Shown here: positions 1-64,000 of the stretch, one piece after another
How the letters are laid out: each line of letters opens with the position of its first letter
How positions within the stretch are numbered: position 1 is the first letter of the stretch
DNA from: a virus
Strand: one strand, 5' to 3'
Virus record (IMG/VR): IMGVR_UViG_3300019776_000296
Span: 3,762 to 67,761 of that record
Length of the DNA: 64,000 bases
Position numbers and translations under genes: made by a program
Notes under the pieces: generated by a model
The model's database searches: none
Told to the model about the DNA's origin: nothing
What the model saw: only the letters and a program-made list of their open reading frames with translations

Positions 1-2
1 CT

Positions 3-512
3 TTGGCGGGATACACAGAGGACGGTCACAAGCAGTTGGAGATCGTACAAGACGGCCCTGGACTGTCTTGGTGTGTCGATACCATCGAAAAGCTCTATTC
101 CGCAGTGGATTCGCCGCCACCTTTAGGTGTGTGTGTTCAGTCCGGTGCCCGTGCTGGGGCATTGATTCCTGAGCTTGAGGCTCTTGGTGCGAAGATAATT
201 CCTTTTGGCACAAGGGAAATCATGGGTTCTACTGGGTTTTTCTATGACTCATGCCATGATGAGTCTGTTGTGCATTTGGGGGATATGTCTCTGGCACAAG
301 GGCTTTCGGGTGCTAGGCAGTACATGATCGGCGGCAAGGTTGGTGACGGCGAGTACAACGGGTGGGGTTGGTCGAGGGTTGATCCTACGGTCAATATCAC
401 TGGCGTTTGTGCTGTGACATATGCGCTTTGGGGTCTGAACATGATGAGAACAGAAGCGTTGCAAGATCGTAAATCCTACGAAGGCAAGCCAAGAGGTGGC
501 CGCATATGGTGA
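3..512 (+). CDS. terL: Terminase large subunit, C-terminal nuclease part (5'-truncated by the window)
   Basis: Runs in from the window edge directly upstream of the portal; ends in a GWGWSR...ITGVCAVTYALWG segment typical of actinophage TerL C-termini. Confidence 0.75.
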   Translation: MAGYTEDGHKQLEIVQDGPGLSWCVDTIEKLYSAVDSPPPLGVCVQSGARAGALIPELEALGAKIIPFGTREIMGSTGFFYDSCHDESVVHLGDMSLAQGLSGARQYMIGGKVGDGEYNGWGWSRVDPTVNITGVCAVTYALWGLNMMRTEALQDRKSYEGKPRGGRIW

Positions 513-1999
513 ATTACTACTCCGACGATATCTACATCGATGCTCCAGGTGAGCCGGTGTCTTTCCCGCCTGATGGTGGGAATGCTCGTTCGTTGATCAA
601 GTATCTGAACAACGATCTGTTCCCGGCGTTTGACCATGAGCGGCAACGGATTCGGCGGTTGGAGTCATGGGGTAACGGTAGGCAGCCTGAGGTGCGCCCG
701 TTGAAGCGGAACACTGAGCGTGCGATCTTGCAGCGTCTTGCGCGTTCTCCGTGGATTCCGTTGATGGTCAGCACTTTTGCCCAGCAGATGGTTGTGGATG
801 GTTACCGGCGCGAGGGTGACCTGGAGAACCAAGAGGCTTGGAAGACTTGGGAATTCAACGATATGAAGTCCCAGCAGTTGTCCCTGAACAGGGCGACGAT
901 GGTGACTGGGTATTCGTATCTGCGAGTCACGGATGGTGTTGGGCCTGAGGGTGAGTCGATGGCTGTGATGCGCGGTGTGTCACCGGCTCGTTGTTTCGCG
1001 TTGTATACCGATCCGTATGGCGACGAGTACCCAGAGTATGTGCTGGAGAAGAGGTTTGACGGCACATACCGTTGGTGGTTCAACGGTGAGGGCTACCATG
1101 TGCTGTCTTTCGACGGGTCGAAGTTCAAGATGCTGGAGTCGAAGGATCACACTTACGGTGTGAATCCCTTTGTGCGGTATGTGAATCAGATCGATCTTGA
1201 GGGCCGCACCTATGGTGAGGTGGAGCCGATTATCGATCTCGCTGCCCGTATCGATAAGACGGCGTTTGACCGGCTTCTTGTGCAGCACTTCAATTCGTTC
1301 AAGGTTCGCTGGGCTACTGGCCTGGAGCAGCCGGATACGGAGGAGGAGGTGCAGCAGGACAAGATTCGAATTGCCAACGAGGACATCCTGATTGCCTCTG
1401 ATGTGCAGGCTAAGTTCGGCACTCTTGATGAGACGAGCATGAGCGGTTTCATTGAGGCTTACAAGAATGACCTGGAGACGTTCACTGCCGTTACGCAGTT
1501 GCCGCCCAACCTGATTAGTCAGGTTGTGAACGTGGCAGCGGATGCCTTGGACGGGGCACGCAGGCAGACGTACCAGAAGCTGTTTGAGAAGCAGACGATC
1601 TTTGGTGCGCGTCATGCCCAGGCTTTGCGGCTGGCCGCACACATCGAAGGCCGACAAGACGATGCAAATGACTTCTCAGCCCGAATCCATTGGCAGGACG
1701 TGGAAGTCAGGTCTTTGGGGCAGTTCGCGGATGCCTGGGGCAAGATCGTGTCGCAGCTTGGCGTTCCCAAGTGGGCTACTTGGAATAAGATTCCTGGTAT
1801 CGATCAGTCTGAGGTCAAGGAATGGAAAGAGCATTGGGACGACAGCGATCCTCTCAGCTTGTATTTGAGGGACTTGAATGTGAAACCCGCTGCTGCCCAA
1901 TCGGACTCTCCTGCTGGGTCTGCAATGGATGGCCGGGGTGGATCAACGTCAACGGCGAATCAGCCTCGCCTCAATAACAAGACTGGTATGTCGAATTGA
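506..1999 (+). CDS. Portal protein (SPP1 gp6-like)
   Basis: 497 aa after TerL; motifs WIPLMVSTFAQ, HTYGVNPFVRYVN, GEVEPIIDLAARID, LPPNLI. Confidence 0.9.
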   Translation: MVNYYSDDIYIDAPGEPVSFPPDGGNARSLIKYLNNDLFPAFDHERQRIRRLESWGNGRQPEVRPLKRNTERAILQRLARSPWIPLMVSTFAQQMVVDGYRREGDLENQEAWKTWEFNDMKSQQLSLNRATMVTGYSYLRVTDGVGPEGESMAVMRGVSPARCFALYTDPYGDEYPEYVLEKRFDGTYRWWFNGEGYHVLSFDGSKFKMLESKDHTYGVNPFVRYVNQIDLEGRTYGEVEPIIDLAARIDKTAFDRLLVQHFNSFKVRWATGLEQPDTEEEVQQDKIRIANEDILIASDVQAKFGTLDETSMSGFIEAYKNDLETFTAVTQLPPNLISQVVNVAADALDGARRQTYQKLFEKQTIFGARHAQALRLAAHIEGRQDDANDFSARIHWQDVEVRSLGQFADAWGKIVSQLGVPKWATWNKIPGIDQSEVKEWKEHWDDSDPLSLYLRDLNVKPAAAQSDSPAGSAMDGRGGSTSTANQPRLNNKTGMSN

Positions 2000-3075
2000 C
2001 ATCTCCCGTAACGGATTTGAAGCCACTCACGGCTGTGTCGTGGTGGCTCGCTCAGCGGCATGCTCAGGATCAGGAGTTGGTCGCTAACAACCTGATTCAG
2101 TCGCTGTATCCGCTGTGGGACATCATGCGGTATGACAATCTTGATGCTTCGACGTTAAAGTATGTGAAGGCTGCTCTTCCTGAGGTTGAGCGTTCTTTTC
2201 TTCAGTCGCAACGTCTTTCGGCTGTGTTCAATGCAAATGTTCGTTTTGCTGAGTTGCCGGTTGATGATCCTTTGGTGATCGACTTTCCTGAGGTACAGCG
2301 TCCCAGTGGAGTGAGGGCTGCTTCGTTCCGCATGCCGGTGGTCAATGCCCGTGGTGTTGAGCAGGCCAGGGTTGCTTTAGATCAGTTTGACAAAGCTGAT
2401 GTTGCGAAAACCATTACAATAGAAGCTAATTACATGACTAAGCGTGCCATGCCTGGGCCTGAGGACGAGGTGATGCGTAACGCTTCAGTTCGGGTTGCCG
2501 GTGCGTCGGTGCGCGAAGCCATGAATGGTGCGCGTGGCGTTACGAACAATGTTGTGAAGCGAGACAAGAAGATTAAAGGCTTTGCTCGCGTCACTGATGG
2601 TGACCCGTGCCCTCTGTGTGCGCTATTAGCTGCTCGCGGAGCGGTTTTCGGGAAAGGATCGTTCATTGGTAGCGACAAGAGGTGGGAGCCGCACCCTGAC
2701 GTGGCGCGGGATGTTCCAGAAGGCTGGTCGAACATTGCGAAGGTGCATGACAACTGTAGATGTATGTTGCGCCCGGTGTACGCATACGAGGGGAGCCGTG
2801 ATGCTGCTTCTCAGTACTGGCATAAGCTCTGGAGTGACAAGGTCTACAAAAAGGTAGACTCGCGGCTTAGTAGCCGCGCTAAGAAGCGAGCCGAAATCTC
2901 TTTGTGGCGTGAGGTTTTCAACGAATCAAAGGCTTTCGATCAGAATCAGTTTGACATGGCGATCTTGCGTCGTGAGTTGCGTGATCGTGAGCTTGGTTTG
3001 CTTGATTCAGGGTTAGCTCCTGTTGCGCCGCAAGTACGTTGGGCCGCTGACATGCAAAACCAGCTTGTTGCATAG
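1996..3075 (+). CDS. MuF-like / capsid maturation minor head protein
   Basis: Follows portal; FARVTDGDPCPLCALLAARG and HDNCRC motifs. Confidence 0.8.
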   Translation: MTSPVTDLKPLTAVSWWLAQRHAQDQELVANNLIQSLYPLWDIMRYDNLDASTLKYVKAALPEVERSFLQSQRLSAVFNANVRFAELPVDDPLVIDFPEVQRPSGVRAASFRMPVVNARGVEQARVALDQFDKADVAKTITIEANYMTKRAMPGPEDEVMRNASVRVAGASVREAMNGARGVTNNVVKRDKKIKGFARVTDGDPCPLCALLAARGAVFGKGSFIGSDKRWEPHPDVARDVPEGWSNIAKVHDNCRCMLRPVYAYEGSRDAASQYWHKLWSDKVYKKVDSRLSSRAKKRAEISLWREVFNESKAFDQNQFDMAILRRELRDRELGLLDSGLAPVAPQVRWAADMQNQLVA

Positions 3076-3140
3076 GTTTACGCGCACAGTGTGCGGAAGG
3101 CGAAACGTGCGGCCTTGAACAGTACGGAGAGTGAGTAACG

Positions 3141-3821
3141 ATGTCCGACGAGGTTACCGGGTCTGAAGGTGTTGTGCCTGAAGGGGATTCGGTTGGAGAT
3201 TCTGGCGACGATTTCGCCCCTCCTCCTTCCGGTTCTGACTGGTGGAAGTTCGATACAAGGGATCGTGCAGAAGAGTGGGCCAACAACATGGTCACCAAAA
3301 GGCTTGCGCGAGAACGGAAGAAGTACGATCCAATTGTTGAAGAGCATGGTAAACTTAAGTCAGAAGTCGAAGAACTTCGCCCACTTAGGGCAGCTACGCA
3401 GACCGACTCTGAGCGTTGGGAAGCCAAGATTCAAGAGGTAACTCAAGAGCTTGAGCAGCTTCGCAGTTTCCGGTCTGCTCGCGAGCGTGATGACCTTGTC
3501 CGTGAACTTGCGGAAGACAAGGGACTCCCCACACGGTTTGTTAACCGTATCAAGGGAACTGACGCAGAAGAGATCGCTGCGGATATCGATGATCTACTCA
3601 ACGTCCTGAGTCTTGAGGACGGGAAGGCCACCAGGAAGAAGCCTGGTTCTCGTAAGCCGAAAGAAGCTGACGAGGATGAAAGCTCTTCTGCCCGTGGGTA
3701 TGGCGGCGGGGGTGGCAGCGACGATGACGAGGAGATCACGGGTGATGCAGTCTTGAAGAGACTGCAAGAGCGTGGTTTCAATCGCAACGGACGTAACCCT
3801 TTCTCTCTGCGCGGCATGTGA
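3141..3821 (+). CDS. Capsid scaffolding protein
   Basis: Charged coiled-coil protein immediately upstream of the capsid gene; KRLARERKKY and GTDAEEIAAD motifs. Confidence 0.8.
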   Translation: MSDEVTGSEGVVPEGDSVGDSGDDFAPPPSGSDWWKFDTRDRAEEWANNMVTKRLARERKKYDPIVEEHGKLKSEVEELRPLRAATQTDSERWEAKIQEVTQELEQLRSFRSARERDDLVRELAEDKGLPTRFVNRIKGTDAEEIAADIDDLLNVLSLEDGKATRKKPGSRKPKEADEDESSSARGYGGGGGSDDDEEITGDAVLKRLQERGFNRNGRNPFSLRGM

Positions 3822-3857
3822 TTTCGCGCTCCAAGATAACTAAGGAACACATCCAAA

Positions 3858-4790
3858 ATGGCAAATGCTTTCATCAAGCCCAACGCCATCGTTGATACCG
3901 TTCTTGGCATGCTGCAAGGTGAGATGGTTCTCACTTCGCTCGTGTGGAAAGACGGCATGGGCGATTTCGCTGGGAAATACAACGATACGATCACGGTTCG
4001 CATTCCCGTGCCGACTGACGCGAACTCTCGCGTTCTGCGTGGCACTGGTTCGCAGCGGAACCTGACCGTCAGCGATCTGACCGAAACGTCGGTGGATGTC
4101 AAGCTGACTGACGACGTGTACAACCTCGTCGTGCTGACCGACGAAGAGAAGACCCTCGACATCTATGACTTTGCGGGGCAGGTGCTTTCGCGTCAGGTCG
4201 ATGCTGTCTCTCGCAAGCTGGAGCAGGGTCTGGCCGACACCATCACTGGTGCCGACTACACCACTACTCATACCGCTGCTACCGACACCATCTACGATGC
4301 GATCATCCACGCTCGCCGCCAACTCAACGATGCATTCGTTCCTCGTCAGGGACGAGTTCTGGTGGTGGGCAGCGGAATCGAAGAGGCTCTGCTTCTGGAT
4401 GACCGCTTCCTCCGGTTCGACTCGACGGGTGACGCTGGCAACTCTGCTCTGCGTGAGGCTCGTGTGGGCCGGATCGCGGGTCAGGACATCGTGGTGTCGG
4501 ACTACATCCCGGCTGGCGAGGCGTACCTCTTCCATCCGACCGCGTTCGTCATGGTGTCGCGTCCTCCGTCAGCACCCATGTCCGGTGCGGATCGCGTTGC
4601 GGCGGTTGGTTCTTCGAACGGTGTCGCCCTGCGTTGGCTGGGTGATTACGATCCGTCCGTGACCAGCGACCGCAGCCTGGTGGATACCTTCGTTGGCTAC
4701 AAGGCCATCAAAGACCCGTCGCCGGAAGCTCCGAACGATCCTGAGGCCAATGTCCTCGTTCGCGCCGCGAAGATCGCTCTAGACGACTAA
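3858..4790 (+). CDS. Major capsid protein (HK97 fold)
   Basis: 310 aa; DTITVRIP and ARRQLNDAFVP.QGRVLVVG motifs; strong SD (taagga). Confidence 0.9.
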   Translation: MANAFIKPNAIVDTVLGMLQGEMVLTSLVWKDGMGDFAGKYNDTITVRIPVPTDANSRVLRGTGSQRNLTVSDLTETSVDVKLTDDVYNLVVLTDEEKTLDIYDFAGQVLSRQVDAVSRKLEQGLADTITGADYTTTHTAATDTIYDAIIHARRQLNDAFVPRQGRVLVVGSGIEEALLLDDRFLRFDSTGDAGNSALREARVGRIAGQDIVVSDYIPAGEAYLFHPTAFVMVSRPPSAPMSGADRVAAVGSSNGVALRWLGDYDPSVTSDRSLVDTFVGYKAIKDPSPEAPNDPEANVLVRAAKIALDD

Positions 4791-4801
4791 GGGGTTTCGA
4801 G

Positions 4802-5281
4802 TTGGCAGAGCCTGTAGCTCTTGCCACGGTGGAACAGCTTCAGAGGTGGACTCAGTGGGAGTTCGAACAGGACTCCCCTGAGTCTGCCCAAGCTGAAGAT
4901 GTGCTGCTGATGGCTTCAGAGTGGGCGCGTTCCATTGCTGGAAAGCTATGGGCTACAGCCGAATCCGCTCCTAGGACGGTTGTGGGGATTGTTCTCGCGG
5001 CTGCTCGTCGGGAGATCGAAAATCCGCGTCGTGCGACCTACGAGGTCAAAGGGCCGGAAGCTGTTTCGTACAGCCAACAGAACTGTCCGACAGGGTTTTT
5101 CACTGAGGCAGAGAAGAAGTTTCTGTCGAAGTTCCGCAAATCTGGTGCGCTGTGGTCACTTTCGTCCTACCGGGATTTGAAGGATGAGCAGATCGGCTAC
5201 TTGTGGGCCGGTGATGGCAGCGAGCCTTTGCCCATGTATTGGCCGGGTGATCCCGGTTGGGAGGAGTCGGCTCACCTGTGA
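4802..5281 (+). CDS. Head-to-tail adaptor
   Basis: Position after capsid; LATVEQL and AARREIENPRR motifs. Confidence 0.75.
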   Translation: MAEPVALATVEQLQRWTQWEFEQDSPESAQAEDVLLMASEWARSIAGKLWATAESAPRTVVGIVLAAARREIENPRRATYEVKGPEAVSYSQQNCPTGFFTEAEKKFLSKFRKSGALWSLSSYRDLKDEQIGYLWAGDGSEPLPMYWPGDPGWEESAHL

Positions 5282-5646
5282 GAGGTCAAGTGGCTCAGGT
5301 GTTTCGGGCACCTAACCGTGACCGTCATGGTGACCCGATTGACTCTGAGGGCAATCCGGTTGACATGCTTGACGAGGATGGAAACGCTTTCGTTGGTGAG
5401 ATAAAGGGCATCATCATGGGTGGCCTTTCGGCTAGTCCTAAGATGAGTGGTGAGGAAGCGACTGATACTCGCGGCCAAATCGGTTGTCCAACTAAGTCTT
5501 CCATTAGAATAAAGGTTGGCGACAGGATAGAGTTGAACGGTGTTCGTTACCGTGTGATCTCTAACCCTGAGTGGGATTACCCCCACTACATGACGGGCAC
5601 TAAGCCGTCACACTACTGGTTGGATGTGGAGGGCTACATTGGCTGA
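5278..5646 (+). CDS. Head-to-tail stopper
   Basis: Synteny; DRHGDP and GDRIELNGVRYRV motifs; GTG start overlapping the upstream TGA (ORF track starts at 5257). Confidence 0.7.
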   Translation: MRGQVAQVFRAPNRDRHGDPIDSEGNPVDMLDEDGNAFVGEIKGIIMGGLSASPKMSGEEATDTRGQIGCPTKSSIRIKVGDRIELNGVRYRVISNPEWDYPHYMTGTKPSHYWLDVEGYIG

Positions 5647-6028
5647 GGATCACGTCCACATCAGGGATGGTAAGTGGGACGTAAAGCTTTATGGCCCACC
5701 GAATAAGGTGCTTGGCGCGATCCTGATGGGCGACAAGGTTGCTGGCATTGTTGGTGATTACACCAAGAAGGTGGCGGCTTCTTACTCAGCTATGTTGGGT
5801 TCGCGTTCTACCGGAAAGTCCGGTGGCGGTTTGGTTTCCACGATCCAGGCCGGTGTCCATCCGAATGACGGTTACAAGGGTGACCGTTGGATTGGCGAGG
5901 TGAGTGTAGGTTCAGAGTCGAATCCGTATGGCGCGGCTGATGAGTATGGGCGTAATCGTTATGCTCCGTATCAGGGACGCAGCCAGCTTGAGGACGCTCT
6001 TCGAATGCACTTGCCGCACAAGCCATGA
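5639..6028 (+). CDS. Neck / tail completion protein (HK97 gp10-like)
   Basis: Synteny; YGAADEYG motif; start uncertain. Confidence 0.6.
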   Translation: MAEDHVHIRDGKWDVKLYGPPNKVLGAILMGDKVAGIVGDYTKKVAASYSAMLGSRSTGKSGGGLVSTIQAGVHPNDGYKGDRWIGEVSVGSESNPYGAADEYGRNRYAPYQGRSQLEDALRMHLPHKP

Positions 6029-6525
6029 CAGACTTTTTGCCAGACTGGTTTGATCCAGGTTTCCAAGACGTGGAAGACCTAGTCTGCGACTACTTTGACT
6101 GGATTACAGCCGGTTCTGTGAAGACATTCACTTGGCTTCCTCCAGGGTACTATGACCCAGCTACGGGGAAAGGTACGCAGCCTACTCTGCGGGTCTGGCG
6201 GCAGCCAGGACGGGCCGACAGTTCGCTCAGGACTGACGACAGCCTCGTACAGATCGCGTGCATCACTCAAAGACGTTCTACCACTTGGGAACTCGTGGAG
6301 TTTGTTCGGAGGATGATGGACGACACGGTTATCGGAATGTTCCCGATTCCGCGAAAAGACGGGTCGAAGTCAAGGATTCTCTCTTCTGAGGAATGGCTTG
6401 GCCCACAACAGGTTCCTGAGCAGTTCATTGACGAGAAGTTTGTGCCGGTGACGTTCAAGCTCCGCACTCGCGAGGCGCGGAACCTTCCTGACTATCGTCA
6501 GATTCTGATGTCCCTTCCCACATAA
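6025..6525 (+). CDS. Tail terminator
   Basis: Lies between the neck genes and the major tail gene. Confidence 0.7.
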   Translation: MTDFLPDWFDPGFQDVEDLVCDYFDWITAGSVKTFTWLPPGYYDPATGKGTQPTLRVWRQPGRADSSLRTDDSLVQIACITQRRSTTWELVEFVRRMMDDTVIGMFPIPRKDGSKSRILSSEEWLGPQQVPEQFIDEKFVPVTFKLRTREARNLPDYRQILMSLPT

Positions 6526-6541
6526 AGAGGAAACGAGAAAG

Positions 6542-7459
6542 ATGCCCGATTTCGAAACCATTCGGGACGCGAAGAATGACCTGGTTCTCAGTAACCAGCA
6601 CTTCGCTGTCCTGTTCGACAGCCAGTTGAATGCTGGTGTCACCACGCTCGAAAACCCTGCTGATGGAACGCTTCTGCTGCCGACTGGGGCGCAGTCTGCT
6701 GGCATCATCGAAAAGGGTGCTGGTGTTTCGCTGACTCACGATATGAGCAGCAGCGACATCGAAGGATACGGCGAGGCTGATCCGGTTCGCACCATCATCT
6801 CCAAGCGCAGCATCAGCTTTGAGGCTGACTTCTTGGAGACGAACAAGGTTGTGCTGGAGAAGTATTGGGGCACTGTGTTCGGTGCTGACAACTACGCTGT
6901 CACCGCGCAGGGTGGTCTGACCATCGAAGCTCCGACGCTTCCCAAGAACGTCTTCTACCGGGCGTACCTGGTGGGTCTGGACGATGTCAACGGCAACGAT
7001 CTGTACACCTACTACATCATGCCTCGCGTGAAGCTGGTGAACGTCTCCAACCAGGATCAGAAGGATGACGGTGCGGTCAGCTACAAGATGACCTTCCGCG
7101 CTTTCCGTGATGCGGGACTTGGCTTTTCGGTCACGCAGGGCTGGTGTGGGCCGGGTTGGCGTTCGCTGGTTCACAAGACCGGCTTCGTCGCGGCTCCGAC
7201 TTCGATCACTGGTGTTGCACTGACCGGCGTTACCGTCGCCGCTGGTGCAAGCCACACCAAGCAGATCGTGATCAGTGGCAGCAACGGCATCAACTACACG
7301 CCGGATTGCTCGTTCACCAGTGCCGATCCGACCAAGGCCACCGTCTCTTCGACCGGCCTGGTGACTGGTGTTGCTGTCGGCACCACCACCATCAACGTCA
7401 CCTACAACGGTGTCATGCCTTCCAAGACCACCACGGTTTCTGTCACCGTTGTTGCCTAA
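6542..7459 (+). CDS. Major tail tube protein with C-terminal Ig-like (Big_2) domain
   Basis: IEGYGEADPVRT motif; C-terminal FTSADPTKATVSSTGLVTGVAVGTTTINVT. Confidence 0.9.
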   Translation: MPDFETIRDAKNDLVLSNQHFAVLFDSQLNAGVTTLENPADGTLLLPTGAQSAGIIEKGAGVSLTHDMSSSDIEGYGEADPVRTIISKRSISFEADFLETNKVVLEKYWGTVFGADNYAVTAQGGLTIEAPTLPKNVFYRAYLVGLDDVNGNDLYTYYIMPRVKLVNVSNQDQKDDGAVSYKMTFRAFRDAGLGFSVTQGWCGPGWRSLVHKTGFVAAPTSITGVALTGVTVAAGASHTKQIVISGSNGINYTPDCSFTSADPTKATVSSTGLVTGVAVGTTTINVTYNGVMPSKTTTVSVTVVA

Positions 7460-7554
7460 GGGCACCTAGCTGATTTCCCCGGCCCGGTAGGCCGAATTGT
7501 CTACCGGGCACGGGGATTTCGGTGCGTTCAAAACAAATCAAGAAGGAGCAGAGT

Positions 7555-7869
7555 ATGGCTACGGCAAAGAAAGCTGTTGACGCTGAGGGTCTGGATGAGG
7601 ATGACATCTGGTCTGAGCTTGTCAGCGAAAACGCAGTTCCCCCAATGAAAGTCAAGGGGGTTGTTCTTCCTCAGCCTACGAAGGAGCAGGTTGACAAGTG
7701 GCGGCAGTCGCAGACCGCTGAGGATGGCGAGCGTGCCCTGTTCGGTGATCAGTACGATGCCATCCACTCAATCTTCAAAGATCAGCCCGAATATGTTTGG
7801 GAGAACTTCAATTTGAGGTATCTCAAGCACATGTTCGGCACTGGTGACGACACCCAACTGGGAAAATAA
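7555..7869 (+). CDS. Tail assembly chaperone, short form
   Basis: Between major tail and tape measure; ends CTG GGA AAA TAA. Confidence 0.85.
   Translation: MATAKKAVDAEGLDEDDIWSELVSENAVPPMKVKGVVLPQPTKEQVDKWRQSQTAEDGERALFGDQYDAIHSIFKDQPEYVWENFNLRYLKHMFGTGDDTQLGK
7860..7866 (+). other. Programmed -1 frameshift slippery site G GGA AAA
   Basis: The -1 frame stays open (KIIKVVNRYWEPLCWD...) into ORF 7899..8312. Confidence 0.85.
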
Positions 7870-8312
7870 TCAAGGTAGTTAACCGCTACTGGGAACCCTT
7901 GTGTTGGGATTGTCAACACCTACTTAACTTTTCGGCCTACGAGTACTTCCAGTGGGAACGTGTTGGCGCAAAGTGGAAGCGCAAACGTCCTTGGGATGAA
8001 CTGTTGGGCTTCTTTGACCGCTTGATGAACATTGAGGGGTCTGCCGTTAACGAGGCGGTTCTGCTTGATCCTGAGACGGTCAAGTGGATGGCGAGTCAGG
8101 ATTCTGATCGCGGCGTGTATCGGCCACCAATCTTTGGGCATACCAAGGAAGTTAATCTGATGATGACTCAGATTGAGGTGGCTACTGGTAAGCCGTTGAA
8201 GCGTCCTTACATTCCCGGCCTTGAGCTACGGACGAGGCGCAAAGTCAACAAGACCAAGGACGCTATCGCTTCCGCTTTAGAGCGGAGCATACGTTTAGCT
8301 GAGGGGAACTAG
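7860..8312 (+). CDS. Tail assembly chaperone, frameshifted extension (fusion 7555..8312)
   Basis: Open -1 frame from the slippery site to the TAG overlapping the tape measure start. Confidence 0.8.
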   Translation, partial: GKIIKVVNRYWEPLCWDCQHLLNFSAYEYFQWERVGAKWKRKRPWDELLGFFDRLMNIEGSAVNEAVLLDPETVKWMASQDSDRGVYRPPIFGHTKEVNLMMTQIEVATGKPLKRPYIPGLELRTRRKVNKTKDAIASALERSIRLAEGN

Positions 8313-11300
8313 TGGCATCTATAGCTGGTGAGGCCGCAGTACGGATTGTCCCTTCGCTCAGGGGCTTTCACAGTGATGTCAAGCGGAAGCTTGAGGCCAA
8401 GCGCATTGATTTCGATGTCAATGCGAATGCGAAAATTGCTGGTGCGGAAGCGAAGATCGATGCTTTCCGTAAGCAGCAGGAAGCTCGTCCGGTCACTGTC
8501 CATGTCAAGACTGACTGGGATGGGCTTAAGCGTGATCTCGCTCAAGTTGAGCATATTTTCAAACGTAATTCGTTCTCCAGGGCACTGCGTCTTAACGTGG
8601 TTGTGTTGGGGTTGGATGCTCTTCCTGCTCTGGCTTACGGTGCTGCCGGTGCGGCTTCTTCTCTTGATGCTCTTGGTAAGGCCGCGTTTGCGCTGCCTGG
8701 TTTGCTTGGTGGAGCGTTAGCGTCTGTTGGGACGTTAGGTGTTGGCCTGCATGGTGTTTCGGATGCGTTTAAGGCTTTTGGGCAGTCGCAGAAGCAGGCG
8801 GCTCAGCAGGCTCGTCTGATTCAGGATGACAACCGGCAGCTTGCTAATTCGTATCGCGAGTACGGCTATGCGGTGCGGGACACGATCCGCGATATTCAGG
8901 ATTTGAATGCGGAGAATCGCCGTTCTTCTCTCAATGTTGCTGATGCAATTCTTGGTGTGCAGGAAGCTGCCGACCGGCTGCGTACTGGTGGGCAGAAGAC
9001 GATCCTTGATTTGCGCCGGGATCAACTGAGTTACCTTCAGGCAGTTGACCGTTTGGCTGAAGTTAATACCAAGGCTAAGCGTGTTTCGCAGGATGTTGCT
9101 GAGGCTAATAAGAAGGGTGTGCAGGGCAACGAGAAGGTTGTCGATGCGCTTGACCAGATCAACAAGAACCTTGAGAAGCTCAACACGGACAAGCTTGAAA
9201 AGGTTGATGAAGCGTTGGGCAAGGTTTCGCCCAACATGCGTGCTTTCATTGAGGCGACTCGTGGCCTGAAGGGTGAGTGGCGGCAGCTTCAGGATTCGGT
9301 GCAGGACAAGCTGTTTGACGGCTTGGATAAGACAATTGTCGATCTTGCACATAACACCATGCCCATGCTTGAGAATGGGATGGGCCGGGTTGCAACGAGT
9401 TACAACGGCTTGATCAAGAGTTTTGCTACTGAGATCGGCAGCAAGAACTCAACGTCCTTGATGGACAAGATTTTTGGGAACACGTCTGTCGGCGTGAACA
9501 AGCTCAGTGTCGGCATGAAACCGTTTGTCGATGGCATTTTGCGGCTGGTCAAAGAGTCTTCTGATTTCCTTCCTCGTCTTGGTGATGCTGGCGCGAAAGT
9601 TGGCAAACGCTTTGATGATTGGGTTACGAAGATTTCCCAGGATGGCCGCTTGGATAAGTGGATCGATAGGGGTCTAGACGCTTTCACTTCGCTGGGGAAC
9701 ATCGTTGTCAACGTCGGGTCGATGTTGTCTTCGATGTCTGGCGCGTTTGATTCCGCTACGGGTAACCAGGGCGGGTTCCTCAAGGGTATTGAGAACTTCA
9801 CTAAGAAGTGGGCTGACCTTCTCAAGACACCGGAAAAGCAGACGGCACTTAGGGATTACTTCAAGAAGACTCAAGAGTTCATCCATGATCTGAAGGAGGC
9901 TTACCGCGACGTTAAGCCTTTGATCAAGGATGTGCTTGAGACTGCGCGTGAGTGGTCTTTGGTGTTGCTCAAGGGCATTGGCGGCATTGCTTCGCTGTCC
10001 AATGCCATTGAGAAGAACACTGGCCTTGTAAAGCCTTTGCTGATGCTGTATTTCGGCTATCGCACTACGAAGCCGGTTTGGGAGGTTCTCTCCAATTCGT
10101 TCAAGGCTTACACAACGCTGATCGAAAAGGCTTCTCAGAACCAGACTTTGGGCAACCTTCCTGGTGTTCAGAGGACTGCCGATAATCTGAAGAAGTGGCG
10201 CGGAGAGGCCATCCAGGCTGCGAATGATGTTGCGGCAGCTACGAGCAAAGCGAATGCTTCAACAGCTAAGGGTGCCGCTAAGCCGGAATCTTCTGCATCT
10301 GTTTTTGCTCAGATGGACAATGAGAAGAAGCGTCGTGATGCTGCTGGTATCGGCAGCAGCGGCAACATGTCGATTCTGGATCGGCAGTACATAGCGACTA
10401 CCGCTTATCAGCAGCGTCAGCGTCAGCGTGCTAAGGATGCGTTGGCGCAGTGGAATCTTGATGAGCGTTCAAAAGCTGCTGCTATCAAAGCTTTTGAGGC
10501 TGCTAATCCTGCGTTCAGTGGTTCTCTTCCGAATCCCAATGCTGATGTTTCGAATGCGCGTTCTTCTAAGGCGAAGTTACGCAAAGATGCCCAGCGGGAA
10601 CTGCGTCGGCGTGCCGCAATGGAGAAGTTCATTGGTGGGACACCGACTTCCAGCTTGAATGCTCCTATGCAGGGGCCAGCACTTCCTCCGCAGGTTCTTG
10701 ATGAACTGAAGAACAAGGCCGACGATACGTCGAAGGCAATCAAGTCTGTTGGAGATGAGTCTTCTAAGGCTGCTGCTGATGTGAAAGACCTTGGTAGCAA
10801 AGCTGATACGGCTGCTACTAGTGTCAACAAGACTGGCGAGAATTCAAAGAAGGCCAAGACTGAGGTCGCTGATGGTGGCAAGAAGGCTAAGCAGGCCGCG
10901 AAAGACAATGACGCTCTTAACAGTTCGGCTTCTAAGGCTGCGACTGCCGCCGACAATGTTGGCAACGCTTCTAAGACTGCCGCACCTAAGGTCAAGGAGA
11001 TTGGCGATAAGGCCAAGGCTGCCGCTAACGAAGTTGGGGATCAGCGTATTGGCTTGGGTGGCAGGCTTGTTGGCTTAGCTGGAATACTTGGGCCGCAGCT
11101 AGGGTTGATGGCACTTATCGCTGGTGTCTCGTGGGGCATTCAGAAGATGGGTGAGGCGCACCGCGAGGCGGCTAATGCGGCGAAGGCCCAGGATGATGCG
11201 CTGAAGAATCTCGCTGGCACGCTTGATCAGGTGACTGGTGCGTTCACGGCGCAGAGCTACGATCAGATCGCAAAAGACCTCCAAAAGGTAACTCCTGGTG

Positions 11301-14300
11301 GTGGTTTCGGTTCGCAAGAGTTTAATGTGTTGTCGCTGTTGCCAAAGCTTGGTATGGATACTCAGCAGACGATCATTAATGCTGGCGATCCGACGAAAGC
11401 TGGTGCGTTCCAACAGGATTTGGGCAAGCTGACTGAATTGACCCGTCAAGAGGTTGAGAAGTCGGATGTGTACCAGCAGAACAAGACCAAGTTTGATAGG
11501 TACGGTCTTGATTCGAACACGCTGGCTAAGGCTTTGTTGAGTGATCCTGCTTCGTTGGCGAAGGTTGAGAACGCCAAGGGTGCTATGGAAACTGTTGGTA
11601 ATCGCAGTGTTCCGGTTGTGATTCCCGATCTTGGCAAGTTGGCTACGTCGCTGCCTAACAAAGACCCGTTCCTTACTGGGTTTGCTTTGAACAACATTCA
11701 GATGAGTCAAGCGCAAACTGGCGCAGGCATTTTCGAGAGGAACCGTCAGGTTGGCGGTGCCATGCCTACGTCTGCTGGTGCTGGCTTGTTCGCCCCGTTT
11801 AATCCGAATCCTCAAGGCTTCTTTATTGATCCGGCTACTCTTGAGGGCCGCGCTCAGATCAATGTGAAGCCTGACCAGGCAACGCTTGATGCGTGGTCTG
11901 AGAAGGGTATTCGGTTCCAGAACAACATCACTGCCCCGTATCAGGTCATCATTGATCCGCAGTACACGGATCAGTATTTGCAGAGGCTTCCCGGTTATGC
12001 TTCCGGCGGTTTGGTGCGTGGGCCTGGTGGGCCTACTGATGACAAAGTGCTGGCACGGGTTTCGCCTGGTGAGCATGTGGCTAACGCTTCTGCGGTGAAC
12101 TACTACGGTTCTGATGTTTTCAATGCTTTGAACGAGAAGAAGCTGCCTCGTTTCGCTCCTGGCGGTTGGCCGTTCCCGCTTAATCCTGCGAATCCTGCTG
12201 GGCCGCAGCCTGTTACGCCTCAGCCTTCTGCGGCTCCTGTTCTTCCGTTTGTTACGCAGCTTGTTCCGAATCAGTGGTCACATCCTCGCAATGTTCAGGG
12301 CGCAACTGTGCCTAACCCTGACGGCGGGATGATGACTGACTACAACAACAACACGACATTGGCTGCTCCGGTGAAGCCGTCGCTCATTGCTCTGCATACG
12401 TCTGAGAGCAGTTTGGGTGCAGGCGATCTGGCTAGGTCGATGCGTGATGAGGGCAAGTCTTATCACTACATTGTTGATAAAGACGGCAAGACTGTTATCT
12501 CTTCTGTGCCAACGTCTTTGGCTTCCAGGTCTGTGTTTGATCCTGGTAACAACAAGACGATCAACATTGGTATGGCTGGGACGTTCACTGATGCTGCCGG
12601 GAACCAGCGTGCTTTCACTCGTGAGGACTGGTTGTCGCGTAGTGACCAGTTACGTTCGACTGCTGCTCTTGTTGCGCGAGAAGCGAAAGCAAACGGCATT
12701 CCGGCCAAGGTGTGGACTGGTGGTGCTGAGGGTGCTGCTGGAATCGTTGGGCACAACTGGATTTCGGACAATATTGGTGTAACTGATCACCGCGATCCTG
12801 GCCCGAATTTCCCGTGGGCTGAGTTCCAGGCAATGGTTGACCAGGAAGCGGCGAAGCAGAACGCGGCCAATCTTGTTCCTGGTCTTCAGCAGAGTCCTGT
12901 GGCGCAGAATCCTATGCAGCCGCAAGCTATTACAACTGGGCCGAATGGTGTTGTAGCGGCTCCAGGTACACCGGCCACGCAGTTGCAGCAGGGTTACACG
13001 ACACCTCATGCCGCGTATTCGCTTGCTGCACTGATGAATGGCCGCACCAAGTACAAGATGGGCGGGTTCAGTCCTGCCGAAATTGATTGCAGCGGAATGG
13101 TTTCCGCAGTTGTCAACTCATATCTTGGTCAGAATCCGTTTGGTGAGCGGATGAACACGGTCATCGAAGGTGACTGGCTTGCCAAGCGCGGCTTCGTAAG
13201 TGGCAGAGGGCCGGAGGGTTCGCTGCGTGTTGGTTGGTATGACCAGGGTGGTGGCGAGAACGGCCACACTGCTGTCACGCTTCCTGACGGCACTAACGTC
13301 GAGTCTTCTAGCGGTGTTGGTGTTCGGATGGGTGGCGGTGCGATTGGCGCAAATGCTGATCTGTTTGATCACCAGATGTGGCTTCCCGCAAGTGCTTTCA
13401 ACGGTGTTGTTGATCCGTCGATGATGGGCATGGCCGGTGCTTTCATGCCCGGTATGCAGATGCCGCCTGGGTTTGGGCCGCTCCTCACGCCGGGTATGGA
13501 TGGCCTGCTTCCTGGCGGGCTGTCTCCTGATTATCTGACTGGTGATCAGATCACTTCGCAGCGTCCTGAGACTGAGCTTGACAAGATGCTGAAGGGTTGG
13601 CAGAACGATCCGAATCTGCCGCAATTCCTTAAGCCCAAAGAGCTTATGAGTTTCTTCTCCAGTCAGACTGGTCAAGTTGCGTCGAGCTTGCTTGGTATCG
13701 GAACGAACTTCTTGAGCGGTATCACCGGCATTGATTTCAACTCAATTGTTGGGCTGGCTCAGAACATTGGCAATGCTGGCATGCAGGCCGCTCAGGGTTG
13801 GCTTCCTTCTTACATGACTAACCCGCAGTCGGGTGATGGAACTCAAAGTGCTGCTGGCACAACGCAAGGTCTGCTCGACAATCTTATTCCTGGCGGTATC
13901 GGGAACCTGCTTGGACTGGGCGGCTCCGGTGGCTCTGGTGTTGATGTGAGCGGTGCTTCTCCCGGCACTGACGTGGCCGGTGGAATGATCGACGGCTATG
14001 TCAATGGTCAGCTTCCGCTTGACGATCCTGCTGTGCAAAAAGCTATGGCAGACAACGGATTTAATCCTGGTCTTGTTGGCGGTGCTGACTCCGGTTCTGC
14101 CAGCATGTCTGAGGACGCGATTCGCGGTGCCATCGATTCGATGGGTTCTGCTCTAGGTATCAGCAAGAACCCTGAGGCTTGGGTTCAGGCCATGATGGGT
14201 GCTGCCTCTAGCGGCAGTGACTTGTTCACTCCTGAGGGCAACCCGAATTTGGGTACGCCAGTTCAGAAGGCTGGTGCTGCGCTTTCGAAAGCTGTTCGCA

Positions 14301-15316
14301 AGTGGGGCATTAACGCTGCGGGTGGCCCTGACAAGGTCAGCTTCGCCGCTGGAGGCGGCATGCTTGGCAATCTTGCTCTTCTGTCTAACGGTGAGTTCAG
14401 GACTAACGCTGACGCTACTTCGCATTATGGGTCTGCTCTCTTTGATGCGTTGAACTCCAAGGCAATTCCTCGTAATGCGATTCGCGGTTTCGCTGCCGGT
14501 GGTTGGCCGATCCCGATTCCCGATCCGATTTTGAATCCTCCTGCGGCACAAGGTGGTCAGGCTGCTGGGCCGTTGCCCATGACTCCTCCACCCCCGCCTG
14601 AGGCACCGACTGGGCCTGTTGGGCCTGATGGCGGTGCGCCACAACCGGAAATGAATTCTGCTGCGGCAGGGGCTGTTCCGGTTCCCTCGACCGGAGGTGC
14701 GCCGGGGCCGGGGGCGACTGCTCCCGCACCCGACCCCGGTGCCCTCCCCGGTGTGCAGGATGCGCTTTCAAGTATTGGTGGCATGGGTGCTTCGATTGGC
14801 GGCGGCGGCGTTGGTCTTGCCCAGCCGGGTGCTACTGGCACTGAAGGCGGTGATGTTCGCGGAACCCTTGGTGCTGCACCGACTAATCAGGATCACAACA
14901 ATCCTGCGTTGTCCGGTGCAGTGTCTGGTGCGGCTGCGACTATCGGCGGTTTGATTTCGATGGCTGCTTCTGCGGCTTCTGCCGCTGGAGGGATGACTGC
15001 TCCCGGTGCGGGTGCTGGAGGTCAGGTTGCTTCCCAGTTCATTCAGGCCGGTTCCCAAATGGCTGGTACTGCAATCAATTCCGGCTTGAACATCCTGTCT
15101 TCGTTGCTGGTTGGTACTGCGACGAATGGCTCTACTGCGTCTGCGTCTGGCGTTCCTCTTCTGCCGCAACGTCAGCCAATGCAGAGTGGTGTTCCGGCCA
15201 TCTCGCAGGGACGTGTTCATAACGGAGATGTTTACCTCACTAACATGGATGAGTACCGGCGCACTCAGGAGCGTATGGATGCCCAGGCCGCTATGCCGTT
15301 CATTGGAAAGTACTGA
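8312..15316 (+). CDS. Tape measure protein with embedded amidase-like and NlpC/P60-like domains
   Basis: 2334 aa; AGEAAVRIVP N-terminus, Ala/Gly-rich helical body, YASGG/FAAGG motifs, enzyme motifs near 12380-13390. Confidence 0.92.
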   Translation: MASIAGEAAVRIVPSLRGFHSDVKRKLEAKRIDFDVNANAKIAGAEAKIDAFRKQQEARPVTVHVKTDWDGLKRDLAQVEHIFKRNSFSRALRLNVVVLGLDALPALAYGAAGAASSLDALGKAAFALPGLLGGALASVGTLGVGLHGVSDAFKAFGQSQKQAAQQARLIQDDNRQLANSYREYGYAVRDTIRDIQDLNAENRRSSLNVADAILGVQEAADRLRTGGQKTILDLRRDQLSYLQAVDRLAEVNTKAKRVSQDVAEANKKGVQGNEKVVDALDQINKNLEKLNTDKLEKVDEALGKVSPNMRAFIEATRGLKGEWRQLQDSVQDKLFDGLDKTIVDLAHNTMPMLENGMGRVATSYNGLIKSFATEIGSKNSTSLMDKIFGNTSVGVNKLSVGMKPFVDGILRLVKESSDFLPRLGDAGAKVGKRFDDWVTKISQDGRLDKWIDRGLDAFTSLGNIVVNVGSMLSSMSGAFDSATGNQGGFLKGIENFTKKWADLLKTPEKQTALRDYFKKTQEFIHDLKEAYRDVKPLIKDVLETAREWSLVLLKGIGGIASLSNAIEKNTGLVKPLLMLYFGYRTTKPVWEVLSNSFKAYTTLIEKASQNQTLGNLPGVQRTADNLKKWRGEAIQAANDVAAATSKANASTAKGAAKPESSASVFAQMDNEKKRRDAAGIGSSGNMSILDRQYIATTAYQQRQRQRAKDALAQWNLDERSKAAAIKAFEAANPAFSGSLPNPNADVSNARSSKAKLRKDAQRELRRRAAMEKFIGGTPTSSLNAPMQGPALPPQVLDELKNKADDTSKAIKSVGDESSKAAADVKDLGSKADTAATSVNKTGENSKKAKTEVADGGKKAKQAAKDNDALNSSASKAATAADNVGNASKTAAPKVKEIGDKAKAAANEVGDQRIGLGGRLVGLAGILGPQLGLMALIAGVSWGIQKMGEAHREAANAAKAQDDALKNLAGTLDQVTGAFTAQSYDQIAKDLQKVTPGGGFGSQEFNVLSLLPKLGMDTQQTIINAGDPTKAGAFQQDLGKLTELTRQEVEKSDVYQQNKTKFDRYGLDSNTLAKALLSDPASLAKVENAKGAMETVGNRSVPVVIPDLGKLATSLPNKDPFLTGFALNNIQMSQAQTGAGIFERNRQVGGAMPTSAGAGLFAPFNPNPQGFFIDPATLEGRAQINVKPDQATLDAWSEKGIRFQNNITAPYQVIIDPQYTDQYLQRLPGYASGGLVRGPGGPTDDKVLARVSPGEHVANASAVNYYGSDVFNALNEKKLPRFAPGGWPFPLNPANPAGPQPVTPQPSAAPVLPFVTQLVPNQWSHPRNVQGATVPNPDGGMMTDYNNNTTLAAPVKPSLIALHTSESSLGAGDLARSMRDEGKSYHYIVDKDGKTVISSVPTSLASRSVFDPGNNKTINIGMAGTFTDAAGNQRAFTREDWLSRSDQLRSTAALVAREAKANGIPAKVWTGGAEGAAGIVGHNWISDNIGVTDHRDPGPNFPWAEFQAMVDQEAAKQNAANLVPGLQQSPVAQNPMQPQAITTGPNGVVAAPGTPATQLQQGYTTPHAAYSLAALMNGRTKYKMGGFSPAEIDCSGMVSAVVNSYLGQNPFGERMNTVIEGDWLAKRGFVSGRGPEGSLRVGWYDQGGGENGHTAVTLPDGTNVESSSGVGVRMGGGAIGANADLFDHQMWLPASAFNGVVDPSMMGMAGAFMPGMQMPPGFGPLLTPGMDGLLPGGLSPDYLTGDQITSQRPETELDKMLKGWQNDPNLPQFLKPKELMSFFSSQTGQVASSLLGIGTNFLSGITGIDFNSIVGLAQNIGNAGMQAAQGWLPSYMTNPQSGDGTQSAAGTTQGLLDNLIPGGIGNLLGLGGSGGSGVDVSGASPGTDVAGGMIDGYVNGQLPLDDPAVQKAMADNGFNPGLVGGADSGSASMSEDAIRGAIDSMGSALGISKNPEAWVQAMMGAASSGSDLFTPEGNPNLGTPVQKAGAALSKAVRKWGINAAGGPDKVSFAAGGGMLGNLALLSNGEFRTNADATSHYGSALFDALNSKAIPRNAIRGFAAGGWPIPIPDPILNPPAAQGGQAAGPLPMTPPPPPEAPTGPVGPDGGAPQPEMNSAAAGAVPVPSTGGAPGPGATAPAPDPGALPGVQDALSSIGGMGASIGGGGVGLAQPGATGTEGGDVRGTLGAAPTNQDHNNPALSGAVSGAAATIGGLISMAASAASAAGGMTAPGAGAGGQVASQFIQAGSQMAGTAINSGLNILSSLLVGTATNGSTASASGVPLLPQRQPMQSGVPAISQGRVHNGDVYLTNMDEYRRTQERMDAQAAMPFIGKY

Positions 15317-16227
15317 TGGATACTATTGATTCGACCGCGAAGATCGAAGTGTTCGGTGTGCATGGCGAGTACTTCTGCATCTCCGGTGGAGGTTCCGGCA
15401 TCGAAGGTGTGACTCTTCAGCCAAAGCTAAAAGGTGCGATTGATGCGCCGGTCAAGTCTTTGTGGCTGCCTGGTGCATATGGTCAGACGTTTGTTGACTT
15501 CCGTTGGGAGCGAAGGGAAGTCATCTTTACGGTGACAGTGGCCGCTGACGATGGTGATGCTGAGACTTGGCATTCGCTTGATTCCAAGTGGAGGTTCGCT
15601 TGGGACTATGTCAAGGAAACAACGGTCAGGTTCACTACGTCTGATGGTTACCGTGATCTGAAATTGCGGATGATTGAGGAGCCTAAGTCTTACGAGGCTA
15701 TGGACTGGGAGGGGAAAGACCCTCACTTGCATGCCGTTTCGACGGTGGTGATGACGTGCGCTTCTGAGCTTCCATTCTTCGTTGGGCCGTCAGACTTCTA
15801 TGAGTGGGAGAGCATTACTGCTAAGGGCAGAACGCTTTTCAAGTTGAATGTTGACTGTGATGTGCCGGTGTGGCCTAAGTGGACGTTGTCCGATCAGGCT
15901 AGGTGGCGGCTTCCCGACTTCTCTTGGGGGAATGAGGAGTACGGCAGGGGCATCATGGATATCGGTCGAACTGTTGAGTTGCCTTTCTTGCCGAAAGGTG
16001 CTGGGTGCATTGCTGATTCCGATCCTCGCGTTCAGACGTTGTTAGCCGCAAACCGGATCAATCTTCAGGGTTTGTGGAAGGGCCAGGATTTGTTGTACCC
16101 CATTGCGGGAGGAACGTATTCGGAGATTCCTGTCGCGGTCAAGGAAGCTGTCGATGGGTTCGCGTGCCGACTTGAGGTTCCCAAGTGGTACACCCGTCCG
16201 TGGAGCCGTCCCGTTGGTGTTGTGTGA
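15316..16227 (+). CDS. Minor tail protein (distal tail / Dit-like)
   Basis: First gene after the tape measure; DVPVWPKW and PKWYTRPW motifs. Confidence 0.8.
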   Translation: MDTIDSTAKIEVFGVHGEYFCISGGGSGIEGVTLQPKLKGAIDAPVKSLWLPGAYGQTFVDFRWERREVIFTVTVAADDGDAETWHSLDSKWRFAWDYVKETTVRFTTSDGYRDLKLRMIEEPKSYEAMDWEGKDPHLHAVSTVVMTCASELPFFVGPSDFYEWESITAKGRTLFKLNVDCDVPVWPKWTLSDQARWRLPDFSWGNEEYGRGIMDIGRTVELPFLPKGAGCIADSDPRVQTLLAANRINLQGLWKGQDLLYPIAGGTYSEIPVAVKEAVDGFACRLEVPKWYTRPWSRPVGVV

Positions 16228-16243
16228 AAGGTGTTGATTACTA

Positions 16244-16993
16244 ATGGCTTATAGCCCGTCTCCGTATGATGTGACGGCTTCAATTTCGATTGCGGCTAAC
16301 TCAACTTCGTCTGGATCGTGCGTCACCCAGACTGGCGGTTCTGCTACCTATACGTTCCAGTTGACCGGAACATGGACTGGTACTGTTCAGGTTCAGTTGA
16401 CTCGTGATGGCACGAACTGGGTCAACGTGACCGGCTCAACGATGGTGGTGAACGCCGCTACTGGCGCGTACCTCACGAGCGGCAGCATCACGGCTAATGG
16501 CTTGTATATGGTCAACGCTACGGGTTTCGCTGGGGCGCGGATCATTACAACGGCGTACACACTTGGGCCTATCACTGGGTCTGCTGTGCTGGCTATCAGC
16601 GAGGGAGTTGTTGCCGTCCAGGGCAGCATCAACGTGGTTTCCACTTCCACCACACCAGTTTCGCCAAGCACACATACTTCTGTTAGCACGGCATCGACTA
16701 ACGCAGTGTCGATTAAGGCGACTGCCGGAAGCGTGTATTCCATTGTGCTGTCTAATGTTTCGGCTTCGCAAATCTTCTACAAGATTTACAACAAAGCCAG
16801 TGCGCCTACGGTTGGAACTGATGTTCCGATTGCTACCTTCCCCGTTCCTGCCGGTGCAACGATCTCTTATGAGTTTGGCGCAACTGGGTTCCGTTGCAGC
16901 ACAGGGATTGCCGCTGCCGCGACGGCGGCTGCGGCAGCTACGGATACCAATATTTCCGCTGCTGGCATGCAGATTGTTTTGGCCTACCTGTAA
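16244..16993 (+). CDS. Putative virion protein (Ser/Thr-rich, beta-rich)
   Basis: In the tail module; composition typical of a structural protein. Confidence 0.5.
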   Translation: MAYSPSPYDVTASISIAANSTSSGSCVTQTGGSATYTFQLTGTWTGTVQVQLTRDGTNWVNVTGSTMVVNAATGAYLTSGSITANGLYMVNATGFAGARIITTAYTLGPITGSAVLAISEGVVAVQGSINVVSTSTTPVSPSTHTSVSTASTNAVSIKATAGSVYSIVLSNVSASQIFYKIYNKASAPTVGTDVPIATFPVPAGATISYEFGATGFRCSTGIAAAATAAAAATDTNISAAGMQIVLAYL

Positions 16994-17005
16994 AGGAATG
17001 CTGTT

Positions 17006-17359
17006 ATGGCTGTGAAGAATACCTGGATGAACGGTGAAACCGTTCGGGCTGTTGATATGAATGCGCTTGCCACTGAAGCTAATTCGGGTATCAAGCGTAT
17101 CGTCACCACATTCACCAACTCTGGTACTGTCGGGTCGAAGGCTAACACTGACTATGTCGCACTGATTTCTTCAGGGAATGTGACTTTGCCTACGGCTGTT
17201 GGCAATACGAGCAGAATCACTTTGAAGAACATCAGCAGTGTCAACCGCTTTGCGCTTGGCACGGGCGGTCAGACTATCGATGGCTCCGTGACGGTGGCGT
17301 TAACTCCCAACACTTCTATCGATGTTGTTTCGGATGGCAGTAACTGGGTTGTGATCTGA
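17006..17359 (+). CDS. Putative minor tail protein
   Basis: VTLPTAVGN...QTIDG...VVSDGSNWVVI fibre-like motif. Confidence 0.55.
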   Translation: MAVKNTWMNGETVRAVDMNALATEANSGIKRIVTTFTNSGTVGSKANTDYVALISSGNVTLPTAVGNTSRITLKNISSVNRFALGTGGQTIDGSVTVALTPNTSIDVVSDGSNWVVI

Positions 17360-17360
17360 A

Positions 17361-19115
17361 TTGTCCACTCTTCCTGTTGTACTTCCCTTTTCGCTTGAGA
17401 GTCTTCGTAACACTCAGCTTGACGATGTCGCAACCAATGTTGGTGCTTGGCAGGATCAGCTAAATTTCATGCGGCGTGCGAAGCCAATGATTTCGTTCTA
17501 CCGCAACAGAACTGGCGGCGAGGCTGGGCTGGAGTACTACGGCAGAGTTTCTTACCAGGACACTATCCGTGCCAGCTTCCCGTTCAAGAAGAACGTGTCT
17601 GCTCAAGGGATTCTTGAGCTACGGTTCGATCACTACATCAGTGAGTGGATGCGGTCGATCCCTAACGATGACACTGCACGCAAGAACATCGTTGTGCGCG
17701 TTGACTTTTTCGGCGGCAAGCTGCGGTGGACTGGTCTGCTGCACCACCATGCAGTGAAGACCCGTGACGGAATGCGTTACATGGAACTGACTTTCAATGA
17801 TGATCTTCAGTTCTTGCAGTTCCTACTAGGACCGCCCAATCCTGCGTTGCCCCTGGAGATTTTCCAGTGGCCTCGCGTGCTGCCAATTGTGGGGCCAGCT
17901 AAGTGGGCATGCTCAATTATGGTGCTAATCAACCTAATTCGCGTCGAGGGCAATCTCTACGAGCTACCGGACGATCCGTTTGATCTTGACTCGTGGGCCA
18001 ACACTCTCAACTGGAATAACTGGCAGGTTCACATCAAGTGCAAGCCGCTGATGCTGGATGACAGTTCGCTGTGGACAGTCCTTGGAACGAGGATGAACCC
18101 AATCGATAGTGTTATTGGTGATGCTGTCGAGGACGCGCAGTTAACCATAAGGTGGAGAAGGGTTTTCAGCGACGAAGGCGAAACTGAAACTGGCCTTCTG
18201 TTCGGTGTCACACCGGCTAACGGTGCCCTCGTCTATGAGTTTGTTGATGACTCTGGCTACTACAGTCCGTTGACCGGCACGTTCCTTGGCGGCACGATCA
18301 TCGAAGGAATGGTTCGTAGCGTTGTGCAGTATGCGGGTGGCTTGATTGAAGACACCGGCATGATGATCACTGACGATGAGACGTTGTATCCCGACGAGTA
18401 TTACGGCCCAGGGTTTTTGGGCACGCTAGCTGAAGCACCGTGGCTAGTAATACGAGACACATCATGGTCACCAATAGAGACAAGTGAGTTGACATGGTCG
18501 CCAGCTACAGCAGTAAGAGTGGTGGTTGGTGGAGACAATCCGGCGGCAGACGCGATAGCCAGGTTGATCATCGAAACAACCGGAAACATGTTGGGGTACT
18601 TCCTACTTGGAGGTTTCTCCAGCGCAGGCACTATCGCGGCAGATGTCGTGATGCCCTTCCTAGTCGGGACTATCGCCGCGTGGCTTGAGTGGAAGCATTA
18701 CGGGCGTGCTGAGAACCTTGGGTGGGTTCACCTGTGGGAACTGTATCAGCAAGGCGCAGAGAATAACTCGTGGTCTTTGAGTGCTATCGCTGCTTTGCGT
18801 GGTGGTTTCCTTGCGTCGAAATCGCAGACATCACATACCGTTTCGTTGCGTGGGAATACTTGGATCATCCCTGGAGTTCATTTCAACATTGGGAGCCGTA
18901 TCGGTTCGACGTGTCGCGGCTATGACGACATTGTCTTTGTGGCTCAATGCGAGGAGATCATTCCTGCATGGGATCACTCCGGTGATGGTGCTTTGAATTT
19001 CCAGATCAAGATCGGTGAGAACAAGGCCGCTATGTCAACTGGTGAACGTCTTGCCAGGTTGGTAAAGAAGACACGGGACATCTTGCAGAATATTGGTGTT
19101 CGCCTTGTCAGTTAA
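17361..19115 (+). CDS. Minor tail protein (baseplate hub, Gp37-like)
   Basis: 584 aa; PPNPALPLEIFQWPRV...GPAKW, VVVGGDNP, HFNIGSRIG motifs. Confidence 0.8.
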   Translation: MSTLPVVLPFSLESLRNTQLDDVATNVGAWQDQLNFMRRAKPMISFYRNRTGGEAGLEYYGRVSYQDTIRASFPFKKNVSAQGILELRFDHYISEWMRSIPNDDTARKNIVVRVDFFGGKLRWTGLLHHHAVKTRDGMRYMELTFNDDLQFLQFLLGPPNPALPLEIFQWPRVLPIVGPAKWACSIMVLINLIRVEGNLYELPDDPFDLDSWANTLNWNNWQVHIKCKPLMLDDSSLWTVLGTRMNPIDSVIGDAVEDAQLTIRWRRVFSDEGETETGLLFGVTPANGALVYEFVDDSGYYSPLTGTFLGGTIIEGMVRSVVQYAGGLIEDTGMMITDDETLYPDEYYGPGFLGTLAEAPWLVIRDTSWSPIETSELTWSPATAVRVVVGGDNPAADAIARLIIETTGNMLGYFLLGGFSSAGTIAADVVMPFLVGTIAAWLEWKHYGRAENLGWVHLWELYQQGAENNSWSLSAIAALRGGFLASKSQTSHTVSLRGNTWIIPGVHFNIGSRIGSTCRGYDDIVFVAQCEEIIPAWDHSGDGALNFQIKIGENKAAMSTGERLARLVKKTRDILQNIGVRLVS

Positions 19116-19120
19116 AATGG

Positions 19121-19594
19121 TTGTGCGGCAATACATTAGGAGCAGATGTGCGCGGAGTTATCCATCCACCAGACCCTAGTAATCCCAAGGGCATGGCATT
19201 CATCATGGGTGCCGGGTTCGTTGACCCTCGCGCCGGGAAGACGTGGGCTGATCGTGAGCCTATGGCACTTGTTCAATCGTGGGAGCCTACGTCTGAGTTG
19301 TGGTGGGAGCTTGGATTACGTTGGCACCCAGAGCTTGCCACTAAGTGGCTTAAGGGTGGCGGTCAGTTTCAGGTTGCTGAAATAGTTTCGGAGAAGCCTG
19401 AAGAGCGAACGCTTGAGCAGGACGCTGAGGAAGTCATGGATTTCCTTGCTAGCGAAAATCCTGAGTTTGCAAAGACTTTGAAGCGTGTGCGTGATTGCGG
19501 CTCCGACGAGGAGCGTGCTGCTCTGCTCCGCGAGTTTGAGCAGAACATCAAATCGATGACGAAGATGAGTGAATACATTAGGGGCGAAGAGTGA
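19121..19594 (+). CDS. Minor tail protein (DUF2744-like)
   Basis: SELWWELGLRWHPELATKW motif; synteny. Confidence 0.6.
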   Translation: MCGNTLGADVRGVIHPPDPSNPKGMAFIMGAGFVDPRAGKTWADREPMALVQSWEPTSELWWELGLRWHPELATKWLKGGGQFQVAEIVSEKPEERTLEQDAEEVMDFLASENPEFAKTLKRVRDCGSDEERAALLREFEQNIKSMTKMSEYIRGEE

Positions 19595-22500
19595 CGATCC
19601 CGTTTGATCCAACGCCGACTGAGCCGACTCCTGCTATCAATCAGCTTGATGGCACGGTGATGGGTGCTGCGCTGTCTGGGCTGTCTGGCCGCACTGAGGC
19701 AAATGTCAAGTCAACACTGAAATCCCAACTGCAAAACAACAATACGTCTTCATGGTCAACACTGTGGGATCAGTTCAAGGAACAGATCAAGAGTCCGTTC
19801 ACGTTCGACAATGTTTCGACCGGCGGTAACATCCTTGCGAATCCTGGTTTTGAGAACAGTGCTTTTGCTTTGGTTGGAGCGAATTCTCCTGCGTACAACA
19901 CTGTTTCGGCTTATGTGCTTAACGGCACCCGATCTTGCCGGTTGGCCGGTGGCGGCTCGTCTCTAGTTGCCAAGGCTTACTTGTACTCCAATGCGACTAC
20001 GAGCATTGCGATTCCGTGTTCGCAGTATGAGTGGTTTTACCTGGAGTGCTATGTCAAGGGTGATGCCACTAACGTGCAGACCAGTGGTGGCACTGGTGGT
20101 GTGCGTATTGGTGTCGAGTGGTTCAATTCTTCAGGCACTGCAACGTATTTGAATGCTGGTTCGCTAGATGCGACTACGGCATTGAAGGCTGGTTGGACGA
20201 AGCTGTCGGGCTATGTGCAGATGCCGGTTGGTGCGGTGTCTTACAAGCCTATGGTGTCTTTGACAACTGGTGTTCCGGTCACTGAGAAGTACTACTTTGA
20301 CCAGTGCGTGCTGAAGGAACACACTTGGGCGCAGGGGATTATTGATCGGGTCGCCCAAGGGATCAAGGGCACTAATGCGCCGACTGGCAATACGCTGCAA
20401 ACGATTTCGGAAAATTTGCAGGATGCCTGGTCGAATTTCTGGGACGGTTTGATGGGTAGTACTGGTACTACCGGCAAGCTTCCTACTGATGTGAAGACTG
20501 CCGCTGGTGGTGTTCGTTCGACAGCGAATACTGCTTCTACCAATGCAAATACGGCCAACACTGGTGTGCAGGGGACGGTCGATGGAATCTTCCAGGGAGT
20601 CTTTGGTGGATCATCAACTGGTAACTCGCTCACGCAGATTGGAGCTAACCTTCAATCTGGCTGGGCGAAGCTGTGGGATGGTTTGACTGGTGGAAGTGGT
20701 TCTAGCGCAAAGCTTCCTGGTGATGTTCAGACTGCTGCCGGGTCTGTCCGTTCGACGGCCAACACCGCGTCAACGAATGCGAACACGGCTAACACTAGTG
20801 TTCAGTCAACAGTTGATGGTATCCACCAAGCTGTACAAGGCGGTTCTGCTACTGGCAATGGTTTGACAACCATCAAAACCAATCTTGCTTCTGTGTGGAA
20901 CAACTTGTGGGATGGTCTGAGCGGCAATGCAAGTCAGACTTCCAGCGGTAAAATTTTTAGTGACCTGTTCACTGCTGGTGGGGCAGCCCGTAGTAGGGCT
21001 GAGCTTGGCGTGTCTAACGCGGCTACGGCGCAAAGCTCAGCTACTACCGCTGATGGTAAAGCCGTTACCGCACAGACAAACTTGCAAACAACCGTTGACG
21101 GTATCCATCAGGCTGTCCAGGGTGGTGCTGGAACTAACAACAGTTTCACGTCGGTCAAAACCAACCTTGCCTCAGTATGGAATAACTTGTGGGATGGGTT
21201 GAGCGGCAACTCAACTCAAGCATCGACTGGCAAGATTTTCAGTGACTTGTTCACTGCTGGTGGTGCTGCCCGTAGCCGCGCAGAGTTGGGTGTGTCGAAT
21301 GCTGCGACGGCCCAGAGTTCGGCTACTACGGCAGATGGGAAAGCTGTTACGGCACAAACGAATCTACAAACCACTGTCGATGGAATTCATCAGGCTGTTC
21401 AGGGTGGATCATCAACGAACAACGGTTTCACGTCGGTCAAGACGAACCTGGCTTCAGTGTGGAATAACCTTTGGGATGGCTTGAGCGGCAATGCAAGTCA
21501 GACTTCTAGCGGCAAGATTTTTAGTGATCTGTTTACTGCCGGTGGGGCTGCTCGCAGTAGGGCTGAGCTTGGTGTGTCTAACGCGGCCACAGCACAGACC
21601 GCTGCAACTACCGCTGATGGGAAAGCTGTTGCGGCTGACGGCAAAGCCGTTGTTGCTCAAGGTCTTACATCAACATTGATGCTGACTGGCTCAAATATGT
21701 TGCCTAACGGCAGCTTTGAAAATAGCAGCTTCTTCCTACAGAACGTGGGCGGCAGCTACTCGACTGAGCAAAAGAACTCTGGCACTCAGTCAGCGAAGGT
21801 CATATCCAATGCCAGTAGTGCTTACGTTTACGTCACCGCCGATACCACTGCGACGAAGCCAATCAGTGGAATTGTGGCGGGTGATGTTCTGTATCTTGAG
21901 TTTTGGGTATATGGCAAGTCTACAAACGTGCAGACAACTGGCGGCACTAATGCTATCCAGATGGTCATTGGCTGGCAGAATAGTTCCCTCACTAGTACCG
22001 GCTTCGCATTCCTTCAGCGCACCGCTTCGACTGCTCTCAATAATGGGTGGACGAAGGTTAGCGGTTACACCACGGCGGCACCGGCAGGCACAACTAACTT
22101 TCGTGCCTATCTTGAACTGACCGGCAATGTTGCAACTGGTGAGACGTATTACTTCGATGATGTTGTTGTACAACGGGTTACGGAAGGTTACGTCGCTGAT
22201 GGTAAAGCGGCCACCGCTCAGACTAATTTGCAGACCACAGTGGACGGTATTCACCAAGCGGTCCAGGGTGGTGCGGCAACCAATAACGGGTTCACGTCAG
22301 TCAAGACAAACCTTGCTGCTGTATGGAATAACTTGTGGGATGGTTTGAGCGGCACTGGTTCTCAAACGTCAACAGGAAAAGTTGTAGGCGACCTATTCGC
22401 TGCTGGTTCTACTGCTAGGAGCCGTGCGGAGACAGGTATAACGAACGCTGCGACAGCAGACGCGAAAGCTGTCACCGCTGACGGCAAAGCTGTTACAGCA

Positions 22501-25500
22501 GACGGGAAAGCTGTCACGGCAGATGGGAAAGCTGTCACGGCGCAGACGAATATCCAGACTACTGTCGATGGTATCCATCAGGCAGTGCAGGGAGGTGCAA
22601 CAACAAACAACAGTTTTACGTCGGTCAAAACTAACCTTGCTTCAGTCTGGAATAATCTTTGGGATGGGTTGAGCGGCACAGGTTCTCAGACATCAACTGG
22701 CAAGGTTGTTGGTGATCTTTTCACTGCTGGCTCGACGGCCCGTAGTAGGGCTGAGACTGGCATTACGAACGCGGCTACCGCACAGTCTTCTGCCACTACT
22801 GCTGATGGTAAAGCTGTTACTGCACAAACTAATTTGCAGACAACTGTCGATGGTATTCACCAAGCTGTTCAAGGTGGTGCTACCACAAACAACACGTTTG
22901 GTTCTGTCAAGACGAACCTTGCTTCTGTCTGGAATAACCTATGGGATGGGTTGAGCGGCACCGGCTCTCAAACTTCAACAGGTAAAGTTGTTGGTGATCT
23001 GTTTGCCGCCGGTTCTACCGCTAGGAGCCGCGCTGAGACTGGTATCACTAACGCTGCGACAGCAGACGCGAAAGCTGTTACGGCAGATGGCAAAGCTGTC
23101 ACAGCAGATGGGAAGGCGGTCACTGCCCAGAATGTGATCAATGCTGTTGCGTCTAGCGCAAACCTGGTGATTAGTCCCAACTTTGAAGATTCTACGATTA
23201 CGCGGATTGCCTATGGTTCTCCGACGATTTCGTATGACACGTCTCAAAAGTTTCAGGGCACAAGGAGTTTGAAGTTCACGACGACGGCTGCTTCCTGGCA
23301 GGGCATATATCTTGCGCCGACGACAACGGTGTATCGGTACAACGTGAAGGTTGGCGACACGTTCAGTGTGAGTCTCCGCATTAAGCCGGATGCCAACAAC
23401 AACGTGACCGTTGGTTATGTGCGGTTGTTCATGCGTTGGTGGAACACTACGTCTAGCACTTTGACGGATAACGGTGTGTCGATTAACAATTCGGCCATGT
23501 CTACTAACTGGCAAGAGATGAGCGTGTCGGCATCTTGCCCTTCCGGCTATGACGCTTTGGATATCTTTGTGATAGCCGATCCGACTACCACTGTCGGCAA
23601 TGACTACTACATCGATGCCGTGTCTGTGCGTGAAGAAACTGTTGCCAGGGCGGCTCTTGCTGATGCTGCGACTGCTGATGGGAAAGCTGTTACGGCGCAG
23701 GGCGCGGCGACTACCGCTGACGGCAAAGCTGTTACGGCGCAGACGAATCTACAAACTACAGTGGACGGTATCCATCAGGCTGTCCAGGGTGGTGCGGCAA
23801 CCAATAATGGGTTCACTTCTGTTAAGACGAACCTTGCTGCTGTGTGGAACAACATATGGGATGGGTTGAACGGCACTGGTTCTCCGACATCAAGCGGCAA
23901 GGTTGTTGGCGATCTGTATACCGCTAGCTCAACGGCTCGTAGTCGCGCAGAGACAGGTATAACGAACGCTGCGACAGCACAGTCGGCTGCAACTACCGCT
24001 GACGGTAAAGCGGTCACAGCACAAACTGCTGCGGCCACCGCTGACGGCAAAGCAGTCACAGCGGATGGCAAAGCTGTTACAGCACAAACAACTGCGAACA
24101 AGTCGATTGACTATGTGCAGTCTGGTACGAACCTTGTTCCCGATCCAGGATTTGAGAATTCTTCTAGGGACGCTGAGCGTTTGGCGTTGGCTACTGCTGG
24201 TGGAACGTACAGCCATGACAGCACCGCTGCGACGAAGAGGAGCGGTACACGCTCGCTGAAGTGTGTGTGGACTTCCGGCCAGCCGGGTATGTACTTTGGG
24301 CCGACGCTTTCTTTGAATGAAACTATTCCTACGAAAGGTGGTGCGGTATTTAGGCTTTCGCAGTATGCGTATGCGTCAACGATAAACGGCGGCACCAACA
24401 AAGTCGGAATGTACTTGTACTGCACTGACTCGACCGGCGTGAATGCTGGTGTATTCGTTGGCAACGATAAGACGCTTCCTAGTGAGGGTGTTTGGCATTT
24501 GCATGACGTATACCTAACTGTCCCAACGGGATACGACAGGGTGCGCCTGTACTTTGCTTCGATTCGTACTGGTGCTGTTCTCAACGATACGATCTGGTTT
24601 GATGAGCTTTCTGCTTATGAGGTTAGCGAGGCCATTCAGGCTGTCGATGGGATTGTTCAGGCTGTCGATGGTTCTACTGGTACTGGTAACTCTCCTGCTA
24701 CGGCTAAGACGAAGTTGCAGTCTGTGTGGAATAGCTTGTGGGACGGGCTAAATGGCACTGGAACGCAGACGGCAAGTGGCAAGGTTGTTGGCGATCTTTA
24801 CACGGTTGGTTCGACGGCTCGTAGCCGTGCCGAAACTGGTATAGCCAATGCGGCCACGGCGCAAAGCGCAGCTACCACTGCTGATGGCAAAGCTGTTACA
24901 GCACAAACGAATGTACAGACAACGGTGGATAGTATTCATCAGGCTGTGCAGGGAGGAACCAGTACTAACAACACGTTTGGTTCCGTTAAGACGAACCTGG
25001 CTTCTGTGTGGAATAACCTGTGGGACGGGCTGAATGGCTCACTTACACAGACATCGACTGGCAAAGTTGTAGGTGATCTTTACACTATTGGGTCTACTGC
25101 TCGCGGTAGGGCAGAGACGGGTATCAGTAACGCTGCGACAGCCCAGAGTTCAGCTAATACTGTTGACACGCGGGTCGATAGCTATGTTTCCGGCGGTAGT
25201 GGAAACCTTTGCAGTAACCCAGGTTTCGAAGATTCAACCCAGTATCTTGGCGACGGAACATATGCCACTACACCGGCCAGGATCGGTTCACGTTCCTTGA
25301 AGATGATTGGTGATGGAACCCAGAACTATGCATATCTGTCAACCAATAAGACTGCTGGCGTTGACGTTATCGGTGGCGGCAGTAGAACTTACTACATTGA
25401 ATACTATGTATACGGGGATGCAGCGAACACTCTGACTGGCACGACAAGCATTCTTGGAGTTGGTGTTTGGGGTTACACAACTGCCAATGTTTATGTGTCA

Positions 25501-28407
25501 GCAGCAGTTCTCTACACGACGGCCAACGCTGTCGGAAAGAGCAACTGGATTCAGGTCAGCGGCACCGTAACGATGGCAACTGATTCAACAATTGCGCGTC
25601 TTCGTCCACTCGTTTACATGACTACTGGTGTGCCAGCAGGCAACTCATTTTATTTCGATAGCATTTTGATCAGAGATATCACTGAGGCTGCTACGGCTGA
25701 TGCTAAAGCTGTTACTGCTGACGGCAAGGCTGTTACTGCTGACGGCAAAGCTGTTACAGCAGATGGCAAAGCCGTTGCGGCACAGACCGCTGCCGCTACA
25801 GCAGACGGGAAAGCCGTCACGGCAGACGGCAAAGCGGTAGCGGCTCAGACCGCTGCTGCCACTGCTGACGGTAAGGCTGTTACTGCTGACGGTAAGGCAG
25901 TTGCGGCCCAGTCTTCTGCGACTACTGCTGACGGCAAAGCTGTTACGGCGCAGACGAGTGCGAACAGGGCAACGAGCCTTGCTAAAGATGCGAGCTTGAG
26001 CGGCAGCAACATCTGTACTAACGCCGGGTTCGAAGACAACAACTACTGGGCTTCTGCAACGTACTTTGTTACTGATCAAAAGCGTACTGGCGCACAGTCT
26101 TTGAAGATGACTGGTAATGGTGCAAACCAGGATTACTTCATCATCAATGATGGCACGGCGCAGATAGGAAGAATCCCGGCTTCTCCTGGTGATGTGTTCC
26201 AGGTTGAGTTCTGGGTGTATGGCGGCGCATCGAATGTTGGTGGCGGCCAAATCATTTTGTACATGACTGCGTACAACAATGCTCTTGGAACTCTTGGTTC
26301 ACCGGCCATCACCTACTCGCCTACAACTGCGAATAACAGTGTGTGGACGAAGGTTACCGGCACAATCACGTTCCCTTCCAATGCAACGTACAACGGTGGA
26401 ACAACCGCTACAACGATGGCTTCTGTCGGCGCACGCATCCGGCTTGCTTCTACTGTTCCGCTTACTGATTCGTACTACTTCGATGACGTGATTATTCGTG
26501 AAATAACATCTGCTACTGCGGCAAGTGCTGCTGCTGCTACGGCAGATGGGAAAGCTGTCACGGCAGATGGCAAAGCTGTCACAGCAGACGGGAAAGCCGT
26601 TACTGCACAGACGAACTTGCAGACAACTGTCGATGGCATTCATCAGGCGGTAAACGGCGGTACTGCTGCTGGCACGTTTGCATCAGTGAAGACGAACCTC
26701 GCCTCCGTGTGGAATAACTTGTGGGATGGGTTGAACGGCAACCTAACTCAGACAGCTACCGGCAAGGTTGTTGGTGACTTGTTCACCGTTAGTGGTGCGG
26801 CCCGTGGACGTGCAGAGCTTGGTGTTAGTAACGCAAGCAATGCTGATACGAAGGCGCAGAACACATTGAATAATGTGGCTGCGGCATTCAGCGGTGCGGA
26901 TGTCATACCGGCTGACACGCTTCCCGCAGAAGCACTTTCGGCTATGCAGAAAGCGTATGAAACGCTTGGTGACCACACTCAGGCCATCAATGAGCTTCAG
27001 GCAAACAAGACAAACGGTTCTGTCAAGGGCGCGGTCTACAACGTCAATTTCAAGAACTACGCTGACGGTGCTATGCCGTCTGACTGGACTGTAACCTACA
27101 GCGGCGCAGGCACTTCCACTATTGGCATCACTGGTGGGTTGGCGTGTTGGCGAACCATTAACAACGCTAACCGTGACGCGAAGATCATCTATAACTTTGC
27201 CACTAACACTGACTATCAGTTGTTAAAGGGCACGATGTCTTCGCCGCCTGAGCAAGCGAAAGCTGGGGGCACTGCACCAAAGTTCAGTGCTATCGGACGT
27301 ATCAGTGCTGACGGCAACAGCTATGTGTGGGCCAGGGCTTATGCCAGTGGGTTCCTACAGTTCACTGGAGAGATGGGCTACACACTCAACGGTGTTGAGA
27401 CTGTGTGGGCTTCTGGCATTCCGTTGACGTGGAGCTTGGACATGACGTTCAAGGTTGGCAACGGTACGAATTCACGTCAGTACCAAGTGTATTCGGGTTC
27501 CACTCTGGTCAAGGAGTGGGACGAGACTTACGTCAATGGTGTTAGCGGAACGATCAACGAGTCGCGGAGTTTGATGAATGGCGACTGGTTGGTCAGCCGT
27601 GGTGCTGCAACTGCTGGCACATTCACGCTTACTTATGACGGTGTGACTACTGCTGCCATTGCTTACAACGCAAGTGCCGCAACGGTTAAGGCCGCACTGA
27701 ACACGGCACGATCTACTGGCGGTAAGGCGGCAGTATCGTTCTTTGTCAACGCGACGACGAACGGTTGGTACATCGACACGCCGGATTCGACGCTTGCTAT
27801 GACCGGAACTGGAACTCTTACCGGCGGTACGCTGACGTTGACTCAGCAGACCGCCCGTAAATGGGGTTCTATTGCCCAGATTCGCGGCGGCACAAGCACA
27901 TACGCCATATCGGGCAAGGTTGGTGCATGTTCGATTGCCGACAACCCGACACCGGATGTTAATGGTTCAGTTGCCAGGATGGTTCGCGTATCAACAAGCA
28001 CCACAACGTATACCGGCGGCAGCGCAGAAACATTCATTGGCAACGGGTTCTTCGACACCGTTGTGCATGAGAGCCTTGATGTCGATGCTAACACCGCTGA
28101 CAGCACGTTCACTGTGGTCGAGGGTAAGCCGTACATCATCACAGCAAGGGTGCTGACTGGAAACGTATCTGCTTGGGGCAGTTTGATTTTGCAGGTTTAC
28201 AGGAGCGGCTCGTGGCAGAGCATGCAGTACGGAAACCCAATACAAACCAACGATGCTGAAGCAGCTATATCCGGCAACTGGATTCAGTATCTGAATGCCG
28301 GTGAGAAGGTTCGGCTCGCTTACACCAGGGCTGGTATCACTACAACCTCTCTGACTGGGGAGAGTTCTGGAAAGAAAACATTTTTTGCCATTACCGGGGC
28401 CGGTTAA
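19591..28407 (+). CDS. Giant tail fibre / receptor-binding protein with six CBM4/9-like domains
   Basis: 2938 aa; six N(L/I/M)xxxxxFE...(Y/W)(F/I)D domains, twelve ~80-aa WDGL repeats, ADGKAVT heptads. Confidence 0.85.
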   Translation: MTIPFDPTPTEPTPAINQLDGTVMGAALSGLSGRTEANVKSTLKSQLQNNNTSSWSTLWDQFKEQIKSPFTFDNVSTGGNILANPGFENSAFALVGANSPAYNTVSAYVLNGTRSCRLAGGGSSLVAKAYLYSNATTSIAIPCSQYEWFYLECYVKGDATNVQTSGGTGGVRIGVEWFNSSGTATYLNAGSLDATTALKAGWTKLSGYVQMPVGAVSYKPMVSLTTGVPVTEKYYFDQCVLKEHTWAQGIIDRVAQGIKGTNAPTGNTLQTISENLQDAWSNFWDGLMGSTGTTGKLPTDVKTAAGGVRSTANTASTNANTANTGVQGTVDGIFQGVFGGSSTGNSLTQIGANLQSGWAKLWDGLTGGSGSSAKLPGDVQTAAGSVRSTANTASTNANTANTSVQSTVDGIHQAVQGGSATGNGLTTIKTNLASVWNNLWDGLSGNASQTSSGKIFSDLFTAGGAARSRAELGVSNAATAQSSATTADGKAVTAQTNLQTTVDGIHQAVQGGAGTNNSFTSVKTNLASVWNNLWDGLSGNSTQASTGKIFSDLFTAGGAARSRAELGVSNAATAQSSATTADGKAVTAQTNLQTTVDGIHQAVQGGSSTNNGFTSVKTNLASVWNNLWDGLSGNASQTSSGKIFSDLFTAGGAARSRAELGVSNAATAQTAATTADGKAVAADGKAVVAQGLTSTLMLTGSNMLPNGSFENSSFFLQNVGGSYSTEQKNSGTQSAKVISNASSAYVYVTADTTATKPISGIVAGDVLYLEFWVYGKSTNVQTTGGTNAIQMVIGWQNSSLTSTGFAFLQRTASTALNNGWTKVSGYTTAAPAGTTNFRAYLELTGNVATGETYYFDDVVVQRVTEGYVADGKAATAQTNLQTTVDGIHQAVQGGAATNNGFTSVKTNLAAVWNNLWDGLSGTGSQTSTGKVVGDLFAAGSTARSRAETGITNAATADAKAVTADGKAVTADGKAVTADGKAVTAQTNIQTTVDGIHQAVQGGATTNNSFTSVKTNLASVWNNLWDGLSGTGSQTSTGKVVGDLFTAGSTARSRAETGITNAATAQSSATTADGKAVTAQTNLQTTVDGIHQAVQGGATTNNTFGSVKTNLASVWNNLWDGLSGTGSQTSTGKVVGDLFAAGSTARSRAETGITNAATADAKAVTADGKAVTADGKAVTAQNVINAVASSANLVISPNFEDSTITRIAYGSPTISYDTSQKFQGTRSLKFTTTAASWQGIYLAPTTTVYRYNVKVGDTFSVSLRIKPDANNNVTVGYVRLFMRWWNTTSSTLTDNGVSINNSAMSTNWQEMSVSASCPSGYDALDIFVIADPTTTVGNDYYIDAVSVREETVARAALADAATADGKAVTAQGAATTADGKAVTAQTNLQTTVDGIHQAVQGGAATNNGFTSVKTNLAAVWNNIWDGLNGTGSPTSSGKVVGDLYTASSTARSRAETGITNAATAQSAATTADGKAVTAQTAAATADGKAVTADGKAVTAQTTANKSIDYVQSGTNLVPDPGFENSSRDAERLALATAGGTYSHDSTAATKRSGTRSLKCVWTSGQPGMYFGPTLSLNETIPTKGGAVFRLSQYAYASTINGGTNKVGMYLYCTDSTGVNAGVFVGNDKTLPSEGVWHLHDVYLTVPTGYDRVRLYFASIRTGAVLNDTIWFDELSAYEVSEAIQAVDGIVQAVDGSTGTGNSPATAKTKLQSVWNSLWDGLNGTGTQTASGKVVGDLYTVGSTARSRAETGIANAATAQSAATTADGKAVTAQTNVQTTVDSIHQAVQGGTSTNNTFGSVKTNLASVWNNLWDGLNGSLTQTSTGKVVGDLYTIGSTARGRAETGISNAATAQSSANTVDTRVDSYVSGGSGNLCSNPGFEDSTQYLGDGTYATTPARIGSRSLKMIGDGTQNYAYLSTNKTAGVDVIGGGSRTYYIEYYVYGDAANTLTGTTSILGVGVWGYTTANVYVSAAVLYTTANAVGKSNWIQVSGTVTMATDSTIARLRPLVYMTTGVPAGNSFYFDSILIRDITEAATADAKAVTADGKAVTADGKAVTADGKAVAAQTAAATADGKAVTADGKAVAAQTAAATADGKAVTADGKAVAAQSSATTADGKAVTAQTSANRATSLAKDASLSGSNICTNAGFEDNNYWASATYFVTDQKRTGAQSLKMTGNGANQDYFIINDGTAQIGRIPASPGDVFQVEFWVYGGASNVGGGQIILYMTAYNNALGTLGSPAITYSPTTANNSVWTKVTGTITFPSNATYNGGTTATTMASVGARIRLASTVPLTDSYYFDDVIIREITSATAASAAAATADGKAVTADGKAVTADGKAVTAQTNLQTTVDGIHQAVNGGTAAGTFASVKTNLASVWNNLWDGLNGNLTQTATGKVVGDLFTVSGAARGRAELGVSNASNADTKAQNTLNNVAAAFSGADVIPADTLPAEALSAMQKAYETLGDHTQAINELQANKTNGSVKGAVYNVNFKNYADGAMPSDWTVTYSGAGTSTIGITGGLACWRTINNANRDAKIIYNFATNTDYQLLKGTMSSPPEQAKAGGTAPKFSAIGRISADGNSYVWARAYASGFLQFTGEMGYTLNGVETVWASGIPLTWSLDMTFKVGNGTNSRQYQVYSGSTLVKEWDETYVNGVSGTINESRSLMNGDWLVSRGAATAGTFTLTYDGVTTAAIAYNASAATVKAALNTARSTGGKAAVSFFVNATTNGWYIDTPDSTLAMTGTGTLTGGTLTLTQQTARKWGSIAQIRGGTSTYAISGKVGACSIADNPTPDVNGSVARMVRVSTSTTTYTGGSAETFIGNGFFDTVVHESLDVDANTADSTFTVVEGKPYIITARVLTGNVSAWGSLILQVYRSGSWQSMQYGNPIQTNDAEAAISGNWIQYLNAGEKVRLAYTRAGITTTSLTGESSGKKTFFAITGAG

Positions 28408-28466
28408 ACAAAAGGTCGCGGTATACTAAATGTGCTGCGGCACAACTATTTTGAAAGGAACAAACT

Positions 28467-28709
28467 ATGCCTCCTTCAGCACCTAAGGTGTATGAGACGG
28501 GACACATTCGGCGCAACACCGAAACTGGTGAGGTCGCTCTTCGTACCATCTTCCCTGAGGATCAAGGGCCACAGATGGCGAACATGGCGTGGCTGATCGC
28601 CACCAAGAACGTCGGCGCACGGAACTGCCCCACCACTGAGGTCGAGCAGACCGGGTGGGTCGATCTGTTTGCTCCTACTCCGGTCGAATCACCCACTCCC
28701 GCTGAGTGA
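28467..28709 (+). CDS. Hypothetical protein
   Basis: Strong SD (gaaagga); 80 aa. Confidence 0.65.
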   Translation: MPPSAPKVYETGHIRRNTETGEVALRTIFPEDQGPQMANMAWLIATKNVGARNCPTTEVEQTGWVDLFAPTPVESPTPAE

Positions 28710-28791
28710 TTCACTGGTAAAATTGAAGTAGGAGAACTCTCTCCTCTTCTTTTCATTCTTCGTCGGGGCAGTCGGCGTTCCCTATCTGGAG

Positions 28792-29181
28792 ATGCCTTGC
28801 CCCATGAACATCACCGAATGGCCCAATCCAGAGAACTGGATGGACATACTTGATCATGTCCTTGTTGCCTTATTTATGTTGGCGATTGCTGTTGTGCCGT
28901 CATGGATTTCGATACGAGGAAACAAGGGGATCAAGGCCATCAAGGATCAAGTGGTAAACGGTCATACGAGTGCGCTGCGTGATGATCTAGACAAGGCTTT
29001 GCAGGCCATTGCCATTCTTGGTGATGACTTGGCGAACTTTCGTCATGCGATCACTAAGGACGTAAGTCATTTGCGCCGTGAGCTTTCCGACGAGGAAGAG
29101 CGCAGGCGTAGCAATATTTCTGATATACGTTCGGAGTATGACCGGCGTTTCTCTAACATCGATGATCGTTTGGATGGGTGA
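28792..29181 (+). CDS. Membrane-anchored coiled-coil protein (DUF2746-like)
   Basis: One TM segment followed by QVVNGHTSALRDDLD. Confidence 0.65.
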   Translation: MPCPMNITEWPNPENWMDILDHVLVALFMLAIAVVPSWISIRGNKGIKAIKDQVVNGHTSALRDDLDKALQAIAILGDDLANFRHAITKDVSHLRRELSDEEERRRSNISDIRSEYDRRFSNIDDRLDG

Positions 29182-30194
29182 TGACAACTTCTTGGCTGCC
29201 TAACACTAAGGTTGAAAACAATCGTGTCATCGATCTGAATCGCGGTAACCAGGCGACGTGGGTGTATTCGCTTGGTGGCAATAAGTCTTTCCCTGCTGGC
29301 ACTACTGCGACTCTGGTGTTTACCAATAGCTACGGCCAGACGTTGGCGACGTGGGTTGGGACTGTTGCGGTGTCTGCCGGGACGATCACCTTCGATCAGC
29401 CGTCGAGTGATGCGGATGCGATTGCCCGTGGTTCTAACTGGCAGTTGTTTGCGACGATCAGTGGTGTGAATCGTCTTCTGTCACAAGGGCTTGTGATTCG
29501 CAACGAGGCTCCGTACCCAGATGCGCCGCCGCTGTCTTCTGAGTATGACGGTGCGCGTTATCAGTACTCGTTCGGAACTCCAGGCTATCTGTCTGACCCA
29601 GCATGGCGTGTATTAAATGGCCTGCCAACGGTTTACGATAACTCTGCTCGTAGCCTTCCGAATGCTTGTGGTGCTGGTTCGATTGTTGGCGGCACGCTTT
29701 CGATCTACGGTAAGGCTTCGATGCTGTGGTATGCACCGCTGCGTACTGACGCAGTTCGGTTGACGTACACCACAATTCGTAGCGGCATCTATTCGAACGG
29801 TGATCTGTTTTCTGTTATCTGTTCGAACTATGACATGACGAACTGGGTTGGGTTCAGGCATCGTCAGGTGTGGGGTGCCGGTGCTAGCGGATTCCTTGGT
29901 GGCTGGGCGCAGGACGAGTTGTCGGTTGTTGTTGGCAGCGGCCCGATTACCTACACGGTGAAGGTAAGTAATCCTGGCGACACTGAGAACAACAGTTACT
30001 ACACAGCGGAGTACAACCCATTCTCCAATACCTACACGCTGTGGCAGGGAACAACTGTCAAGGTTCAGTGGACTGATTCAACAAATCTTGTGGATCATGG
30101 TCTGGGAGAACGGTATGTAGGCTTCTCGTTCAAGGGTGACGTGCTTGAGGCCGGTGTTCAGGTGTCCGATTGGCTGATTGGTGATGCGCCTTAA
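29178..30194 (+). CDS. Putative minor tail protein (beta-sandwich domains)
   Basis: FPAGTTATLVF N-terminal domain and lectin-like C-terminal domain ending GERYVGF. Confidence 0.55.
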   Translation: MMTTSWLPNTKVENNRVIDLNRGNQATWVYSLGGNKSFPAGTTATLVFTNSYGQTLATWVGTVAVSAGTITFDQPSSDADAIARGSNWQLFATISGVNRLLSQGLVIRNEAPYPDAPPLSSEYDGARYQYSFGTPGYLSDPAWRVLNGLPTVYDNSARSLPNACGAGSIVGGTLSIYGKASMLWYAPLRTDAVRLTYTTIRSGIYSNGDLFSVICSNYDMTNWVGFRHRQVWGAGASGFLGGWAQDELSVVVGSGPITYTVKVSNPGDTENNSYYTAEYNPFSNTYTLWQGTTVKVQWTDSTNLVDHGLGERYVGFSFKGDVLEAGVQVSDWLIGDAP

Positions 30195-31496
30195 ATGACT
30201 GAGAAGATTCTCCCGTATGACAAATCCATTGTGCCGCAAGAGCGTTACTGGGATTGCGGCCCAGCTTCTACTCAGGTTCTGTTATCTGGCTTGGGAATTC
30301 AAGTTTCGGAGAATGATCTCATTCGCGAGATCGGAACAGATGAAGATGGAACAGATTTCGTCGGCCTGATCGAAAATTATTTAGACCGCAGGCTTCCGAA
30401 TGCCAGGTACACCAGCGTCTACCTTGAGAGCGATCCTCCAACTCAGGCGCAGAAAGATGCGTTGTGGCGCAACGTAACTCAGTCAATTGATGCAGGGTAC
30501 GGCGTTATTATGAACTGGGTTTCGCCGCCTGGTAACAGGCCGCGTGCAATCAAGGGTTCAGAGCAGCCGTGGTACGGCAACAATACTGTGTTCCACTATG
30601 TGGCCTGTATGGGTTACTCCGACAATGACGGTCGCGCTTACTGGATACCAGACCCAGGTTTTAAACCGTTCGGGTACTGGGTTCCCCATGATGGTCAGGG
30701 TTCTGCGTCTTCTTTGATCCCGCCAAAGGGTTACTGCTACGCGAATGTTGTTGCCGCGCAACCGAAAAAAGAAACTCTTTCTCGCGATCAGTATGCGGCT
30801 GCGATCATCAGCGAGGGGCAGCGTGCCCGTTCCGGTGAGGGTAAGCTTGATCATCCTGTGATGACTGAGCGTGGTATCACGATAGCTTTGGCTACAGCGT
30901 TGGTGGAGTCGAACCTCCGCATGTATGCGAACAACGGTGATCCAGAAAGCTTGAACTTTCCTTATGACGCAATATCTTCCGACTTCAACTCCACCGGCCT
31001 GTTCCAGCAGAGGGCGCAGTGGTGGGGAACTATTGCAGACAGAATGGACGCATCACGTTCTGCCGCAATGTTTTACAACGCTTTGTCAAAACTGCCGTAC
31101 AACGATACGTCGAAGTCGCCTGGATCGTGGGCGCAGGCTGTTCAGCGGTCTGCGTTCCCGTCTCGCTATGACGAGAAGTATGCGGAAGCTGAAAAGCTTT
31201 ATGGCAGTTTGGTAAAGAAGCCAGAGCCGACTCCTCCTCCTGCTCCAGTGCCTCAGCCGAATCCGGTGCCGCCGGTTGTTCCGACTGTTGATACGAGCAT
31301 CAAGGTTCGTCCAAATGTTGTGGTACTCAAGACTCTTGCTGAGTTGGGTGACAGGGATTGCTTGTCGCTTCTGTCAGCTATTGCTGGCCTTGATGTTTCG
31401 GATCGATCAGATGACGTGTACCTGGCGAGAAAGATTCTGTCCCATGTCGAGTCAACCAGACCTTCTGTGTTGACCGACTTCCTGAAAGGTGTTTGA
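30195..31496 (+). CDS. lysA: Endolysin (lysin A): C39-like peptidase plus lysozyme-like domain
   Basis: QERYWDCGPAS...HYVACMGY...PPKGY and TALVESNL...STGLFQQR motifs; Pro-rich linker; upstream of holin. Confidence 0.88.
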   Translation: MTEKILPYDKSIVPQERYWDCGPASTQVLLSGLGIQVSENDLIREIGTDEDGTDFVGLIENYLDRRLPNARYTSVYLESDPPTQAQKDALWRNVTQSIDAGYGVIMNWVSPPGNRPRAIKGSEQPWYGNNTVFHYVACMGYSDNDGRAYWIPDPGFKPFGYWVPHDGQGSASSLIPPKGYCYANVVAAQPKKETLSRDQYAAAIISEGQRARSGEGKLDHPVMTERGITIALATALVESNLRMYANNGDPESLNFPYDAISSDFNSTGLFQQRAQWWGTIADRMDASRSAAMFYNALSKLPYNDTSKSPGSWAQAVQRSAFPSRYDEKYAEAEKLYGSLVKKPEPTPPPAPVPQPNPVPPVVPTVDTSIKVRPNVVVLKTLAELGDRDCLSLLSAIAGLDVSDRSDDVYLARKILSHVESTRPSVLTDFLKGV

Positions 31497-31502
31497 TCGC
31501 AG

Positions 31503-31898
31503 ATGAATTCAAAGTTTCGCCAGACCGCTTACCTTGTCGGCACTATCGCTACCGGCCTGATCACACTGTTCTCTGTGTGGAACGGAATCTCCGGTGAGGC
31601 GGCAACAGCGTTGTCTAACACCGTGACTGCCCTGCTGGGCCTGCTTGGTGTTGGTGCTACGGCTACGGCTACCGCTGTGGTTTCGAAGCAGCGTAAGGAT
31701 GGCGTGTTCTCCGACAAGCCTTCTCTCACACCGGCAGAGCAGGCGATCACTGGTATCCAGGCGACGGTAGCTCAGGCAGAGAACGCTGCCGACGAGATGC
31801 GGAAGCTTCAGGATGCTGTCAGCGGTGCGCTGGGTAGCGTGCCGATTGTTGGCCCGTTGACTCAGCAGGTAATCGACTCTCTAAAATTTGGGAAGTAG
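31503..31898 (+). CDS. Holin
   Basis: Two N-terminal TM segments then KQRKDG; directly after the lysin. Confidence 0.8.
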   Translation: MNSKFRQTAYLVGTIATGLITLFSVWNGISGEAATALSNTVTALLGLLGVGATATATAVVSKQRKDGVFSDKPSLTPAEQAITGIQATVAQAENAADEMRKLQDAVSGALGSVPIVGPLTQQVIDSLKFGK

Positions 31899-31911
31899 CT
31901 TCCCGCTCAAG

Positions 31912-31950
31912 CTGGTGATGTTTTGATGTTTTCAAAACATCATCAGTTTG
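31912..31950 (+). terminator. Inverted repeat / probable terminator after holin
   Basis: ctggtgatgttttga-tgttt-tcaaaacatcatcag followed by tttg. Confidence 0.5.
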
Positions 31951-31986
31951 CTTTGTGCTGCAACGATTTTCGATAGGATAGGAGCT

Positions 31987-32247
31987 ATGTCAGTTACCGT
32001 TTTCACCACCGGCCCCGGTTGTCATCTGTGTCTCACCACAAAGATTCACATGAAGCGACGAGGCATTGCGTTCGATGAAGTTCGTCTTGACCAGAATCCT
32101 GTTCTGGCAGAGAAGGTTCGGGAGCTTGGTTTCGTTACCGCTCCCGTGGTTCTGATCGATGACTGGGATGATGTGTGGGAGGGCTACTCGTCCGACTCCA
32201 TCGATGAACTGGCCGCTGAAGTGTCTGAGACTGCCGCAGTAGCTTAG
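31987..32247 (+). CDS. nrdH: NrdH-like glutaredoxin
   Basis: VTVFTTGPGCHLC (CxxC) and LGFVTAPVV motifs; SD aggag. Confidence 0.85.
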   Translation: MSVTVFTTGPGCHLCLTTKIHMKRRGIAFDEVRLDQNPVLAEKVRELGFVTAPVVLIDDWDDVWEGYSSDSIDELAAEVSETAAVA

Positions 32248-32254
32248 CCAGCGC

Positions 32255-32299
32255 AAAAGGAAACCCCCCCTGCATGTTTCGCTGGGGGGGTTTCTCTTT
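32255..32299. terminator. Bidirectional intrinsic terminator
   Basis: aaaaggaaacccccc...ggggggtttctcttt between convergent genes. Confidence 0.75.
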
Positions 32300-32389
32300 G
32301 GGCCGATTTAGCGATTGGCTTCAGGACGGGGGAGTTCAGTCCAATGCTTAATCGGCTCTGGCTTGTATTCGCTTGCCGCTCTGGGTATG

Positions 32390-32683
32390 TCAGGTTTCTC
32401 CAGTGGCTTCTTCGAACTGCTCCGCGAATTCTCCATCTGTGATCACTTCGACTTTCCCGCTGGGATACCGGATTATCCAGTCTCCTTCATGCGCTCTGTT
32501 TCTCCCTTCCGGCGCGTCGATGAGCCGGATGTAGTGGAGTCTGCCGGATGGCCGGTCTGTTTGGTGAGAGCGAGGAAAGGCACGCGACACGTTGCGAAAT
32601 GGCCGTTTGACTTGCATTGCTTCTACTTGAATTGCGTTGCGCTGGTAGGTCTTCAAGATTTTCCTTCCAGGTTCCGGCATCAT
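32390..32683 (-). CDS. Hypothetical phage protein
   Basis: VEAMQ...AHEGDWII...EFAEQFE pattern common in phage small proteins; SD ggga. Confidence 0.6.
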   Translation of the reverse strand: MMPEPGRKILKTYQRNAIQVEAMQVKRPFRNVSRAFPRSHQTDRPSGRLHYIRLIDAPEGRNRAHEGDWIIRYPSGKVEVITDGEFAEQFEEATGET

Positions 32684-33204
32684 TCTCCCACGGATCGTTG
32701 CAACTCGTAGTTGCAACAGTTGGTGGTAGAACTGTGTTCAAGTTCCTCCAGCTTGGGGGTCAGCCGGGTTTAGCCACCCAGGCCAGTGTCGCCCTTCAGA
32801 TGGGCTGTGGTTCCGCGTTAGTAGGCAGAGCATGTGGAGGCTGCTGAACATGCGCGAGTGTGGTCGCTGTGGTGGCGGCTGCCTTTGGTGAAACCTCTGG
32901 CCGCAGTGTGGATTTCATGTTTCACCTACCTTTCAGATCATCACGCGAGGACTATCCATATCGGTGCCTGAGTAGTCGCAAGAGTTCGCGGTTGAGTGCG
33001 TGCCCCGACCCCTAGGGGCGCAAGACTTCTTTGGACGTAACCGACACGGGCAGGCGACTTTTAAAGCATGTACAGGTAAAAGTACCTGTGTATCAATTGG
33101 TTTCGTTGCAACGATTGAGGGTATCCTTGATGCGGGACGCTACGCAGGGTACGGACTTCCCTTCCCGACCTGAGTTAGCTGCCGCACCGTTGCAGCGTGT
33201 GCGC

Positions 33205-33241
33205 CACCCCCCGGTGTCGTGGCCGGGGGGTGTCCCTTTTA
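33205..33241 (+). terminator. Intrinsic terminator-like hairpin
   Basis: caccccccgg-tgtcgtgg-ccggggggtg then tcccttttat. Confidence 0.55.
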
Positions 33242-33513
33242 TCTGGGCAATACTCCCGTCGCAGCTTGAGTGCCACTTACGCAAGAATGTATTGCTTATG
33301 GGGTATTACGCAGACATGTTAGAGGCAAGGGTCGCAGTGGCTTTGACGTTGCGGCAGTTCGATGACGATGCTAGACGGCTGGGTATTACAAAGATGGTTG
33401 GTTCCCCAGCGAAGGAGCGCAGATACATCTGCGAATCTCTCTCAGCTTTCGGTGGATCACCCTGGCCGTACTCCTCTACAGCCGACAACAGTTGGGTTCG
33501 CAAATGATGAAAT

Positions 33514-33972
33514 GTGTTGCGTGCCAACGCATTTGGTGTGTCAACTACGGATGCTCCAACACGGTCGAACCCTGGCACGGAAGGGCGCATGAGATGGAAC
33601 AGATTGAGGCACAATATGTTTGTGACCAAACGAATCCAGAGACTCAAGCGCAAGCTGGGAGTCAAAGCAACGAGTGATCCTGACGGCGTGCTGGCTTCGC
33701 TCCAGATCGCACGCCGCCTCGTCAACGAAGGCGATACCGCCGTCTACAGCGTCATGGACGACGCAACCAGGCTGGCCGCACCGAAAGACCACGCAATCGC
33801 GTGGTGGGCTGCACACCACGCTCTCACCTCCGCTCTCCCGGCTGATGCTAAATCGTTGGGCGACTTCACCATCCGCGCCTCGCATGAGGAACTGGTCGCT
33901 CTCTTCGACACTGCCATCAAGAACCAGGGAAAGATGAACGCAGCAATGCTGAAAGGGAAGTGGGCCAAGTGA
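33514..33972 (+). CDS. Hypothetical protein (start uncertain)
   Basis: Phage-like codon usage in the 3' part; overlaps the next start. Confidence 0.55.
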   Translation: MLRANAFGVSTTDAPTRSNPGTEGRMRWNRLRHNMFVTKRIQRLKRKLGVKATSDPDGVLASLQIARRLVNEGDTAVYSVMDDATRLAAPKDHAIAWWAAHHALTSALPADAKSLGDFTIRASHEELVALFDTAIKNQGKMNAAMLKGKWAK

Positions 33973-34592
33973 ATACGGAAAGCAGCAGGGAGCATTCGGA
34001 GTCGCTCGACAAGCTTCTCCCGGCACTGATCGTCGCGAAGGCGCAGTTCCCGTCCGTGAAGAAGGACGGCTACAACCCGCACTTCAAGAGCAAGTTCGCC
34101 ACCCTCAAGGCTGTGCAGGAAGCCACCGCAGATGTGTTGACCCAGAACGGGTTAACGATCATCCAGTTCCCGGCCAGCGTTGACGGCAGGCCCGGTCTGA
34201 CTACCTGGCTGGCTCACCTGTCCGGTCAATACATCGTGGAGACAACGGTTCTCGCTCTGGCGAAGAACGATCCGCAAGCGCAGGGTTCGGGCATCACCTA
34301 CCTGCGCCGCTACGGCTGGTCTTCCGTGCTGGGTCTGGTGACCGACGAGGACGACGACGACGGCAACATTGCCACCATCGTTGCGCCGCAAGCCAAGTCG
34401 CTTCCGCAGAACAACGCGGAGATGGCACGTCTGGTTGCCGCCGCGAAGCGCACCGGCAAGGCAAAGGACGATGTCGATTCCCTGTGCAAGAAGAAGTACG
34501 GTGTCGATCTCGCCAAGGCATCCAACGAGCAGATCACTGAGATGGCCGACTTCCTCACTGAGGCTGCCGTCGCCAAGGAGATGAAGCCTTGA
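33969..34592 (+). CDS. erf: ERF-family single-strand annealing protein
   Basis: NPHFKSKFATL and QAQGSGITYLRRYGWSSVLGL...DDDG motifs. Confidence 0.9.
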   Translation: MNTESSREHSESLDKLLPALIVAKAQFPSVKKDGYNPHFKSKFATLKAVQEATADVLTQNGLTIIQFPASVDGRPGLTTWLAHLSGQYIVETTVLALAKNDPQAQGSGITYLRRYGWSSVLGLVTDEDDDDGNIATIVAPQAKSLPQNNAEMARLVAAAKRTGKAKDDVDSLCKKKYGVDLAKASNEQITEMADFLTEAAVAKEMKP

Positions 34593-34927
34593 GCGGCAAG
34601 GAGATCGGGCAGGCACTGCTCCTCGTAGGGTTCCTGTTGTCCGTGGCCGGGATCGTTGAGCCGTCGTGGGGAACGTCTTCTGCCGTAGCGGTTTTCGTCC
34701 TCGTCGGCTTCATGGTCTGGGTTACCCGCAGCCACGACGAGTGGCGCAAGGGCTACGAGCAGGGACGTGTCGATGCAGGCAAGAAGCTGCTCGACTACAA
34801 CCGCATGATCGAAAGCGAGCGCGAGGCCCGTGTCGCTTCCCTGACATCATCTCCGCTGTGGAAGTGCGGAATGGAAGGCTGCTACTGCGCCAACGATTCT
34901 CGCTACAAGGAGTACGAAGATGACTGA
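34589..34927 (+). CDS. Membrane protein
   Basis: Two TM segments; coupled to its neighbours. Confidence 0.6.
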   Translation: MSGKEIGQALLLVGFLLSVAGIVEPSWGTSSAVAVFVLVGFMVWVTRSHDEWRKGYEQGRVDAGKKLLDYNRMIESEREARVASLTSSPLWKCGMEGCYCANDSRYKEYEDD

Positions 34928-35873
34928 CTACCAGGTGAAGCGGAACTACCGTGGTCAGGTTCTGATCTCCCCGCCGGGTGCGGAACCCATGACGGGAGAA
35001 TGGGTTACGGCCAAGAACCAGAAGCGTTACTTCAAGCCGGATCAGTCCGACGTGAAGGGTTACGGACGTACCAGCAAGGCCGGTGAGAACCTGAAGGGCG
35101 GCGGCGAAGGACTAGCCAACTTCAAGGGTGCTATGGCTGCTATCGGCACTGTGATGTCGAAGACGGTGCAGGCCGAAATTGCCACTCTCATCAACGAATA
35201 CAACGGCGATCCGTACTACGCCGGGGATGACGGCGGCTGGCGTTCCGGCAAGAAGCGTCTGTTGGAAGCGGTGGACAAGGCCGCTGAGTTGGCCGGTTCA
35301 AACTCTGCTTCCTCCAGGGGAACTGAGTTCCACAAGCTTGGTGAACTGGTCAACAAGGGGCAGACACCGACCATCGTCCGTGACGAACTTGTTGAGCCGC
35401 TTAAGCATTACGCAGAGCGTGTCGCCAACGTGAAGTTCCTGCACCAGGAAATCCTCATCGTGAACGATGAACTGGAGCGTGCCGGTTCCATCGACTACCT
35501 CATGGAGATTCCGGTGGGAACCATTGGGCCATACGGCTTCCCGCTGTTTGAGCCGTGGGTTGTTGCCGGTGACCTGAAGACCGGCAAGTGGGACTACCAC
35601 TACCCGGCTGGGATGTTCGCACAGTTGGCCGGTTACGGTAAGGGCCAGCGGTACGAGCAGGAGACGAACACCCGTACTCCGTTGCACCCCAACATGAATA
35701 CCGATTGGGGAGTGCTGGTTCACTACCCTCTCGCGGCGAAAGACCCTGAGGTCAAGTTCTATTGGGTTGACCTCAACGTCGGTATGCGTGCCGCCAAGCT
35801 CAACAACGATCTGTCCAACATGATCGCCTTCTTCCAGTCAGTGAAGGGCAAGCCCGTGGAGTTCCAACTGTGA
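34920..35873 (+). CDS. PD-(D/E)XK (RecB/Cas4-like) exonuclease
   Basis: RGTEFH, AGSIDYL, GDLKTG and QLAGY motifs; near ERF. Confidence 0.85.
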   Translation: MTDYQVKRNYRGQVLISPPGAEPMTGEWVTAKNQKRYFKPDQSDVKGYGRTSKAGENLKGGGEGLANFKGAMAAIGTVMSKTVQAEIATLINEYNGDPYYAGDDGGWRSGKKRLLEAVDKAAELAGSNSASSRGTEFHKLGELVNKGQTPTIVRDELVEPLKHYAERVANVKFLHQEILIVNDELERAGSIDYLMEIPVGTIGPYGFPLFEPWVVAGDLKTGKWDYHYPAGMFAQLAGYGKGQRYEQETNTRTPLHPNMNTDWGVLVHYPLAAKDPEVKFYWVDLNVGMRAAKLNNDLSNMIAFFQSVKGKPVEFQL

Positions 35874-36436
35874 TCGAACTGTTCGAAGATCAAGAAGAAG
35901 AGGATATTCAGTATCTGAATATCCAGCGGTTCAACATCTTTGGCTACATCGATGCTGAGTTCGCAGCCGCCTTCATTGCTGCGCTGTGGGACAAGGACAA
36001 CGAGGACACCACTGATGTGTGGGAGATCGTCATCAACAGCGAGGGTGGTGATATGGAAGCTGGCACAGCGATTTACAGCGAGATCGCCGCCTACAGCGAG
36101 CGTTGTGGCGGCAGCCACTATGTGATGACGAAGGTGCGCGGTCAGGCAGCCTCGTGCGCCTCGCTGATCTTGCAGGCCGGTGATCACCGTTCCGCTGGAG
36201 TGATGGACTACATCATGTCCCATCAGCCGCTGCTGTCCTTTGAGGACGCGACGATGCAGCGTGTGAAAGATGAACTGGCGCAAGCTGAATCGTGGACGGA
36301 GAACTTCCTCAACATCCTCACTGAGCGAGGTGGGAAGGAGCGCGACTACTACAAGGGCCAACTGGCCTTTGGGCGTGACTGGTGGCTGTCCTCGCAGGAA
36401 GCGTTGGAGTGCGGCATGATTGATGAGATCGCATGA
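35870..36436 (+). CDS. clpP: ClpP-like protease
   Basis: INSEGGD, GQAASCASLI (Ser), IMSHQP (His), WLSSQEALECGMIDEI motifs. Confidence 0.9.
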   Translation: MIELFEDQEEEDIQYLNIQRFNIFGYIDAEFAAAFIAALWDKDNEDTTDVWEIVINSEGGDMEAGTAIYSEIAAYSERCGGSHYVMTKVRGQAASCASLILQAGDHRSAGVMDYIMSHQPLLSFEDATMQRVKDELAQAESWTENFLNILTERGGKERDYYKGQLAFGRDWWLSSQEALECGMIDEIA

Positions 36437-36598
36437 TGATCGACATCGTCTTCCAGGCGATCTATGACAGCACCAACCTCCCTGAGTACAGGTGCATGGA
36501 GGTGGCGGCTGCTGTGATGGAGAAGCTGGAGGTTGGAGTACCTTGCGCCGCAACAGGTTGCAGAGTTAGGGCAATCATCAAGAACAAGCTGTCCGACG

Positions 36599-38148
36599 AT
36601 GAGTGACCTCCGCACCCGTATCGCCCAGGTCATCCACCGCATGGACGGCGTGAAGTGCTGCGACGAATGCCAGCACCACGACATGCCCTCGCTGTGGGCG
36701 CTCGACGCAGCCGACGCGGTGATGAAAGAACTGCATCTTCATGTGGAACATGGAACGCTGAAAGTTATTCGCTACGTTAGCGATTGGGAGATCAATGACA
36801 ACTCCTAACGAGATCAATAACCTGCTTATCGAAACGGACGACAAGATCAAGCAGTACAGCGAGATGTGCGTATGGTTCAAAGCGCAGCGAGACTACTGGC
36901 GGCACCGGCTGGAGATCGACCAGAAGATGGAAGAGATGCGCTTCTCCGGTCCCGCCACCAAGGCCAAAGCTCACGGCGTACTCAATGGTGGATGGGATAT
37001 CATGGTTGACATGCATTGGGTGCCAACGAAACTCGAACTCCCAGACGCAGTGATGGTGTTTGACGCTGCCTACGATCTTGTGCAGTCACGCAACCAGTAC
37101 CTGCATGACCATCTGACAACGCTGATGGTTCGCAACAAGAATGTGATGCTGGAGTACAACAGCATGAACGGAAGGTATGGCGCATGAGTGACGACGACAT
37201 CCCACCTCCGCTCAGCCCAAAGCCCAAGGGCGGCAAGCCCGACGATCTGATGCTTCCGTGGCGGCTGGCCGACGCTCCACGCTTGCAGCTTGAATTCCTT
37301 GCTCGCAGTGAAGCTTTGAACGAGAAAGACCGCGAATCGGTAAGGGCTTGGCTGAACAGCTACAACGTATACATTGCCCAGTGGCTGTACGCGGAATACG
37401 GTGCCGACGCGGTGCGGGAAGCTAACGGAATCTCTCGTGCAACAGCGCAAAGGATGAACGAAAACCAGTCCACCGCAAGGGAACAGGCTGAGCGTGATCT
37501 GTTCCGCAAGCTGGAAGAGGACTTCAGAAGTGAGTGAGCCGACGATCCCACTGAAGTACTCTGAGCTACTGCACGTCGCCATGTGTACGGTGATCCACGT
37601 CATCGAAACAACAACTGACTACCCGACGACGAACATGCAGCAAGTTGTTGCGGCGTATACGGTTTCGCGGGACAAGCACCTCACCGGCCAGGGATTCACC
37701 AAAGATCAGATCAAGCTCTTCACTGAAGCAGCAACCGATTCACTCGTTGCCTGGTTGGAGGAGCGTCACGTTAAGTCAAGGGAACTGGACGCTGACTTCA
37801 ACCGTTGGGCCAGCGAGATGAGGGACGATGGGACTGTTTAATTGGATAAAACACGACAAGAAGCCGAAACCGTTGCGTGACTTCATCGTTACACCTGGGC
37901 CTTGGTTCAAGAAGTACATGAATGACTGGATGGAAGCGTTCGACATTGACGACAGGCAGCAATGCACGTCGGGCATTGTGACTGGAGAAGACTCCGGCCA
38001 GTACATCTGGGTCACCGCGACACCTGAGTGGGATGTGTTGTGGTTTAAGGAACATGGCTTCCGCTTCCCGCGAAAATGGGTGCCGTACAAGTGCATGGAT
38101 TTAGTGGTGGGCGAAGATGGTGGCCCTGCCATGATGCCCGGTCTGTAG
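36599..38148 (+). CDS. Run of five small coupled hypothetical genes (36599-36808, 36795-37187, 37184-37537, 37530-37841, 37828-38148)
   Basis: Overlapping stop/start codons and consistent codon usage; no recognisable motifs. Confidence 0.6.
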
Positions 38149-38287
38149 GAAGGTGATTCAGTGATCGACTGCACATGCAGTCACCCAGATTTTCAGCACG
38201 ACGAATTCGGTTGCACATCACTCGTCTGCTGTGACCAGTACCCGCAGCTTGTCCACTCAGCTATCCAGTGCCAATGCCTTGGTGTTC

Positions 38288-38776
38288 ATGTCTAATCCGC
38301 GAATCACGTTGGCAGACTACGAATTAGAGAACGCAGCCTTCGTCGGTATGCGTCGGCAGGCCAGCGCACGCATCAACCAGAGGGTTGCTCGCGGCGGCAT
38401 GTCCGAACAAGACGGTTGGGGTAATCACGTCGAGGGTGCGTGCGGAGAATACGCTGCCGCAAGGTTTCTCAACGTCTGCTGGACGGGATCGGTTGGCACG
38501 TTTGGAGAAGACCTCAAGCCCAACATCGAAGTGAAGACTAGGTCTAACCATTCCTACGATCTGCTTATCCGTAACAACGAAGACTTAGACAAAATCTTCA
38601 TCCTGGTGACCGGCACCGCACCACACTTCTGGGTACGCGGCTGGGCTGTAGGTAAACACGTTGTCTCAGACAAGTGGATTAAGTACTACGGCAACAGGCC
38701 GGGAGCATGGTTCATCCCAGTCAGTGAACTGAGTACCGATTGGCTTGAACTGAAAAAGACATACATCTGGAAGTGA
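38288..38776 (+). CDS. Putative PD-(D/E)XK-fold protein
   Basis: GACGEYAAA...D...IEVKT motif. Confidence 0.55.
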   Translation: MSNPRITLADYELENAAFVGMRRQASARINQRVARGGMSEQDGWGNHVEGACGEYAAARFLNVCWTGSVGTFGEDLKPNIEVKTRSNHSYDLLIRNNEDLDKIFILVTGTAPHFWVRGWAVGKHVVSDKWIKYYGNRPGAWFIPVSELSTDWLELKKTYIWK

Positions 38777-39180
38777 GACTCAGTGAAAAGCGTTGCCGCA
38801 AAATGGTTTACGAACGCAGCGGTGGTCTGTGTGAACGGTGCGGCATGGGCGGTCACTCGTATCACCACCGAAAGAACAGGAGTGCCGGTGGTGAATGGTC
38901 TTGTGCGAACATCGTTTACCTGTGCGGCGACGGTGTACGAGGCTGTCATGGTTGGGTCACTACACACCCTCGCGAGGCTGAACGAGAAGGTTTCCACGTC
39001 CCGCAATGGCTCGACCCAGCCGACGTTCCAATCCTCCTCCACAGGCGGCTGACCTGCGGTTTGAGTTGCAACGAACCGTCATACACTAGTACTGCACAAC
39101 CAACACACGACAAGCACAGAGAGACACAAGAAATTGACTGGACTTCCGCAGACCACAATCGTTGGGACGCTGACTGGTGA
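38773..39180 (+). CDS. HNH endonuclease
   Basis: RSGGLCERCG...HHRKNRSAGG...NIVYLCG...GCHGW. Confidence 0.85.
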   Translation: MRLSEKRCRKMVYERSGGLCERCGMGGHSYHHRKNRSAGGEWSCANIVYLCGDGVRGCHGWVTTHPREAEREGFHVPQWLDPADVPILLHRRLTCGLSCNEPSYTSTAQPTHDKHRETQEIDWTSADHNRWDADW

Positions 39181-39529
39181 TCCCGAAATCAAAGCTCTCC
39201 CTTCAGGTTTGTTCGTCGCCACGGTGAACATTGCGTGCAACGAGCGCAAGTACAACAAGGACACGCAGTCCTACGAGAACGGCGATCCGACCTACCTCCG
39301 TGGCACCGTCTGGCGTGAGTACGCAGAGAACGTGGCGAACTCACTTCGCAAGGGCGACAAGGTGATTGCCACCGGCAAGCTCCGCATGCGCTCGTGGGAG
39401 AAGGACGGCCAGAAGCGCACCAGCTTCGAACTCGACATCGAAGAGATCGGGCCGACGCTGCGCTTCGTCGCCGTCGCTCCTCTCGCAGCCGCATCGACCG
39501 GCGGTGCCGACGACGAGCCGGGTTGGTGA
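39134..39529 (+). CDS. ssb: Single-stranded DNA-binding protein
   Basis: TIVGTLTGDPE and AENVANSLRKGDKVIATGKL motifs; acidic C-terminal tail. Confidence 0.95.
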   Translation: MTGLPQTTIVGTLTGDPEIKALPSGLFVATVNIACNERKYNKDTQSYENGDPTYLRGTVWREYAENVANSLRKGDKVIATGKLRMRSWEKDGQKRTSFELDIEEIGPTLRFVAVAPLAAASTGGADDEPGW

Positions 39530-40035
39530 CACTCACCTCCGGTGAGGCGCGAAAGAAGAACCGGGCAGCCTTCGATCTGTTCTGGAAGGCATACCCCAAA
39601 AAGATCGCGCCGACAGAAGCGGAGCGGGTCTTCAGTGAAGTGGTCGAAAAAGGTGCTGACCCAGACCATTTGATCAAGAAGGCACGAGCTTATGCGCTCA
39701 CTGTTGACCCGAATGATCTGAAGTACGTTCCCTCGCCGCACTCTTGGCTGAAGCAGGGTCGCTATGACGACGCAGACCTGTTCACCAATCAGCTTGAGGC
39801 AGAGAAGGAATGGCTCAGGGAGTGCTGGCGCACAGCGAACGTCAAGGCGGTTGAAAACCGTTACCACGTCACGTTCGACAAGCAATATCCACCGGACGAA
39901 ATGACTGATCCCAAGGCAATCAAGCTGTGGTATCAGGAAACGGCACGGGCTTGGATATCCAAAATCGTTGAGGAGCAAGTAATTTGCCGGGAAGAAGAGA
40001 GCCAGCCCACGATGCTCTCGCAGAGCAATCAGTAA
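39526..40035 (+). CDS. Replication initiator / helicase loader-like protein
   Basis: FDLFWKAYPKK...YVPSPHSWLKQGRY motif directly upstream of DnaB. Confidence 0.7.
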   Translation: MTLTSGEARKKNRAAFDLFWKAYPKKIAPTEAERVFSEVVEKGADPDHLIKKARAYALTVDPNDLKYVPSPHSWLKQGRYDDADLFTNQLEAEKEWLRECWRTANVKAVENRYHVTFDKQYPPDEMTDPKAIKLWYQETARAWISKIVEEQVICREEESQPTMLSQSNQ

Positions 40036-41300
40036 TTGGAGCCTTGCTTCACAACGCAACAGCGTTCGCAGACCTGGGCGGGTTGAAGCCGGAACACTTC
40101 TACCGGCCCGTTCACGAGAAGCTATTCAACACAATCCAGCAGATGTACAACGATGGCGAGGCCATCGACGCGGCAACGGTTTTCGCCAAGCTGGAGAAGA
40201 TAAAGGAACTCCAGAAGATCGGCGGCGCAAGCTATTTGGGCACGCTGCTGGAAGCTCCGCTGGCACTGAACAACGTCGGCACCTATTCCAAGATCATCCA
40301 AGACAAGTGGAAGATCAGGAAGGTCAATGAGTTTGGCATCAAGTGCCAGGGCATTGATGCCGATCCTGATGACGTTGACATGGCATTGGAGTCGGTGCGC
40401 CAGTTCCTCGACAACGTCGATGAGGAGCGTTCCCACGAGGCCATCGATTTCCCCGGCCTGTACGAGGCGTGGACGGCAGCGCAGAACGATGACCGGCCTT
40501 CCATCGAAACACCTTGGCTTGCAGTCAATGACAAGCTGACAGGTGGGTTGCAGCGTCAGCGTCTGTATGTGGTTGGCGCACGGCCAGGTTGCGGCAAGAC
40601 AGTGTTGGCTGCACAGCTAGGTCTGTATGCCGCACTGTCACACCAGCGGGTGTTGTTCTTCTCACTGGAACTATCGAAGGAAGACTTGATGGGCCGCATA
40701 TTGGCTTGCGGCGCAAGGGTTCCCTACACGGAGATCACGGCGAAGAGGCTGACTGCTGAATCGTCAGGCAAGATCAGCACCTGGGTTGCGGCCAGCGCAG
40801 AGCTACGGATCGAAGTGGACGACACACCCGATCTCAACATCGAAGAGATCACTCAGAGGGCGCGAATCCACAAGCAGCGCAAGGGACTTGATCTTGTGTT
40901 GATTGACTACCTCCAACTGATGGAGGAGTCTCCTAGTTCCGGCGAGTCCCGCGTCCAGCGTGTTGACCACATGGCTAAGAGGGCGAGAGCCATTGCAAGG
41001 AACCTGGATTGCGCCGTAGTTGTCTGCGCCCAACTGAATCGCAACATCGAAGATCACGGTGGAAGGCCAAGGCTCCCAACGAAAGCCGACTTCCGCGAGT
41101 CTGGCGGCATCGAACAGACAGCAGACGCTGCCTTCATCCTTTCCCGTCCACCGGACGATAACGGTGAGGAGTCGAAGATTCCCATGATGAACCTGACGGT
41201 GGTGAAGAACCGGCAGGGCACGGAGGGAACGCTGAAACTCATTGAGCGGTTTGACTTTCAGCGGTTCGACAACGTCCACGCTTATAGCGGAATGGAGTAG
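39984..41300 (+). CDS. dnaB: DnaB-like replicative helicase
   Basis: AEQSVIGALL, GARPGCGKT, IDYLQLM, QLNR, RESGGIEQTAD, KNRQG motifs. Confidence 0.97.
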   Translation: MPGRREPAHDALAEQSVIGALLHNATAFADLGGLKPEHFYRPVHEKLFNTIQQMYNDGEAIDAATVFAKLEKIKELQKIGGASYLGTLLEAPLALNNVGTYSKIIQDKWKIRKVNEFGIKCQGIDADPDDVDMALESVRQFLDNVDEERSHEAIDFPGLYEAWTAAQNDDRPSIETPWLAVNDKLTGGLQRQRLYVVGARPGCGKTVLAAQLGLYAALSHQRVLFFSLELSKEDLMGRILACGARVPYTEITAKRLTAESSGKISTWVAASAELRIEVDDTPDLNIEEITQRARIHKQRKGLDLVLIDYLQLMEESPSSGESRVQRVDHMAKRARAIARNLDCAVVVCAQLNRNIEDHGGRPRLPTKADFRESGGIEQTADAAFILSRPPDDNGEESKIPMMNLTVVKNRQGTEGTLKLIERFDFQRFDNVHAYSGME

Positions 41301-41681
41301 AGATGCTGTACTGGCTGAAGCTGCGGATGTGGCACACGTTTCGCTGCGGTGGATCGTGGGTTTCCTTCTGCGGCAGCGAGTCCTGCTCGTCATGCGGAGT
41401 GTGGAGGAACTGGAGGTGAGTAAGATCGCGATTCCGGTGCAGTGGTTGAAGTTTTCGAATACCCATGAGTTGCAAGCCATTTGCCTACAGGGCTGCGTGA
41501 TCCATCACCGCACGGCGCATCACATGCAGTGGTGGCCTCTGCATTGGCGCAGTGACCGTTCGATATTCGAACGCATCTGTGAGCATGGGATTGGGCATCC
41601 CGATCCAGATCAGTACCCGTACTGGCGGGAGATAAACGATATGGCGCAAGCCGTACATGGTTGCGACGGCTGCTGCATTCC

Positions 41682-41996
41682 ATGAAGTTTTGGTCACGCA
41701 AGGATGAATGGTTTGAATACGCAGCATGTTTCGGCTCTGTCGATCACACGCTGCCTCCCGTGCGTGACGATGCTGGGCCAGTCGCTGACTCTCTGCATGT
41801 GTGGGCAGTGTGCCTGGAGTGCCGGGTTCGACCTGAGTGTGCCCGTTGGGCTTTCGAGGGCAGCGAGAGCGGCGTATGGGTTTGTGGTGTATGGATACCG
41901 GGCCATGACGAAGACAAGCGGCAGGCCAGGGAACTACGCATGAAGTTGTACGAGTCGGTAGAAGAAGAGAGTCAGCAGCGGGGCGAGGATGTGTAG
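41682..41996 (+). CDS. WhiB-like protein
   Basis: AAC...VCLECRVRPEC...GVW four-Cys pattern. Confidence 0.7.
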   Translation: MKFWSRKDEWFEYAACFGSVDHTLPPVRDDAGPVADSLHVWAVCLECRVRPECARWAFEGSESGVWVCGVWIPGHDEDKRQARELRMKLYESVEEESQQRGEDV

Positions 41997-42116
41997 CCGC
42001 GCTAGCAGGAGCAAGCGGAGTCTTAGCGAATTGAATTGGCAAACAAGGCGATTCGCCACGCTAGCTGCGGTTATTACGTCAGCGTCATAAAATGACACGC
42101 GAGCAGGGAGCTAGCA

Positions 42117-42506
42117 GTGGCCCGTAATAGACAGTCAGCCAAGAAAGCTGGCACGGCTTTCGAATCACTGATCGCCAAGGGTCTGCGAGAAGCGTTGGGC
42201 GACAACACGATTGAGCGTGCCCCGCGCTGGGGAAGTGTTGATAAGGGAGACATTATCAATGTGACCATCGACACACACCCAATCGTTATACAAGCTAAAG
42301 ACGTTGCTAGATTGGCACTTCCATCTTGGACTGAACAAGCTAGAGTTCAAGCGGCTAATGCTCGTGCGCTCGTCGGCCTGGTTGTACACAAGCGAGTAGG
42401 TACAACCGATCCCATGAAGCAATGGGTTAGCTGCACAGTAGAAGACCTGGTTGCTCTTATCACGAAGACACCAGTTACGAAGGGAAGCAACACAATTGAC
42501 GATTAA
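42117..42506 (+). CDS. Holliday junction resolvase
   Basis: AKKAGTAFE...DKGDI...IQAKD...LVVHKR motif. Confidence 0.8.
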   Translation: MARNRQSAKKAGTAFESLIAKGLREALGDNTIERAPRWGSVDKGDIINVTIDTHPIVIQAKDVARLALPSWTEQARVQAANARALVGLVVHKRVGTTDPMKQWVSCTVEDLVALITKTPVTKGSNTIDD

Positions 42507-43083
42507 CCATGCCTTCAGCGACTTCGACGTAGCAGTTGCTGGAGAAGAACCGGACTGGCGTATCGGCGCACCATGCAGCACCGTGAACCCTGACCTCTTC
42601 TTCGATGACAGCGAAGATGATCCGCTCGTAGAAGAACAGGCAAAACTCATTTGCATGGGATGTCCCGTTGCTGCCGAATGCCTCGACACAGCCATGCTGG
42701 CCCGTGAGGAATACGGCATATGGGGAGGAATGACACCGGCAGAACGCAAGCGATACCAGGCCACCTGGATGCGACTCAAGGGTGGCCGTAACACCGTCAA
42801 GAGCATGCGTGAGAGCAACGGAATCATCTCTGCCGCACCACATATCGACCGCAAGTACCACGCACGCCGTGAAGCGGCCACACAGTGCCGCGAAAAGCTA
42901 TCCCAGGAAACCTCTTACAGCGAACGCCGCGACGAGTACCTGATGGTGCTGGACATGATCATTGCCAACCCTGCTGAGGTCAGCACCAAGCTCGCCCAGC
43001 GAATCGGGCGCAGCGCAACGTGGTTCAACACGATGAAGCGAGAAGTGTACGGGCTGTTCGGAATTAGCGAGAAGGGTAAGTGA
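42496..43083 (+). CDS. whiB: WhiB family transcription factor with C-terminal extension
   Basis: APCSTVNPDLFF...AKLICMGCPVAAEC...YGIWGGMTPAER. Confidence 0.92.
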   Translation: MTINHAFSDFDVAVAGEEPDWRIGAPCSTVNPDLFFDDSEDDPLVEEQAKLICMGCPVAAECLDTAMLAREEYGIWGGMTPAERKRYQATWMRLKGGRNTVKSMRESNGIISAAPHIDRKYHARREAATQCREKLSQETSYSERRDEYLMVLDMIIANPAEVSTKLAQRIGRSATWFNTMKREVYGLFGISEKGK

Positions 43084-43846
43084 TGGACTACGAGTCGATC
43101 AGAGAAGAAGGCCAGTTCGATGACGTGGGAACCGTGCGGGTCTGCGATCAGTTCGGGACCATAGCCGTCTACATCAAGGTAGACGAAAACTCTTGGAAGA
43201 CTGTGTATGTCGATCCAATTCGCGGCACCGTACTCATCCCAGATAGGACGCTGTCAAACGCCGTGGCGTGCAGCCACCCAATAGTCTACGCACCGAAAAG
43301 CGTTGTGTAGCAATATGAATGATAGAATTAAACCGGAGGAAGCCAGCGCGGTTGAGGACTCTCCCGCGCTCACCCCCCGGTCTGATCTGCCGCAGTCTCC
43401 CGCGAGCCGACCGGGGGGTTCTCCATATCGCGACAACATCGATGACCTGGTCGATGCGTCACTGAAGAGAGGGCCATACGGGAGTACCGGATGGGTTCCG
43501 TGCCCAAACTGTAGTAAGGAATGGCACGGCTTCCAGAACGGTATCTACTGTCCCGGCTCTCATGTGCGAGAAGGCAAGGGTGCCAATGCGATACGGGAAC
43601 CAAGCATGGGTGGGACTGGGGATTTATCTTGCAGTAGTTGAACTACTGGCACCACCCGGCGAGACACTGTCTGAAGCAATGGACAGTTGGCTGGAACGTC
43701 ACCCAGGAAAAGCCTTGTGCTACATGGCAGTTGGCGTAACAGCACTACATCTGGTCAACGCGATACCTCAGCGTTATGACCCTATACACCAAGCCTTTTC
43801 GTCCCGCCACTACTTGCAACGGATCGCGATAAGCTTTCTTGCATGA
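43080..43846 (+). CDS. Three small hypothetical genes (43080-43310, 43315-43641, 43586-43846)
   Basis: Coupled ORFs; the last is hydrophobic with ETLSEAMD...YDPIH. Confidence 0.55.
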
Positions 43847-44601
43847 AAGCAAAGATCGCCGTCCTCGACATTGAGCGGCAAGCCGGTGTGGCAGACGGCA
43901 TTTGGGAACTGCGCCAGAACGGATGGCTGCACCCAGGACAGGTTGTTGAACGGCCACGCACAATCTGCTTTGCATACAAGTGGCTGGGCGGCGACGAGAC
44001 ACTCTTCCACGCCGAATGGGACAAAGGCCCAAAGGCAATGGTGAAGAAAGCCCATGACGTTCTCGAAAAGGCCGACTATGTAATCGGCTGGAACTCAAAG
44101 AGATTCGACATCCCGCACCTCCGCACGGAGATGATCGTCCACGAGCTACCGCCGCCTGCCCCGCACAAAGACATCGACCTCATGTTGCAGGCCAAGCGCA
44201 ACTTCGCATTCATGTCCAACCGCATGGCTGAAGTAGCAAAGCTGTTGGACCGCAAGGGCAAAATGGATACCGGCGGCGGCGACCTCTGGCGCAAGCTCCG
44301 CTACTCAAAAGGCGAAGAGCTATGGGAAGCAAGGCATCTCATGGCTGAGTACAACATGCGAGACGTGGAACTCACGGAAGAGTTGTACCACCTCATGCTC
44401 CCCTGGTGCAGCGGAATGAACGTCGGAGCGTACCAAGATGGAGTCGGCCCATTCTGCCCCAACTGCGCCTCAGACCACGTCCAATTCCGTGGAACCGCAG
44501 TAACTTCCACCAGAACGTACCGACGCTTCCAGTGCCAGGACTGCGGTAAGTGGGGCAGGGAAGCAAAGTCAATCGCATCGACAGATGGAGTATCGCTGTG
44601 A
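43843..44601 (+). CDS. DnaQ/RNase H-like 3'-5' exonuclease with C-terminal Zn ribbon
   Basis: LDIE, GWNSKRFDIPHL, YNMRDV, CPNC...CQDC motifs. Confidence 0.85.
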   Translation: MKAKIAVLDIERQAGVADGIWELRQNGWLHPGQVVERPRTICFAYKWLGGDETLFHAEWDKGPKAMVKKAHDVLEKADYVIGWNSKRFDIPHLRTEMIVHELPPPAPHKDIDLMLQAKRNFAFMSNRMAEVAKLLDRKGKMDTGGGDLWRKLRYSKGEELWEARHLMAEYNMRDVELTEELYHLMLPWCSGMNVGAYQDGVGPFCPNCASDHVQFRGTAVTSTRTYRRFQCQDCGKWGREAKSIASTDGVSL

Positions 44602-45051
44602 CGAATCCCAAAGTGCGCGTTGAGGATTACCCGCTCATCTCTGAGTTGGAGGAAGTCTTCTGGCACGAGATCGACCGTCAGTTCATGGACGATGAAATCG
44701 AACCCGGCACAATGGAATCCGTGTACGTCGATCCGGTTCTTGGTGAGATACAAGGGATTCCAGACATCACCAAGGCGATCATCAAAGTACTTGAGGCTTA
44801 CTGGATCGAAGAAGGCCGCTGATGATGGGCAACCGCTGGAGCATTCGCAAGGTTGATCGCAAGTGGCGTGTGTATGACCACAACTCATGGCAGGACGTGT
44901 TCGACACATTGCCTGAAGCACACACCTACGCAACACAATTGGCAGTTGCCGACGATCTGTTCTCGCCGGGTGGTCTGACATACCTGAGTAGCCTCAAGAA
45001 GTCTTTTGTTGCGCTGCAACGTGTTAGATACCAAGAGGGAGTTTTGTCACA

Positions 45052-45612
45052 GTGACGGAATGGCAGAAGATACCCGGCCTACCGCCTCGCTTCGAAGCAT
45101 CTTCTCATGGAGAAATCCGTTCTCTCCCATACGAAGTCAAAGTCTTAGCCAAGAACGGAACAGTCAAGGTTCGGCGCATTGCCGGTAAGACGCTGCTCCC
45201 CCGCGTCACTGATCGCGGCAAGTCACGCGGCCACCCAATCGTCTCCATCTCCAGCACCACATCTGCTGGCACATTCGCTGGGGAACAACGTGTTTCACTA
45301 CTAGTGGCACGCGCATTCCACGGATGCCCTTACGAAGTAGGCGATCTTGCCTCATCGAACAAGTGGAGAATCCTGCACCTCGACGGCGACATCACCAACA
45401 CCGCTGCCGACAACCTGGAATGGATCACATCCAACGGCGGCTCGCCATCGTCAGCCTCGTACAAGCTGTACGAAGAAAACCTCCGCAAGCTGAGGCAGCA
45501 GAGCAAAGAACCGTTCATCCTTTGGGCCAAAAGGATTTTCGGTGATGACTTCGAATTCGAATCGGAAGATCAAGAATGCCTACAACCTCAAAGAACGGGC
45601 CAAGATCACTAG
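45052..45612 (+). CDS. NUMOD4 / HNH-like protein
   Basis: EWQKIPG...FEASSHGEIRS, LVARAF, HLDGD...DNLEW motifs. Confidence 0.75.
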   Translation: MTEWQKIPGLPPRFEASSHGEIRSLPYEVKVLAKNGTVKVRRIAGKTLLPRVTDRGKSRGHPIVSISSTTSAGTFAGEQRVSLLVARAFHGCPYEVGDLASSNKWRILHLDGDITNTAADNLEWITSNGGSPSSASYKLYEENLRKLRQQSKEPFILWAKRIFGDDFEFESEDQECLQPQRTGQDH

Positions 45613-45893
45613 GGCGCAAAGGAATTCGCTTTCAGAAAGCGAAACAGCGTGTGCTTAGGGCCAACCAGATATGCGACGAGTGCGGGGAATTCATTGACCT
45701 GCAACTGAAGTGGCCTGATCCTCTGTCTCCCACAGTGGATCACATCATCCCGGTCAACCAGCTTGAGTGGAATGACCCACTCAACTATGACGTAAACAAC
45801 CTCGTCCCTTGCCATCTCGTGTGCAATCAAAGACGCGGAGCGAAAAAGAAAAAGCCGCAACAACACCCACAGTCACGCGACTGGTTCTCCTAA
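45576..45893 (+). CDS. HNH endonuclease (packaging-associated type)
   Basis: CDECG...SPTVDHIIP...NLVPCHLVCNQRRG. Confidence 0.88.
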   Translation: MPTTSKNGPRSLGRKGIRFQKAKQRVLRANQICDECGEFIDLQLKWPDPLSPTVDHIIPVNQLEWNDPLNYDVNNLVPCHLVCNQRRGAKKKKPQQHPQSRDWFS

Positions 45894-45957
45894 TCCACTG
45901 GTACAATCAAAGTAGGGAAATCCCCTGTGCCCCAAACGATCTGAGGATTCTGAAACA

Positions 45958-46853
45958 ATGACCGTGAAGAAGGAAGAGGCTGGCGAGGCTCTCGCCAAGG
46001 TGACTCAGCCCGTCGAGACTTCAGCCAAGCCCAAGCCGCAGACCGACGCTGAACTCAACCACCGCTTCAGCCACGTCGCCCCGTCTGGCGCGAAGAAACC
46101 GGACTTCCCCACCAAGCAGTGACATCCTGAGATCAGTACTACCGCAAGGGGATTCGTATGGTTGCCGGTAAAGAGGCATCACCAAAAGATGTCAAGAACA
46201 CTGAGCAGCTAAAGCGGTACTGGTCGAGGGGAATGGGCGCAGCCAAAATAAATTGGGGAACTGAGGGCGACTTCTCAAGGTGCGTAACGAATTTGAGTCG
46301 GCACCTGAAAGACCCTGAGGGCTACTGCGCCCAACTGCACCATGACGTTCTGGGTTACTGGCCTGCAACGCATGCCAAGATGGACAAGGCCAAGAAGGGC
46401 AAGAAGTAAGTGGGATTCAGGCGTGATACAACCGATTCGCTTGAGTTCCTACGGTTAGTAATATGGGACGTGCTGCGTGAAACACACAGCATCACAAGAC
46501 AATTAAGGATCGTTATGTCAAATCAAGAAGTGTTCGATGCATACGCGGAGAGAGTCTCTGAGCAGAACAGCCAGATTCGCGAGGCTGTCACCGTCATCCT
46601 TCAGGAGATCGGCAGGCTTCAGGGAGATTCCCTTGCGACAAACGAGAAGCCGCTGGACACCGCGAAGATGGAGCAGGCTCTTCAGCAGTTGACTGCTTCT
46701 GTCGATGAGGTGGAAGCCATCCATACCGTCGAGGCTCCCGTCGAGGAAGCTGCGCCGGTCGAAGCTGAGGTCGAAGCTGCCGACGACGAGCCGGTCGAAG
46801 TTGTTGAAGAGGCAACTACCGACGCTGCCGACGAGGACTCCGACGAGGAGTAA
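45958..46853 (+). CDS. Three small genes (45958-46122, 46158-46409, 46515-46853)
   Basis: Each has an SD; the second carries GAAKINWGTEGDFSRC, the third is an acidic coiled coil. Confidence 0.6.
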
Positions 46854-46903
46854 ACTCGCAGGTCAGAGCCTTAATTAGTTAGACTAACTAACTAATTTTA
46901 GAC

Positions 46904-46950
46904 AAGAAAAATCCCCCGATCCGGTTCTCACCGGGCGGGGGATTTCTCTG
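46904..46950. terminator. Bidirectional terminator between the convergent arms
   Basis: agaaaaatccccc...gggggatttctct. Confidence 0.8.
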
Positions 46951-46978
46951 TCTCTCTCTCCAATTCCCTTGGGGCACA

Positions 46979-47433
46979 CTACTTTTGAGTAAGCATTCCC
47001 CTCCGCGTCACGAGATGATAACCGCGACAAGAGCATTCGTAGATAGCAGGAGTTCTCCTGGTAACACGCTTACCCTTGCCCCGGCCTGTCCGACGCTTGT
47101 CAGCAATGCGCTCAGAGATTTCGAGTGCCGCTTTCCTTGCCTCCCACCGTGATTCAAAACGTAGCTTGAAAGGTGTTGGGCAGTAAAGCATTTCGTTCAC
47201 CTCCTTAACAGCGTATTGCGGTGAACCTGACGTACCTGATCAGGGTAGAACGAACGCATCAACTCGTGGCCTGACCGGCCACCAACGAAGTTCAGCACCA
47301 GCTTCCCCTCGTTGGTCAAGTTCGCATGCATGAAACGAAACCTGCCGCGCTTCTTGACAATTGACACCTCGACACCAGGAACGATCCGGCGACGATTGAC
47401 GTAGACCTCGTAGATCAGACCCTCGTCAGTCAT
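46979..47433 (-). CDS. Two small hypothetical genes (47197-47433, 46979-47200)
   Basis: Coupled; the last has a C...YECSCRGYHL Zn-binding pattern. Confidence 0.6.
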
Positions 47434-47522
47434 CGTAGTAATCGCAGCTTTCGCTATGAACGCACCGCGTTACGCCATCCAGTTCGTAGGTGTGATTCCA
47501 TGCCTCGCAAGTGCATTGCTTG

Positions 47523-47852
47523 CTACTCATCACCGCTCCCCCAGATGTAGTCGGCATCCCTTGCGTACATCTGTGCCTCGTACTTGATCTCGTTAAGGCA
47601 AGAGCCGCAATACATTTCGCCGCAGTACTCCAGGCACATAGCAGTCTTCTCGCACTCCTTGCACTCGTTGACCGTGGCAGCGAGAGCAGCACGCAGAGAG
47701 GCAACCTCCCTCTCTAGCTGTGCAATACGGTCATACTTCTCCTGCTCCCAGACAACCTGCATGACTTCCATCTCGTCTTGATCAGACGGGTCGAAGTCAA
47801 CACCTGGAACCCAGCCACCACCTGGTTCGTAGTGGTCTTCAAACATGGGCAT
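47523..47852 (-). CDS. Hypothetical acidic Cys-rich protein
   Basis: SD GGGAAGGG; CKEC...C...C...CGSC. Confidence 0.6.
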   Translation of the reverse strand: MPMFEDHYEPGGGWVPGVDFDPSDQDEMEVMQVVWEQEKYDRIAQLEREVASLRAALAATVNECKECEKTAMCLEYCGEMYCGSCLNEIKYEAQMYARDADYIWGSGDE

Positions 47853-47878
47853 AATTTTTCCCTTCCCAATTGTGTTGT

Positions 47879-47960
47879 GCGAGATACAGTCTCGCGGCTG
47901 GCCTTGGCAGGCAAAAGGGAGAACAGCAATGCTGCTCTCCCCCCAACCGGCCAAGCACGG
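47879..47960 (-). ncRNA. Long-hairpin processing element LH1
   Basis: UUGGCCGG-UU-GGGGGGAGAGCAGC/GCUGUUCUCCCUUU-UG-CCUGCCAA, then a GCGAGA/UCUCGC hairpin. Confidence 0.55.
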
Positions 47961-48146
47961 TTACTCGTTCAGCAGGTTCTCCGCACGCTCAAGCTCTTCA
48001 AGCTCAGTCATGGCCGCAGCCAATTGCACTGCGCGAGAATTGATTTCGCGCTTCAGCGTTTCGATCCTCTGCTTCTTTGCACGCATCTGCTGATCCAGCA
48101 TCACGCGCAACTGGGCTACCGAATAGCCACCAATGTTCTTAACCAT
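47961..48146 (-). CDS. Small coiled-coil protein
   Basis: SD GAGAGG before ATG at 48146. Confidence 0.6.
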   Translation of the reverse strand: MVKNIGGYSVAQLRVMLDQQMRAKKQRIETLKREINSRAVQLAAAMTELEELERAENLLNE

Positions 48147-48435
48147 TCGGGAACCTCTCGTTGATGACTGCACCGATCTTGCTGGCAAGCCTGGTGGCTG
48201 CCTCGACTTCCTGTAAAGCTCTGTGCAACCAACCATTGGCCGCACTCAGTTCATCGATTAACTCCTCAAACGTCATGTGTTCCAACGTCATTCACCTTCC
48301 GTGTAATGCATCATGGGGCAGTTCAGCGAACCAGGCGTGTGGTAGTAGCCGCACAGATCGTGGTAGTTGGCAGCATCATCGTCTGCCACATCCCACCGGC
48401 CACCAGTTTCTAGTGCCCAGTTGTACTGGTGATCG

Positions 48436-48846
48436 TCATTCCACATAGCTTGTGCCCCAACCACTTGCCTCGACATTCCAGTCATCAGCAGTCATCACGG
48501 CCAAGCCAATCAGCGGCCCTTCATCACCGAACTCCTCAGAGAAACGGCGAAACCTGTTGGCACGCTTGATGTTCACCGGGCACAACAGTTCGTTAGCTGG
48601 CATCTGATACAGCTTCACCTCACCCTCCAGCACATCATCCAAGATGATGTAGTGGAAGTCAGACGTGGTAGCCACAATGGCACGCTTCATGCCATTGAGA
48701 GGCGAAAACTCCAGCGGCTCAAGCTCTTTGTAGCAATCGCCAACTCTGAAGTTCAGGTCGATCCACGTCATCTCGCCGCGTTCACGGCTGGTGACCCACT
48801 GCACTTTTCTACCATCTTCGAATTCGATGGTGATAGTTGCACTCAT
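48436..48846 (-). CDS. Hypothetical protein
   Basis: ACACAAGGGAAGAGG leader before ATG at 48846. Confidence 0.65.
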   Translation of the reverse strand: MSATITIEFEDGRKVQWVTSRERGEMTWIDLNFRVGDCYKELEPLEFSPLNGMKRAIVATTSDFHYIILDDVLEGEVKLYQMPANELLCPVNIKRANRFRRFSEEFGDEGPLIGLAVMTADDWNVEASGWGTSYVE

Positions 48847-48896
48847 ACGTCCTCTTCCCTTGTGTTGTGTTGTGCCCCAACAGAATTGCTGGGACA

Positions 48897-48963
48897 GCGT
48901 GTGCATGGCGGGAGTCGAACCCGCAGCACCAGGACGAATCCTGTTGCAGCCCAATGCATGCAC
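48897..48963 (-). ncRNA. tRNA-like element TLE1
   Basis: GUGCAUG/CAUGCAC acceptor; GCGGG-UUCGACU-CCCGC T-arm; D region reduced to CAUUGGGC; tail ACGC. Confidence 0.8.
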
Positions 48964-48971
48964 CCCCGGCG

Positions 48972-50051
48972 TTAGCCGATAGCGATCAGTTCAGGACGAT
49001 CCAGAACCTTCGCCACCGCAGTCAGCATGGTGCTGTCAGCGGCTGCGAATTCACCACGGATGGCGCGGTCATAGACCCGCTCCAACCGCGACACCGAACG
49101 AACGGGTGCGTAGTGATGCTGGTAGGTATTGAAAGCCTGCACAGCACCAAACACGGTGCCCTTCCACTGCTCCGACATTGGATCGGACATGTAGACGGCA
49201 TCGATTGCCTCCCTACGGTTTTCGGTCTTGGTGACCTTCGCCTTGGTTGAACCTTCCGGCGCGGGAGGTTCGATGATGTCCAGCACCTCAATCCATTTGG
49301 GGCGCGACAGCTTGATGCCCAACAACTCGTGGACGTAGTCGGTCATGTCATTGGCCGACTTGTCCAGAATTGAAAGTGCCTGCCGCACACCGGAAATGGT
49401 GTCAACGGACATCGACTGAGACGTGTGCTTGACCTTGAACTGCCGGTTAGCAGCCCGTGCCTCTGCCTTCAGTGCGGTGAACATGTTGTCGCACTTCAGG
49501 ATTCGATTGAAGGCACTGTAGCTAGTAGCTATGGAGCCATCCATCGATGTTGTGCAGAGGAGGAACGGCCAGAAATCCAGGCCGCTCCTGCCGTCGTGCA
49601 TCGTTTCCTCAAGACCGATCTCGACGGCAGCCTGTGCGCCGTTCTTCAGGGTCAGTGCCGACAGGACTCTTAGCGTGTCCTGCAACACATTTGAGATGTA
49701 ACGAATGAGCCACGTCTTGTAGTCATGGATACGGTAGGACGATTTGTGCCTACCCAGTTCCGTGCCATCGTCGGAACGCACAATGCCTTGGGCACCATGT
49801 GTCACAACAACTTTCACCGGAGTCATCACGCCGTCCTTGCCAATCGGGATGTAGATGTCTGCATCCTTCTTGCTGCACGGGATGAAGTTCCCGGTGGGAA
49901 CTGAGATCGCTTCGAAGTTGAACAGCAGTCGCTCGACTTCGCCTACCGGGATCGGGCCAGGGAACGTCGGGAGTGACCCGTCTGTCTGTCCGATCCAACC
50001 GTTGCGCTTCTCAGTGTTGCCAATGATTGCGCGTGCGATTTGTGTACCCAC
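48972..50051 (-). CDS. DUF932-family protein
   Basis: GIVRSDDGTELG...Y, PFLLCTTSMDGS, RILKCDNMF, GTVFGAVQAFNTYQHH motifs; likely GTG start at 50051. Confidence 0.8.
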   Translation of the reverse strand: MGTQIARAIIGNTEKRNGWIGQTDGSLPTFPGPIPVGEVERLLFNFEAISVPTGNFIPCSKKDADIYIPIGKDGVMTPVKVVVTHGAQGIVRSDDGTELGRHKSSYRIHDYKTWLIRYISNVLQDTLRVLSALTLKNGAQAAVEIGLEETMHDGRSGLDFWPFLLCTTSMDGSIATSYSAFNRILKCDNMFTALKAEARAANRQFKVKHTSQSMSVDTISGVRQALSILDKSANDMTDYVHELLGIKLSRPKWIEVLDIIEPPAPEGSTKAKVTKTENRREAIDAVYMSDPMSEQWKGTVFGAVQAFNTYQHHYAPVRSVSRLERVYDRAIRGEFAAADSTMLTAVAKVLDRPELIAIG

Positions 50052-50082
50052 TTTAGTGGATTCCCTTCTCTTCCTTGTGTTT

Positions 50083-50190
50083 TGGTGCAAACCCTGCACC
50101 GGGGGTACTGCAACTGGCGACTGAGCCAGCAGGACACGGCACCGTGCTGTCACCACGGTGCCGTGCTACAACCCGCTCAGTCATACCCCC
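50083..50190 (-). ncRNA. Long-hairpin processing element LH2
   Basis: GACUGAGC...GCACGGCACCGUG/CACGGUGCCGUGU...GCUCAGUC, then a GGUGCA/UGCACC hairpin. Confidence 0.6.
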
Positions 50191-50255
50191 AATTTACAGA
50201 GGGGGTGAGTCTTGCTCAGACGAGCAACACTCAAGGGTTGTTGTGGGACAACGGA

Positions 50256-50888
50256 TTACGCCTCTTCGATGTTGTCGATGTTGTAATCCTCGTAGTACGA
50301 GATATCGATTTTGTCGTAGATGTAATCCGACAGGTTGTTGTCGATCTCTTCTCGCGCATTGTCTTCCGACGTTGCCTCGACTTCGACCTCAACAACGTAG
50401 GTGACGTTCACGACAGCAGTGAAAGATCGCTTAATCCCTTCCAGGCCAAGCTCTTCCATCACCTCGCTGAGTTCTTTGCGCTTGTCGTCATCATCCAAAT
50501 GGGTGACGGCCCACTCAGCGAGTGCATCCTGGGCATCTCGCTTGAAAGCGTTGAACTGATCTTCCAAGTTAGAGCACCTACGATTCGCGCTTTGGTAGCT
50601 GATCCGTTCTGCGCCAACAGCTTCCACGAGCAACTGGCTCACACCAGTCAGTGTCATGGGAGTGTTGGTGCTGTCCAAACGGATTCTCCAATCCGTTTCT
50701 TGATCAGCGCGAACTGGTTGCACCATCTTCGCGCTGCTGTTGAAGACGTAGGTCATAACGAGAGAGTTATGGGTGTCGGTCTTACCCGTCCAGATACCAA
50801 ACTCCTCTTCGCCCCTCCATGAGGTGCGAGCCAACTCGACTCCAGCGACAGCATTTTCGACCAGATTGGCGAAAGTGATTGTCTCCAC
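50256..50888 (-). CDS. Hypothetical protein with acidic C-terminus
   Basis: 210 aa; SD GAAGGGA; GTG start. Confidence 0.7.
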   Translation of the reverse strand: METITFANLVENAVAGVELARTSWRGEEEFGIWTGKTDTHNSLVMTYVFNSSAKMVQPVRADQETDWRIRLDSTNTPMTLTGVSQLLVEAVGAERISYQSANRRCSNLEDQFNAFKRDAQDALAEWAVTHLDDDDKRKELSEVMEELGLEGIKRSFTAVVNVTYVVEVEVEATSEDNAREEIDNNLSDYIYDKIDISYYEDYNIDNIEEA

Positions 50889-50940
50889 GGTGATTTCCCT
50901 TCATTGTGTGCCGCAATTGAACCCGCTTGCGGTGAGCGGT

Positions 50941-51014
50941 ACTGCTGTTGACTATCTGAGCCAACAAGAAAGCGACAGTGCGAAACATGCACTGCCGCAA
51001 TCCAATCGGTTCAG
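50941..51014 (-). ncRNA. Long-hairpin processing element LH3
   Basis: CUGAACCGAU...GCGGCAGUGC/GCACUGUCGC...UGUUGGCUCAG; the 3' arm can refold as UGUUGGCU/AGUCAACA. Confidence 0.55.
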
Positions 51015-51215
51015 CTAGCGGAGTCGATCACGGAACAGTGCGTGCCACCTGATCCACTCCTCTAAGCCTCTTGCATCCCACAACGGCATGCCATCGATGA
51101 CGCTATGCGTCGGCGGCGGCGTGCCATCGTAACGTCTGCGCCAGTTCGCAACTGCCGCAGGAGTAACACCCAGGACATCCGCGATATGGGCACCGCCCCA
51201 AAGCATTTCGCTCAT
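51015..51215 (-). CDS. Small HTH DNA-binding protein (excisionase/MerR-like)
   Basis: AHIADVLGVTPAAVANWRRR...P.P...PLW. Confidence 0.8.
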   Translation of the reverse strand: MSEMLWGGAHIADVLGVTPAAVANWRRRYDGTPPPTHSVIDGMPLWDARGLEEWIRWHALFRDRLR

Positions 51216-51439
51216 GGCTGCGCCCAACCAACACATCTGGTTGTTACCGGATTGCACTGCACCGGGCCGTTAGTCCACCCTCCGTAGTAGCCGGGGATAT
51301 TCCAGGTGTCCTGCAACTGCCCGTTCCACGGAGCAGGCTGACAGCCACTCTGGTTCATCACCCCCTGGCACGGAGAAGCAGAACTGACCGGCGCACAAAC
51401 AAACGCCAAAAGCATTGCAACACAAACGATTACACGCAT
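51212..51439 (-). CDS. Small secreted Cys-containing protein
   Basis: Signal peptide MRVIVCVAMLLAFVCAPVSSA; four Cys in the mature part. Confidence 0.65.
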   Translation of the reverse strand: MRVIVCVAMLLAFVCAPVSSASPCQGVMNQSGCQPAPWNGQLQDTWNIPGYYGGWTNGPVQCNPVTTRCVGWAQP

Positions 51440-51594
51440 CAGTAACCCACCTCATCAAGCAACGCTTCCGCTTTGCGGATCAGGTACTGGATCGCCTCAC
51501 GCTCGTCTGCGCTGTTCCCGTTGCGCGACATCTCCCTGACATCGTCAAGGGCTGTACGCAAAGAGATCAATGCATCTTCGCTGACTTCCTCCAT
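51439..51594 (-). CDS. Small hypothetical protein (51 aa, below ORF-track cutoff)
   Basis: MEEVSEDALISLR...; SD GGAAGGG; stop overlaps the next ATG. Confidence 0.6.
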   Translation of the reverse strand: MEEVSEDALISLRTALDDVREMSRNGNSADEREAIQYLIRKAEALLDEVGY

Positions 51595-51644
51595 GATCTT
51601 CCCTTCCAATTATGTTGCGCCACACCATGATTGGTATGACATCA

Positions 51645-51712
51645 ACGTGTGCCAACTGGGAGTCGAACCCAGAGCAATCAACCCGAAAGTTGTTGCAGCC
51701 CAATGCAAGCAC
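51645..51712 (-). ncRNA. tRNA-like element TLE2
   Basis: Imperfect GUGCUUG/UUGGCAC acceptor; CUGGG-UUCGACU-CCCAG; CAUUGGGC; tail ACGU. Confidence 0.72.
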
Positions 51713-51719
51713 CCAATGA

Positions 51720-52247
51720 CTAGACCCGACGCGGCTCAGCCGAATCGATCCAGTCCAACCGCCACGGGAACAAATCCCGGTAGCAGTCAGCGCACACATC
51801 AAACTTCACACGATGCGAGGCATGCGTGACGTAGATGATGTGGTCAACCTGTAACTCGTAACGATCACACGGATCGCACTTGTCACCACAGTTCATGCAG
51901 ACCAGGTAGTCGGCATCGAACTGAATTTCGTTGGGAGTCTTACTCATTCATTCACCTCCCTTCGACTTGATCATGTTGGCAACAGCCAGAGCCAGCTTCA
52001 CTGGCCCTTCCTTGACTGTCATCAGATGAAGACCTGACTCGTGGTCAATCCACCAATGCCCGTTGTCGGACAAGCGAATTCGGTGATCTGGATTCTCCAG
52101 GTCAGCCTCGCCACGATGAGCAGCACTCCACACCAGCAGCACCGGATCGCCAGTGCCACCGTTGTCACGCACCGGCCTGCAATACAGGCCATGCTGCTGA
52201 CGCAACAGATGGGTGGTGTTCATCAGGATGTTCAAATCGTTTCTCAT
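51720..52247 (-). CDS. Two hypothetical genes (51948-52247 and Cys-rich 51720-51947)
   Basis: SDs present; adjacent stop and start. Confidence 0.6.
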
Positions 52248-52293
52248 TGGTTCCCTTCCAATTGTGTTGCACCCCAACGGTGTTGGGGTATCA

Positions 52294-52362
52294 ACGTGTG
52301 CATGGTGGGAGTCGAACCCACAGCAAAAACTTTTGAAAGTCATTGCAGCCCAATGCATGCAC
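52294..52362 (-). ncRNA. tRNA-like element TLE3
   Basis: GUGCAUG/CAUGCAC; GUGGG-UUCGACU-CCCAC; CAUUGGGC; tail ACGU. Confidence 0.8.
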
Positions 52363-52368
52363 TACCAC

Positions 52369-52859
52369 CTAGTCGGGATCGCGACGAGGCGGCTCACCAG
52401 CCCACTCAGCAGGAGTCATGCTCCACCTCCACGCCAAAGGGTTAGGAGGCAGGTCACAGCCCTGCACAGGGCCAAGCCGTACCGCCTCATCCTGACAGGC
52501 AAGGCAGCACGGATTCCCTTGTGGGCCATACAGTCTCGCAAACAATGAATTCATCTTGCGAGCCATCAGTTGCTCCGCGAGGTGACTGCGTGATGGATCA
52601 GTTCAGCCAATCGCGTTGCGTCACACCAGTATCTGTGAACATCCTCCGCAGCACGCTGCTCGTAGCCGACGTGCATGATGCGAAAGCCATCGTCCAGGTC
52701 ATTGACGGCATCCCAGATGACTGCCGTCTCGTACTTGACCTTGGTGTCCACATACCAGGGAGGCAGAGCGATTGTCGAAACAGTCACTGTGCCAATGGAT
52801 TCCAGTTCAAACTCGTTGTGCCGAATCTTGACCGGCATAACGGATTCGTAATCAAACAT
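52369..52859 (-). CDS. Two coupled hypothetical genes (52566-52859, 52369-52566)
   Basis: SD GAAGGGAAG; TGATG coupling. Confidence 0.6.
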
Positions 52860-52899
52860 GGTGTGTGCTTCCCTTCACTGTGTTGTGTATTGCATTGCT

Positions 52900-53324
52900 G
52901 CACAACGGAATTCAATTCGGACAATCGAAAAGCCTTGGAAACTGTGAAGTTCCAAGGTTGTTATAACCCACTGCCGTCGCGAGACAGGGGGGGTCGGACT
53001 CACGAATCCGGCTTCCGGTATGGCAACCGTCAACCACAGGTCGAGGTGGGTAGGAAGCTGGGCTAACTACCCGCCCCGAATTGGTGACGGCAGACATAGT
53101 CCACCCCCTGGTTAGGTGGCCTAACTACCACCTGGAAGTAGACAGACTGATCCCCTAAATCGAATGGCGAAATTTTCGAATCCCGTTGCGCCGGTTGTCG
53201 ATTCAACCGTGACCGGGCACGCGCACCGCATGCCCAGACATGGACGAACCGAATCACGTTGTGCCACAAGAGAATTGAAATGTGGTGGGGCGCAACCACT
53301 TTCGCGGCACGCCCCACCACCACG
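52900..53324 (-). ncRNA. Candidate multi-stem structured RNA region
   Basis: ~425-nt gap with several strong stems and possible pseudoknots (see findings). Confidence 0.4.
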
Positions 53325-53525
53325 TCAGCACCTAGCGGTATCACCAGAGATGTTGTGCGACAACGCATTCCGTGTTACCGCCTGTGAAAGGTGGTGGCAC
53401 AGTTCATACGTTGCCTCATACAACGCTTCAGAAGTCGCGTCACCATCTGAGGTGACGTGAGCGTCAGCGTATCCCTGGTGGCATTCGATGGCACGATTGA
53501 GCGCATCGATGAGTGCCTGAGACAT
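53325..53525 (-). CDS. Hypothetical protein
   Basis: ACACAAGGGAGAGAAC leader. Confidence 0.65.
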   Translation of the reverse strand: MSQALIDALNRAIECHQGYADAHVTSDGDATSEALYEATYELCHHLSQAVTRNALSHNISGDTARC

Positions 53526-53565
53526 GTTCTCTCCCTTGTGTTTTCAACTGCCCCAACATGGGACA

Positions 53566-53634
53566 TGGTGTGCCGCAGTGGAATTGAACCACCGTCACCC
53601 TGAAGGGTGATACGCACCAATTGCGTTGCGGCAC
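53566..53634 (-). ncRNA. tRNA-like element TLE4 (cloverleaf, ACCA end)
   Basis: GUGCCGCA/UGCGGCAC; ACGCA-AUUGG-UGCGU; UCACCC-UUCA-GGGUGA; GUGG-UUCAAUU-CCAC; ACCA. Confidence 0.8.
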
Positions 53635-53641
53635 TACACGA

Positions 53642-54040
53642 TTACTTGGACTTCGACGGGTGGTAGTCGCCACCGTCCCAGTGACCGCGCTTCATCATGG
53701 CATCTGCCATGACCCGAATGACCTTGTGCGCCTTGACATTTCGCTTAACCAGGTGGCCTTCACCCTGGTTGTCCAGCGTGTAAACGTCATACCGTCCCGG
53801 TGCCACGTCAGTGACCACCAGGTCGAACACGCCGTCATAGTATTCACGCTGCGAAATGCCTTGCGTCACAACAACTTTGCCGCTCTTGCCGGGGATGCAT
53901 GCCCTGGAAAGTGTTGCGACAGTTGCGGTTTCGCCACGGAAGTCCGTCACCGTATCGCCGGGGAAGACCTGCTTGCCGGTCTTCTCGTTGAAGGCGAACA
54001 GAGCGGGACGCTTGACGAAAGTGATTGCGTTGCTTGCCAT
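53642..54040 (-). CDS. Hypothetical protein
   Basis: SD AGGGA; PGDTVTDFRGE motif. Confidence 0.65.
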   Translation of the reverse strand: MASNAITFVKRPALFAFNEKTGKQVFPGDTVTDFRGETATVATLSRACIPGKSGKVVVTQGISQREYYDGVFDLVVTDVAPGRYDVYTLDNQGEGHLVKRNVKAHKVIRVMADAMMKRGHWDGGDYHPSKSK

Positions 54041-54116
54041 TTCAGATTCCCTATCATGTGTTGTGTTGTGCCACACCAGGATTGGTGCAGCCTGCTCCAG
54101 CCGGATGGCCGGGGCA

Positions 54117-54180
54117 TTGTGGACTGTGGGACGTTTGAAGCCCTACCCCACAACAGCCGAAAGCTGTTGCGGCACAGTCC
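54117..54180 (-). ncRNA. tRNA-like element TLE5
   Basis: GGACUGUG/CACAGUCC; single long arm; GGGC-UUCAAAC-GUCC; ACAA. Confidence 0.75.
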
Positions 54181-54195
54181 ATTCGAGATGTAGTG

Positions 54196-54513
54196 CTAGA
54201 TGCGGTACTGGCTACCGGCTTCGAAATCGCCTGCCAGCCAACGGATTACGGTCTCCCGCTTACGGGCCGTCTTGCCGTCGAGCATCGTCCACTCGCCACC
54301 AGACCAGCGGTCTGCGCCGGATGGCCTGACGTGCAACCATGCGGCAGTGATGCCGCACCGGCTGCTGTAGACAACCGTCACCCGGTATCGCGCCAGCTTT
54401 GTGGTCTGGTCGAAGGTGACCTCCATGCCGCCACGGAATTCGGTTGTGTCCCAACCGTTTTCGTTGGCGGTGCTGTTGATCATGGCCGGGGTGAAGTTAG
54501 CCAATGCACTCAT
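54196..54513 (-). CDS. Hypothetical protein
   Basis: SD GGGAG before ATG at 54513. Confidence 0.65.
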   Translation of the reverse strand: MSALANFTPAMINSTANENGWDTTEFRGGMEVTFDQTTKLARYRVTVVYSSRCGITAAWLHVRPSGADRWSGGEWTMLDGKTARKRETVIRWLAGDFEAGSQYRI

Positions 54514-54571
54514 TTCTCTTGTCTCCCATGCGTTTTGAATCATCAACTGCCACACCGGAATTGGTGCGGCA

Positions 54572-54646
54572 TGGTGTGGCTGGAGGAATCGAACCTCACC
54601 AGCATGACGCTGGCACCTCACCCCAAACACGTTGGGGCGCAACCAC
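54572..54646 (-). ncRNA. tRNA-like element TLE6 (ACCA end)
   Basis: GUGGUUG/CAGCCAC; two internal arms; GAGG-UUCGAUU-CCUC; ACCA. Confidence 0.8.
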
Positions 54647-54656
54647 ATTCGAAGAG

Positions 54657-55379
54657 CTACTTGCTCTTCTTCTCCTTCTTCACGGAGAACAGCACAGACT
54701 TCCGACCGTAGATGCACAAACCGCAACGGGCACAAGCACTTCCGCGCTGATCGATCAGCGGCAGTGCCCCGTTATTCTCCGGACACCTTGTGGCACCAGG
54801 GAATTCGGCCTGAGCATCAGCGAAAGTCTCGCCAACGTAGGCGACGTTAATGCCTTGCGCCGCAAGGTGTTTCGCCGCTGTGATGTTGTCGCGGTCACCG
54901 CTGAAGTACAGCCCAAGGTTGGGCAGGTTCAGCTTGTGCAGGTACACGGCAGAACCGGGCACCCTGGTGTACACCCAGAACTGTGTGTCCTGGTGTGCCG
55001 CAACAACTTTCGACCAGGCAATCATGTAGTCGGTGCTGAAGAAGTCACCGTCCCAATGGATTCGGAAAAGCTTTGGCGCAGAACGCTTCTCGCATTCGGC
55101 CTCGAAATCCGTGATCATCTGGTCGAGCATGTCGAACATCTCGCTGCGTGAAATGCCTTGCAGTGCATCCCAATTGCGCTTCAGCAGTGCGGAGACTGCG
55201 GGGCGCAACCGTTCAAGCTTGCCTGCGTAGCAGATCAGCGCACAGAACGCGGTCTGTGCAATGCACGAGAACGCTTCACCGGAGGGGATGCCAAAGCTGT
55301 TGGCTACCAACGGCTTTGTGCCAGCCTTGTTCACGGCAGAAGCGACCTTAGTGTCATTACTGCGCTGGAGATTGGACAT
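54657..55379 (-). CDS. GP88-like (radical-SAM-like Cys cluster) protein
   Basis: SFGIPSG...C...C...CYA, FRIHWDGDFFS, FWVYTR, CARCGLC motifs. Confidence 0.75.
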   Translation of the reverse strand: MSNLQRSNDTKVASAVNKAGTKPLVANSFGIPSGEAFSCIAQTAFCALICYAGKLERLRPAVSALLKRNWDALQGISRSEMFDMLDQMITDFEAECEKRSAPKLFRIHWDGDFFSTDYMIAWSKVVAAHQDTQFWVYTRVPGSAVYLHKLNLPNLGLYFSGDRDNITAAKHLAAQGINVAYVGETFADAQAEFPGATRCPENNGALPLIDQRGSACARCGLCIYGRKSVLFSVKKEKKSK

Positions 55380-55439
55380 GTTGTCTTACCTCTTCCCTTG
55401 TGTGTATCTTCAACTGCCGCAACGGGATTCGTTACAGCA

Positions 55440-55497
55440 TGGTGTGCCGCAGAGGTTTCGAACCTCAGCGTCACGCTAGCCAAAAGGCTTGCGGCAC
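55440..55497 (-). ncRNA. tRNA-like element TLE7 (58-nt miniature cloverleaf, ACCA end)
   Basis: GUGCCGCA AGCC-UUUU-GGCU AGCG-UGA-CGCU GAGG-UUCGAAA-CCUC UGCGGCAC ACCA. Confidence 0.85.
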
Positions 55498-55509
55498 TAG
55501 TGGTTTGGC

Positions 55510-55836
55510 TTAGAGGTAGGTGAATTCGTAACGGATGCCACGAGATTCGGTGTCGTCCAAGCCGGTGTTGATGTAGAACTCGATCAGCCTGTCGTCATCG
55601 ATGGCAGCCGAAAAGTATTCGGCCACAGTGCTTTTCGTACCGGACAGGTAGTTCATGCACGTCCACAGCAGCGACTCGTAGTCGCTGGTGTAGCTGTGTT
55701 CGTAATACCTTGCGCCGCAATCGATGTCGATGCCACAGGCGAACTCTTGCATGGTCACGATGCCACGCCGCACGGTGTCGTGCAGCGCAACAACGTAGCC
55801 AAGGGCATCGTTGCCGTGAAGAATCTTTGTGATCAT
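55510..55836 (-). CDS. Hypothetical protein
   Basis: AAACACAAGGGAGAGAAC leader. Confidence 0.65.
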   Translation of the reverse strand: MITKILHGNDALGYVVALHDTVRRGIVTMQEFACGIDIDCGARYYEHSYTSDYESLLWTCMNYLSGTKSTVAEYFSAAIDDDRLIEFYINTGLDDTESRGIRYEFTYL

Positions 55837-55879
55837 CGTTCTCTCCCTTGTGTTTACAACCTGCACCCGGTCGGATGCA

Positions 55880-55960
55880 TTGTGCGACTGGAGGATTCGA
55901 ACCTCACCGCCACCAGGACGGCACCTCACTGCATCACGAGATGTGTTGCAGCGCAGTCGC
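55880..55960 (-). ncRNA. tRNA-like element TLE8
   Basis: GCGACUG/CAGUCGC; two arms with an AGGU linker as in TLE6; GAGG-UUCGAAU-CCUC; ACAA. Confidence 0.8.
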
Positions 55961-55967
55961 TTTCGAG

Positions 55968-56210
55968 CTAGACCACCTTGCCGTTACGGATGTTGGCGTA
56001 CCACTTGCGGTTCGTCCACGGGTTCGGCCCGACGATCACGTCAGACGACGTGAGTTGCGGGTCATCGATGCCGTAGAACGTGCCGCGATTGTTGATCGCC
56101 GACGTGTCTTCCAGACGCACGGAATCCGGTGCGTAGCTTACGAATTCGCGGAATGCCTTCTTGCTTGCGAACTCGCCGCCGGATGCGTCGGTAGCGTAAA
56201 GGTTTGACAT
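55968..56210 (-). CDS. Hypothetical protein
   Basis: SD GGGAG; SKKAFRE...VGPNPW..RKWYA motif. Confidence 0.7.
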   Translation of the reverse strand: MSNLYATDASGGEFASKKAFREFVSYAPDSVRLEDTSAINNRGTFYGIDDPQLTSSDVIVGPNPWTNRKWYANIRNGKVV

Positions 56211-56231
56211 GGTATCTCCCAATTGTGTTGC

Positions 56232-56314
56232 GCCACATACCGTGTGGCCCGGCCTGCCCAGTAAGGCAAGGACACAGCCAGACGAATCTGGCTGTGCCCC
56301 AACGTCACTGGACG
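56232..56314 (-). ncRNA. Long-hairpin processing element LH4
   Basis: CCAGUGA-CGUUG-GGGCACAGCCAGA-UUCG-UCUGGCUGUGUCC-UUGCC-UUACUGG. Confidence 0.7.
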
Positions 56315-56554
56315 TTACTTGCGTCGGAGAACAGGGTTGACGTTAGGCACATGTGCCACAACGATTTTCAGCTCCACGCAATACCCTTCAGGGCAAAGGG
56401 ATTGCATGTGGTCAACAGCGTTGCGAATGTGTAATGCGGTGTCGCGCTGCCGTTTTGCCACGCCGGTCATACCCTCACGCTCAGCCCGGTCTGCCTCGCA
56501 TTCAAATGCGACGACAGTGTCCATCGAATTGATGTGGATTGAGTACTCAGACAT
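56315..56554 (-). CDS. Hypothetical protein
   Basis: SD GGGAG before ATG at 56554. Confidence 0.65.
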   Translation of the reverse strand: MSEYSIHINSMDTVVAFECEADRAEREGMTGVAKRQRDTALHIRNAVDHMQSLCPEGYCVELKIVVAHVPNVNPVLRRK

Positions 56555-56601
56555 GTTGTCTCCCAATGTGATTCACTACTGCGCTACCAGGTAGCAGCGC
56601 A

Positions 56602-56667
56602 TGGTGGGTTGCCGGGGATCGAACCCGTCACAGTGTGAGCCGCCCGTAATACGTTGCGACACAACCC
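56602..56667 (-). ncRNA. tRNA-like element TLE9 (ACCA end)
   Basis: GGGUUGU/GCAACCC; CGGG-UUCGAUC-CCCG; ACCA. Confidence 0.78.
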
Positions 56668-56673
56668 ATTTTG

Positions 56674-56832
56674 TTACCGGCGTGCCCAGTCGAGCCACCA
56701 CAAGGTGGCCCACGAGTACGGCCCGATAAGCAGGACGAACAGTGCGCCGTTCCAGATCACAGCGAGGTTGGCAAGGCCAACGAACGCCGTAATGGCAAGC
56801 AGCACAACAAGTATCAACTTGAGTGTGTTCAT
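56674..56832 (-). CDS. Small membrane protein (52 aa, below ORF-track cutoff)
   Basis: MNTLKLILVVLLAITAFVGLANLAVIW...; SD GGAG. Confidence 0.6.
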   Translation of the reverse strand: MNTLKLILVVLLAITAFVGLANLAVIWNGALFVLLIGPYSWATLWWLDWARR

Positions 56833-56875
56833 CTTTCGTTTCTCCATCCTTACTGCTGCACCGTGATTCGATGCA

Positions 56876-56932
56876 TGGTGCTACTGCGGGAGTCGAACCC
56901 TTGCCGCCCGTAATACGTTGCGGCACAGTAGC
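56876..56932 (-). ncRNA. tRNA-like element TLE10 (ACCA end)
   Basis: GCUACUG/CAGUAGC; one arm UGCCGC/GCGGCA; GGG-UUCGACU-CCC; ACCA. Confidence 0.78.
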
Positions 56933-56940
56933 TTTCGAGA

Positions 56941-57240
56941 TTAGACGAGATCGTGGTGCAGGTACTCTTCGTCGTGCCCTTCACCGTCGAGGAACTGAAC
57001 CCGAATGCGGGTATCGATGGTCACCTTGCGGCTGTCGAGCAGGCTGAAAAGCGTTGCGGCACAGTCACTGTCGAGGTGGCTCTGGAAGATGACCCACTCA
57101 CGGTTGAAGTAGGCGATCTCGTGGTATTGCGTTGCCCCGTAACGTGATTCGGGGCTGCCTACCTGAATGAAGCTGTGCGACAACGCACGCTCCACACCAT
57201 CGACCACGACAGTTCCTGTGCTGATCTGTGTTGCCTTCAT
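56941..57240 (-). CDS. Hypothetical protein
   Basis: SD GGGAG before ATG at 57240. Confidence 0.65.
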   Translation of the reverse strand: MKATQISTGTVVVDGVERALSHSFIQVGSPESRYGATQYHEIAYFNREWVIFQSHLDSDCAATLFSLLDSRKVTIDTRIRVQFLDGEGHDEEYLHHDLV

Positions 57241-57261
57241 CTCTTGTCTCCCAACTACTTT

Positions 57262-57352
57262 CGCTGCATGCCGTGCAGCACGGTCTGCCAATGAGGCAAG
57301 GACACAGGCAGGTACATTGCTGTAACTGCCTGTGCCCCAACGCCATTGGACG
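57262..57352 (-). ncRNA. Long-hairpin processing element LH5
   Basis: CCAAUGG-CGUUG-GGGCACAGGCAG...CUGCCUGUGUCC-UUGCC-UCAUUGG; covaries with LH4. Confidence 0.7.
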
Positions 57353-57592
57353 TTAGAGATAGCTTGCGGAGTAGACGAACCCGTCGCTGAACGCATCACC
57401 GGCGACCTTGCCATGCTTGCGTTCGTAGTTCTGTTCGTCGCGCTCCAGGTCATACCCGTCACGCCACGCCGCATTCACACCAGCTTTGAAGTGCCGCAAC
57501 AGGTTTCGGTCTTCCAGGTACTGGGCGTAGCCGCCGTCGTCACCGGGGAATTCCTCCAGCATGCGCTGCACATCTGCGATTGTGTATGCCAT
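57353..57592 (-). CDS. Hypothetical protein
   Basis: ACACAAAGGGAG leader. Confidence 0.65.
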   Translation of the reverse strand: MAYTIADVQRMLEEFPGDDGGYAQYLEDRNLLRHFKAGVNAAWRDGYDLERDEQNYERKHGKVAGDAFSDGFVYSASYL

Positions 57593-57614
57593 TTCCGTTA
57601 TCTCCCTTTGTGTT

Positions 57615-57683
57615 TGGCTTGTCTCTTCAGTGGGTAGGTAGCCAACCTGTCCCAGACCCGTTGCAACGCAACGGGTTTCGACA
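57615..57683 (-). ncRNA. Type II hammerhead ribozyme HH1 (canonical core, GUC site)
   Basis: UGUC GAAA CCCGUUGC-GUU-GCAACGGG UC|UGGG..AGGU-UGGCU-ACCU..CCCA CUGAAGA GACA AGCCA; loop I UGGCU pairs with the 3' AGCCA. Confidence 0.92.
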
Positions 57684-57687
57684 TTAT

Positions 57688-57975
57688 CTAGTGGCCGCAA
57701 TCCTCAGCGGGTTGCAGCCAGACGCTCACCATGTCGCGGTGGATGCCCTCCGTGCTGCCGTTGTCAACCGTCAACATGCCGTTGACGAAAAGGCTTGCAC
57801 TGGAAGGGATTCCGAACATCTCCAGCACCGTGGTGACAACGTCATTGGCAGACATGGCCTGTCCCGCAACGCCGCCAATGATGAAGGACGGCGTGTCGAG
57901 AATGGTTTTCTGCCAACCGTTTTCGATCACGGTGCGAAGGATGCCCACGACATGGTTTCCGTAGTAAGTGGTCAT
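57688..57975 (-). CDS. Hypothetical protein
   Basis: CACAAAGGGAGAGAAC leader. Confidence 0.65.
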   Translation of the reverse strand: MTTYYGNHVVGILRTVIENGWQKTILDTPSFIIGGVAGQAMSANDVVTTVLEMFGIPSSASLFVNGMLTVDNGSTEGIHRDMVSVWLQPAEDCGH

Positions 57976-57997
57976 TTCTGTTCTCTCCCTTTGTGAT

Positions 57998-58066
57998 TGG
58001 CTTGTCTCGTCAGTACGGCGGGAGCCACCCAACCGCAGTCCCGGTGCGTTGCACCGGGATTCGACA
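57998..58066 (-). ncRNA. Type II hammerhead ribozyme HH2 (variant U15.1-A16.1, GAC site)
   Basis: UGUC GAAU CCCGGUGC-AAC-GCACCGGG AC|UGCGG-U-UGGG-UGGCU-CCCG-CCGUA CUGACGA GACA AGCCA. Confidence 0.85.
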
Positions 58067-58070
58067 GCTA

Positions 58071-58400
58071 CTAGCTGTAGTAGCGTCCGACCACAACCCG
58101 CTCGTAATCCGGTGTGGTGCAACCGAATTCGATGGGCCACCGCACCAGGACACCGCTGAAGAACGAGTCGGTCTGGATGCCGTCCCAACGCTGCAACGAA
58201 TCCGGCACGCCAGCCGCGAAATGCGTTGGCACATAGCTGAATTCGTTCACGTCGTAGAAGCTGCCCAGGTACTGGAAGATACGCGGCGAGAAACGATCCT
58301 CGCCCTCGACGTAGTCGAACCAGTGCTGCTCAGCGACCGGCACCTGATCAACCGAAATCAGTTCGCGGGGAACATTATTGGTGATGATGGTGATGGACAT
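58071..58400 (-). CDS. Hypothetical protein
   Basis: ACACAAAGGGAGAGAAC leader; WDGIQTDSFFSGVLV motif. Confidence 0.7.
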   Translation of the reverse strand: MSITIITNNVPRELISVDQVPVAEQHWFDYVEGEDRFSPRIFQYLGSFYDVNEFSYVPTHFAAGVPDSLQRWDGIQTDSFFSGVLVRWPIEFGCTTPDYERVVVGRYYS

Positions 58401-58447
58401 TGTTCTCTCCCTTTGTGTTTGGGTCTGCCTCACCGGACGGTGAAGCA

Positions 58448-58505
58448 TTGTGCGACTGCGGGATTCGAACCCACGCTGCCCGGTAATGCGTTGCAGCACA
58501 GTCGC
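58448..58505 (-). ncRNA. tRNA-like element TLE11
   Basis: GCGACUG/CAGUCGC; arm UGCUGC/GCAGCG; UGGG-UUCGAAU-CCCG; ACAA. Confidence 0.78.
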
Positions 58506-58512
58506 TTTCGAT

Positions 58513-58836
58513 CTAGGCCGAACGTGTCACCAGGTACAGCCTGCCCTGGTGGCGCGAGGTGGTGACGGAGTACTTAACCGGCGGGATTGTCCACTGCCCG
58601 TTGGCATGCCACGCAATTGGCGTGGCGTAGCTGTAGACAGCGAAGAAATCCGTTGCCGCAGAAGCGGTTTCGAAGTCGCCGTGGTACTCGTCAGGCAGCT
58701 TGCCGACGCTGGTCGGATGCGACCAACCACCACCAGTGAAGATGGGGCGAGTCGAACCGAAAACCGTTCCGTTGCAATTGAATTCGCGACGGTCACGGAT
58801 CAGCGTGGGGATGCTGCTGAGGGTTGCCTTGATCAT
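58513..58836 (-). CDS. Hypothetical protein
   Basis: SD GGGAGG; VYSYATPIAW...YSVTTSRHQ motif. Confidence 0.7.
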   Translation of the reverse strand: MIKATLSSIPTLIRDRREFNCNGTVFGSTRPIFTGGGWSHPTSVGKLPDEYHGDFETASAATDFFAVYSYATPIAWHANGQWTIPPVKYSVTTSRHQGRLYLVTRSA

Positions 58837-58858
58837 TTCTCTTACCTCCCAATAGGTT

Positions 58859-58927
58859 TGGCTTGTCTCGTCAGTACGCCGGGAGCCACCCGAACGTAGT
58901 CCCGTTGCTAGGCAACGGGATTCGACA
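58859..58927 (-). ncRNA. Type II hammerhead ribozyme HH3 (variant U15.1-A16.1, GAC site)
   Basis: UGUC GAAU CCCGUUGC-CUA-GCAACGGG AC|UACG-UU-CGGG-UGGCU-CCCG-G-CGUA CUGACGA GACA AGCCA. Confidence 0.85.
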
Positions 58928-58929
58928 AA

Positions 58930-59334
58930 CTAGTCGAGCTTCAGATCAGCGGGGAACGTGAACCCGCCGACATCACTCAAGCAGTCGGACATGAAGATCA
59001 GCGAGTCGAGGTCATCGAAGTCGGGATGGTCACTGAAGTCGAAATCGATTATCTCGCTTACGTTTTCGCCATCCGTGCTGTACCAGAAGTCATCGTCGCG
59101 GTCTGCTGTGGCGAGGTCGATATCCTGTTGGATACCTTGCATCTCATCCATTGCCGCGACGAAAGCCTCTGTGTGAGCAGTGATTTCGTTCTCGTCAACG
59201 TCGATCTCGTCTTCCTTGTAACCAACCAGCGTGACCAGTTCTTCGATGGCGAAGATTGCCGCCTGAAGGGCTGTCTCCCAACGCATTTCAGCAGTTGCTG
59301 GCATGCCGTTGATGTAGCCGCTGTTGTTGATCAT
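58930..59334 (-). CDS. Highly acidic protein (possible DNA mimic)
   Basis: 134 aa with 34 D/E versus 4 K/R by hand count; SD GGGAG. Confidence 0.7.
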   Translation of the reverse strand: MINNSGYINGMPATAEMRWETALQAAIFAIEELVTLVGYKEDEIDVDENEITAHTEAFVAAMDEMQGIQQDIDLATADRDDDFWYSTDGENVSEIIDFDFSDHPDFDDLDSLIFMSDCLSDVGGFTFPADLKLD

Positions 59335-59389
59335 GTTGTCTCCCAATGTGTTACACGGAACCGCCGTGCCGGTCTGCCTCAGTGAGGCA

Positions 59390-59449
59390 ACGTGGACTGT
59401 GGGACGTTCGAAGCCCTACTCCCCAACGAATTACGTTGGGGCACAGTCC
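59390..59449 (-). ncRNA. tRNA-like element TLE12
   Basis: GGACUGUG/CACAGUCC; CCCCAACG/CGUUGGGG arm; GGGC-UUCGAAC-GUCC; ACGU. Confidence 0.78.
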
Positions 59450-59461
59450 CTTTTGAACTAG

Positions 59462-59788
59462 TCAGCACCTAGCGTCGTGCCAGCCTTGAGCGAGTTTCTC
59501 TGCTGCCGCAAGGGTTTTCACCGTGCGCTGGTGCAGAATGATTGTCTTGCCGTGATGCTTGCCTGCCACCTTGTTCTGACGGCGGCGTGCCTGTCGTCCG
59601 TACCGTGCATTCGGATCACCGAAATGCGCTGTGAGAGAGCGACTTTGGAGGTACTCACGGGCAGCCTTGGGGTCGCTGATACGTTCCAGCACGGTGAATG
59701 TCTCACCGCAGTAGATGATGTAATCGACGTTGTGCCCCTTGGCATCTCGCACAATGCCCTGGACGCGCCAGTTCAATGTGTTTGACAT
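59462..59788 (-). CDS. Hypothetical basic protein (first clear gene of the leftward region)
   Basis: AAACACAAAGGGAGAGAAC leader before ATG at 59788. Confidence 0.65.
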   Translation of the reverse strand: MSNTLNWRVQGIVRDAKGHNVDYIIYCGETFTVLERISDPKAAREYLQSRSLTAHFGDPNARYGRQARRRQNKVAGKHHGKTIILHQRTVKTLAAAEKLAQGWHDARC

Positions 59789-59820
59789 GTGTTCTCTCCC
59801 TTTGTGTTTGGGGTGGTTAC

Positions 59821-59897
59821 CTGCCGGGTAGCAGGACAGGAAACAGGGTGCATTGCTGCACCCTGTATCCCGCTCAGACACCCGAAAGTGCCCGAAA
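59821..59897 (-). ncRNA. Long-hairpin element LH6
   Basis: GCGGGA-U-ACAGGGUGCA-GCAA-UGCACCCUGU-U-UCCUGU, then UGCU-ACCC-GGCAG. Confidence 0.5.
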
Positions 59898-62142
59898 CAC
59901 AATGGAATTGGGAAAGAGAGTACGCAGACAACATGAACCCGCCGCCAGTGGTATCACCGCACCTAAGCAAGCGTTTGGGAGAGCATGACGTACCGGCAGT
60001 TCAGCGGTTATCTGCGTTCGAATCACCTTGTCGCACACGGCTTTTGCTACTGCGCCTACTTAAACCAGCGGGTACAAACTTGCTGGCACCACGTTGCGTT
60101 GCAACGGGTTTCGGGTATCTGCCAAGCAGCTACTTACCTGGGTGATTCTCTCTGTTTTGGATTGCCTGCCAACGCTTTTGGGCGTTCTGGGCTGATTCGC
60201 TGGAAGAGGCGGGCTGCATGTACTCGTAGTATCTCCCGTTGGGAGACTTGCGAATTCAAGACCTAGCGTCTCAGTCACTTTGTCTCGCTTAACCTTTCCC
60301 ACTCCGTCCAGGTCAATCGACAATGTGCTGAAACATTCGGCACCGCACTGTAGATCTACTTCCGCACCGCCAGAATGCGACTGGCGCAACGCACGTCGAA
60401 ATCCCGTGCGTGCCTGCCGTGATTGTCCTGCCCCATGCCGCCTTCGACGTGATGCCGCGTGCGGGTGGATGGCCGGGTCTGCCGGTCTGGGTGCTGCTCC
60501 GCTGATTCAATCACGCCAGCACCCTGGTAGCAAGCACCCTATTTCCGCAGGTCAGAGGGTGTTTTTGAAACCTAATTTCGGGCACGTCAGATACGAAATC
60601 GTGAAAAGCGTTGGTAACAAACAACTTTCGAGTCCTAGCCGAACGCCCACCAGGACGAACGCCAACCCTGTTAGACACCCATATGAAACACGTTGCACCG
60701 CAAAGGATGTCGCTGGTTTGGCGCTAATCAGTGCAGGTCAAAGCGGTACTTGCATTGTGAAGCAACACATTTTGCCTGGTCACATCCCGTAGCAAACATA
60801 ATTCGGCACACCGCGGCTCTGGCGCCCCTTGAATCGGCGCAGGTCAACCAGGGTGAGCGACGAAACTCTGAGAATATCCGGCTAACTTGCGACCAGCACA
60901 CTTAATTTGTTTGCTGGTCGCACTTCCGAAATCGGACAATTGCCTGGTCACATACGGTGTGGGGTATTCGGCCAGCTAATTTTTACCCGTGCGTCAACCG
61001 TCGAGTGACATTGCGCCACAACAACTTTCGTCAGCGGTGCCCGATTGGGCTAATTTCTTAGGAAGTTTGCTGGGTAAATTTTCCACGAGTTTCCTAGCAA
61101 AATGCCAGCAAATTTTTGATAGAAACGGACATGTGTTGTGGCACAACAGATTTCGAGCGTCTACTCGCACAAATTGGTGCCGACACGCCGTGTCCAGCAA
61201 ACTTTAAGTTACCGAACGCTGATCGGCCAATCTGAAAGTGACTGTGCGCCAATGGATTTCGGAGATAGTTAGCACATCTCACTATGTGTGATTGTTGAAT
61301 CCGCAACATCTAGCTGGCCTAACAAAGGTAAGCCTTACCTAACCTGCTACCAACTGGTTGGTTGGATACGTCACTAAACCGACTAATGGTACAACCGTTG
61401 TGCCGCAACAACATTCGACCAAACATGCCACCTCAGCACGCCGAAAGTTGTTGTCTCCCTTTGTGACGGCACAACCCCCTATACCTAGCTGTACTAATCA
61501 CTTCTGTAACATCCGACCCCCGAAAAGTTTGCCCGAAACGCAAACACTTTCAAACACCCATTGGGGCACAACAACTTTCGCGACGTGACCAGGGAAAAGA
61601 AAGTTCTTGCGGATGCAACAATGTTTGCTAGACCACCCGAAACCCACCAAACCACCCCCGCGAAAAGCGTTGCGGCACAACAACACCATTTCAAAGTTGG
61701 CCGCTACCAACACATTTCAAAACACGCCTCGACGGCCACCAGGTCACCAGGACACGCCACCACGAGATGCGTTGCGCCACAACAACCCACAAAACACGCC
61801 CCGAACGAAACCCGTTGCGGCACAACAAAGCCGACAACCTCGAAACCGTGAAAACTGTTGCGTGCCAACAACTTAATAACCCACTCCCGGCCACCAGGTC
61901 GGCCCAAACATGGCCTGCCCCAACGCCATGCCATCCGCACCACCAGGACAGGCCACTACCGGCACCGTTCCCAATGGAATTCCCGGCCACCACCAACAAC
62001 ATTGCGCCGCAACGTAACTCGCCGCAGCCCGGTTGAATTGCGGCACGCCGCAACGGAATTCACCGCCACCTCAGACCCGCATCTCAGACCGCCGTCGCGG
62101 CCACCAGGTAGCACCGTCTCGCACAGTTTCGGAAGGCCATCC

Positions 62143-63533
62143 GAAACCTGTTGTGCCACAACAGATTTCAGCCACAATCGATGAATCACGTTCTGCCACA
62201 ACAACACTCACCAAACACACCACAACGGCGGCACGGCGGCACCAGGCGGCACCAGGCGAACACACCGCACCACACCCAACGAAACACGTTGCGCCACAAC
62301 ACATTTCACGCACCGCAGACGAAACCCGTTCTGCCCCAACACAATTCGCACAACGGCACCACACCGCACCACGGGGCAGCCGGTGAATGTGCAACGCACC
62401 TCAGACGAAACACGTTGCCCCGCAACACAATTCACACCACCAGAACCGAAACCCGTTCTGCCACAACACAATTCACGCACCACATCACGACACCACCAGG
62501 CCGCACCGTGGCACCGTCACACCACACCAGAACCGAAACACATTGCGGCACAACACAATTCACACACCAGGAAACGAAACCTGTTCTGCCACAACGGAAT
62601 TCACACCACACCACACACCAGACCGGCATGCCCAACCAGGCCGCACAATCCAAACCTGTTGTGCCCCAACACAATTCACACCACAGCACACCAAACACGT
62701 TGTGCCACAACACATTTCGTTGCACACCAGGCACCACACCGCATGCCACACCACACCACGCATGCCGAAATCCATTGCGCCGCAACACATCTCGCACACC
62801 ACTACCGAAACCTGTTGTGCCACAACGGAATTCATGCACCACGTCGCACCGTGACGACACCACCAGGATGGCCGGATATCGCCGTGATACCGAAACACGT
62901 TGCGCCGCAACGCATCCCATTCACACCATGCCCAAACACGTTGTGCCACAACGCAATTCGGCACCACGACAACGCACCACAACGCACCACAACAGACCGC
63001 AGAACACGAGATGCGTTGCGCTACAACAGGACTCGATTAATGCCGTCTCAAATCGCTTGTGCCACAACAGATTTCGGCATGCCACAACGGCACCGTGAGA
63101 CGTGCTGTAGGCCAATTACGTTGCGCTACAACGCATCTCACAATCACGCATCGAAACACGTTGCGAGACAACAGGATTCACTCACGACAACGCACCTCAG
63201 ACCATGCCGAAAACAGGCCAGAACGTGAGATGTCGCATGGCACAACGCATCTCGAATAACCCACAACCAAACACGTTGTGCCACAACAGATTTCGACCAT
63301 CCCAGAACTGGCACAACCGTCTCAAACATGAGTGAGACAACCGTACCGAAATAGCCGAAATCCGTTGTGCGACAACGCATCTCACAACGTGCGACGTGAG
63401 ATCGATTGTGCGACAACGAAATAGCTCAAAATGACCTGTTTTCGCAGTGTGTTTTCGCAGTACTCGAAATGCGTTGTGCCACAACAGATTTCGCCTCTCA
63501 GAACGTGAATCCTGTTGTGCGCCAACAGGTTTC
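62143..63533. repeat. Phased array of 24 palindromes (GAAANNN)GTTGYGNCRCAAC(NNNTTTC) in 12 pairs
   Basis: Cores read by hand from 62150 to 63514 with 40-41 bp spacing within each pair; looser copies extend back to about 61010. Confidence 0.9.
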
Positions 63534-63564
63534 GTTAAATGGTTGAATTTCGAAATTCGACCCT

Positions 63565-63609
63565 AATGTTGACACGAATTACATCCTCAATGTTGACGCA
63601 AATTACATC
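63565..63609 (+). repeat. Tandem direct repeat AATGTTGACRCRAATTACATC x2
   Basis: Copies at 63565 and 63589 (24-bp period). Confidence 0.75.
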
Positions 63610-64000
63610 GATCGTTGCAAGCGAAACTATCCTCTAGCAAACCAAGCAACTGCTTGGTTACCCCACTTAGGACACCCTAACTTAAATGCAATGCTTATGA
63701 AACCATCATCACAAACATGCAGGTCAAACATGGTTTACGTTTACCCAGGTAAACACACTGGCTCTGACCTGCGGAAACAGCCCTCATTTAGCGACATATT
63801 GAGAGTCCTTAGACCAAGTGCTAGCAGAGTTAGCACAATTTGCTGGGATTCAGCAAACCCAATCACAAACGGGTAACGAAACGCTCTGACCTGCGGAAAT
63901 ACAACGATGTTGTTTCGGATTCAACCAATATGTTTGCACTGGTAGTTAGCTAGGGGGTCACCCGCGACGGCACGACACGCGGGACACTTCAGCGGAATGC

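What the first reader, a model, noticed from the sequence alone, without database searches (positions are those of the whole stretch)
47879..59897. An RNA-punctuated early operon: three interchangeable RNA-cutting devices occupy the same slot between genes
Seen: on the minus strand 21 intergenic gaps share one layout: stop codon, usually only a few nt, structured RNA, AC-rich leader (often AACACAA), GGGAG/GAAGGG SD, start codon. The structured slot holds a type II hammerhead (3 times), a tRNA-like element (12 times) or a long internally looped hairpin (6 times). From 53.3 to 59.9 kb every gene boundary has one, and the types are interspersed. Translationally coupled gene pairs lack them. Established: T7 cuts its early transcript with RNase III, mitochondria use tRNA punctuation, and hammerheads occur between phage genes. 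Inference: this phage mixes self-cleavage, RNase P/Z mimicry and dsRNase substrates as swappable cassettes that turn one long early transcript into separately stabilised mRNAs. Shared cassettes could also serve as recombination joints for shuffling anti-host genes. I know of no description of this mixed system but cannot search to confirm novelty.
Basis: partly seen in the sequence, partly recalled or inferred. Interest (0 to 1): 0.96.

Follow-up and report, generated by a model that had tools for sequence, protein, structure and literature searches.

The report
Phage operon punctuated by tRNA mimics and ribozymes
An uncultured relative of the mycobacteriophages separates nearly every gene of one long operon with a folded RNA (a stripped-down tRNA look-alike, a self-cutting hammerhead or a long hairpin), which most likely marks where the long message is cut into protected single-gene pieces.

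Summary
On the minus strand, 59.9 to 47.85 kb, I count 22 gaps (median 120 nt). They hold 12 anticodon-less tRNA mimics (TLEs), 3 type II hammerheads and 7 hairpin-type fillings, each followed by an AC-rich leader and a purine-rich ribosome site.

The TLEs are far beyond chance: 10 strict hits on the operon strand, 0 on the other, 0.2 per shuffle. Their stems covary: 97.9% of cells paired, 9 of 11 pairs changed on both sides. A collinear relative (L335) keeps a TLE and a 29-pair hairpin at the same junctions through compensatory changes. Gene gains and losses there are bounded by cassettes.

New here: cluster A mycobacteriophages carry a TLE in the same operon. In L5 it spans 51,226-51,135. 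Published RNA-seq places about 90% of Pleft transcript ends at 51,140-51,190, with no tRNA-like fold mentioned.

Cleavage in this phage is not shown. No RNA run holds it, and two of the three hammerheads carry the weak U15.1-A16.1 core.

Hammerhead punctuation (Perreault 2011) and tRNA-like t-elements (plant mitochondria) are published. The mixed phage system was absent from my literature searches. Unpublished notes of this scan report it in other phage genomes (eight such notes were listed).

Verdict: a real new variant of a known kind; interest 0.78.

The parts
59393..59449 (-). TLE g01 (8-bp acceptor, one hairpin, T arm; ends A-C-G)
   Evidence: 28.7 bits
58862..58929 (-). Hammerhead type II, copy 1 (U15.1-A16.1, GAC triplet; predicted cut 3' of 58899)
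   Evidence: (26.7 bits)
58451..58505 (-). TLE g03
   Evidence: seed of R1
58003..58066 (-). Hammerhead type II, copy 2 (U15.1-A16.1, GAC; predicted cut 3' of 58038)
   Evidence: (25.9 bits)
57620..57683 (-). Hammerhead type II, copy 3 (canonical A15.1-U16.1, GUC; predicted cut 3' of 57655)
   Evidence: descriptor only; not listed by Rfam at E up to 10
57241..57352 (-). Long irregular hairpin gap g06 (about 25 pairs) plus a second hairpin
   Evidence: against g09: 23 pairs unchanged, 2 one-sided, 4 compensatory, 0 broken
56879..56932 (-). TLE g07 (T stem has one mismatch; ends ACCA)
   Evidence: seed of R1
56605..56667 (-). TLE g08 (extra arm; ends ACCA)
   Evidence: 25.2 bits
56211..56314 (-). 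Long irregular hairpin gap g09 (25 pairs) plus a second hairpin
55883..55960 (-). TLE g10 (with extra arm)
55443..55497 (-). TLE g11, miniature cloverleaf directly upstream of the GP88-family gene (ends ACCA)
   Evidence: 20.6 bits; L5 has a mini-TLE at the matching place
54575..54646 (-). TLE g12 (with extra arm; ends ACCA)
54120..54180 (-). TLE g13
   Evidence: 21.1 bits
53569..53634 (-). TLE g14 (ends ACCA)
   Evidence: 19.9 bits
52860..53324 (-). Gap g15: 17-pair hairpin right after the stop codon (about 53,320-53,282), then about 420 nt of structured non-coding sequence with a promoter-like site
52297..52362 (-). TLE g16
   Evidence: (tRNA 25.1 bits)
51648..51712 (-). TLE g17 (weakened acceptor stem)
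   Evidence: (18.3 bits)
50889..51014 (-). Gap g18: 22-pair hairpin domain (its inner stem is followed by a T-rich run) plus a second hairpin
50052..50255 (-). Gap g19: several hairpins including a long interrupted one
   Evidence: relative L335 fills this slot with different hairpins
48900..48963 (-). TLE g20 (the only one at Rfam's tRNA gathering score)
   Evidence: orthologue in L335 has 2 compensatory T-stem pairs
47853..47960 (-). Gap g21: 23-pair irregular hairpin plus a second hairpin
   Evidence: orthologue in L335: 20 pairs unchanged, 5 one-sided, 4 compensatory, 0 broken
59789..59900 (-). Gap g00: three hairpins and the leader before the first gene of the run

Best explanation
The run of about 25 small genes is transcribed as one or two long RNAs. 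The second unit may start in the 465-nt gap g15. Each structured slot is a processing signal.

The hammerheads cut themselves. This leaves stem III with a cyclic phosphate on the upstream RNA, and stem I with a 5'-OH at the head of a 62-nt leader on the downstream RNA.

The tRNA mimics are recognised by the host's tRNA-end enzymes: RNase P at the 5' side, and/or RNase Z or 3' trimming after the discriminator. The downstream mRNA then begins with at most a few free nucleotides followed by a stable hairpin.

The 22-25-pair irregular hairpins are most likely cut by RNase III, or act as end-protecting stems.

The result is gene-sized mRNAs with structured, protected ends and a standard unstructured leader plus ribosome site. 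Because the cassettes and leaders repeat, they also serve as joints where genes are gained, lost or exchanged.

Shown: the folds, their slot equivalence, covariation, conservation at orthologous junctions, and cassette-bounded gene gains and losses.
Inferred: every cleavage, the enzymes, the stabilisation and the early timing.
For: (1) Only RNA cutting is common to a hammerhead and a tRNA mimic, and both sit in the same slot: stop codon, a few nt, element, leader, SD.

(2) TLEs keep what tRNA-end enzymes read. They have an 11-12-bp acceptor/T stack and a UUCRANN loop. By reading the flanks printed, and for g17, position 1 is G, position 73 is A and position 74 is C in 12 of 12, and CCA is encoded in 5 of 12. 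They lack an anticodon loop (ARAGORN 0).

(3) RNA-level selection: 97.9% of cells paired, 9 of 11 pairs with changes on both sides, slid controls 33-40%. Strand bias is 10 to 0.

(4) Complementary design: 12 of 12 TLE 3' flanks start a hairpin of -8.4 to -18.0 kcal/mol within 0-3 nt. The 3 hammerhead flanks have none, apart from one weak -2.2 fold over the SD. From the cut sites, all three predicted hammerhead cuts leave a 62-nt leader.

(5) Relative L335 (the DUF932 protein matches at 85% in its best segment) keeps the TLE with 2 compensatory pairs and 0 broken. It keeps the g21 hairpin with 4 compensatory, 5 one-sided and 0 broken of 29 pairs at 73% identity.

(6) In phage L5 a TLE lies at 51,226-51,135 on the transcribed strand. 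Dedrick et al. 2017 (PMC5712189, sections 10-11 read) place about 90% of Pleft transcript ends at 51,140-51,190 and report processed species. A TLE on the same strand as the GP88 gene is present in 13 of 14 cluster-A-like IMG/VR loci and in 2 genome-contig loci, with 0 on the other strand.

(7) Of 107 other phage type II hammerheads, 82 lie within 30 nt of a same-strand ORF stop. Perreault 2011 showed cleavage of clustered phage hammerheads in vitro.

(8) Only 3 promoter-like sites were found in 17.5 kb against 8.4 expected, and only two of them lie inside gaps.
Against: There are no RNA data for this phage.

Two of the three hammerheads carry U15.1-A16.1 with a GAC triplet. None of 107 other phage hammerheads has this, and it is reported to cleave only weakly. 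All Rfam hammerhead scores are below the gathering score, and the third copy is not listed at all.

An RNase P cut would leave the upstream mRNA with an unprotected 3' end a few nt after its stop codon. The nucleotide before most TLEs is A, not the U that I recall bacterial RNase P prefers.

The L5 coverage fall lies inside the TLE rather than at its 5' edge. There the mimic may stay on the RNA as a 3' cap, and that RNA is toxic and appears to be needed for lytic growth, which hints at a role in trans.

The 5' halves of several TLEs, and some stems and leaders, contain an operator-like palindrome that is enriched in the window (102 matches against 16 expected). Part of the sequence conservation may therefore be selected at the DNA level.

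g07 and g17 have imperfect stems.

The pair counts were made on an alignment fitted to the model and include 2 non-TLE rows.
Confidence: 0.6

Rival explanations
1. The tRNA mimics act mainly in trans. Once released, or kept at RNA 3' ends, they accumulate as stable tRNA look-alikes. These soak up or mislead a host factor that reads the top half of tRNA: RNase P, the CCA-adding enzyme, or tRNA-acceptor-targeting defence toxins. Cutting is only the way they are released.
For: The L5 RNA that ends in the TLE is the most abundant phage transcript and is stable. It is toxic to M. smegmatis and E. coli. A deletion that removes the first 32 nt of the TLE (51,195-51,407) could not be recovered. Twelve copies per transcript would give a high dose. 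A73-C74 is kept in 12 of 12 and ACCA in 5 of 12 (read).
Against: This does not explain why hammerheads and plain hairpins fill the same slot, why each TLE is followed by a 5' hairpin and a leader, or why the mimics sit exactly at gene borders. The L5 deletion also removes about 180 nt upstream of the TLE. No binding partner has been tested.
Confidence: 0.15
2. The folds are never cut at specific sites. They act as passive insulators: barriers to exonucleases and RNase E/J scanning, and spacers that uncouple the translation of neighbouring genes on an intact polycistron.
For: All gaps are strongly structured (-25 to -96 kcal/mol for the 93-204-nt gaps; -208.5 for the 465-nt g15). Two hammerheads have a weak core. 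The long hairpins are conserved as structure.
Against: A T loop, a G1-C72 pair, A73-C74 and an 11-12-bp stack are far more specific than a barrier needs. The hammerhead cores are otherwise intact, with loop-tail pairing (read). L5 RNA ends map to the TLE.
Confidence: 0.12
3. The elements are selected at the DNA level, as repressor-binding 'stoperator'-like sites and recombination joints. The RNA folds would then be by-products of palindromes.
For: The 13-nt palindrome is enriched (102 against 16.2 expected). It is arrayed at 61.1-63.5 kb and occurs, with up to 2 mismatches, in 13 of 22 gaps by my reading. Cluster A phages place stoperators right after their TLEs (read). Relatives differ by cassette-bounded gene gains and losses.
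Against: A DNA site does not explain several features: the strand bias of 10 to 0, G-U pairs, compensatory changes that alter the sequence but keep the pairing, the T-loop consensus, or the hammerhead cores. It is plausible as an overlay but not as the sole cause.
Confidence: 0.06
4. The hairpin-type gaps, and perhaps the TLEs, are transcription terminators or attenuators. Each gene or small block would then be its own transcription unit.
For: Two hairpins are followed by T-rich runs (50,998-50,972 and 53,299-53,282). For L5 the authors read the RNA ends as termination.
Against: Terminator-like sites are fewer than chance (9 against 18.4) and promoter-like sites are scarce (3 against 8.4). TLEs and hammerheads lack T tails. 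The scan covers only sigma-70-type promoters, so this evidence is weak.
Confidence: 0.05

Closest known systems
Clustered hammerhead ribozymes flanking genes in prophages (Perreault et al. 2011, PMC3088659; passages read)
   Same: Several type II hammerheads lie between co-directional phage genes. The authors proposed that they cut long transcripts into gene-length mRNAs and tested this in vitro. Natural U15.1-A16.1 variants are noted as weakly active.
   Different: Here hammerheads fill only 3 of 22 slots. The rest hold tRNA mimics and hairpins, so the ribozyme is one option among several.
Plant mitochondrial t-elements and the mitochondrial tRNA punctuation model (Forner et al. 2007, PMC1920247; abstract read)
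   Same: tRNA-like folds without a decoding function sit at mRNA ends and are taken as signals for RNase P and/or RNase Z.
   Different: This is a bacteriophage operon, with 12 copies in 10.5 kb. Each is paired with a downstream 5' hairpin and a standard leader, and they are mixed with ribozymes.
Abundant stable non-coding RNA from Pleft of mycobacteriophages L5, D29 and StarStuff (Dedrick et al. 2017, PMC5712189; sections 10-11 read)
   Same: It lies in a homologous operon, which holds the GP88-family gene at 59% identity. A TLE lies where that RNA ends.
   Different: The paper reports no tRNA-like fold: a search for 'tRNA' gave 2 unrelated passages. L5 has one strong TLE plus one mini-TLE, whereas this phage has 12.
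RNase III processing of the T7 early transcript (recalled, not checked in a call)
   Same: Irregular hairpins between early genes of one long transcript; the cuts leave stem remnants that protect the ends.
   Different: Only 7 of 22 slots here are hairpin-type. No RNase III cut has been tested.
MALAT1-mascRNA 3'-end formation (recalled, not checked in a call)
   Same: A tRNA mimic inside a longer RNA directs RNase P and RNase Z cuts and defines the ends of the flanking RNA.
   Different: That system is eukaryotic and has a single copy.
YrlA-type bacterial Y RNAs with a tRNA-like domain (Chen et al. 2014, PMC4201824; passages read)
   Same: tRNA mimicry by a non-coding RNA, also found in some mycobacteriophages.
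   Different: YrlA lies beside a Ro60 gene and has a Ro-binding stem. No TROVE/Ro60 gene is found in this record, and no YrlA-type family appears in the Rfam scan.

Membership tests
Hammerhead ribozyme type II (Rfam RF02276) | Core CUGANGA and GAA boxes with three stems, open end in stem II | tested here: met
   3 of 3 copies by descriptor. Rfam alignments confirm two of them.
Hammerhead ribozyme type II (Rfam RF02276) | A15.1-U16.1 pair and an NUH cleavage triplet | tested here: not met
   Met in 1 of 3 (57620-57683, GUC). The other two have U15.1-A16.1 and GAC. 0 of 107 other phage copies have this. The variant is published as weakly active.
Hammerhead ribozyme type II (Rfam RF02276) | Score at or above Rfam's gathering score (37 bits) | tested here: not met
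   26.7 and 25.9 bits. The third copy is not listed at E up to 10.
Hammerhead ribozyme type II (Rfam RF02276) | Self-cleavage | not testable with these tools
   Needs in vitro transcription or end-specific RNA-seq.
tRNA gene (Rfam RF00005 / ARAGORN) | Cloverleaf with a 7-nt anticodon loop; detected by tRNA finders | tested here: not met
   ARAGORN finds 0. 1 of 12 reaches the gathering score. The middle arms end in tri- or tetraloops or are doubled.
tRNA-like processing signal (t-element type) | Acceptor stem stacked on a T arm (about 12 bp) with a T-loop consensus, in the sense strand of an mRNA precursor | tested here: met
   10 of 12 strictly and 2 of 12 with one mismatch; all on the operon strand.
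tRNA-like processing signal (t-element type) | RNA ends generated at the element by RNase P and/or RNase Z | not testable with these tools
   No RNA run holds the window. The only indirect support is the published L5 ends at 51,140-51,190 inside its TLE.
RNase III processing site (T7 early type) | Irregular hairpin of about two helical turns between genes | tested here: met
   g06 (by alifold with g09) and g09 about 25 pairs, g21 23, g18 22, g15 first hairpin 17; g19 and g00 are multi-branched.
RNase III processing site (T7 early type) | Staggered double-strand cut by RNase III | not testable with these tools
   Needs an enzyme assay or end mapping.
YrlA Y RNA | Encoded next to a Ro60 (TROVE) gene | tested here: not met
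   No PF05731 match in the 67.8-kb record.

The most novel reading that the evidence does not exclude
The tRNA mimics are more than cut marks. They are a phage-made pool of stable 'top-half tRNAs', released twelve per transcript. The pool titrates a host factor that reads tRNA acceptor ends, for example RNase P, the CCA-adding enzyme, or an acceptor-end-modifying defence toxin of mycobacteria. This would explain why the TLE-bearing Pleft RNA of L5 is toxic and appears to be required for lytic growth. Punctuation and host takeover would then be done by the same element.
Probability: 0.15. Interest if true: 0.92.

Novelty: new variant of a known kind. Interest (0 to 1): 0.78.

Why it matters
What bacterial and phage hammerheads are for has been open since they were found in thousands of genomes. 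A ribozyme that shares one slot with substrates of host tRNA-processing enzymes and with long hairpins points to mRNA punctuation as the shared job, and makes that directly testable.

The link to L5, D29 and StarStuff gives a culturable system. The most abundant early RNA of these well-studied mycobacteriophages ends in a tRNA mimic that the paper reporting it does not mention, and that I found in none of my literature searches. That RNA is toxic to the host, and a deletion reaching into the mimic could not be recovered.

If confirmed, the cassettes would be compact, host-enzyme-driven parts for splitting synthetic operons in actinobacteria. They would also explain how small accessory genes are shuffled between phages.

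Tried and rejected
Searches for close relatives mostly failed.
- The GP88-family protein alone found nothing in IMG/VR.
- As a 10-sequence profile it found only matches of 60% identity or less in IMG/VR, metagenome contigs and genome contigs.
- Its 83-88% relatives (P0001-P0003) lie in Logan/ENA assemblies that I could not fetch.
- The 107-aa protein gave one 38% match (L336) with no elements. The 95-aa protein gave none.

Pattern scans of IMG/VR gave no relatives.
- The 16-nt leader gave 34 single, unrelated hits.
- The T-arm/ACCA pattern hit mostly real tRNAs: 103 of 120 matches lie inside ARAGORN tRNAs, and I did not follow the 17 others.

Model R1 is too sequence-specific. It gave 1 hit at E = 1 in 55 loci and missed the cluster A TLEs that the descriptor finds.

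MAFFT alignments A1, A2, A3 and A5 mis-registered the acceptor strands and were not used for pair counts.

The 8-nt motif GCNGCAAC is enriched throughout the window (58 against 15.9 expected) and so is not specific to the cassettes.

RNA evidence: no RNA holder is listed for the window. The one DNA run holding part of it (X1) is kept as contigs, which cannot show RNA ends. Only 40 of 610 letter differences were shown there, so covariation could not be read from that run.

Rfam at E up to 10 over 46.5-61.5 kb lists no twister, pistol, hatchet or other ribozyme for the hairpin gaps.

The reading of the TLEs as real tRNAs, integration sites or recent DNA repeats was rejected. There is no anticodon loop, there are 12 copies, and at least 7 different acceptor stems keep their pairing.

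The right-end alignment and probe table of Dedrick 2017, and the variant lists of Perreault 2011, may bear on the L5 end position and on the U15.1-A16.1 variant.

Not-in-print claims rest on searches of the held library only.

Full report
WHAT THE WINDOW IS
The window is bases 3,762-67,761 of a 67.8-kb IMG/VR virus record. The plus strand carries portal, capsid, tape-measure-sized ORFs, a lysin-like peptidase, an ERF recombinase, a DnaB helicase and an exonuclease.

From about 59.9 kb down to 47.0 kb the minus strand carries about 25 small genes. Only two of them have a Pfam family. One is a GP88-family protein (PF17338), whose best match in the phage collection is 59.7% identical and lies in cluster A mycobacteriophages. 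The other is a DUF932 protein. Of the 20 operon proteins scanned against PHROGs, 8 matched a family, all of unknown function, and 12 matched none.

The layout (structural genes rightward, a leftward block at the right end) recalls the L5 right arm. Calling the block 'early' is an inference from that analogy.

THE OBSERVATION
I read the minus strand, fixed the starts and stops against the ORF list and folded each gap. I count 22 gaps of 93-465 nt, with a median of 120.
- Twelve hold a tRNA-like element (TLE).
- Three hold a type II hammerhead.
- Seven hold hairpins. Five of these include an irregular stem of 17-25 pairs (g06 by alifold with g09), and two (g00, g19) are multi-branched.

Every boundary between 59.9 and 53.3 kb has an element, and the types are interspersed. 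Overlapping or abutting gene pairs have none. All 22 gaps end in an SD-like purine run. ACACAA lies in 14 of 22 leaders and a CACA[AT] motif in 17 of 22. My extra gap is g18.

ARE THE tRNA MIMICS REAL?
ARAGORN calls no tRNA in the window. Rfam's tRNA model reaches its threshold once, at 29.2 against 29 bits. The tRNA or tRNA-Sec models touch 4 of the 12 at E below 1.

I wrote a descriptor: a T loop of the form UUCRANN, a 4-5-bp T stem, an abutting 6-8-bp acceptor stem, and a stack of 11-13 bp. It finds 10 on the minus strand, all between 48.9 and 59.45 kb, and none on the plus strand. Fifty shuffles gave 0.2 on average and at most 2. g07 and g17 each fail by one mismatch.

A covariance model built from four copies, with only the acceptor and T stems as structure, recovered the other eight among the top 14 hits in the whole window. 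On the model-fitted alignment of the 14 hits in the operon, 97.9% of cells pair. The figure is 70.7% after shuffling and 33-40% when the partners are slid. Nine of 11 pairs change on both sides. That alignment leans towards the model and includes two non-TLE rows, but the margin is large.

The middle of the element varies: one hairpin, two hairpins, or a D-like segment plus a tetraloop arm. No copy has a 7-nt anticodon loop. By reading the flanks printed, and for g17, position 1 is G, the discriminator is A and the next base is C in 12 of 12. Five copies go on to a full encoded CCA. These are mimics of the top half of tRNA, not tRNA genes.

THE HAMMERHEADS
My descriptor finds three on the minus strand and none on the plus strand. 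Rfam aligns two of them end to end to Hammerhead_II at 26.7 and 25.9 bits, below its cut-off of 37. It does not list the third, which is the one with the canonical A15.1-U16.1 pair and GUC triplet.

The other two carry U15.1-A16.1 and GAC. None of 107 type II hammerheads that I found in the other IMG/VR loci fetched (L003-L119) has that pair. Perreault et al. 2011 report that a natural U15.1-A16.1 representative cleaves, but less efficiently.

In all three copies the loop of stem I can pair with five bases just after stem II (read). From the predicted cleavage sites, each cut would leave a 62-nt leader and a 31-33-nt tail on the upstream RNA.

ONE SLOT, THREE FILLINGS
The part downstream of the structured element differs by element type in a way that fits cutting. 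All 12 TLEs are followed, after 0-3 free bases, by a hairpin of -8.4 to -18.0 kcal/mol. The three hammerheads are followed by no comparable hairpin. After a hammerhead cut, stem I itself heads the downstream RNA. After a cut behind the TLE discriminator, the extra hairpin would do so.

Gaps g06 and g09 (long hairpins) and gap g01 (TLE) show similar 3' hairpin modules by eye. The three-way alignment supports this only weakly: 2 unchanged, 2 compensatory and 2 broken pairs. g06 and g09 themselves differ by 4 compensatory and 2 one-sided changes, with no broken pair.

RELATIVES
A 13.4-kb IMG/VR contig (L335) is collinear with 50.3-39.5 kb of the window at 67-80% nucleotide identity in the larger collinear blocks. 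Its DUF932 protein matches at 85% in its best segment.
- At the junction after that gene it has a TLE with two T-stem pairs changed on both sides and none broken.
- At the next structured junction it keeps the 29-pair hairpin with 4 compensatory and 5 one-sided changes and none broken, at 73% identity.
- The slot before the gene is filled by different hairpins.
- It has two extra genes, each with its own hairpin cassette and a further copy of the AC-rich leader/SD (read; the second insertion is bracketed by leader matches).

One lake-water DNA run (X1) holds a relative mostly 80-95% alike. Its contigs join paralogous cassettes:
- TLE g08 to TLE g07;
- hammerhead g05 to hammerhead g04;
- slot g12 filled by a g01-type TLE;
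- the stop codon of one gene joined through a TLE to the leader of a gene 3.9 kb away.
The matching sides are short (23-45 letters), so these joints are suggestive rather than firm.

I found no case of a TLE replaced by a hammerhead at one orthologous junction.

CLUSTER A MYCOBACTERIOPHAGES
Scanning the loci fetched through the GP88 protein, 13 of 14 cluster-A-like IMG/VR loci, plus a Mycolicibacterium rhodesiae contig and one further genome contig, carry a TLE on the same strand as the gene and none on the other strand. It mostly lies about 0.5-1.7 kb upstream of the gene; in one locus (L165) the only hit lies downstream. Acceptor and T stems differ between the phages while keeping their pairing.

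In L5 the element spans 51,226-51,135, with the T arm at 51,157-51,141. The rest of the L5 genome has no other such hit on that strand. It does have a mini-TLE with a one-base bulge directly upstream of gene 88, the same place as g11 here. Rfam sees only a sub-threshold tRNA-Sec match there.

Dedrick et al. 2017 (sections 10 and 11 read) report the following.
- The transcription start of Pleft is at 51,672.
- The most abundant phage RNA is a stable species of about 500 nt.
- About 90% of transcripts end at 51,140-51,190.
- Smaller processed species exist.
- The region is toxic in E. coli and M. smegmatis.
- The deletion 51,195-51,407, which takes away the first 32 nt of the TLE, could not be recovered, whereas 51,407-51,619 could be deleted.

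A search of that paper for 'tRNA' gave two unrelated passages. A 2025 preprint on D29 does not mention a tRNA-like fold either. The published ends therefore fall inside a tRNA mimic that the paper does not report. The interval fits an end at or near the 3' side of the mimic better than an RNase P cut at its 5' edge, but the resolution is too low to decide.

MECHANISM
I take the elements as processing signals, with confidence 0.6:
- self-cleavage at the hammerheads;
- recognition of the TLEs by the host tRNA-end machinery, on one or both sides;
- RNase III, or simple end protection, at the long hairpins.
This would yield gene-sized mRNAs with structured ends and a standard leader.

The rivals are a role of the released mimics in trans (0.15), passive insulation without specific cuts (0.12), DNA-level operator or recombination sites (0.06 as the sole cause, more likely as an overlay) and termination (0.05).

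The DNA overlay is a real possibility. A 13-nt palindrome occurs 102 times in the window against 16 expected. Its perfect copies are arrayed at 61.1-63.5 kb, and it or its half lies inside several TLE 5' halves, hammerhead stem III loops and leaders. In L5 a stoperator follows each TLE (read).

WHAT IS KNOWN
Published:
- hammerhead punctuation of phage polycistrons (Perreault 2011);
- t-elements and tRNA punctuation in mitochondria (Forner 2007, abstract read);
- RNase III sites in T7 early RNA and MALAT1-mascRNA (both recalled, not checked).

Nine searches of the held library gave no paper describing tRNA mimics as gene separators in a phage operon, mixed with ribozymes or not, and none on a tRNA-like fold in the cluster A Pleft RNA.

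This scan's own unpublished notes report the same mixed design in other phage genomes (one search listed eight such notes). I did not test those. I therefore class this as a new variant of a known kind: real, well supported at the sequence level, and untested at the RNA level.

Noticed in passing
window 61,100-63,530, both strands (also 60,093-60,105): A 13-nt palindrome (GTTGYGNCRCAAC) occurs 102 times at up to 2 mismatches against 16 expected. Perfect copies are arrayed in pairs through a 2.4-kb apparently non-coding stretch upstream of the operon. One copy lies just downstream of a promoter-like site at 60,172-60,145. It looks like an operator, iteron or centromere array. The same motif or its half sits inside TLE 5' halves and leaders.
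   Followed up: partly
L234 (phage L5 NC_001335), record 51,226-51,135 and about 50,470-50,420, minus strand: L5 has a 92-nt tRNA-like element where the abundant Pleft non-coding RNA ends. It has a second miniature one directly upstream of gene 88. Neither is annotated in the record, and neither is mentioned in the passages I read.
   Followed up: partly
window 52,860-53,280, minus strand: A non-coding stretch of about 420 nt inside the operon folds strongly (-208 kcal/mol for the whole gap). It holds a promoter-like site at 53,201-53,172 and may start a second transcription unit or encode a separate RNA.
   Followed up: no
window 57,027-57,068, minus strand: Inside the coding sequence of the 99-aa gene there is a 24.5-bit match to the TLE model. 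It consists of the operator-like 5' half only, with no T arm.
   Followed up: no
L003-L119 (other IMG/VR contigs): Of 107 type II hammerheads in unrelated phage contigs, 82 start within 30 nt after a same-strand ORF stop, and all 107 keep A15.1-U16.1. The slot right after the stop codon seems to be general for phage hammerheads.
   Followed up: partly
L341, L348, L349, L357, L385, L386, L388, L394, L395, L412, L417, L427, L430, L436, L437, L440, L441: Seventeen matches to a T-arm plus ACCA pattern lie outside any ARAGORN tRNA in other phage contigs. They are possible further tRNA mimics.
   Followed up: no
window 46,880-46,960: A G+C-rich hairpin with T runs on both sides lies between the convergent plus-strand block and the minus-strand operon. 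It looks like a two-way terminator and is conserved in L335 at about 4,390-4,430.
   Followed up: no

Follow-up and report, generated by a model that had tools for sequence, protein, structure and literature searches.

Spacer hairpins in the small-gene operon of an actinobacterial phage belong to a conserved RNA family with two mutually exclusive folds

The window, the whole 64,000-nucleotide stretch of viral DNA analyzed here, contains a run of about 30 small genes for which the minus strand is the sense strand, and the same strand carries six long hairpins, LH1 to LH6 (Table 1). By sequence comparison, the phage is a distant relative of the Cluster M phages; its DUF932 protein is 59-66% identical to those of genomes L006-L008, PegLeg, Bongo, Reindeer, and Rey, and it has a GP88 family protein match at 6e-49. 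The G+C content of the window lies between 52% and 59% in 2-kb windows. Other spacers of the run contain tRNA-like elements or type II hammerhead-like elements, and a canonical hairpin followed by a U-tract lies at the end of the operon.

Table 1 Hairpins and other RNA elements of the small-gene operon (window coordinates; an empty cell means that no value was given).
Feature	Position	Strand	Fold z-score	R1 match	3'-arm hairpin	Leader hairpin	Remark
LH1	47903-47955	-	-3.56	47885-47958 (29.6 bits)	47901-47912	47879-47895	
LH2	50119-50182	-	-4.80	50092-50183 (30.9 bits)	50114-50129		upstream of DUF932 gene
LH3	50956-51014	-	-2.73	50935-51017 (21.5 bits, E 0.02)	50946-50966 (8 pairs)		
LH4	56256-56313	-	-4.51	56233-56314 (31.3 bits)	56255-56268	56232-56248	
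LH5	57288-57349	-	-4.06	57264-57352 (34.2 bits)	57286-57298	57264-57278	
LH6 (related hairpin)	59825-59884	-	-5.97 and -5.64	no match	59820-59835		
Hammerhead-like element	58856-58927	-					the three lie in successive spacers, span 57593-58929
Hammerhead-like element	57996-58066	-					
Hammerhead-like element	about 57600-57687	-					
tRNA-like element	48900-48963	-					scored by Rfam
tRNA-like element	52297-52362	-					scored by Rfam
tRNA-like element	53569-53635	-					scored by Rfam
tRNA-like element	54574-54648	-					scored by Rfam
Operon-end canonical hairpin	46903-46945	-	-5.74				-41.5 kcal/mol; U-tract follows

The minus strand does carry all six long hairpins described in an earlier note on this DNA, and they outdo their shuffles in folding, with z-scores from -2.7 to -6.0 against 200 dinucleotide shuffles per hairpin; the number of shuffles folding equally well was 1, 0, 2, 0, 0, and 0 for LH1 to LH6, respectively. 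The ranges given there for LH4 and LH5 do contain the hairpins, but each also spans a second, separate hairpin, listed as the leader hairpin in Table 1. The consensus quoted for these two is common to both, and their lower stems differ by a G-C to A-U exchange. The remaining four had been placed, more loosely, on the same plan. LH1, LH2, and LH3 match the covariance model described below; LH6 is a related hairpin that the model does not match and that has an extra helical segment. LH6 belongs to the first gene's 5' leader and does not separate two genes; a promoter-like site is located at 60172-60145. As the note had also held, the 3' arm can form a hairpin of its own followed by CAG in six of six by reading of the sequence, with CAG overlapping the last stem bases of that hairpin in LH2 and LH6. 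This short hairpin is incompatible with the lower stem, since in all six the lower stem's 3' strand supplies its loop or part of its stem. The minimum-energy fold of LH5 already contains it. The lower stem of LH1 has two compensatory changes in its orthologue (L004:2779-2860).

From this hairpin family we built a covariance model, R1, which identified 43 copies on the operon strand: five in the window, two in a close relative, and 36 in three Cluster M-type genomes. Among named phages, Bongo, Rey, and Nanosmite contain 14, 14, and 12 further copies, all on the gene strand; these sit between small genes that run leftward at the genome's right end, just upstream of a conserved leader carrying the ribosome-binding site. 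Scores on the operon strand reached 77.6 bits (21.5-34.2 bits for LH1-LH5, with E-values of 0.02 to 3e-5), compared with 15-22 bits for seven weak echoes on the opposite strand. The LH hairpins are members of a conserved family of RNA hairpins that separate small genes in Cluster M-type actinobacterial phages. They are best explained as copies of a conserved spacer module of the early small-gene operon in these phages. Stem-loops upstream of the CR3 and CR4 repeats in Cluster M phages have already been published as an observation (Pope et al. 2014, as cited in PMC7953290), with, to our knowledge, no proposed function; R1 matches the Bongo, Rey, and Nanosmite copies and LH1-LH5 alike. The window differs from Cluster M in its junction variant, CGNUUGG with UUUGCC, and in having only five or six hairpins, most of its spacers containing tRNA-like elements or hammerheads instead.

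The module starts at the upstream stop codon or a few bases after it and proceeds from a 7-bp lower stem through a conserved junction to an upper stem of 10-16 bp with free sequence and then to a 3' tail, which extends 4-14 bases beyond the lower stem and folds back to pair with the junction's 3' strand; after it comes the next ribosome-binding site. The full helix comprises 20-27 bp (7 + 2 + 10-16 pairs) with conserved mismatches, a feature shared with RNase III substrates. Two G.U wobbles flanking a G-C pair, plus two mismatches, make up the junction (G12.U86, G13-C85, A14 opposite G84, G15.U83), with G12 conserved in 34, G15 in 37, U83 in 39, and U86 in 37 of 43 elements. Its two variants, GGGAGG with CUGCUG and GAUUGG with CUUGUC, retain the pairing and not the sequence. 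The best-conserved positions (C4, G95, G15, U83, and U86) are all paired, and the unpaired columns 11, 14, 84, and 87 vary. The stop codon lies inside the lower stem, at one fixed place, in 21 of the 43 elements. In 20 further ones, among them LH1-LH5, which also precede a conserved leader with a ribosome-binding site, it comes 3-16 bases before that stem; in a few elements it lies 13-34 bases upstream.

Both folds left a signal in the 43 elements. In the alignment fitted to R1, which includes close orthologues from L006 and L007, 87.3% of the long-hairpin cells were paired compared with 62.1% in shuffles, and the covariation score was 0.675 compared with 0.238 (none of 500 shuffles as good); the long hairpin covaries. 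Slid-alignment controls gave 38-45% paired, and a plain MAFFT alignment gave 73.8% compared with 58.5% when shuffled (0 of 500). R1 aligns two of the 43 elements poorly, LH1 and L004:156. The 3'-arm hairpin had a mean energy of -7.3 kcal/mol with its native flanks, -4.6 kcal/mol with shuffled flanks (z -9.0, 0 of 300), and -4.9 kcal/mol when flanks were swapped between elements, and the mirror test for a hairpin on the 5' side was null (z -1.0, 51 of 300 shuffles as good). The refolding signal is specific to the 3' side, and it is collective over the 43 elements, the alternative hairpin being individually distinct in just 13 of them (equalled by no more than 10 of 200 shuffles). In intact RNA the long form is favored by a median of 6.7 kcal/mol, and the two forms come within 2 kcal/mol in just three of 43; for the RNA to refold, its 5' strand must therefore first be severed or occupied. 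G.U pairs are abundant in the long hairpin, which makes the fold specific to RNA and to one strand. As the plan of a long hairpin plus a 3'-arm hairpin recurs in 43 of 43 family members, the pattern is not due to chance. We thus observe two conserved, mutually exclusive structures, with a defined asymmetry and position.

The equivalent spacers of the operon contain elements of other kinds. Rfam reported two of the three type II hammerhead-like elements as Hammerhead_II, with 26.7 and 25.9 bits where the gathering score is 37; the third was read by eye, and its alignment to these two has a mean column identity of 86%. We counted about 13 tRNA-like elements in the spacers by eye, nine of them by eye alone, with T-loops and an encoded CCA. 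The one at 48900-48963 scored 29.2 bits against the Rfam tRNA gathering score of 29, and the other Rfam tRNA and tRNA-Sec matches were sub-threshold; ARAGORN called no tRNA among these elements. They are likely substrates of RNase P. The presence of tRNA-like elements and hammerheads in the same type of spacer points to RNA cutting. In organelles, tRNA punctuation and tRNA-like 't-elements' between coding regions serve as cutting marks for RNases P and Z, a parallel that concerns the context and not the hairpins themselves; the tRNA-like elements of the window share the spacer type of the hairpins, and here a phage operon mixes three kinds of mark. When a type II hammerhead cuts, the upstream RNA ends in stem III and the downstream RNA begins with stem I, exactly the product pair that would be expected of a cut LH hairpin. 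Clustered type II hammerheads flank single genes in phages and prophages, for which Perreault et al. 2011 (PMC3088659) proposed that long phage transcripts are processed into mRNAs of one gene each. The LH hairpins resemble those hammerheads in lying just upstream of a ribosome-binding site and in their expected products with a hairpin at each new end, and differ in lacking a hammerhead core or any Rfam ribozyme match; if they are cut, the cutter is most likely a protein enzyme.

Most likely, the hairpins mark where the long mRNA is cut into single-gene pieces with protective end hairpins. More specifically, we tentatively read them as RNase III-type cut sites followed by refolding, and give this reading slightly less than an even chance. 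The uncut transcript would fold into the long hairpin, a 20-27 bp duplex with a mismatched junction on which a double-strand-specific endonuclease could act; host RNase III is the most likely one. Cutting would fall on the junction's 3' strand, as it does in T7 R1.1. The upstream mRNA would retain the upper stem as a 3' hairpin, and the freed 3' arm would snap into the short hairpin at the extreme 5' end of the downstream mRNA, so that both new ends may be shielded from exonucleases and from 5'-end-dependent attack by RNase E/J. We infer that there is a cut, where it falls, which enzyme makes it, and that the new ends are protected; cutting is supported only through context, namely the other elements in equivalent spacers, the lack of U-tracts and per-gene promoters, and the helix length with mismatches. 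Of the cut-then-refold switch put forward in the earlier note, the structural half is strongly supported by its conservation in 43 elements, the 3'-side signal, and the preference of intact RNA for the long form. We found no RNase III or other RNase domain in the scanned phage proteins, and the enzyme would therefore have to be the host's. Against a cut stands the upper stem, whose variable length implies that an enzyme measuring from the loop would cut at differing places.

T7 R1.1-type sites are cut once by RNase III, on the 3' side of an internal loop. Like these sites of T7 early mRNA, the LH elements are hairpins of about two helical turns that separate cistrons of a polycistronic phage transcript, with a duplex of at least about 20 bp, upper and lower stems parted by a mismatched junction, and an upstream RNA that would retain a 3' hairpin if the 3' side is cut. 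The phage group and host phylum are unrelated, cleavage here is a proposal, and the large asymmetric loop of T7 is replaced by two G.U wobbles and two single mismatches, a junction that could confine cutting to one strand as the T7 loop does. The conserved second hairpin from the 3' arm is a further difference; we know of none at T7 sites. Rules on which base pairs near the cut keep RNase III from binding are known for the E. coli enzyme only.

The 3' arm could also be released without a cut, by a ribosome that terminates in or beside the lower stem and melts it. The closed base of the hairpin would keep the stop codon beside the next ribosome-binding site, and the structure would tune re-initiation or insulate neighboring cistrons, resembling shunting over the stem. 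Ribosome-driven opening could also account for the fixed stop codon within the lower stem in nearly half of the elements, and the stops lying 3-16 bases upstream, the need for an occupied 5' strand in intact RNA, and the fact that the hairpin, the tRNA-like acceptor stem, and the open stem II of the hammerhead all bring two ends together favor it as well. We nevertheless consider it rather doubtful: it leaves unexplained why intact hammerhead cores and tRNA-like elements with T-loops and CCA occupy the same position, no reading frame precedes LH6, the most distant stop codons are probably outside the reach of the ribosome, and no influence of the short hairpin on the ribosome-binding site is evident. 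A different nuclease, either a phage protein among the unannotated small genes or host single-strand RNase E or J acting beside the hairpins, is improbable. The junction is conserved in sequence beyond the needs of a duplex and most operon genes lack a Pfam family, which would suit such an enzyme, but no nuclease domain was found in the scanned proteins, and junction variants that keep pairing over sequence favor recognition of shape.

Hairpins between cistrons commonly stabilize upstream segments, and the LH hairpins might simply be passive. They could block 3' exonucleases, terminate transcription weakly, or act as signals in the DNA, for instance by marking cassette boundaries or binding proteins. 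Such roles would leave the conserved 3'-side hairpin without a function; moreover, the G.U pairs and the strand bias of the model scores argue for RNA, and the stem sequences are too free for protein operators, which makes a passive role slightly more improbable still. As intrinsic terminators the hairpins were rejected. Just one of six was flagged as terminator-like with a U-rich tail (LH3, at its upper stem), and terminator-like sites were not enriched in the whole region (8 against 15.4 expected), nor were promoters in excess (3 against 6.5 expected); the operon contains no U-tracts after the hairpins and no per-gene promoters, and a real U-tract terminator closes it. A self-cleaving RNA of a new class, with the wobble/mismatch junction as active site and refolding of the 3' arm making the cut irreversible and holding the products apart, is very unlikely. 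Hammerheads do occupy neighboring spacers, the junction is conserved, and Weinberg and colleagues reportedly found, in 2015, new ribozyme classes beside known ones. However, the helix is near-continuous, with no multi-helix junction and no feasible pseudoknot, and none of the well-conserved positions is unpaired. A known class (hammerhead, twister, twister-sister, pistol, hatchet, HDV-like, hairpin, and VS were considered) was rejected on the lack of an invariant unpaired core and of a multi-helix or pseudoknot fold, and on the Rfam searches, in which no family match of any kind overlapped the six hairpins (E up to 10) and no ribozyme match was found in the relatives (E up to 1).

Under any mechanism, the mutually exclusive pair offers a clean case in which to study programmed RNA refolding. 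Were the hairpin self-cleaving, the operon, with its mixture of tRNA-like elements and hammerheads, would gain a fourth type of cutting device. If the RNase III-type reading is true, one long early phage transcript is punctuated into single-gene mRNAs by a hairpin whose design lets a single cut give two protected ends, and the Cluster M stem-loops, long noted but unexplained, gain a function testable in M. smegmatis and its phages, as well as a use as a compact natural part for gene insulation in actinobacterial synthetic operons. RNase P-type tRNA mimics, hammerhead ribozymes, and LH hairpins would then be three unrelated cutting marks that are evolutionarily interchangeable. Directly 3' of the DUF932 gene, a tRNA-like element is found in the window and L004, and the hairpin takes its place in L006 and L007.

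The six long hairpins described in the earlier note (LH1-LH6; 3' arms able to refold alone) are all present on the RNA-sense (minus) strand, with z-scores of −2.73 to −5.97 against dinucleotide shuffles, and the consensus quoted there as common to LH4 and LH5, with a lower-stem G-C exchanged for A-U, was recovered; the observation of the hairpins is thus confirmed. As also claimed, each 3' strand can form a small hairpin of its own that starts in the internal junction and, by reading, is followed by CAG in 6/6 cases, the CAG of LH2 and LH6 sharing bases with the end of the stem. Because this small hairpin takes up the lower stem's 3' strand, it is incompatible with that stem, and the long and short folds exclude each other. 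The exact LH4/LH5 core pattern gave 0 matches in IMG/VR.

The source record of the window is a 67.8-kb virus record, and the phage is a siphovirus of actinobacteria; Pfam searches of its proteins identified an SPP1-type portal, a tail terminator, a mycobacterial two-TMS holin, WhiB, ERF and DnaB, and the G+C content is 52-59% (2-kb windows). About 30 small reading frames form a minus-strand gene run between about 60.1 and 47.2 kb, each preceded by a conserved leader (AACACAA, then GGGAGA or GGAAGGGA) and a start codon. We read this region as a single long transcript, because one promoter-like site precedes the first gene, the operon itself shows no excess of such sites (3 observed vs 6.5 expected), and a canonical hairpin with a U-tract closes it. 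Megablast of positions 55000-60000 against GenBank phages returned no match, and the sequencing-run search returned no RNA run and one DNA run only, which shares a small fraction of words.

Relatives were sought with an alignment of the DUF932 protein from the window and from the related locus L003 (85% identical), which identified in IMG/VR L004/L005, L006, L007 and L008; the protein is 61-66% identical to those of Cluster M mycobacteriophages (PegLeg, Bongo, Reindeer, Rey and others), and 28 records fall at 60-80% protein identity. No relative was confirmed with the GP88 protein as probe, and scans of metagenome contigs with a protein pattern and a tRNA-like DNA pattern were both without matches. 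In the Cluster M-type genomes L006-L008, a long hairpin of the same plan occupies almost all spacers of the equivalent operon. We built a covariance model, R1, from 24 examples aligned by plain MAFFT (alignment A2), with the structure written from individual folds. A search of 185,214 bases with R1 returned 50 matches with E no higher than 1, 43 of them on the operon strand (window 5, L004 2, L006 14, L007 16, L008 6) and 7, weak echoes, on the opposite strand; in the more distant L009-L011 there were 0. Among named phages, Bongo carries 14 copies, Rey 14 and Nanosmite 12, all on the gene strand and between annotated small genes. The family looks confined to this phage lineage, since a strict sequence pattern of the element occurs in only six IMG/VR stretches, all in 80-84 kb contigs, and R1 had 0 matches in 30 unrelated hammerhead-bearing phage loci.

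The anatomy of the element was read on the 43 operon-strand rows of the alignment fitted to R1 (A3). A closing pair, C4-G95 (C4 in 41/43, G95 in 42/43), shuts a 7-bp lower stem, above which the junction runs G12·U86, G13-C85 (or U·G) and G15·U83, with mismatch columns at 11/87 and 14/84 (mostly A opposite G), and then an upper stem of free sequence and 10-16 bp. The Cluster M-type junction joins GGGAGG with CUGCUG, and the one seen in the window, in L004 and in a few Cluster M copies joins G-N-UUGG with CUUG-Y-C; between these variants it is the pairing, not the sequence, that is kept. A stop codon, taken as that of the longest upstream frame, occupies a constant position within the lower stem (C-UGA, C-UAG or C-UAA) in 21/43 elements and 3-16 bases upstream in 20/43; in the remaining two it lies at −34 and at +23, the latter probably a wrong choice of frame by the script.

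Both folds bear marks of selection. In A3, which is model-fitted and takes in 7 opposite-strand rows as well as close orthologues, 87.3% of the long-hairpin cells are paired vs 62.1% in shuffles, the covariation score is 0.675 vs 0.238 (0/500 shuffles as good), sliding the partners by 1-3 columns lowers pairing to 38-45%, and 23 of the 25 pairs show changes on both sides. A2 agrees in direction (73.8% paired vs 58.5%, 0/500), and the alignments thus indicate that the long hairpin is under selection. For the short hairpin, we folded the 3' junction, the lower 3' strand and 14 bases of flank of each element. The native mean energy was −7.33 kcal/mol, compared with −4.59 when the flank was shuffled and −4.90 when flanks were swapped between elements; for 42 distinct elements 0/300 shuffle sets were on average as stable as the native RNA (z −9.0), and the mirror construct on the 5' side gave z −1.0 (51/300). 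This modeling indicates that the short hairpin is also under selection, on the 3' side only. The signal is collective, since only 13/43 elements stand out singly (at most 10/200 shuffles as good). By reading, the stems vary between copies with pairing preserved (UGGUC/GACCA, UGCUGC/GCAGCA, UACUG/CAGUA, CUGUAC/GUACAG and GCUC/GAGC, for example). With its closing pair forced, the long form beats the best fold having the 5' strand blocked by a median of 6.7 and a mean of 6.4 kcal/mol, and 3/43 elements come within 2 kcal/mol; by these energies the element is no equilibrium switch, and the short hairpin is predicted to form once the 5' strand has been cut off or is covered.

Nearly every spacer of the operon in the window holds one structured element (see table). 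About 13 of these, counted by reading between genes at 47.8-59.5 kb on the minus strand, are tRNA-like: they have an acceptor stem and T-arm and lack a normal anticodon arm, an encoded CCA follows several, and a hairpin and then GCAG follow all. One reaches the Rfam tRNA gathering score (29.2 bits vs 29), three more have sub-threshold tRNA or tRNA-Sec matches, and ARAGORN called 0 tRNAs among them. They are likely marks for cutting by RNase P/Z, a form of tRNA punctuation in the phage operon. Directly after the DUF932 gene, such an element stands in the window and L004 where L006 and L007 have a hairpin. For a downstream module common to LH4, LH5 and the 59.4-kb tRNA-like element, a 3-mismatch search returned the query alone; MAFFT shows a shared motif in an imperfect alignment, to which we give no weight. 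A further spacer, at 465 bases far longer than the others, contains strong local hairpins and had no Rfam match at E up to 10.

Three other spacer elements resemble type II hammerheads. Two scored 26.7 and 25.9 bits in Rfam against a gathering score of 37; the third, which had no Rfam hammerhead match, was identified by reading and by its alignment with the other two (A4). The usual A-U is replaced by U15.1-A16.1 in the first two and is retained in the third, so the pair 15.1-16.1 covaries. According to Perreault et al. 2011 (PMC3088659), cleavage is retained, at a reduced level, in a natural variant of this kind, and clustered hammerheads flank single prophage genes, suggesting processing into single-gene mRNAs. 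Separately, a 19-base hammerhead-tail pattern found 30 stretches in IMG/VR, and 30/30 are whole type II hammerheads, each followed after 10-35 bases by a ribosome-binding site and start codon; a hammerhead before a gene is a widespread phage module.

Coordinates of features in and around the small-gene operon (window positions)
Feature	Position	Strand	Remark
Promoter-like site	60172-60145		upstream of first operon gene
Hairpin with U-tract	46903-46945		closes operon
tRNA-like element	48900-48963	minus	example
tRNA-like element	52297-52362	minus	example
tRNA-like element	53569-53635	minus	example
tRNA-like element	54574-54648	minus	example
tRNA-like element	59.40-59.45 kb	minus	example
Hammerhead-like element, first	58856-58927	minus
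Hammerhead-like element, second	57996-58066	minus
Hammerhead-like element, third	about 57600-57687	minus
Long spacer	52860-53324	minus	465 bases
LH6 fold	59789-59905	minus
GTTGYGSCNCAA group	61000-63500	both	right of operon
GTTGYGSCNCAA in leaders	48869, 53258, 54632

The LH-type elements act as RNA on the sense strand, because they contain G·U pairs and R1 scores are biased toward that strand. A role as terminators was rejected because only 1/6 hairpins was flagged, there was no enrichment, and a real U-tract terminator stands separately at the operon end. The hairpins occur in the same kind of spacer as two classes of element with an established part in RNA cutting, and each hairpin is a near-continuous duplex of 20-27 bp with a mismatched junction, which is what RNase III recognises. 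T7 R1.1, the precedent for one-sided RNase III cutting, is cut once at an internal loop; here the corresponding cut would fall at the mismatched junction. We rank first a reading in which an RNase III-type cut is made at the 3' side of this junction, because the elements are non-terminator RNA with cutting neighbours, stand in the same spacer position and offer an RNase III-like duplex, and because of the T7 R1.1 precedent; it is a serious possibility that falls a little short of probable. With the 5' strand gone, the 3' arm would refold into the short hairpin. When a type II hammerhead cuts, stem III remains on the new 3' end and stem I on the new 5' end, and the proposed cut would leave the same pair, a hairpin on each new end. 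In other bacteria 5' hairpins shield RNA from RNase E/J, and here the end hairpins may protect both new RNA ends. The cut-then-refold interpretation of the earlier note is partly supported. The two exclusive, conserved folds are in place; we infer that a cut is made, where it falls, which enzyme makes it and that the end hairpins protect.

Ribosomes might instead open the hairpins without a cut, which agrees with the placement of the stop codons but leaves the company of hammerheads and tRNA mimics unaccounted for and does not fit LH6, which has no upstream frame; we consider this unlikely. That a nuclease other than RNase III makes the cut seems more doubtful still, and passive or DNA-level roles, which leave the one-sided second hairpin without explanation, are given a slightly smaller chance. 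A new self-cleaving RNA is very improbable: none of the six hairpins, nor the relatives, had an Rfam ribozyme match, the element is without a conserved unpaired core, and the two folds cannot merge into a pseudoknot, HDV-like or H-type, because by topological reasoning (rather than computation) the loops connecting and crossing the helices would have zero length. Site-specific processing of any kind, whether by an RNase III-type enzyme, another nuclease or self-cleavage, is moderately probable overall.

Stem-loops of Cluster M phages, upstream of CR3/CR4, are a published observation (Pope et al. 2014, as cited in PMC7953290). Our literature search, with Pope et al. 2014 outside its scope, had PMC7953290 as its one relevant result (a TIGR-Tas paper that came up is unrelated) and returned no paper giving a function, cleavage or a second hairpin for them. 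Within the literature searched, three points are new: evidence across the family that two exclusive folds are conserved, the one-sidedness of the second fold, and a distant relative with tRNA mimics and hammerheads in place of most hairpins.

The palindromic motif GTTGYGSCNCAA has 41 strand matches in the window vs 0.44 expected. About 20 sites crowd into 2.5 kb beyond the right end of the small-gene operon and look like an operator-like repeat cluster; the motif is also part of some leaders. At LH6, leader bases by the ribosome-binding site (AAACACAAA) pair in the predicted fold with complementary bases located upstream of the hairpin, so the leader of the first gene may be masked until the LH6 structure is cut or opened.

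What the first reader, a model, noticed from the sequence alone, without database searches (positions are those of the whole stretch)
57615..58927. Three type II pseudoknotted hammerhead ribozymes within 1.3 kb, each just after a stop codon
Seen: each has stem II UGUC/GACA, GAA, an 8-bp stem III, a stem I hairpin with loop UGGCU, the CUGANGA core, and a 3' AGCCA that can pair with loop I. Stems I and III covary between copies (CCCGUUGC/GCAACGGG versus CCCGGUGC/GCACCGGG; UGGG/CCCA versus UACG/CGUA). Each starts 2-4 nt after a UAG. Predicted cuts lie 3' of the C at 57655, 58038 and 58899, about 62 nt before the next AUG in all three. Established: this matches the type II hammerhead topology, and cleavage leaves a 5'-OH, a poor substrate for 5'-monophosphate-stimulated RNase E/J decay.
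Basis: partly seen in the sequence, partly recalled or inferred. Interest (0 to 1): 0.85.

Follow-up and report, generated by a model that had tools for sequence, protein, structure and literature searches.

The report
Three hammerhead ribozymes between phage genes
Three self-cutting hammerhead RNA motifs of an already known type sit between small genes of an uncultured phage, most likely to chop one long message into single-gene messages; the unusual part is that tRNA-shaped elements fill the same position between neighbouring genes.

Summary
Three 72-nt elements (58927-58856, 58066-57995, 57683-57612) have the type II hammerhead core, a 9-bp stem III, a closed stem I, an open 4-bp stem II and a 5-bp pseudoknot between loop I and the 3' tail. 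Each lies 2-4 nt after a UAG. Each predicted cut is exactly 62 nt before the next AUG.

A generic descriptor finds only these three sites in the window and none in 100 shuffles. A model built from them finds 121 relatives in 80 viral contigs, with strong covariation. 14 of 35 relatives checked pass Rfam's Hammerhead_II threshold. The window's own copies do not (26.7 bits, 25.9 bits and no hit; threshold 37).

This is a new member of a known kind. Perreault et al. 2011 described type II pseudoknot hammerheads clustered around single prophage genes. This scan has also noted such arrays on other DNA (e.g. e1-6061571).

Three caveats apply:
- Cleavage is untested.
- Copies A and B carry a flipped U15.1-A16.1 pair, which is reported to cleave slowly.

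The most interesting point is the context. At least 11 tRNA-like elements occupy equivalent slots in the same operon.

The parts
58856..58927 (-). Hammerhead A (type II). Stem II 58927-58924 pairs with 58867-58864. Predicted cut is 3' of C17 at 58899. CUGACGA lies at 58874-58868 and the pseudoknot tail AGCCA at 58863-58859. It carries the flipped U15.1-A16.1 pair.
   Evidence: RF02276 score 26.7 bits. Descriptor hit. R1 score 98.8 bits, but it is one of the model's own training sequences.
57995..58066 (-). Hammerhead B (type II). Predicted cut is 3' of C17 at 58038. It carries the flipped U15.1-A16.1 pair.
   Evidence: RF02276 score 25.9 bits. Descriptor hit.
57612..57683 (-). Hammerhead C (type II). 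It has the canonical A15.1-U16.1 pair. Predicted cut is 3' of C17 at 57655.
   Evidence: Descriptor hit. No RF02276 hit. Its nearest relative is L028:8041-8112, at 96 bits with R1.
58930..59334 (-). Upstream gene of 134 aa, acidic. It ends in UAG 2 nt before hammerhead A.
   Evidence: No Pfam or PHROG family.
58513..58836 (-). Gene of 107 aa between hammerhead A and a tRNA-like element.
   Evidence: phrog_32689, E 2.5e-14. Start preceded by GGGAGG.
58452..58505 (-). tRNA-like element (acceptor stem plus T-arm). It occupies the same stop-to-SD slot between two genes that the hammerheads occupy elsewhere.
   Evidence: RF00005 score 16.8 bits. Descriptor hit. Fold z-score -3.4. ARAGORN calls no tRNA.
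58071..58400 (-). Gene of 109 aa. It ends in UAG UAG 4 nt before hammerhead B.
   Evidence: Weak match to phrog_21085.
57688..57975 (-). Gene of 95 aa, flanked on both sides by hammerheads B and C.
   Evidence: phrog_28867, E 2.2e-13..
57353..57592 (-). Gene of 79 aa downstream of hammerhead C.
   Evidence: No family found.
57593..57611 (-). Leader with a Shine-Dalgarno sequence (ACAAAGGGAGA...). The equivalent leaders lie at 57976-57994 and 58837-58855. The same leader type follows the tRNA-like elements.

Best explanation
The three elements are cis-acting type II hammerhead ribozymes in a leftward operon of small genes. The phage is an uncultured siphovirus related to phages of Actinobacteria.

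Proposed mechanism:
1. As the polycistronic RNA is made, stem III (9 bp) and stem I fold.
2. Once CUGANGA, the 4-nt stem II strand and the AGCCA tail emerge, the loop I-tail pseudoknot aligns stems I and II. The RNA then cuts itself 3' of C17.
3. Stem II is only 4 bp, so the halves separate.
4. The upstream message ends a few nucleotides after its stop codon in a GC-rich stem III hairpin with a 2',3'-cyclic phosphate.
5. The downstream message begins with a 5'-OH at the first paired nucleotide of stem I and carries a 62-nt leader with an exposed SD.

The result would be single-gene messages with structured ends, whose stability and translation are uncoupled from their neighbours. Copies A and B (U15.1-A16.1) probably cut more slowly than C.

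Shown here: sequence, fold, covariation, and gene-boundary placement across the family. Inferred: cleavage itself, co-transcription, and the effect on stability.
For: - **Core and topology.** All three copies have the core and three-way junction. The generic descriptor gives 3 hits in the window against 0 in 100 shuffles.
- **RF02276 hits for A and B.** E 8.5e-5 and 1.4e-4 over the 67.8-kb record.
- **Family.** The 17-nt 3' motif occurs in 115 viral-contig stretches. I passed 80 of these 115 to model R1, which found 121 full-length matches in them plus the 3 in the window.
- **Covariation.** Over 97 distinct rows, 95.6% of cells pair, against 28-49% when partners are slid. 24 of 26 pairs change on both sides. 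The pseudoknot helix is 91.9% paired, with 4 of its 5 pairs changing on both sides. The alignment was fitted to the model, which favours it.
- **Link to Rfam.** 14 of 35 R1 matches in 12 loci pass Rfam's Hammerhead_II threshold.
- **Placement across the family.** In 88 of 101 distinct contexts, a frame open for at least 40 codons (or running to the locus end) closes within 20 nt upstream of G12. In 96 of 101, an ORF starts 39-112 nt after the cut (median 59).
- **Co-transcription.** No promoter-like or terminator-like site lies between 60145 and 56800.
- **Predicted products.** The upstream products end in stable hairpins (z -2.7 to -4.4). Stem I is kept at +1 in the folds of A and C.
- **Same slot, other device.** 11 tRNA-like elements lie on the same strand, 0 on the other, with a shuffle mean of 0.34 and maximum of 2. 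This points to RNA cutting as the function of the slot.
Against: - No experiment or RNA data are available. No RNA run holds the stretch.
- None of the copies passes Rfam's gathering score, and C gets no Rfam hit at all.
- A and B break the A15.1-U16.1 rule. Among 97 distinct family rows the counts are AU 94, UA 2 (both from this window) and other 1. No other viral contig with this 3' motif has GAAU (0 hits).
- I found no orthologous locus, so positional conservation could not be tested.
- The three cultured relatives I searched (Kumao, Rey, Nanosmite) have no such element.
- The promoter scan covers sigma-70-type sites only, and the host is unknown.
- The 5'-OH may attract RNase J rather than repel it.
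Confidence: 0.7

Rival explanations
1. Only copy C is an active ribozyme. Copies A and B, with the flipped 15.1-16.1 pair, are effectively dead and persist as structured intergenic hairpins. They might serve as 3'-end protectors or as sites for a host RNase.
For: The U15.1-A16.1 variant gave low activity in Perreault 2011 (section 8). The flip is found in no other member of the sampled family. A and B score below Rfam's threshold.
Against: After the flip, A and B diverged at 17 of 92 aligned positions. Even so, every other core nucleotide, stem II and the pseudoknot stayed intact, and stems I and III changed only by pair-preserving substitutions. With two sequences this is weak evidence: by my own estimate, the chance that 12 core positions stay unchanged at that divergence is about 0.09. 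The one tested natural U-A variant did cleave.
Confidence: 0.2
2. The conserved hammerhead-plus-leader modules mainly act as repeated DNA linkers. Recombination at them would shuffle small early-gene cassettes between and within phages, and RNA cleavage would be secondary.
For: The modules are 75-82% identical, while the flanking 100 nt are at background (48-54%) and the flanked proteins are unrelated. The closest hammerheads (L028, 6 copies, up to 96 bits) lie in a complete 52-kb phage whose genes gave no tblastn match to the 14 window proteins tested.
Against: This does not explain the family-wide conservation of the catalytic core and pseudoknot with compensatory change. It also does not explain tRNA-like elements in the same slots. 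It is compatible with the best explanation rather than opposed to it.
Confidence: 0.07
3. Paired cuts produce an RNA with a 5'-OH and a 2',3'-cyclic phosphate, which a host RtcB-type ligase circularises or splices. The candidate is the 383-nt piece between the B and C cuts that carries the 95-aa gene.
For: The geometry allows it: the gene at 57975-57688 lies between two cut sites. Perreault 2011 raised this possibility.
Against: Perreault 2011 states they could not detect spliced or circular products. Nothing in the sequence brings the two ends together.
Confidence: 0.03

Closest known systems
Type II hammerhead ribozymes with a loop I / 3'-tail pseudoknot (Rfam RF02276; Perreault et al. 2011, PMC3088659)
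   Same: The order of elements matches: stem II strand, GAA(A), stem III hairpin, H17, stem I hairpin, CUGANGA, stem II strand, tail. The pseudoknot is the same, down to the consensus UGG...GCC / AGCCA letters (alignment). Phage context is shared. The window's copies form one continuum with members that pass Rfam's threshold.
   Different: Stem II is 4 bp and stem III 9 bp, both longer than the Rfam consensus. The scores are below the gathering threshold. Two copies have the 15.1-16.1 pair flipped.
Clustered hammerheads flanking single genes in prophages of Agrobacterium tumefaciens, Azorhizobium caulinodans and Clostridium scindens (Perreault et al. 2011, passages read)
   Same: Several hammerheads lie within 1-2 kb on one strand and bracket single small genes. 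One bracketed gene there is ardA; here the gene before copy A encodes an acidic protein. The proposed role is the same: cutting a polycistronic phage RNA.
   Different: Here the host lineage is probably actinobacterial. The hammerheads alternate with tRNA-like elements and long hairpins in otherwise identical slots. I did not find that mixture described in four literature searches.
Natural U15.1-A16.1 hammerhead variant (Perreault et al. 2011, section 8)
   Same: The same swap of the most conserved stem III pair, with the rest of the core intact.
   Different: Here the swap is in two of three copies in one operon, beside a canonical copy. That arrangement allows a direct internal comparison of rates.
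tRNA punctuation of mitochondrial transcripts, and RNase III processing of T7 early mRNA
   Same: It works like these: structured RNA between cistrons directs endonucleolytic separation of a long transcript into single messages with defined ends.
   Different: In those systems the cutting enzyme is a host or organelle protein or RNase P. Here three of the slots cut themselves.

Membership tests
Hammerhead ribozyme, type II (RF02276) | Core strand C3-U4-G5-A6-N7-G8-A9 and G12-A13-A14 | tested here: met
   CUGACGA (A, B) and CUGAAGA (C), with GAA in all three.
Hammerhead ribozyme, type II (RF02276) | A15.1-U16.1 pair followed by H17 (not G) | tested here: not met
   Copy C has A-U plus C17 and meets the feature. 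Copies A and B have U-A plus C17 and do not. Across the family the counts are AU 94, UA 2 and other 1 of 97 rows. The literature admits such variants only when activity has been measured (methods passage).
Hammerhead ribozyme, type II (RF02276) | Three-way junction with stems I and III closed by loops and stem II open | tested here: met
   The minimum-free-energy folds give this for all three. The descriptor also hits all three.
Hammerhead ribozyme, type II (RF02276) | Pseudoknot of at least 4 bp between loop I and the nucleotides just 3' of stem II | tested here: met
   UGGCU pairs with AGCCA (5 bp) in all three. Across the family this helix is 91.9% paired, and 4 of its 5 pairs change on both sides.
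Hammerhead ribozyme, type II (RF02276) | Score at or above Rfam's gathering threshold (37 bits) | tested here: not met
   A scores 26.7 and B 25.9. C gives no hit at E <= 10, even in a 106-nt search. 14 of 35 relatives in 12 loci do pass.
Hammerhead ribozyme, type II (RF02276) | Mg2+-dependent self-cleavage 3' of H17, giving a 2',3'-cyclic phosphate and a 5'-OH | not testable with these tools
   No RNA run holds the stretch. This needs a bench assay.
Clustered gene-flanking hammerheads of phages and prophages (Perreault 2011) | Several hammerheads on the coding strand within a few kb, in gaps between genes of one transcript | tested here: inconclusive
   The placement is met: 3 copies in 1.3 kb, each between a stop codon and an SD. 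Co-transcription is only suggested, by the absence of promoter-like or terminator-like sites.
Intrinsic transcription terminator | GC-rich hairpin followed by a U tract | tested here: not met
   0 terminator-like sites in 56800-60200, against a shuffle mean of 3.5. Stem III is followed by C and stem I, not by U residues.

The most novel reading that the evidence does not exclude
This phage runs a 'punctuated' early operon. Self-cleaving hammerheads and minimal tRNA mimics (presumed RNase P/Z substrates) would be interchangeable cutting devices placed in the same slot: stop codon, device, AC-rich leader, SD. If so, the biological job of bacterial and phage hammerheads would be message separation as such. 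The flipped U15.1-A16.1 copies would be slower cutters that set different ratios of joined to separated messages.
Probability: 0.4. Interest if true: 0.75.

Novelty: new member of a known kind. Interest (0 to 1): 0.42.

Why it matters
A 2019 review still lists what hammerheads do in bacteria and phages as unresolved (PMC6765202, passage read). These three copies add little as ribozymes. Their setting is what makes them useful.

- **One operon offers a natural comparison.** The operon contains a canonical copy, two core-flipped copies and at least 11 tRNA-like elements. All sit in equivalent slots with near-identical leaders.
- **The function becomes testable.** The arrangement argues that cutting itself is what is selected. 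Testing this needs only simple swap constructs.
- **A database blind spot.** Rfam's threshold misses much of this long-stem-III sub-family (21 of 35 relatives checked, plus all three copies here). Phage hammerheads are therefore under-annotated.

Tried and rejected
- **RNA evidence.** The look-up of sequencing runs listed no RNA holder, only three DNA runs with small shares.
- **Orthologous loci.**
  - The 95-aa gene gave no relative in viral contigs or metagenome contigs.
  - The 107-aa gene gave one 38%-identical relative (L121). Its 72.9-kb record has no R1 match, and my descriptor found no tRNA-like element in the locus.
- **Named phages.**
  - blastn of 57000-60000 and of hammerhead C plus its leader found nothing.
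  - Kumao, Rey and Nanosmite have no R1 match.
- **Protein families.** Pfam found no family for the five flanking proteins. PHROGs gave only families of unknown function.
- **Other ribozyme classes.** The Rfam E-value scan of 46500-64000 showed no twister, pistol, hatchet or HDV-like match.
- **tRNA-like slots as disguised hammerheads.** I considered this because UCGAA precedes several of them. I rejected it because no CUGANGA follows.
- **An anti-SD switch.** CUCCC of stem I pairs with the SD in the fold of product B. This appears in one of three folds only, and the z-scores are not significant, so I did not pursue it.
- **Chance occurrence.** Rejected.
- **Terminator reading.** Rejected.
- **Supplements.** The supplementary figures of Perreault 2011 (S1, S2, S6) could not be opened. 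They may show which sequence carried the U15.1-A16.1 variant and how fast it cleaved.
Full report
**Where and what.**

The window is bases 3762-67761 of a 67.8-kb IMG/VR virus record with a CheckV completeness of 84%. All features of this finding are on the minus strand. The three 72-nt elements are:
- A: 58927-58856
- B: 58066-57995
- C: 57683-57612

Each reads 5' to 3' as follows:
- UGUC, then GAA.
- A 9-bp stem III with a 3-nt loop, then C17.
- A stem I of 8-9 pairs with one bulge, closed by the loop UGGCU.
- CUGACGA (A, B) or CUGAAGA (C), then GACA and AGCCA.

UGUC pairs with GACA to form an open 4-bp stem II. AGCCA is complementary to loop I. This is the order that defines a type II hammerhead.

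- The stop codons are UAG at 58932-58930, 58073-58071 (followed by a second UAG) and 57690-57688. The elements begin 2, 4 and 4 nt later.
- C17 lies at 58899, 58038 and 57655.
- The next AUGs are at 58836, 57975 and 57592, which gives a 62-nt leader in all three.
- The quoted covariations are present.

**More than chance.**
- A descriptor not built from these copies required CUGANGA, at least 3 Watson-Crick pairs of stem II, GAA, stems III and I of at least 4 pairs, and H17 not G. It finds exactly these three sites in the 64-kb window. It finds none on the plus strand and none in 100 dinucleotide shuffles.
- Minimum-free-energy folding of each element alone returns the three-way junction.
- Rfam's Hammerhead_II model hits A (26.7 bits) and B (25.9 bits). 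E is about 1e-4 for this family over the whole record and about 0.01 against all families in 1.8 kb.
- Both scores are below the 37-bit gathering score, so the default scan reports nothing.
- Copy C is not hit even when only 106 nt are searched. This happens although C has the more canonical core. My reading of the alignment is that the Rfam model expects a different loop I arrangement.

**Family.**
- The 17-nt 3' motif (CUGANGA, stem II strand and tail) occurs in 115 stretches of IMG/VR contigs.
- I built a covariance model from the three copies. I searched the window plus 80 of those 115 loci and got 124 matches at E <= 0.01. Three are in the window and 121 elsewhere, with up to 7 per locus.
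- The whole record holds no further full copy.
- On the 97 distinct rows, 95.6% of cells form standard pairs, against 28-49% when the 3' partners are slid by 1-3 columns. 24 of 26 pairs change on both sides, and 0 of 500 shuffles reach any observed measure.
- The pseudoknot helix is 91.9% paired. Four of its five pairs show double changes, in copies whose tails differ from the search pattern.
- Two caveats apply. The alignment was fitted to the model. Most rows were also selected by a pattern that fixes the tail.
- In 12 of the loci, 14 of 35 model matches pass Rfam's gathering score for Hammerhead_II. The window's copies therefore belong to the known family, in a sub-group with a long stem III that Rfam under-detects.

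**Placement is a family property.**
- In 88 of 101 distinct contexts, a frame open for at least 40 codons (or running to the locus end) closes within 20 nt upstream of G12, mostly 2-8 nt upstream.
- In 96 of 101 contexts, an ORF of at least 40 codons (or at least 15 if cut by the locus end) starts 39-112 nt after the cut, with a median of 59 nt.
- My start finder takes the first ATG, GTG or TTG, so some distances are too short.
- The printed flanks show an SD directly after the tail in most cases.

The layout 'stop codon, hammerhead, SD, AUG' is thus typical and not special to this phage.

**The three copies are one module.**
- Hammerhead plus leader is 75-82% identical between copies. The 100 nt on either side are at background (48-54%), and the flanked proteins are unrelated.
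- The exact 62-nt spacing is therefore inherited with the module.
- Two flanked genes are real phage genes: phrog_32689 (E 2.5e-14) and phrog_28867 (E 2.2e-13).
- Pfam finds nothing in any of the five flanking proteins.

**The core deviation.**
- Copies A and B have U15.1-A16.1, while C has A15.1-U16.1.
- Among the 97 family rows the pair is AU 94 times, UA twice (both from this window) and other once.
- A scan of IMG/VR for the same 3' motif preceded by GUCGAAU found no other case.
- Perreault et al. 2011 (section 8 read) report that a natural U15.1-A16.1 hammerhead self-cleaves 'albeit less efficiently'. They attribute this to loss of an A15.1-G5 contact. They also note that wild type is at least 10-fold more active than 15.1/16.1 mutants.
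- Both sides of the pair are changed in A and B, so the helix is kept. The rest of the core and the pseudoknot are intact, although A and B differ at 17 of 92 aligned positions.
- I read A and B as slower cutters rather than dead copies, but this is inference.

**Context.**
- The phage is a siphovirus. It has an SPP1-type portal, a P22-like coat, a 2334-aa tape measure with an amidase domain, a DnaB helicase, GP88 and DUF932.
- Its portal is 65% identical to that of Mycobacterium phage Kumao. The organism tally of the 848 matching records lists only actinobacterial host genera, apart from 2 records named only 'Bacteriophage' and 1 not itemised.
- GP88 is 60% identical to that of Mycobacterium phage Gail.
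- The host is probably an actinobacterium. The window's G+C of 54.5% is lower than I recall for mycobacteria, and the host is otherwise unknown.
- Between 60145 and 56800 there is no sigma-70-like promoter and no terminator-like hairpin, against a shuffle mean of 3.5 terminators. This fits one long transcript.

**The same slot holds other devices.**
- Weak Rfam tRNA-type hits all lie on the minus strand, and ARAGORN calls no tRNA.
- I then applied a simple descriptor: a 7-bp acceptor stem, a 3-5-bp T-stem, a UUCRANN loop, and the acceptor 3' strand directly after the T-stem.
- It finds 11 tRNA-like elements on the minus strand between 59448 and 48901. It finds 0 on the plus strand, with a shuffle mean of 0.34 and a maximum of 2.
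- A twelfth, seen by eye before the gene starting at 51594, is missed by the descriptor.
- Each lies between a stop codon and the same AC-rich leader and SD that follow the hammerheads. One (58505-58452) sits between hammerheads A and B.
- Their anticodon regions, where I inspected them, are stems capped by short loops, so they cannot decode. This is my reading.
- In the 80 other hammerhead-bearing loci the descriptor gives 32 hits in 712 kb, and only 5 are on the hammerhead strand. All 5 are 84-102 nt long, and one coincides with an Rfam tmRNA match. The mixture of devices therefore seems specific to this phage.
- That elements resembling RNase P substrates replace hammerheads in identical slots is the best available argument that cutting the RNA is the function of the slot.

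**Mechanism and what the ends imply.**
- After cleavage, the upstream RNA ends in the stem III hairpin. Folds of the last 62-66 nt give z-scores of -2.7 to -4.4.
- The downstream RNA starts with stem I at nucleotide +1. This is kept in the folds of A and C. In B an alternative pairing with the SD appears, but it is not significant.
A review passage citing Collins et al. 2007 states that the 5'-OH of the glmS ribozyme product is what makes it a substrate of RNase J1 (PMC3328962).
- From recall, actinobacteria encode both RNase E and RNase J. Any protection is therefore more plausibly due to the paired 5' end than to the 5'-OH.

**Comparison with the literature.**

Perreault et al. 2011 (PMC3088659; passages, section 8) described the following:
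- type II hammerheads;
- the loop I to 3'-tail pseudoknot;
[quoted passage not shown] - the idea that long phage transcripts are processed into single-gene mRNAs.

A 2019 review still calls the purpose undefined (PMC6765202).

Four searches found no paper describing hammerheads and tRNA-like elements sharing slots in one phage operon. The library is incomplete, so this is not proof of absence.

Notes of this scan report hammerhead arrays in many other phage genomes. 188 notes in at least 177 genomes match the words I searched, for example e1-6061571.

**Verdict.**

These are real, well-formed type II pseudoknot hammerheads. They are new members of a known kind, placed as the family usually is. 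Interest in the ribozymes alone is low to moderate. It is raised by the two core-flipped copies next to a canonical one, and by the tRNA-like elements in equivalent slots. Together these make the function of phage hammerheads testable in one small operon.

Noticed in passing
window 59448-59395, 58505-58452, 56931-56881, 56667-56606, 55960-55884, 55496-55445, 54646-54576, 54179-54122, 53634-53570, 52362-52298, 48963-48901 (all minus strand): Eleven minimal tRNA-like elements (acceptor stem plus T-arm, 51-77 nt) sit between stop codons and SD leaders. There are none on the plus strand, and shuffles give a mean of 0.34. Several end in ACCA. ARAGORN calls none of them. A twelfth, seen by eye before the gene starting at 51594, is missed by the descriptor.
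   Followed up: partly
window 60041-60116 (-): This may be a decayed fourth hammerhead. It keeps CGAAA plus a stem III almost identical to that of copy C, followed by a stem I-like hairpin. The CUGANGA strand is mutated. R1 gives only 12.8 bits (E 0.54). It lies just downstream of the only promoter-like site in the region (60172-60145).
   Followed up: partly
window, 5' flanks of the tRNA-like elements at 58505, 56931, 55960, 54646 and 54179 (59448 has UUCAAAAG instead): UCGAA(A/U) lies directly 5' of the acceptor stem in five of the tRNA-like slots. It echoes the GUCGAA of the hammerheads and is complementary to the UUCGA of the T-loops. I have no explanation for it.
   Followed up: no
window 47000-64000: CGCAACG on the minus strand is about six times more frequent here than in the rest of the window (1.06 against 0.17 per kb). 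It occurs in stem III of copies A and C, in the relic at 60103, and in the D-region of many tRNA-like elements.
   Followed up: partly
window 57353-57241 (-): The slot after the 79-aa gene holds neither a hammerhead nor a tRNA-like element. It holds a long imperfect hairpin and a second short hairpin before the SD, which makes a third kind of slot filler.
   Followed up: no
window 58930-59334, 58513-58836, 58071-58400, 57688-57975 (-): Four consecutive genes end in C-UAG, yet CTAG is strongly under-represented in the window (77 seen against about 246 expected from base composition).
   Followed up: no
L028 (complete 52.4-kb viral record with terminal repeats): It holds six hammerheads of the same long-stem-III sub-type, up to 96 bits with R1. 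They precede genes that gave no tblastn match to the 14 window proteins I tested. All six share a different leader (GAUUGGAGACA).
   Followed up: partly
L039:4383-4641 (+) and L062:13474-13575 (+): A group I intron (71.2 bits) and a short tmRNA-like match (61.6 bits) lie in two of the hammerhead-bearing viral contigs.
   Followed up: no
window 57955-58037 (-): In the predicted product of copy B, the CUCCC of stem I pairs with the GGGAG of the SD in the minimum-free-energy fold. The z-score is not significant, and the pairing does not appear in A or C.
   Followed up: no
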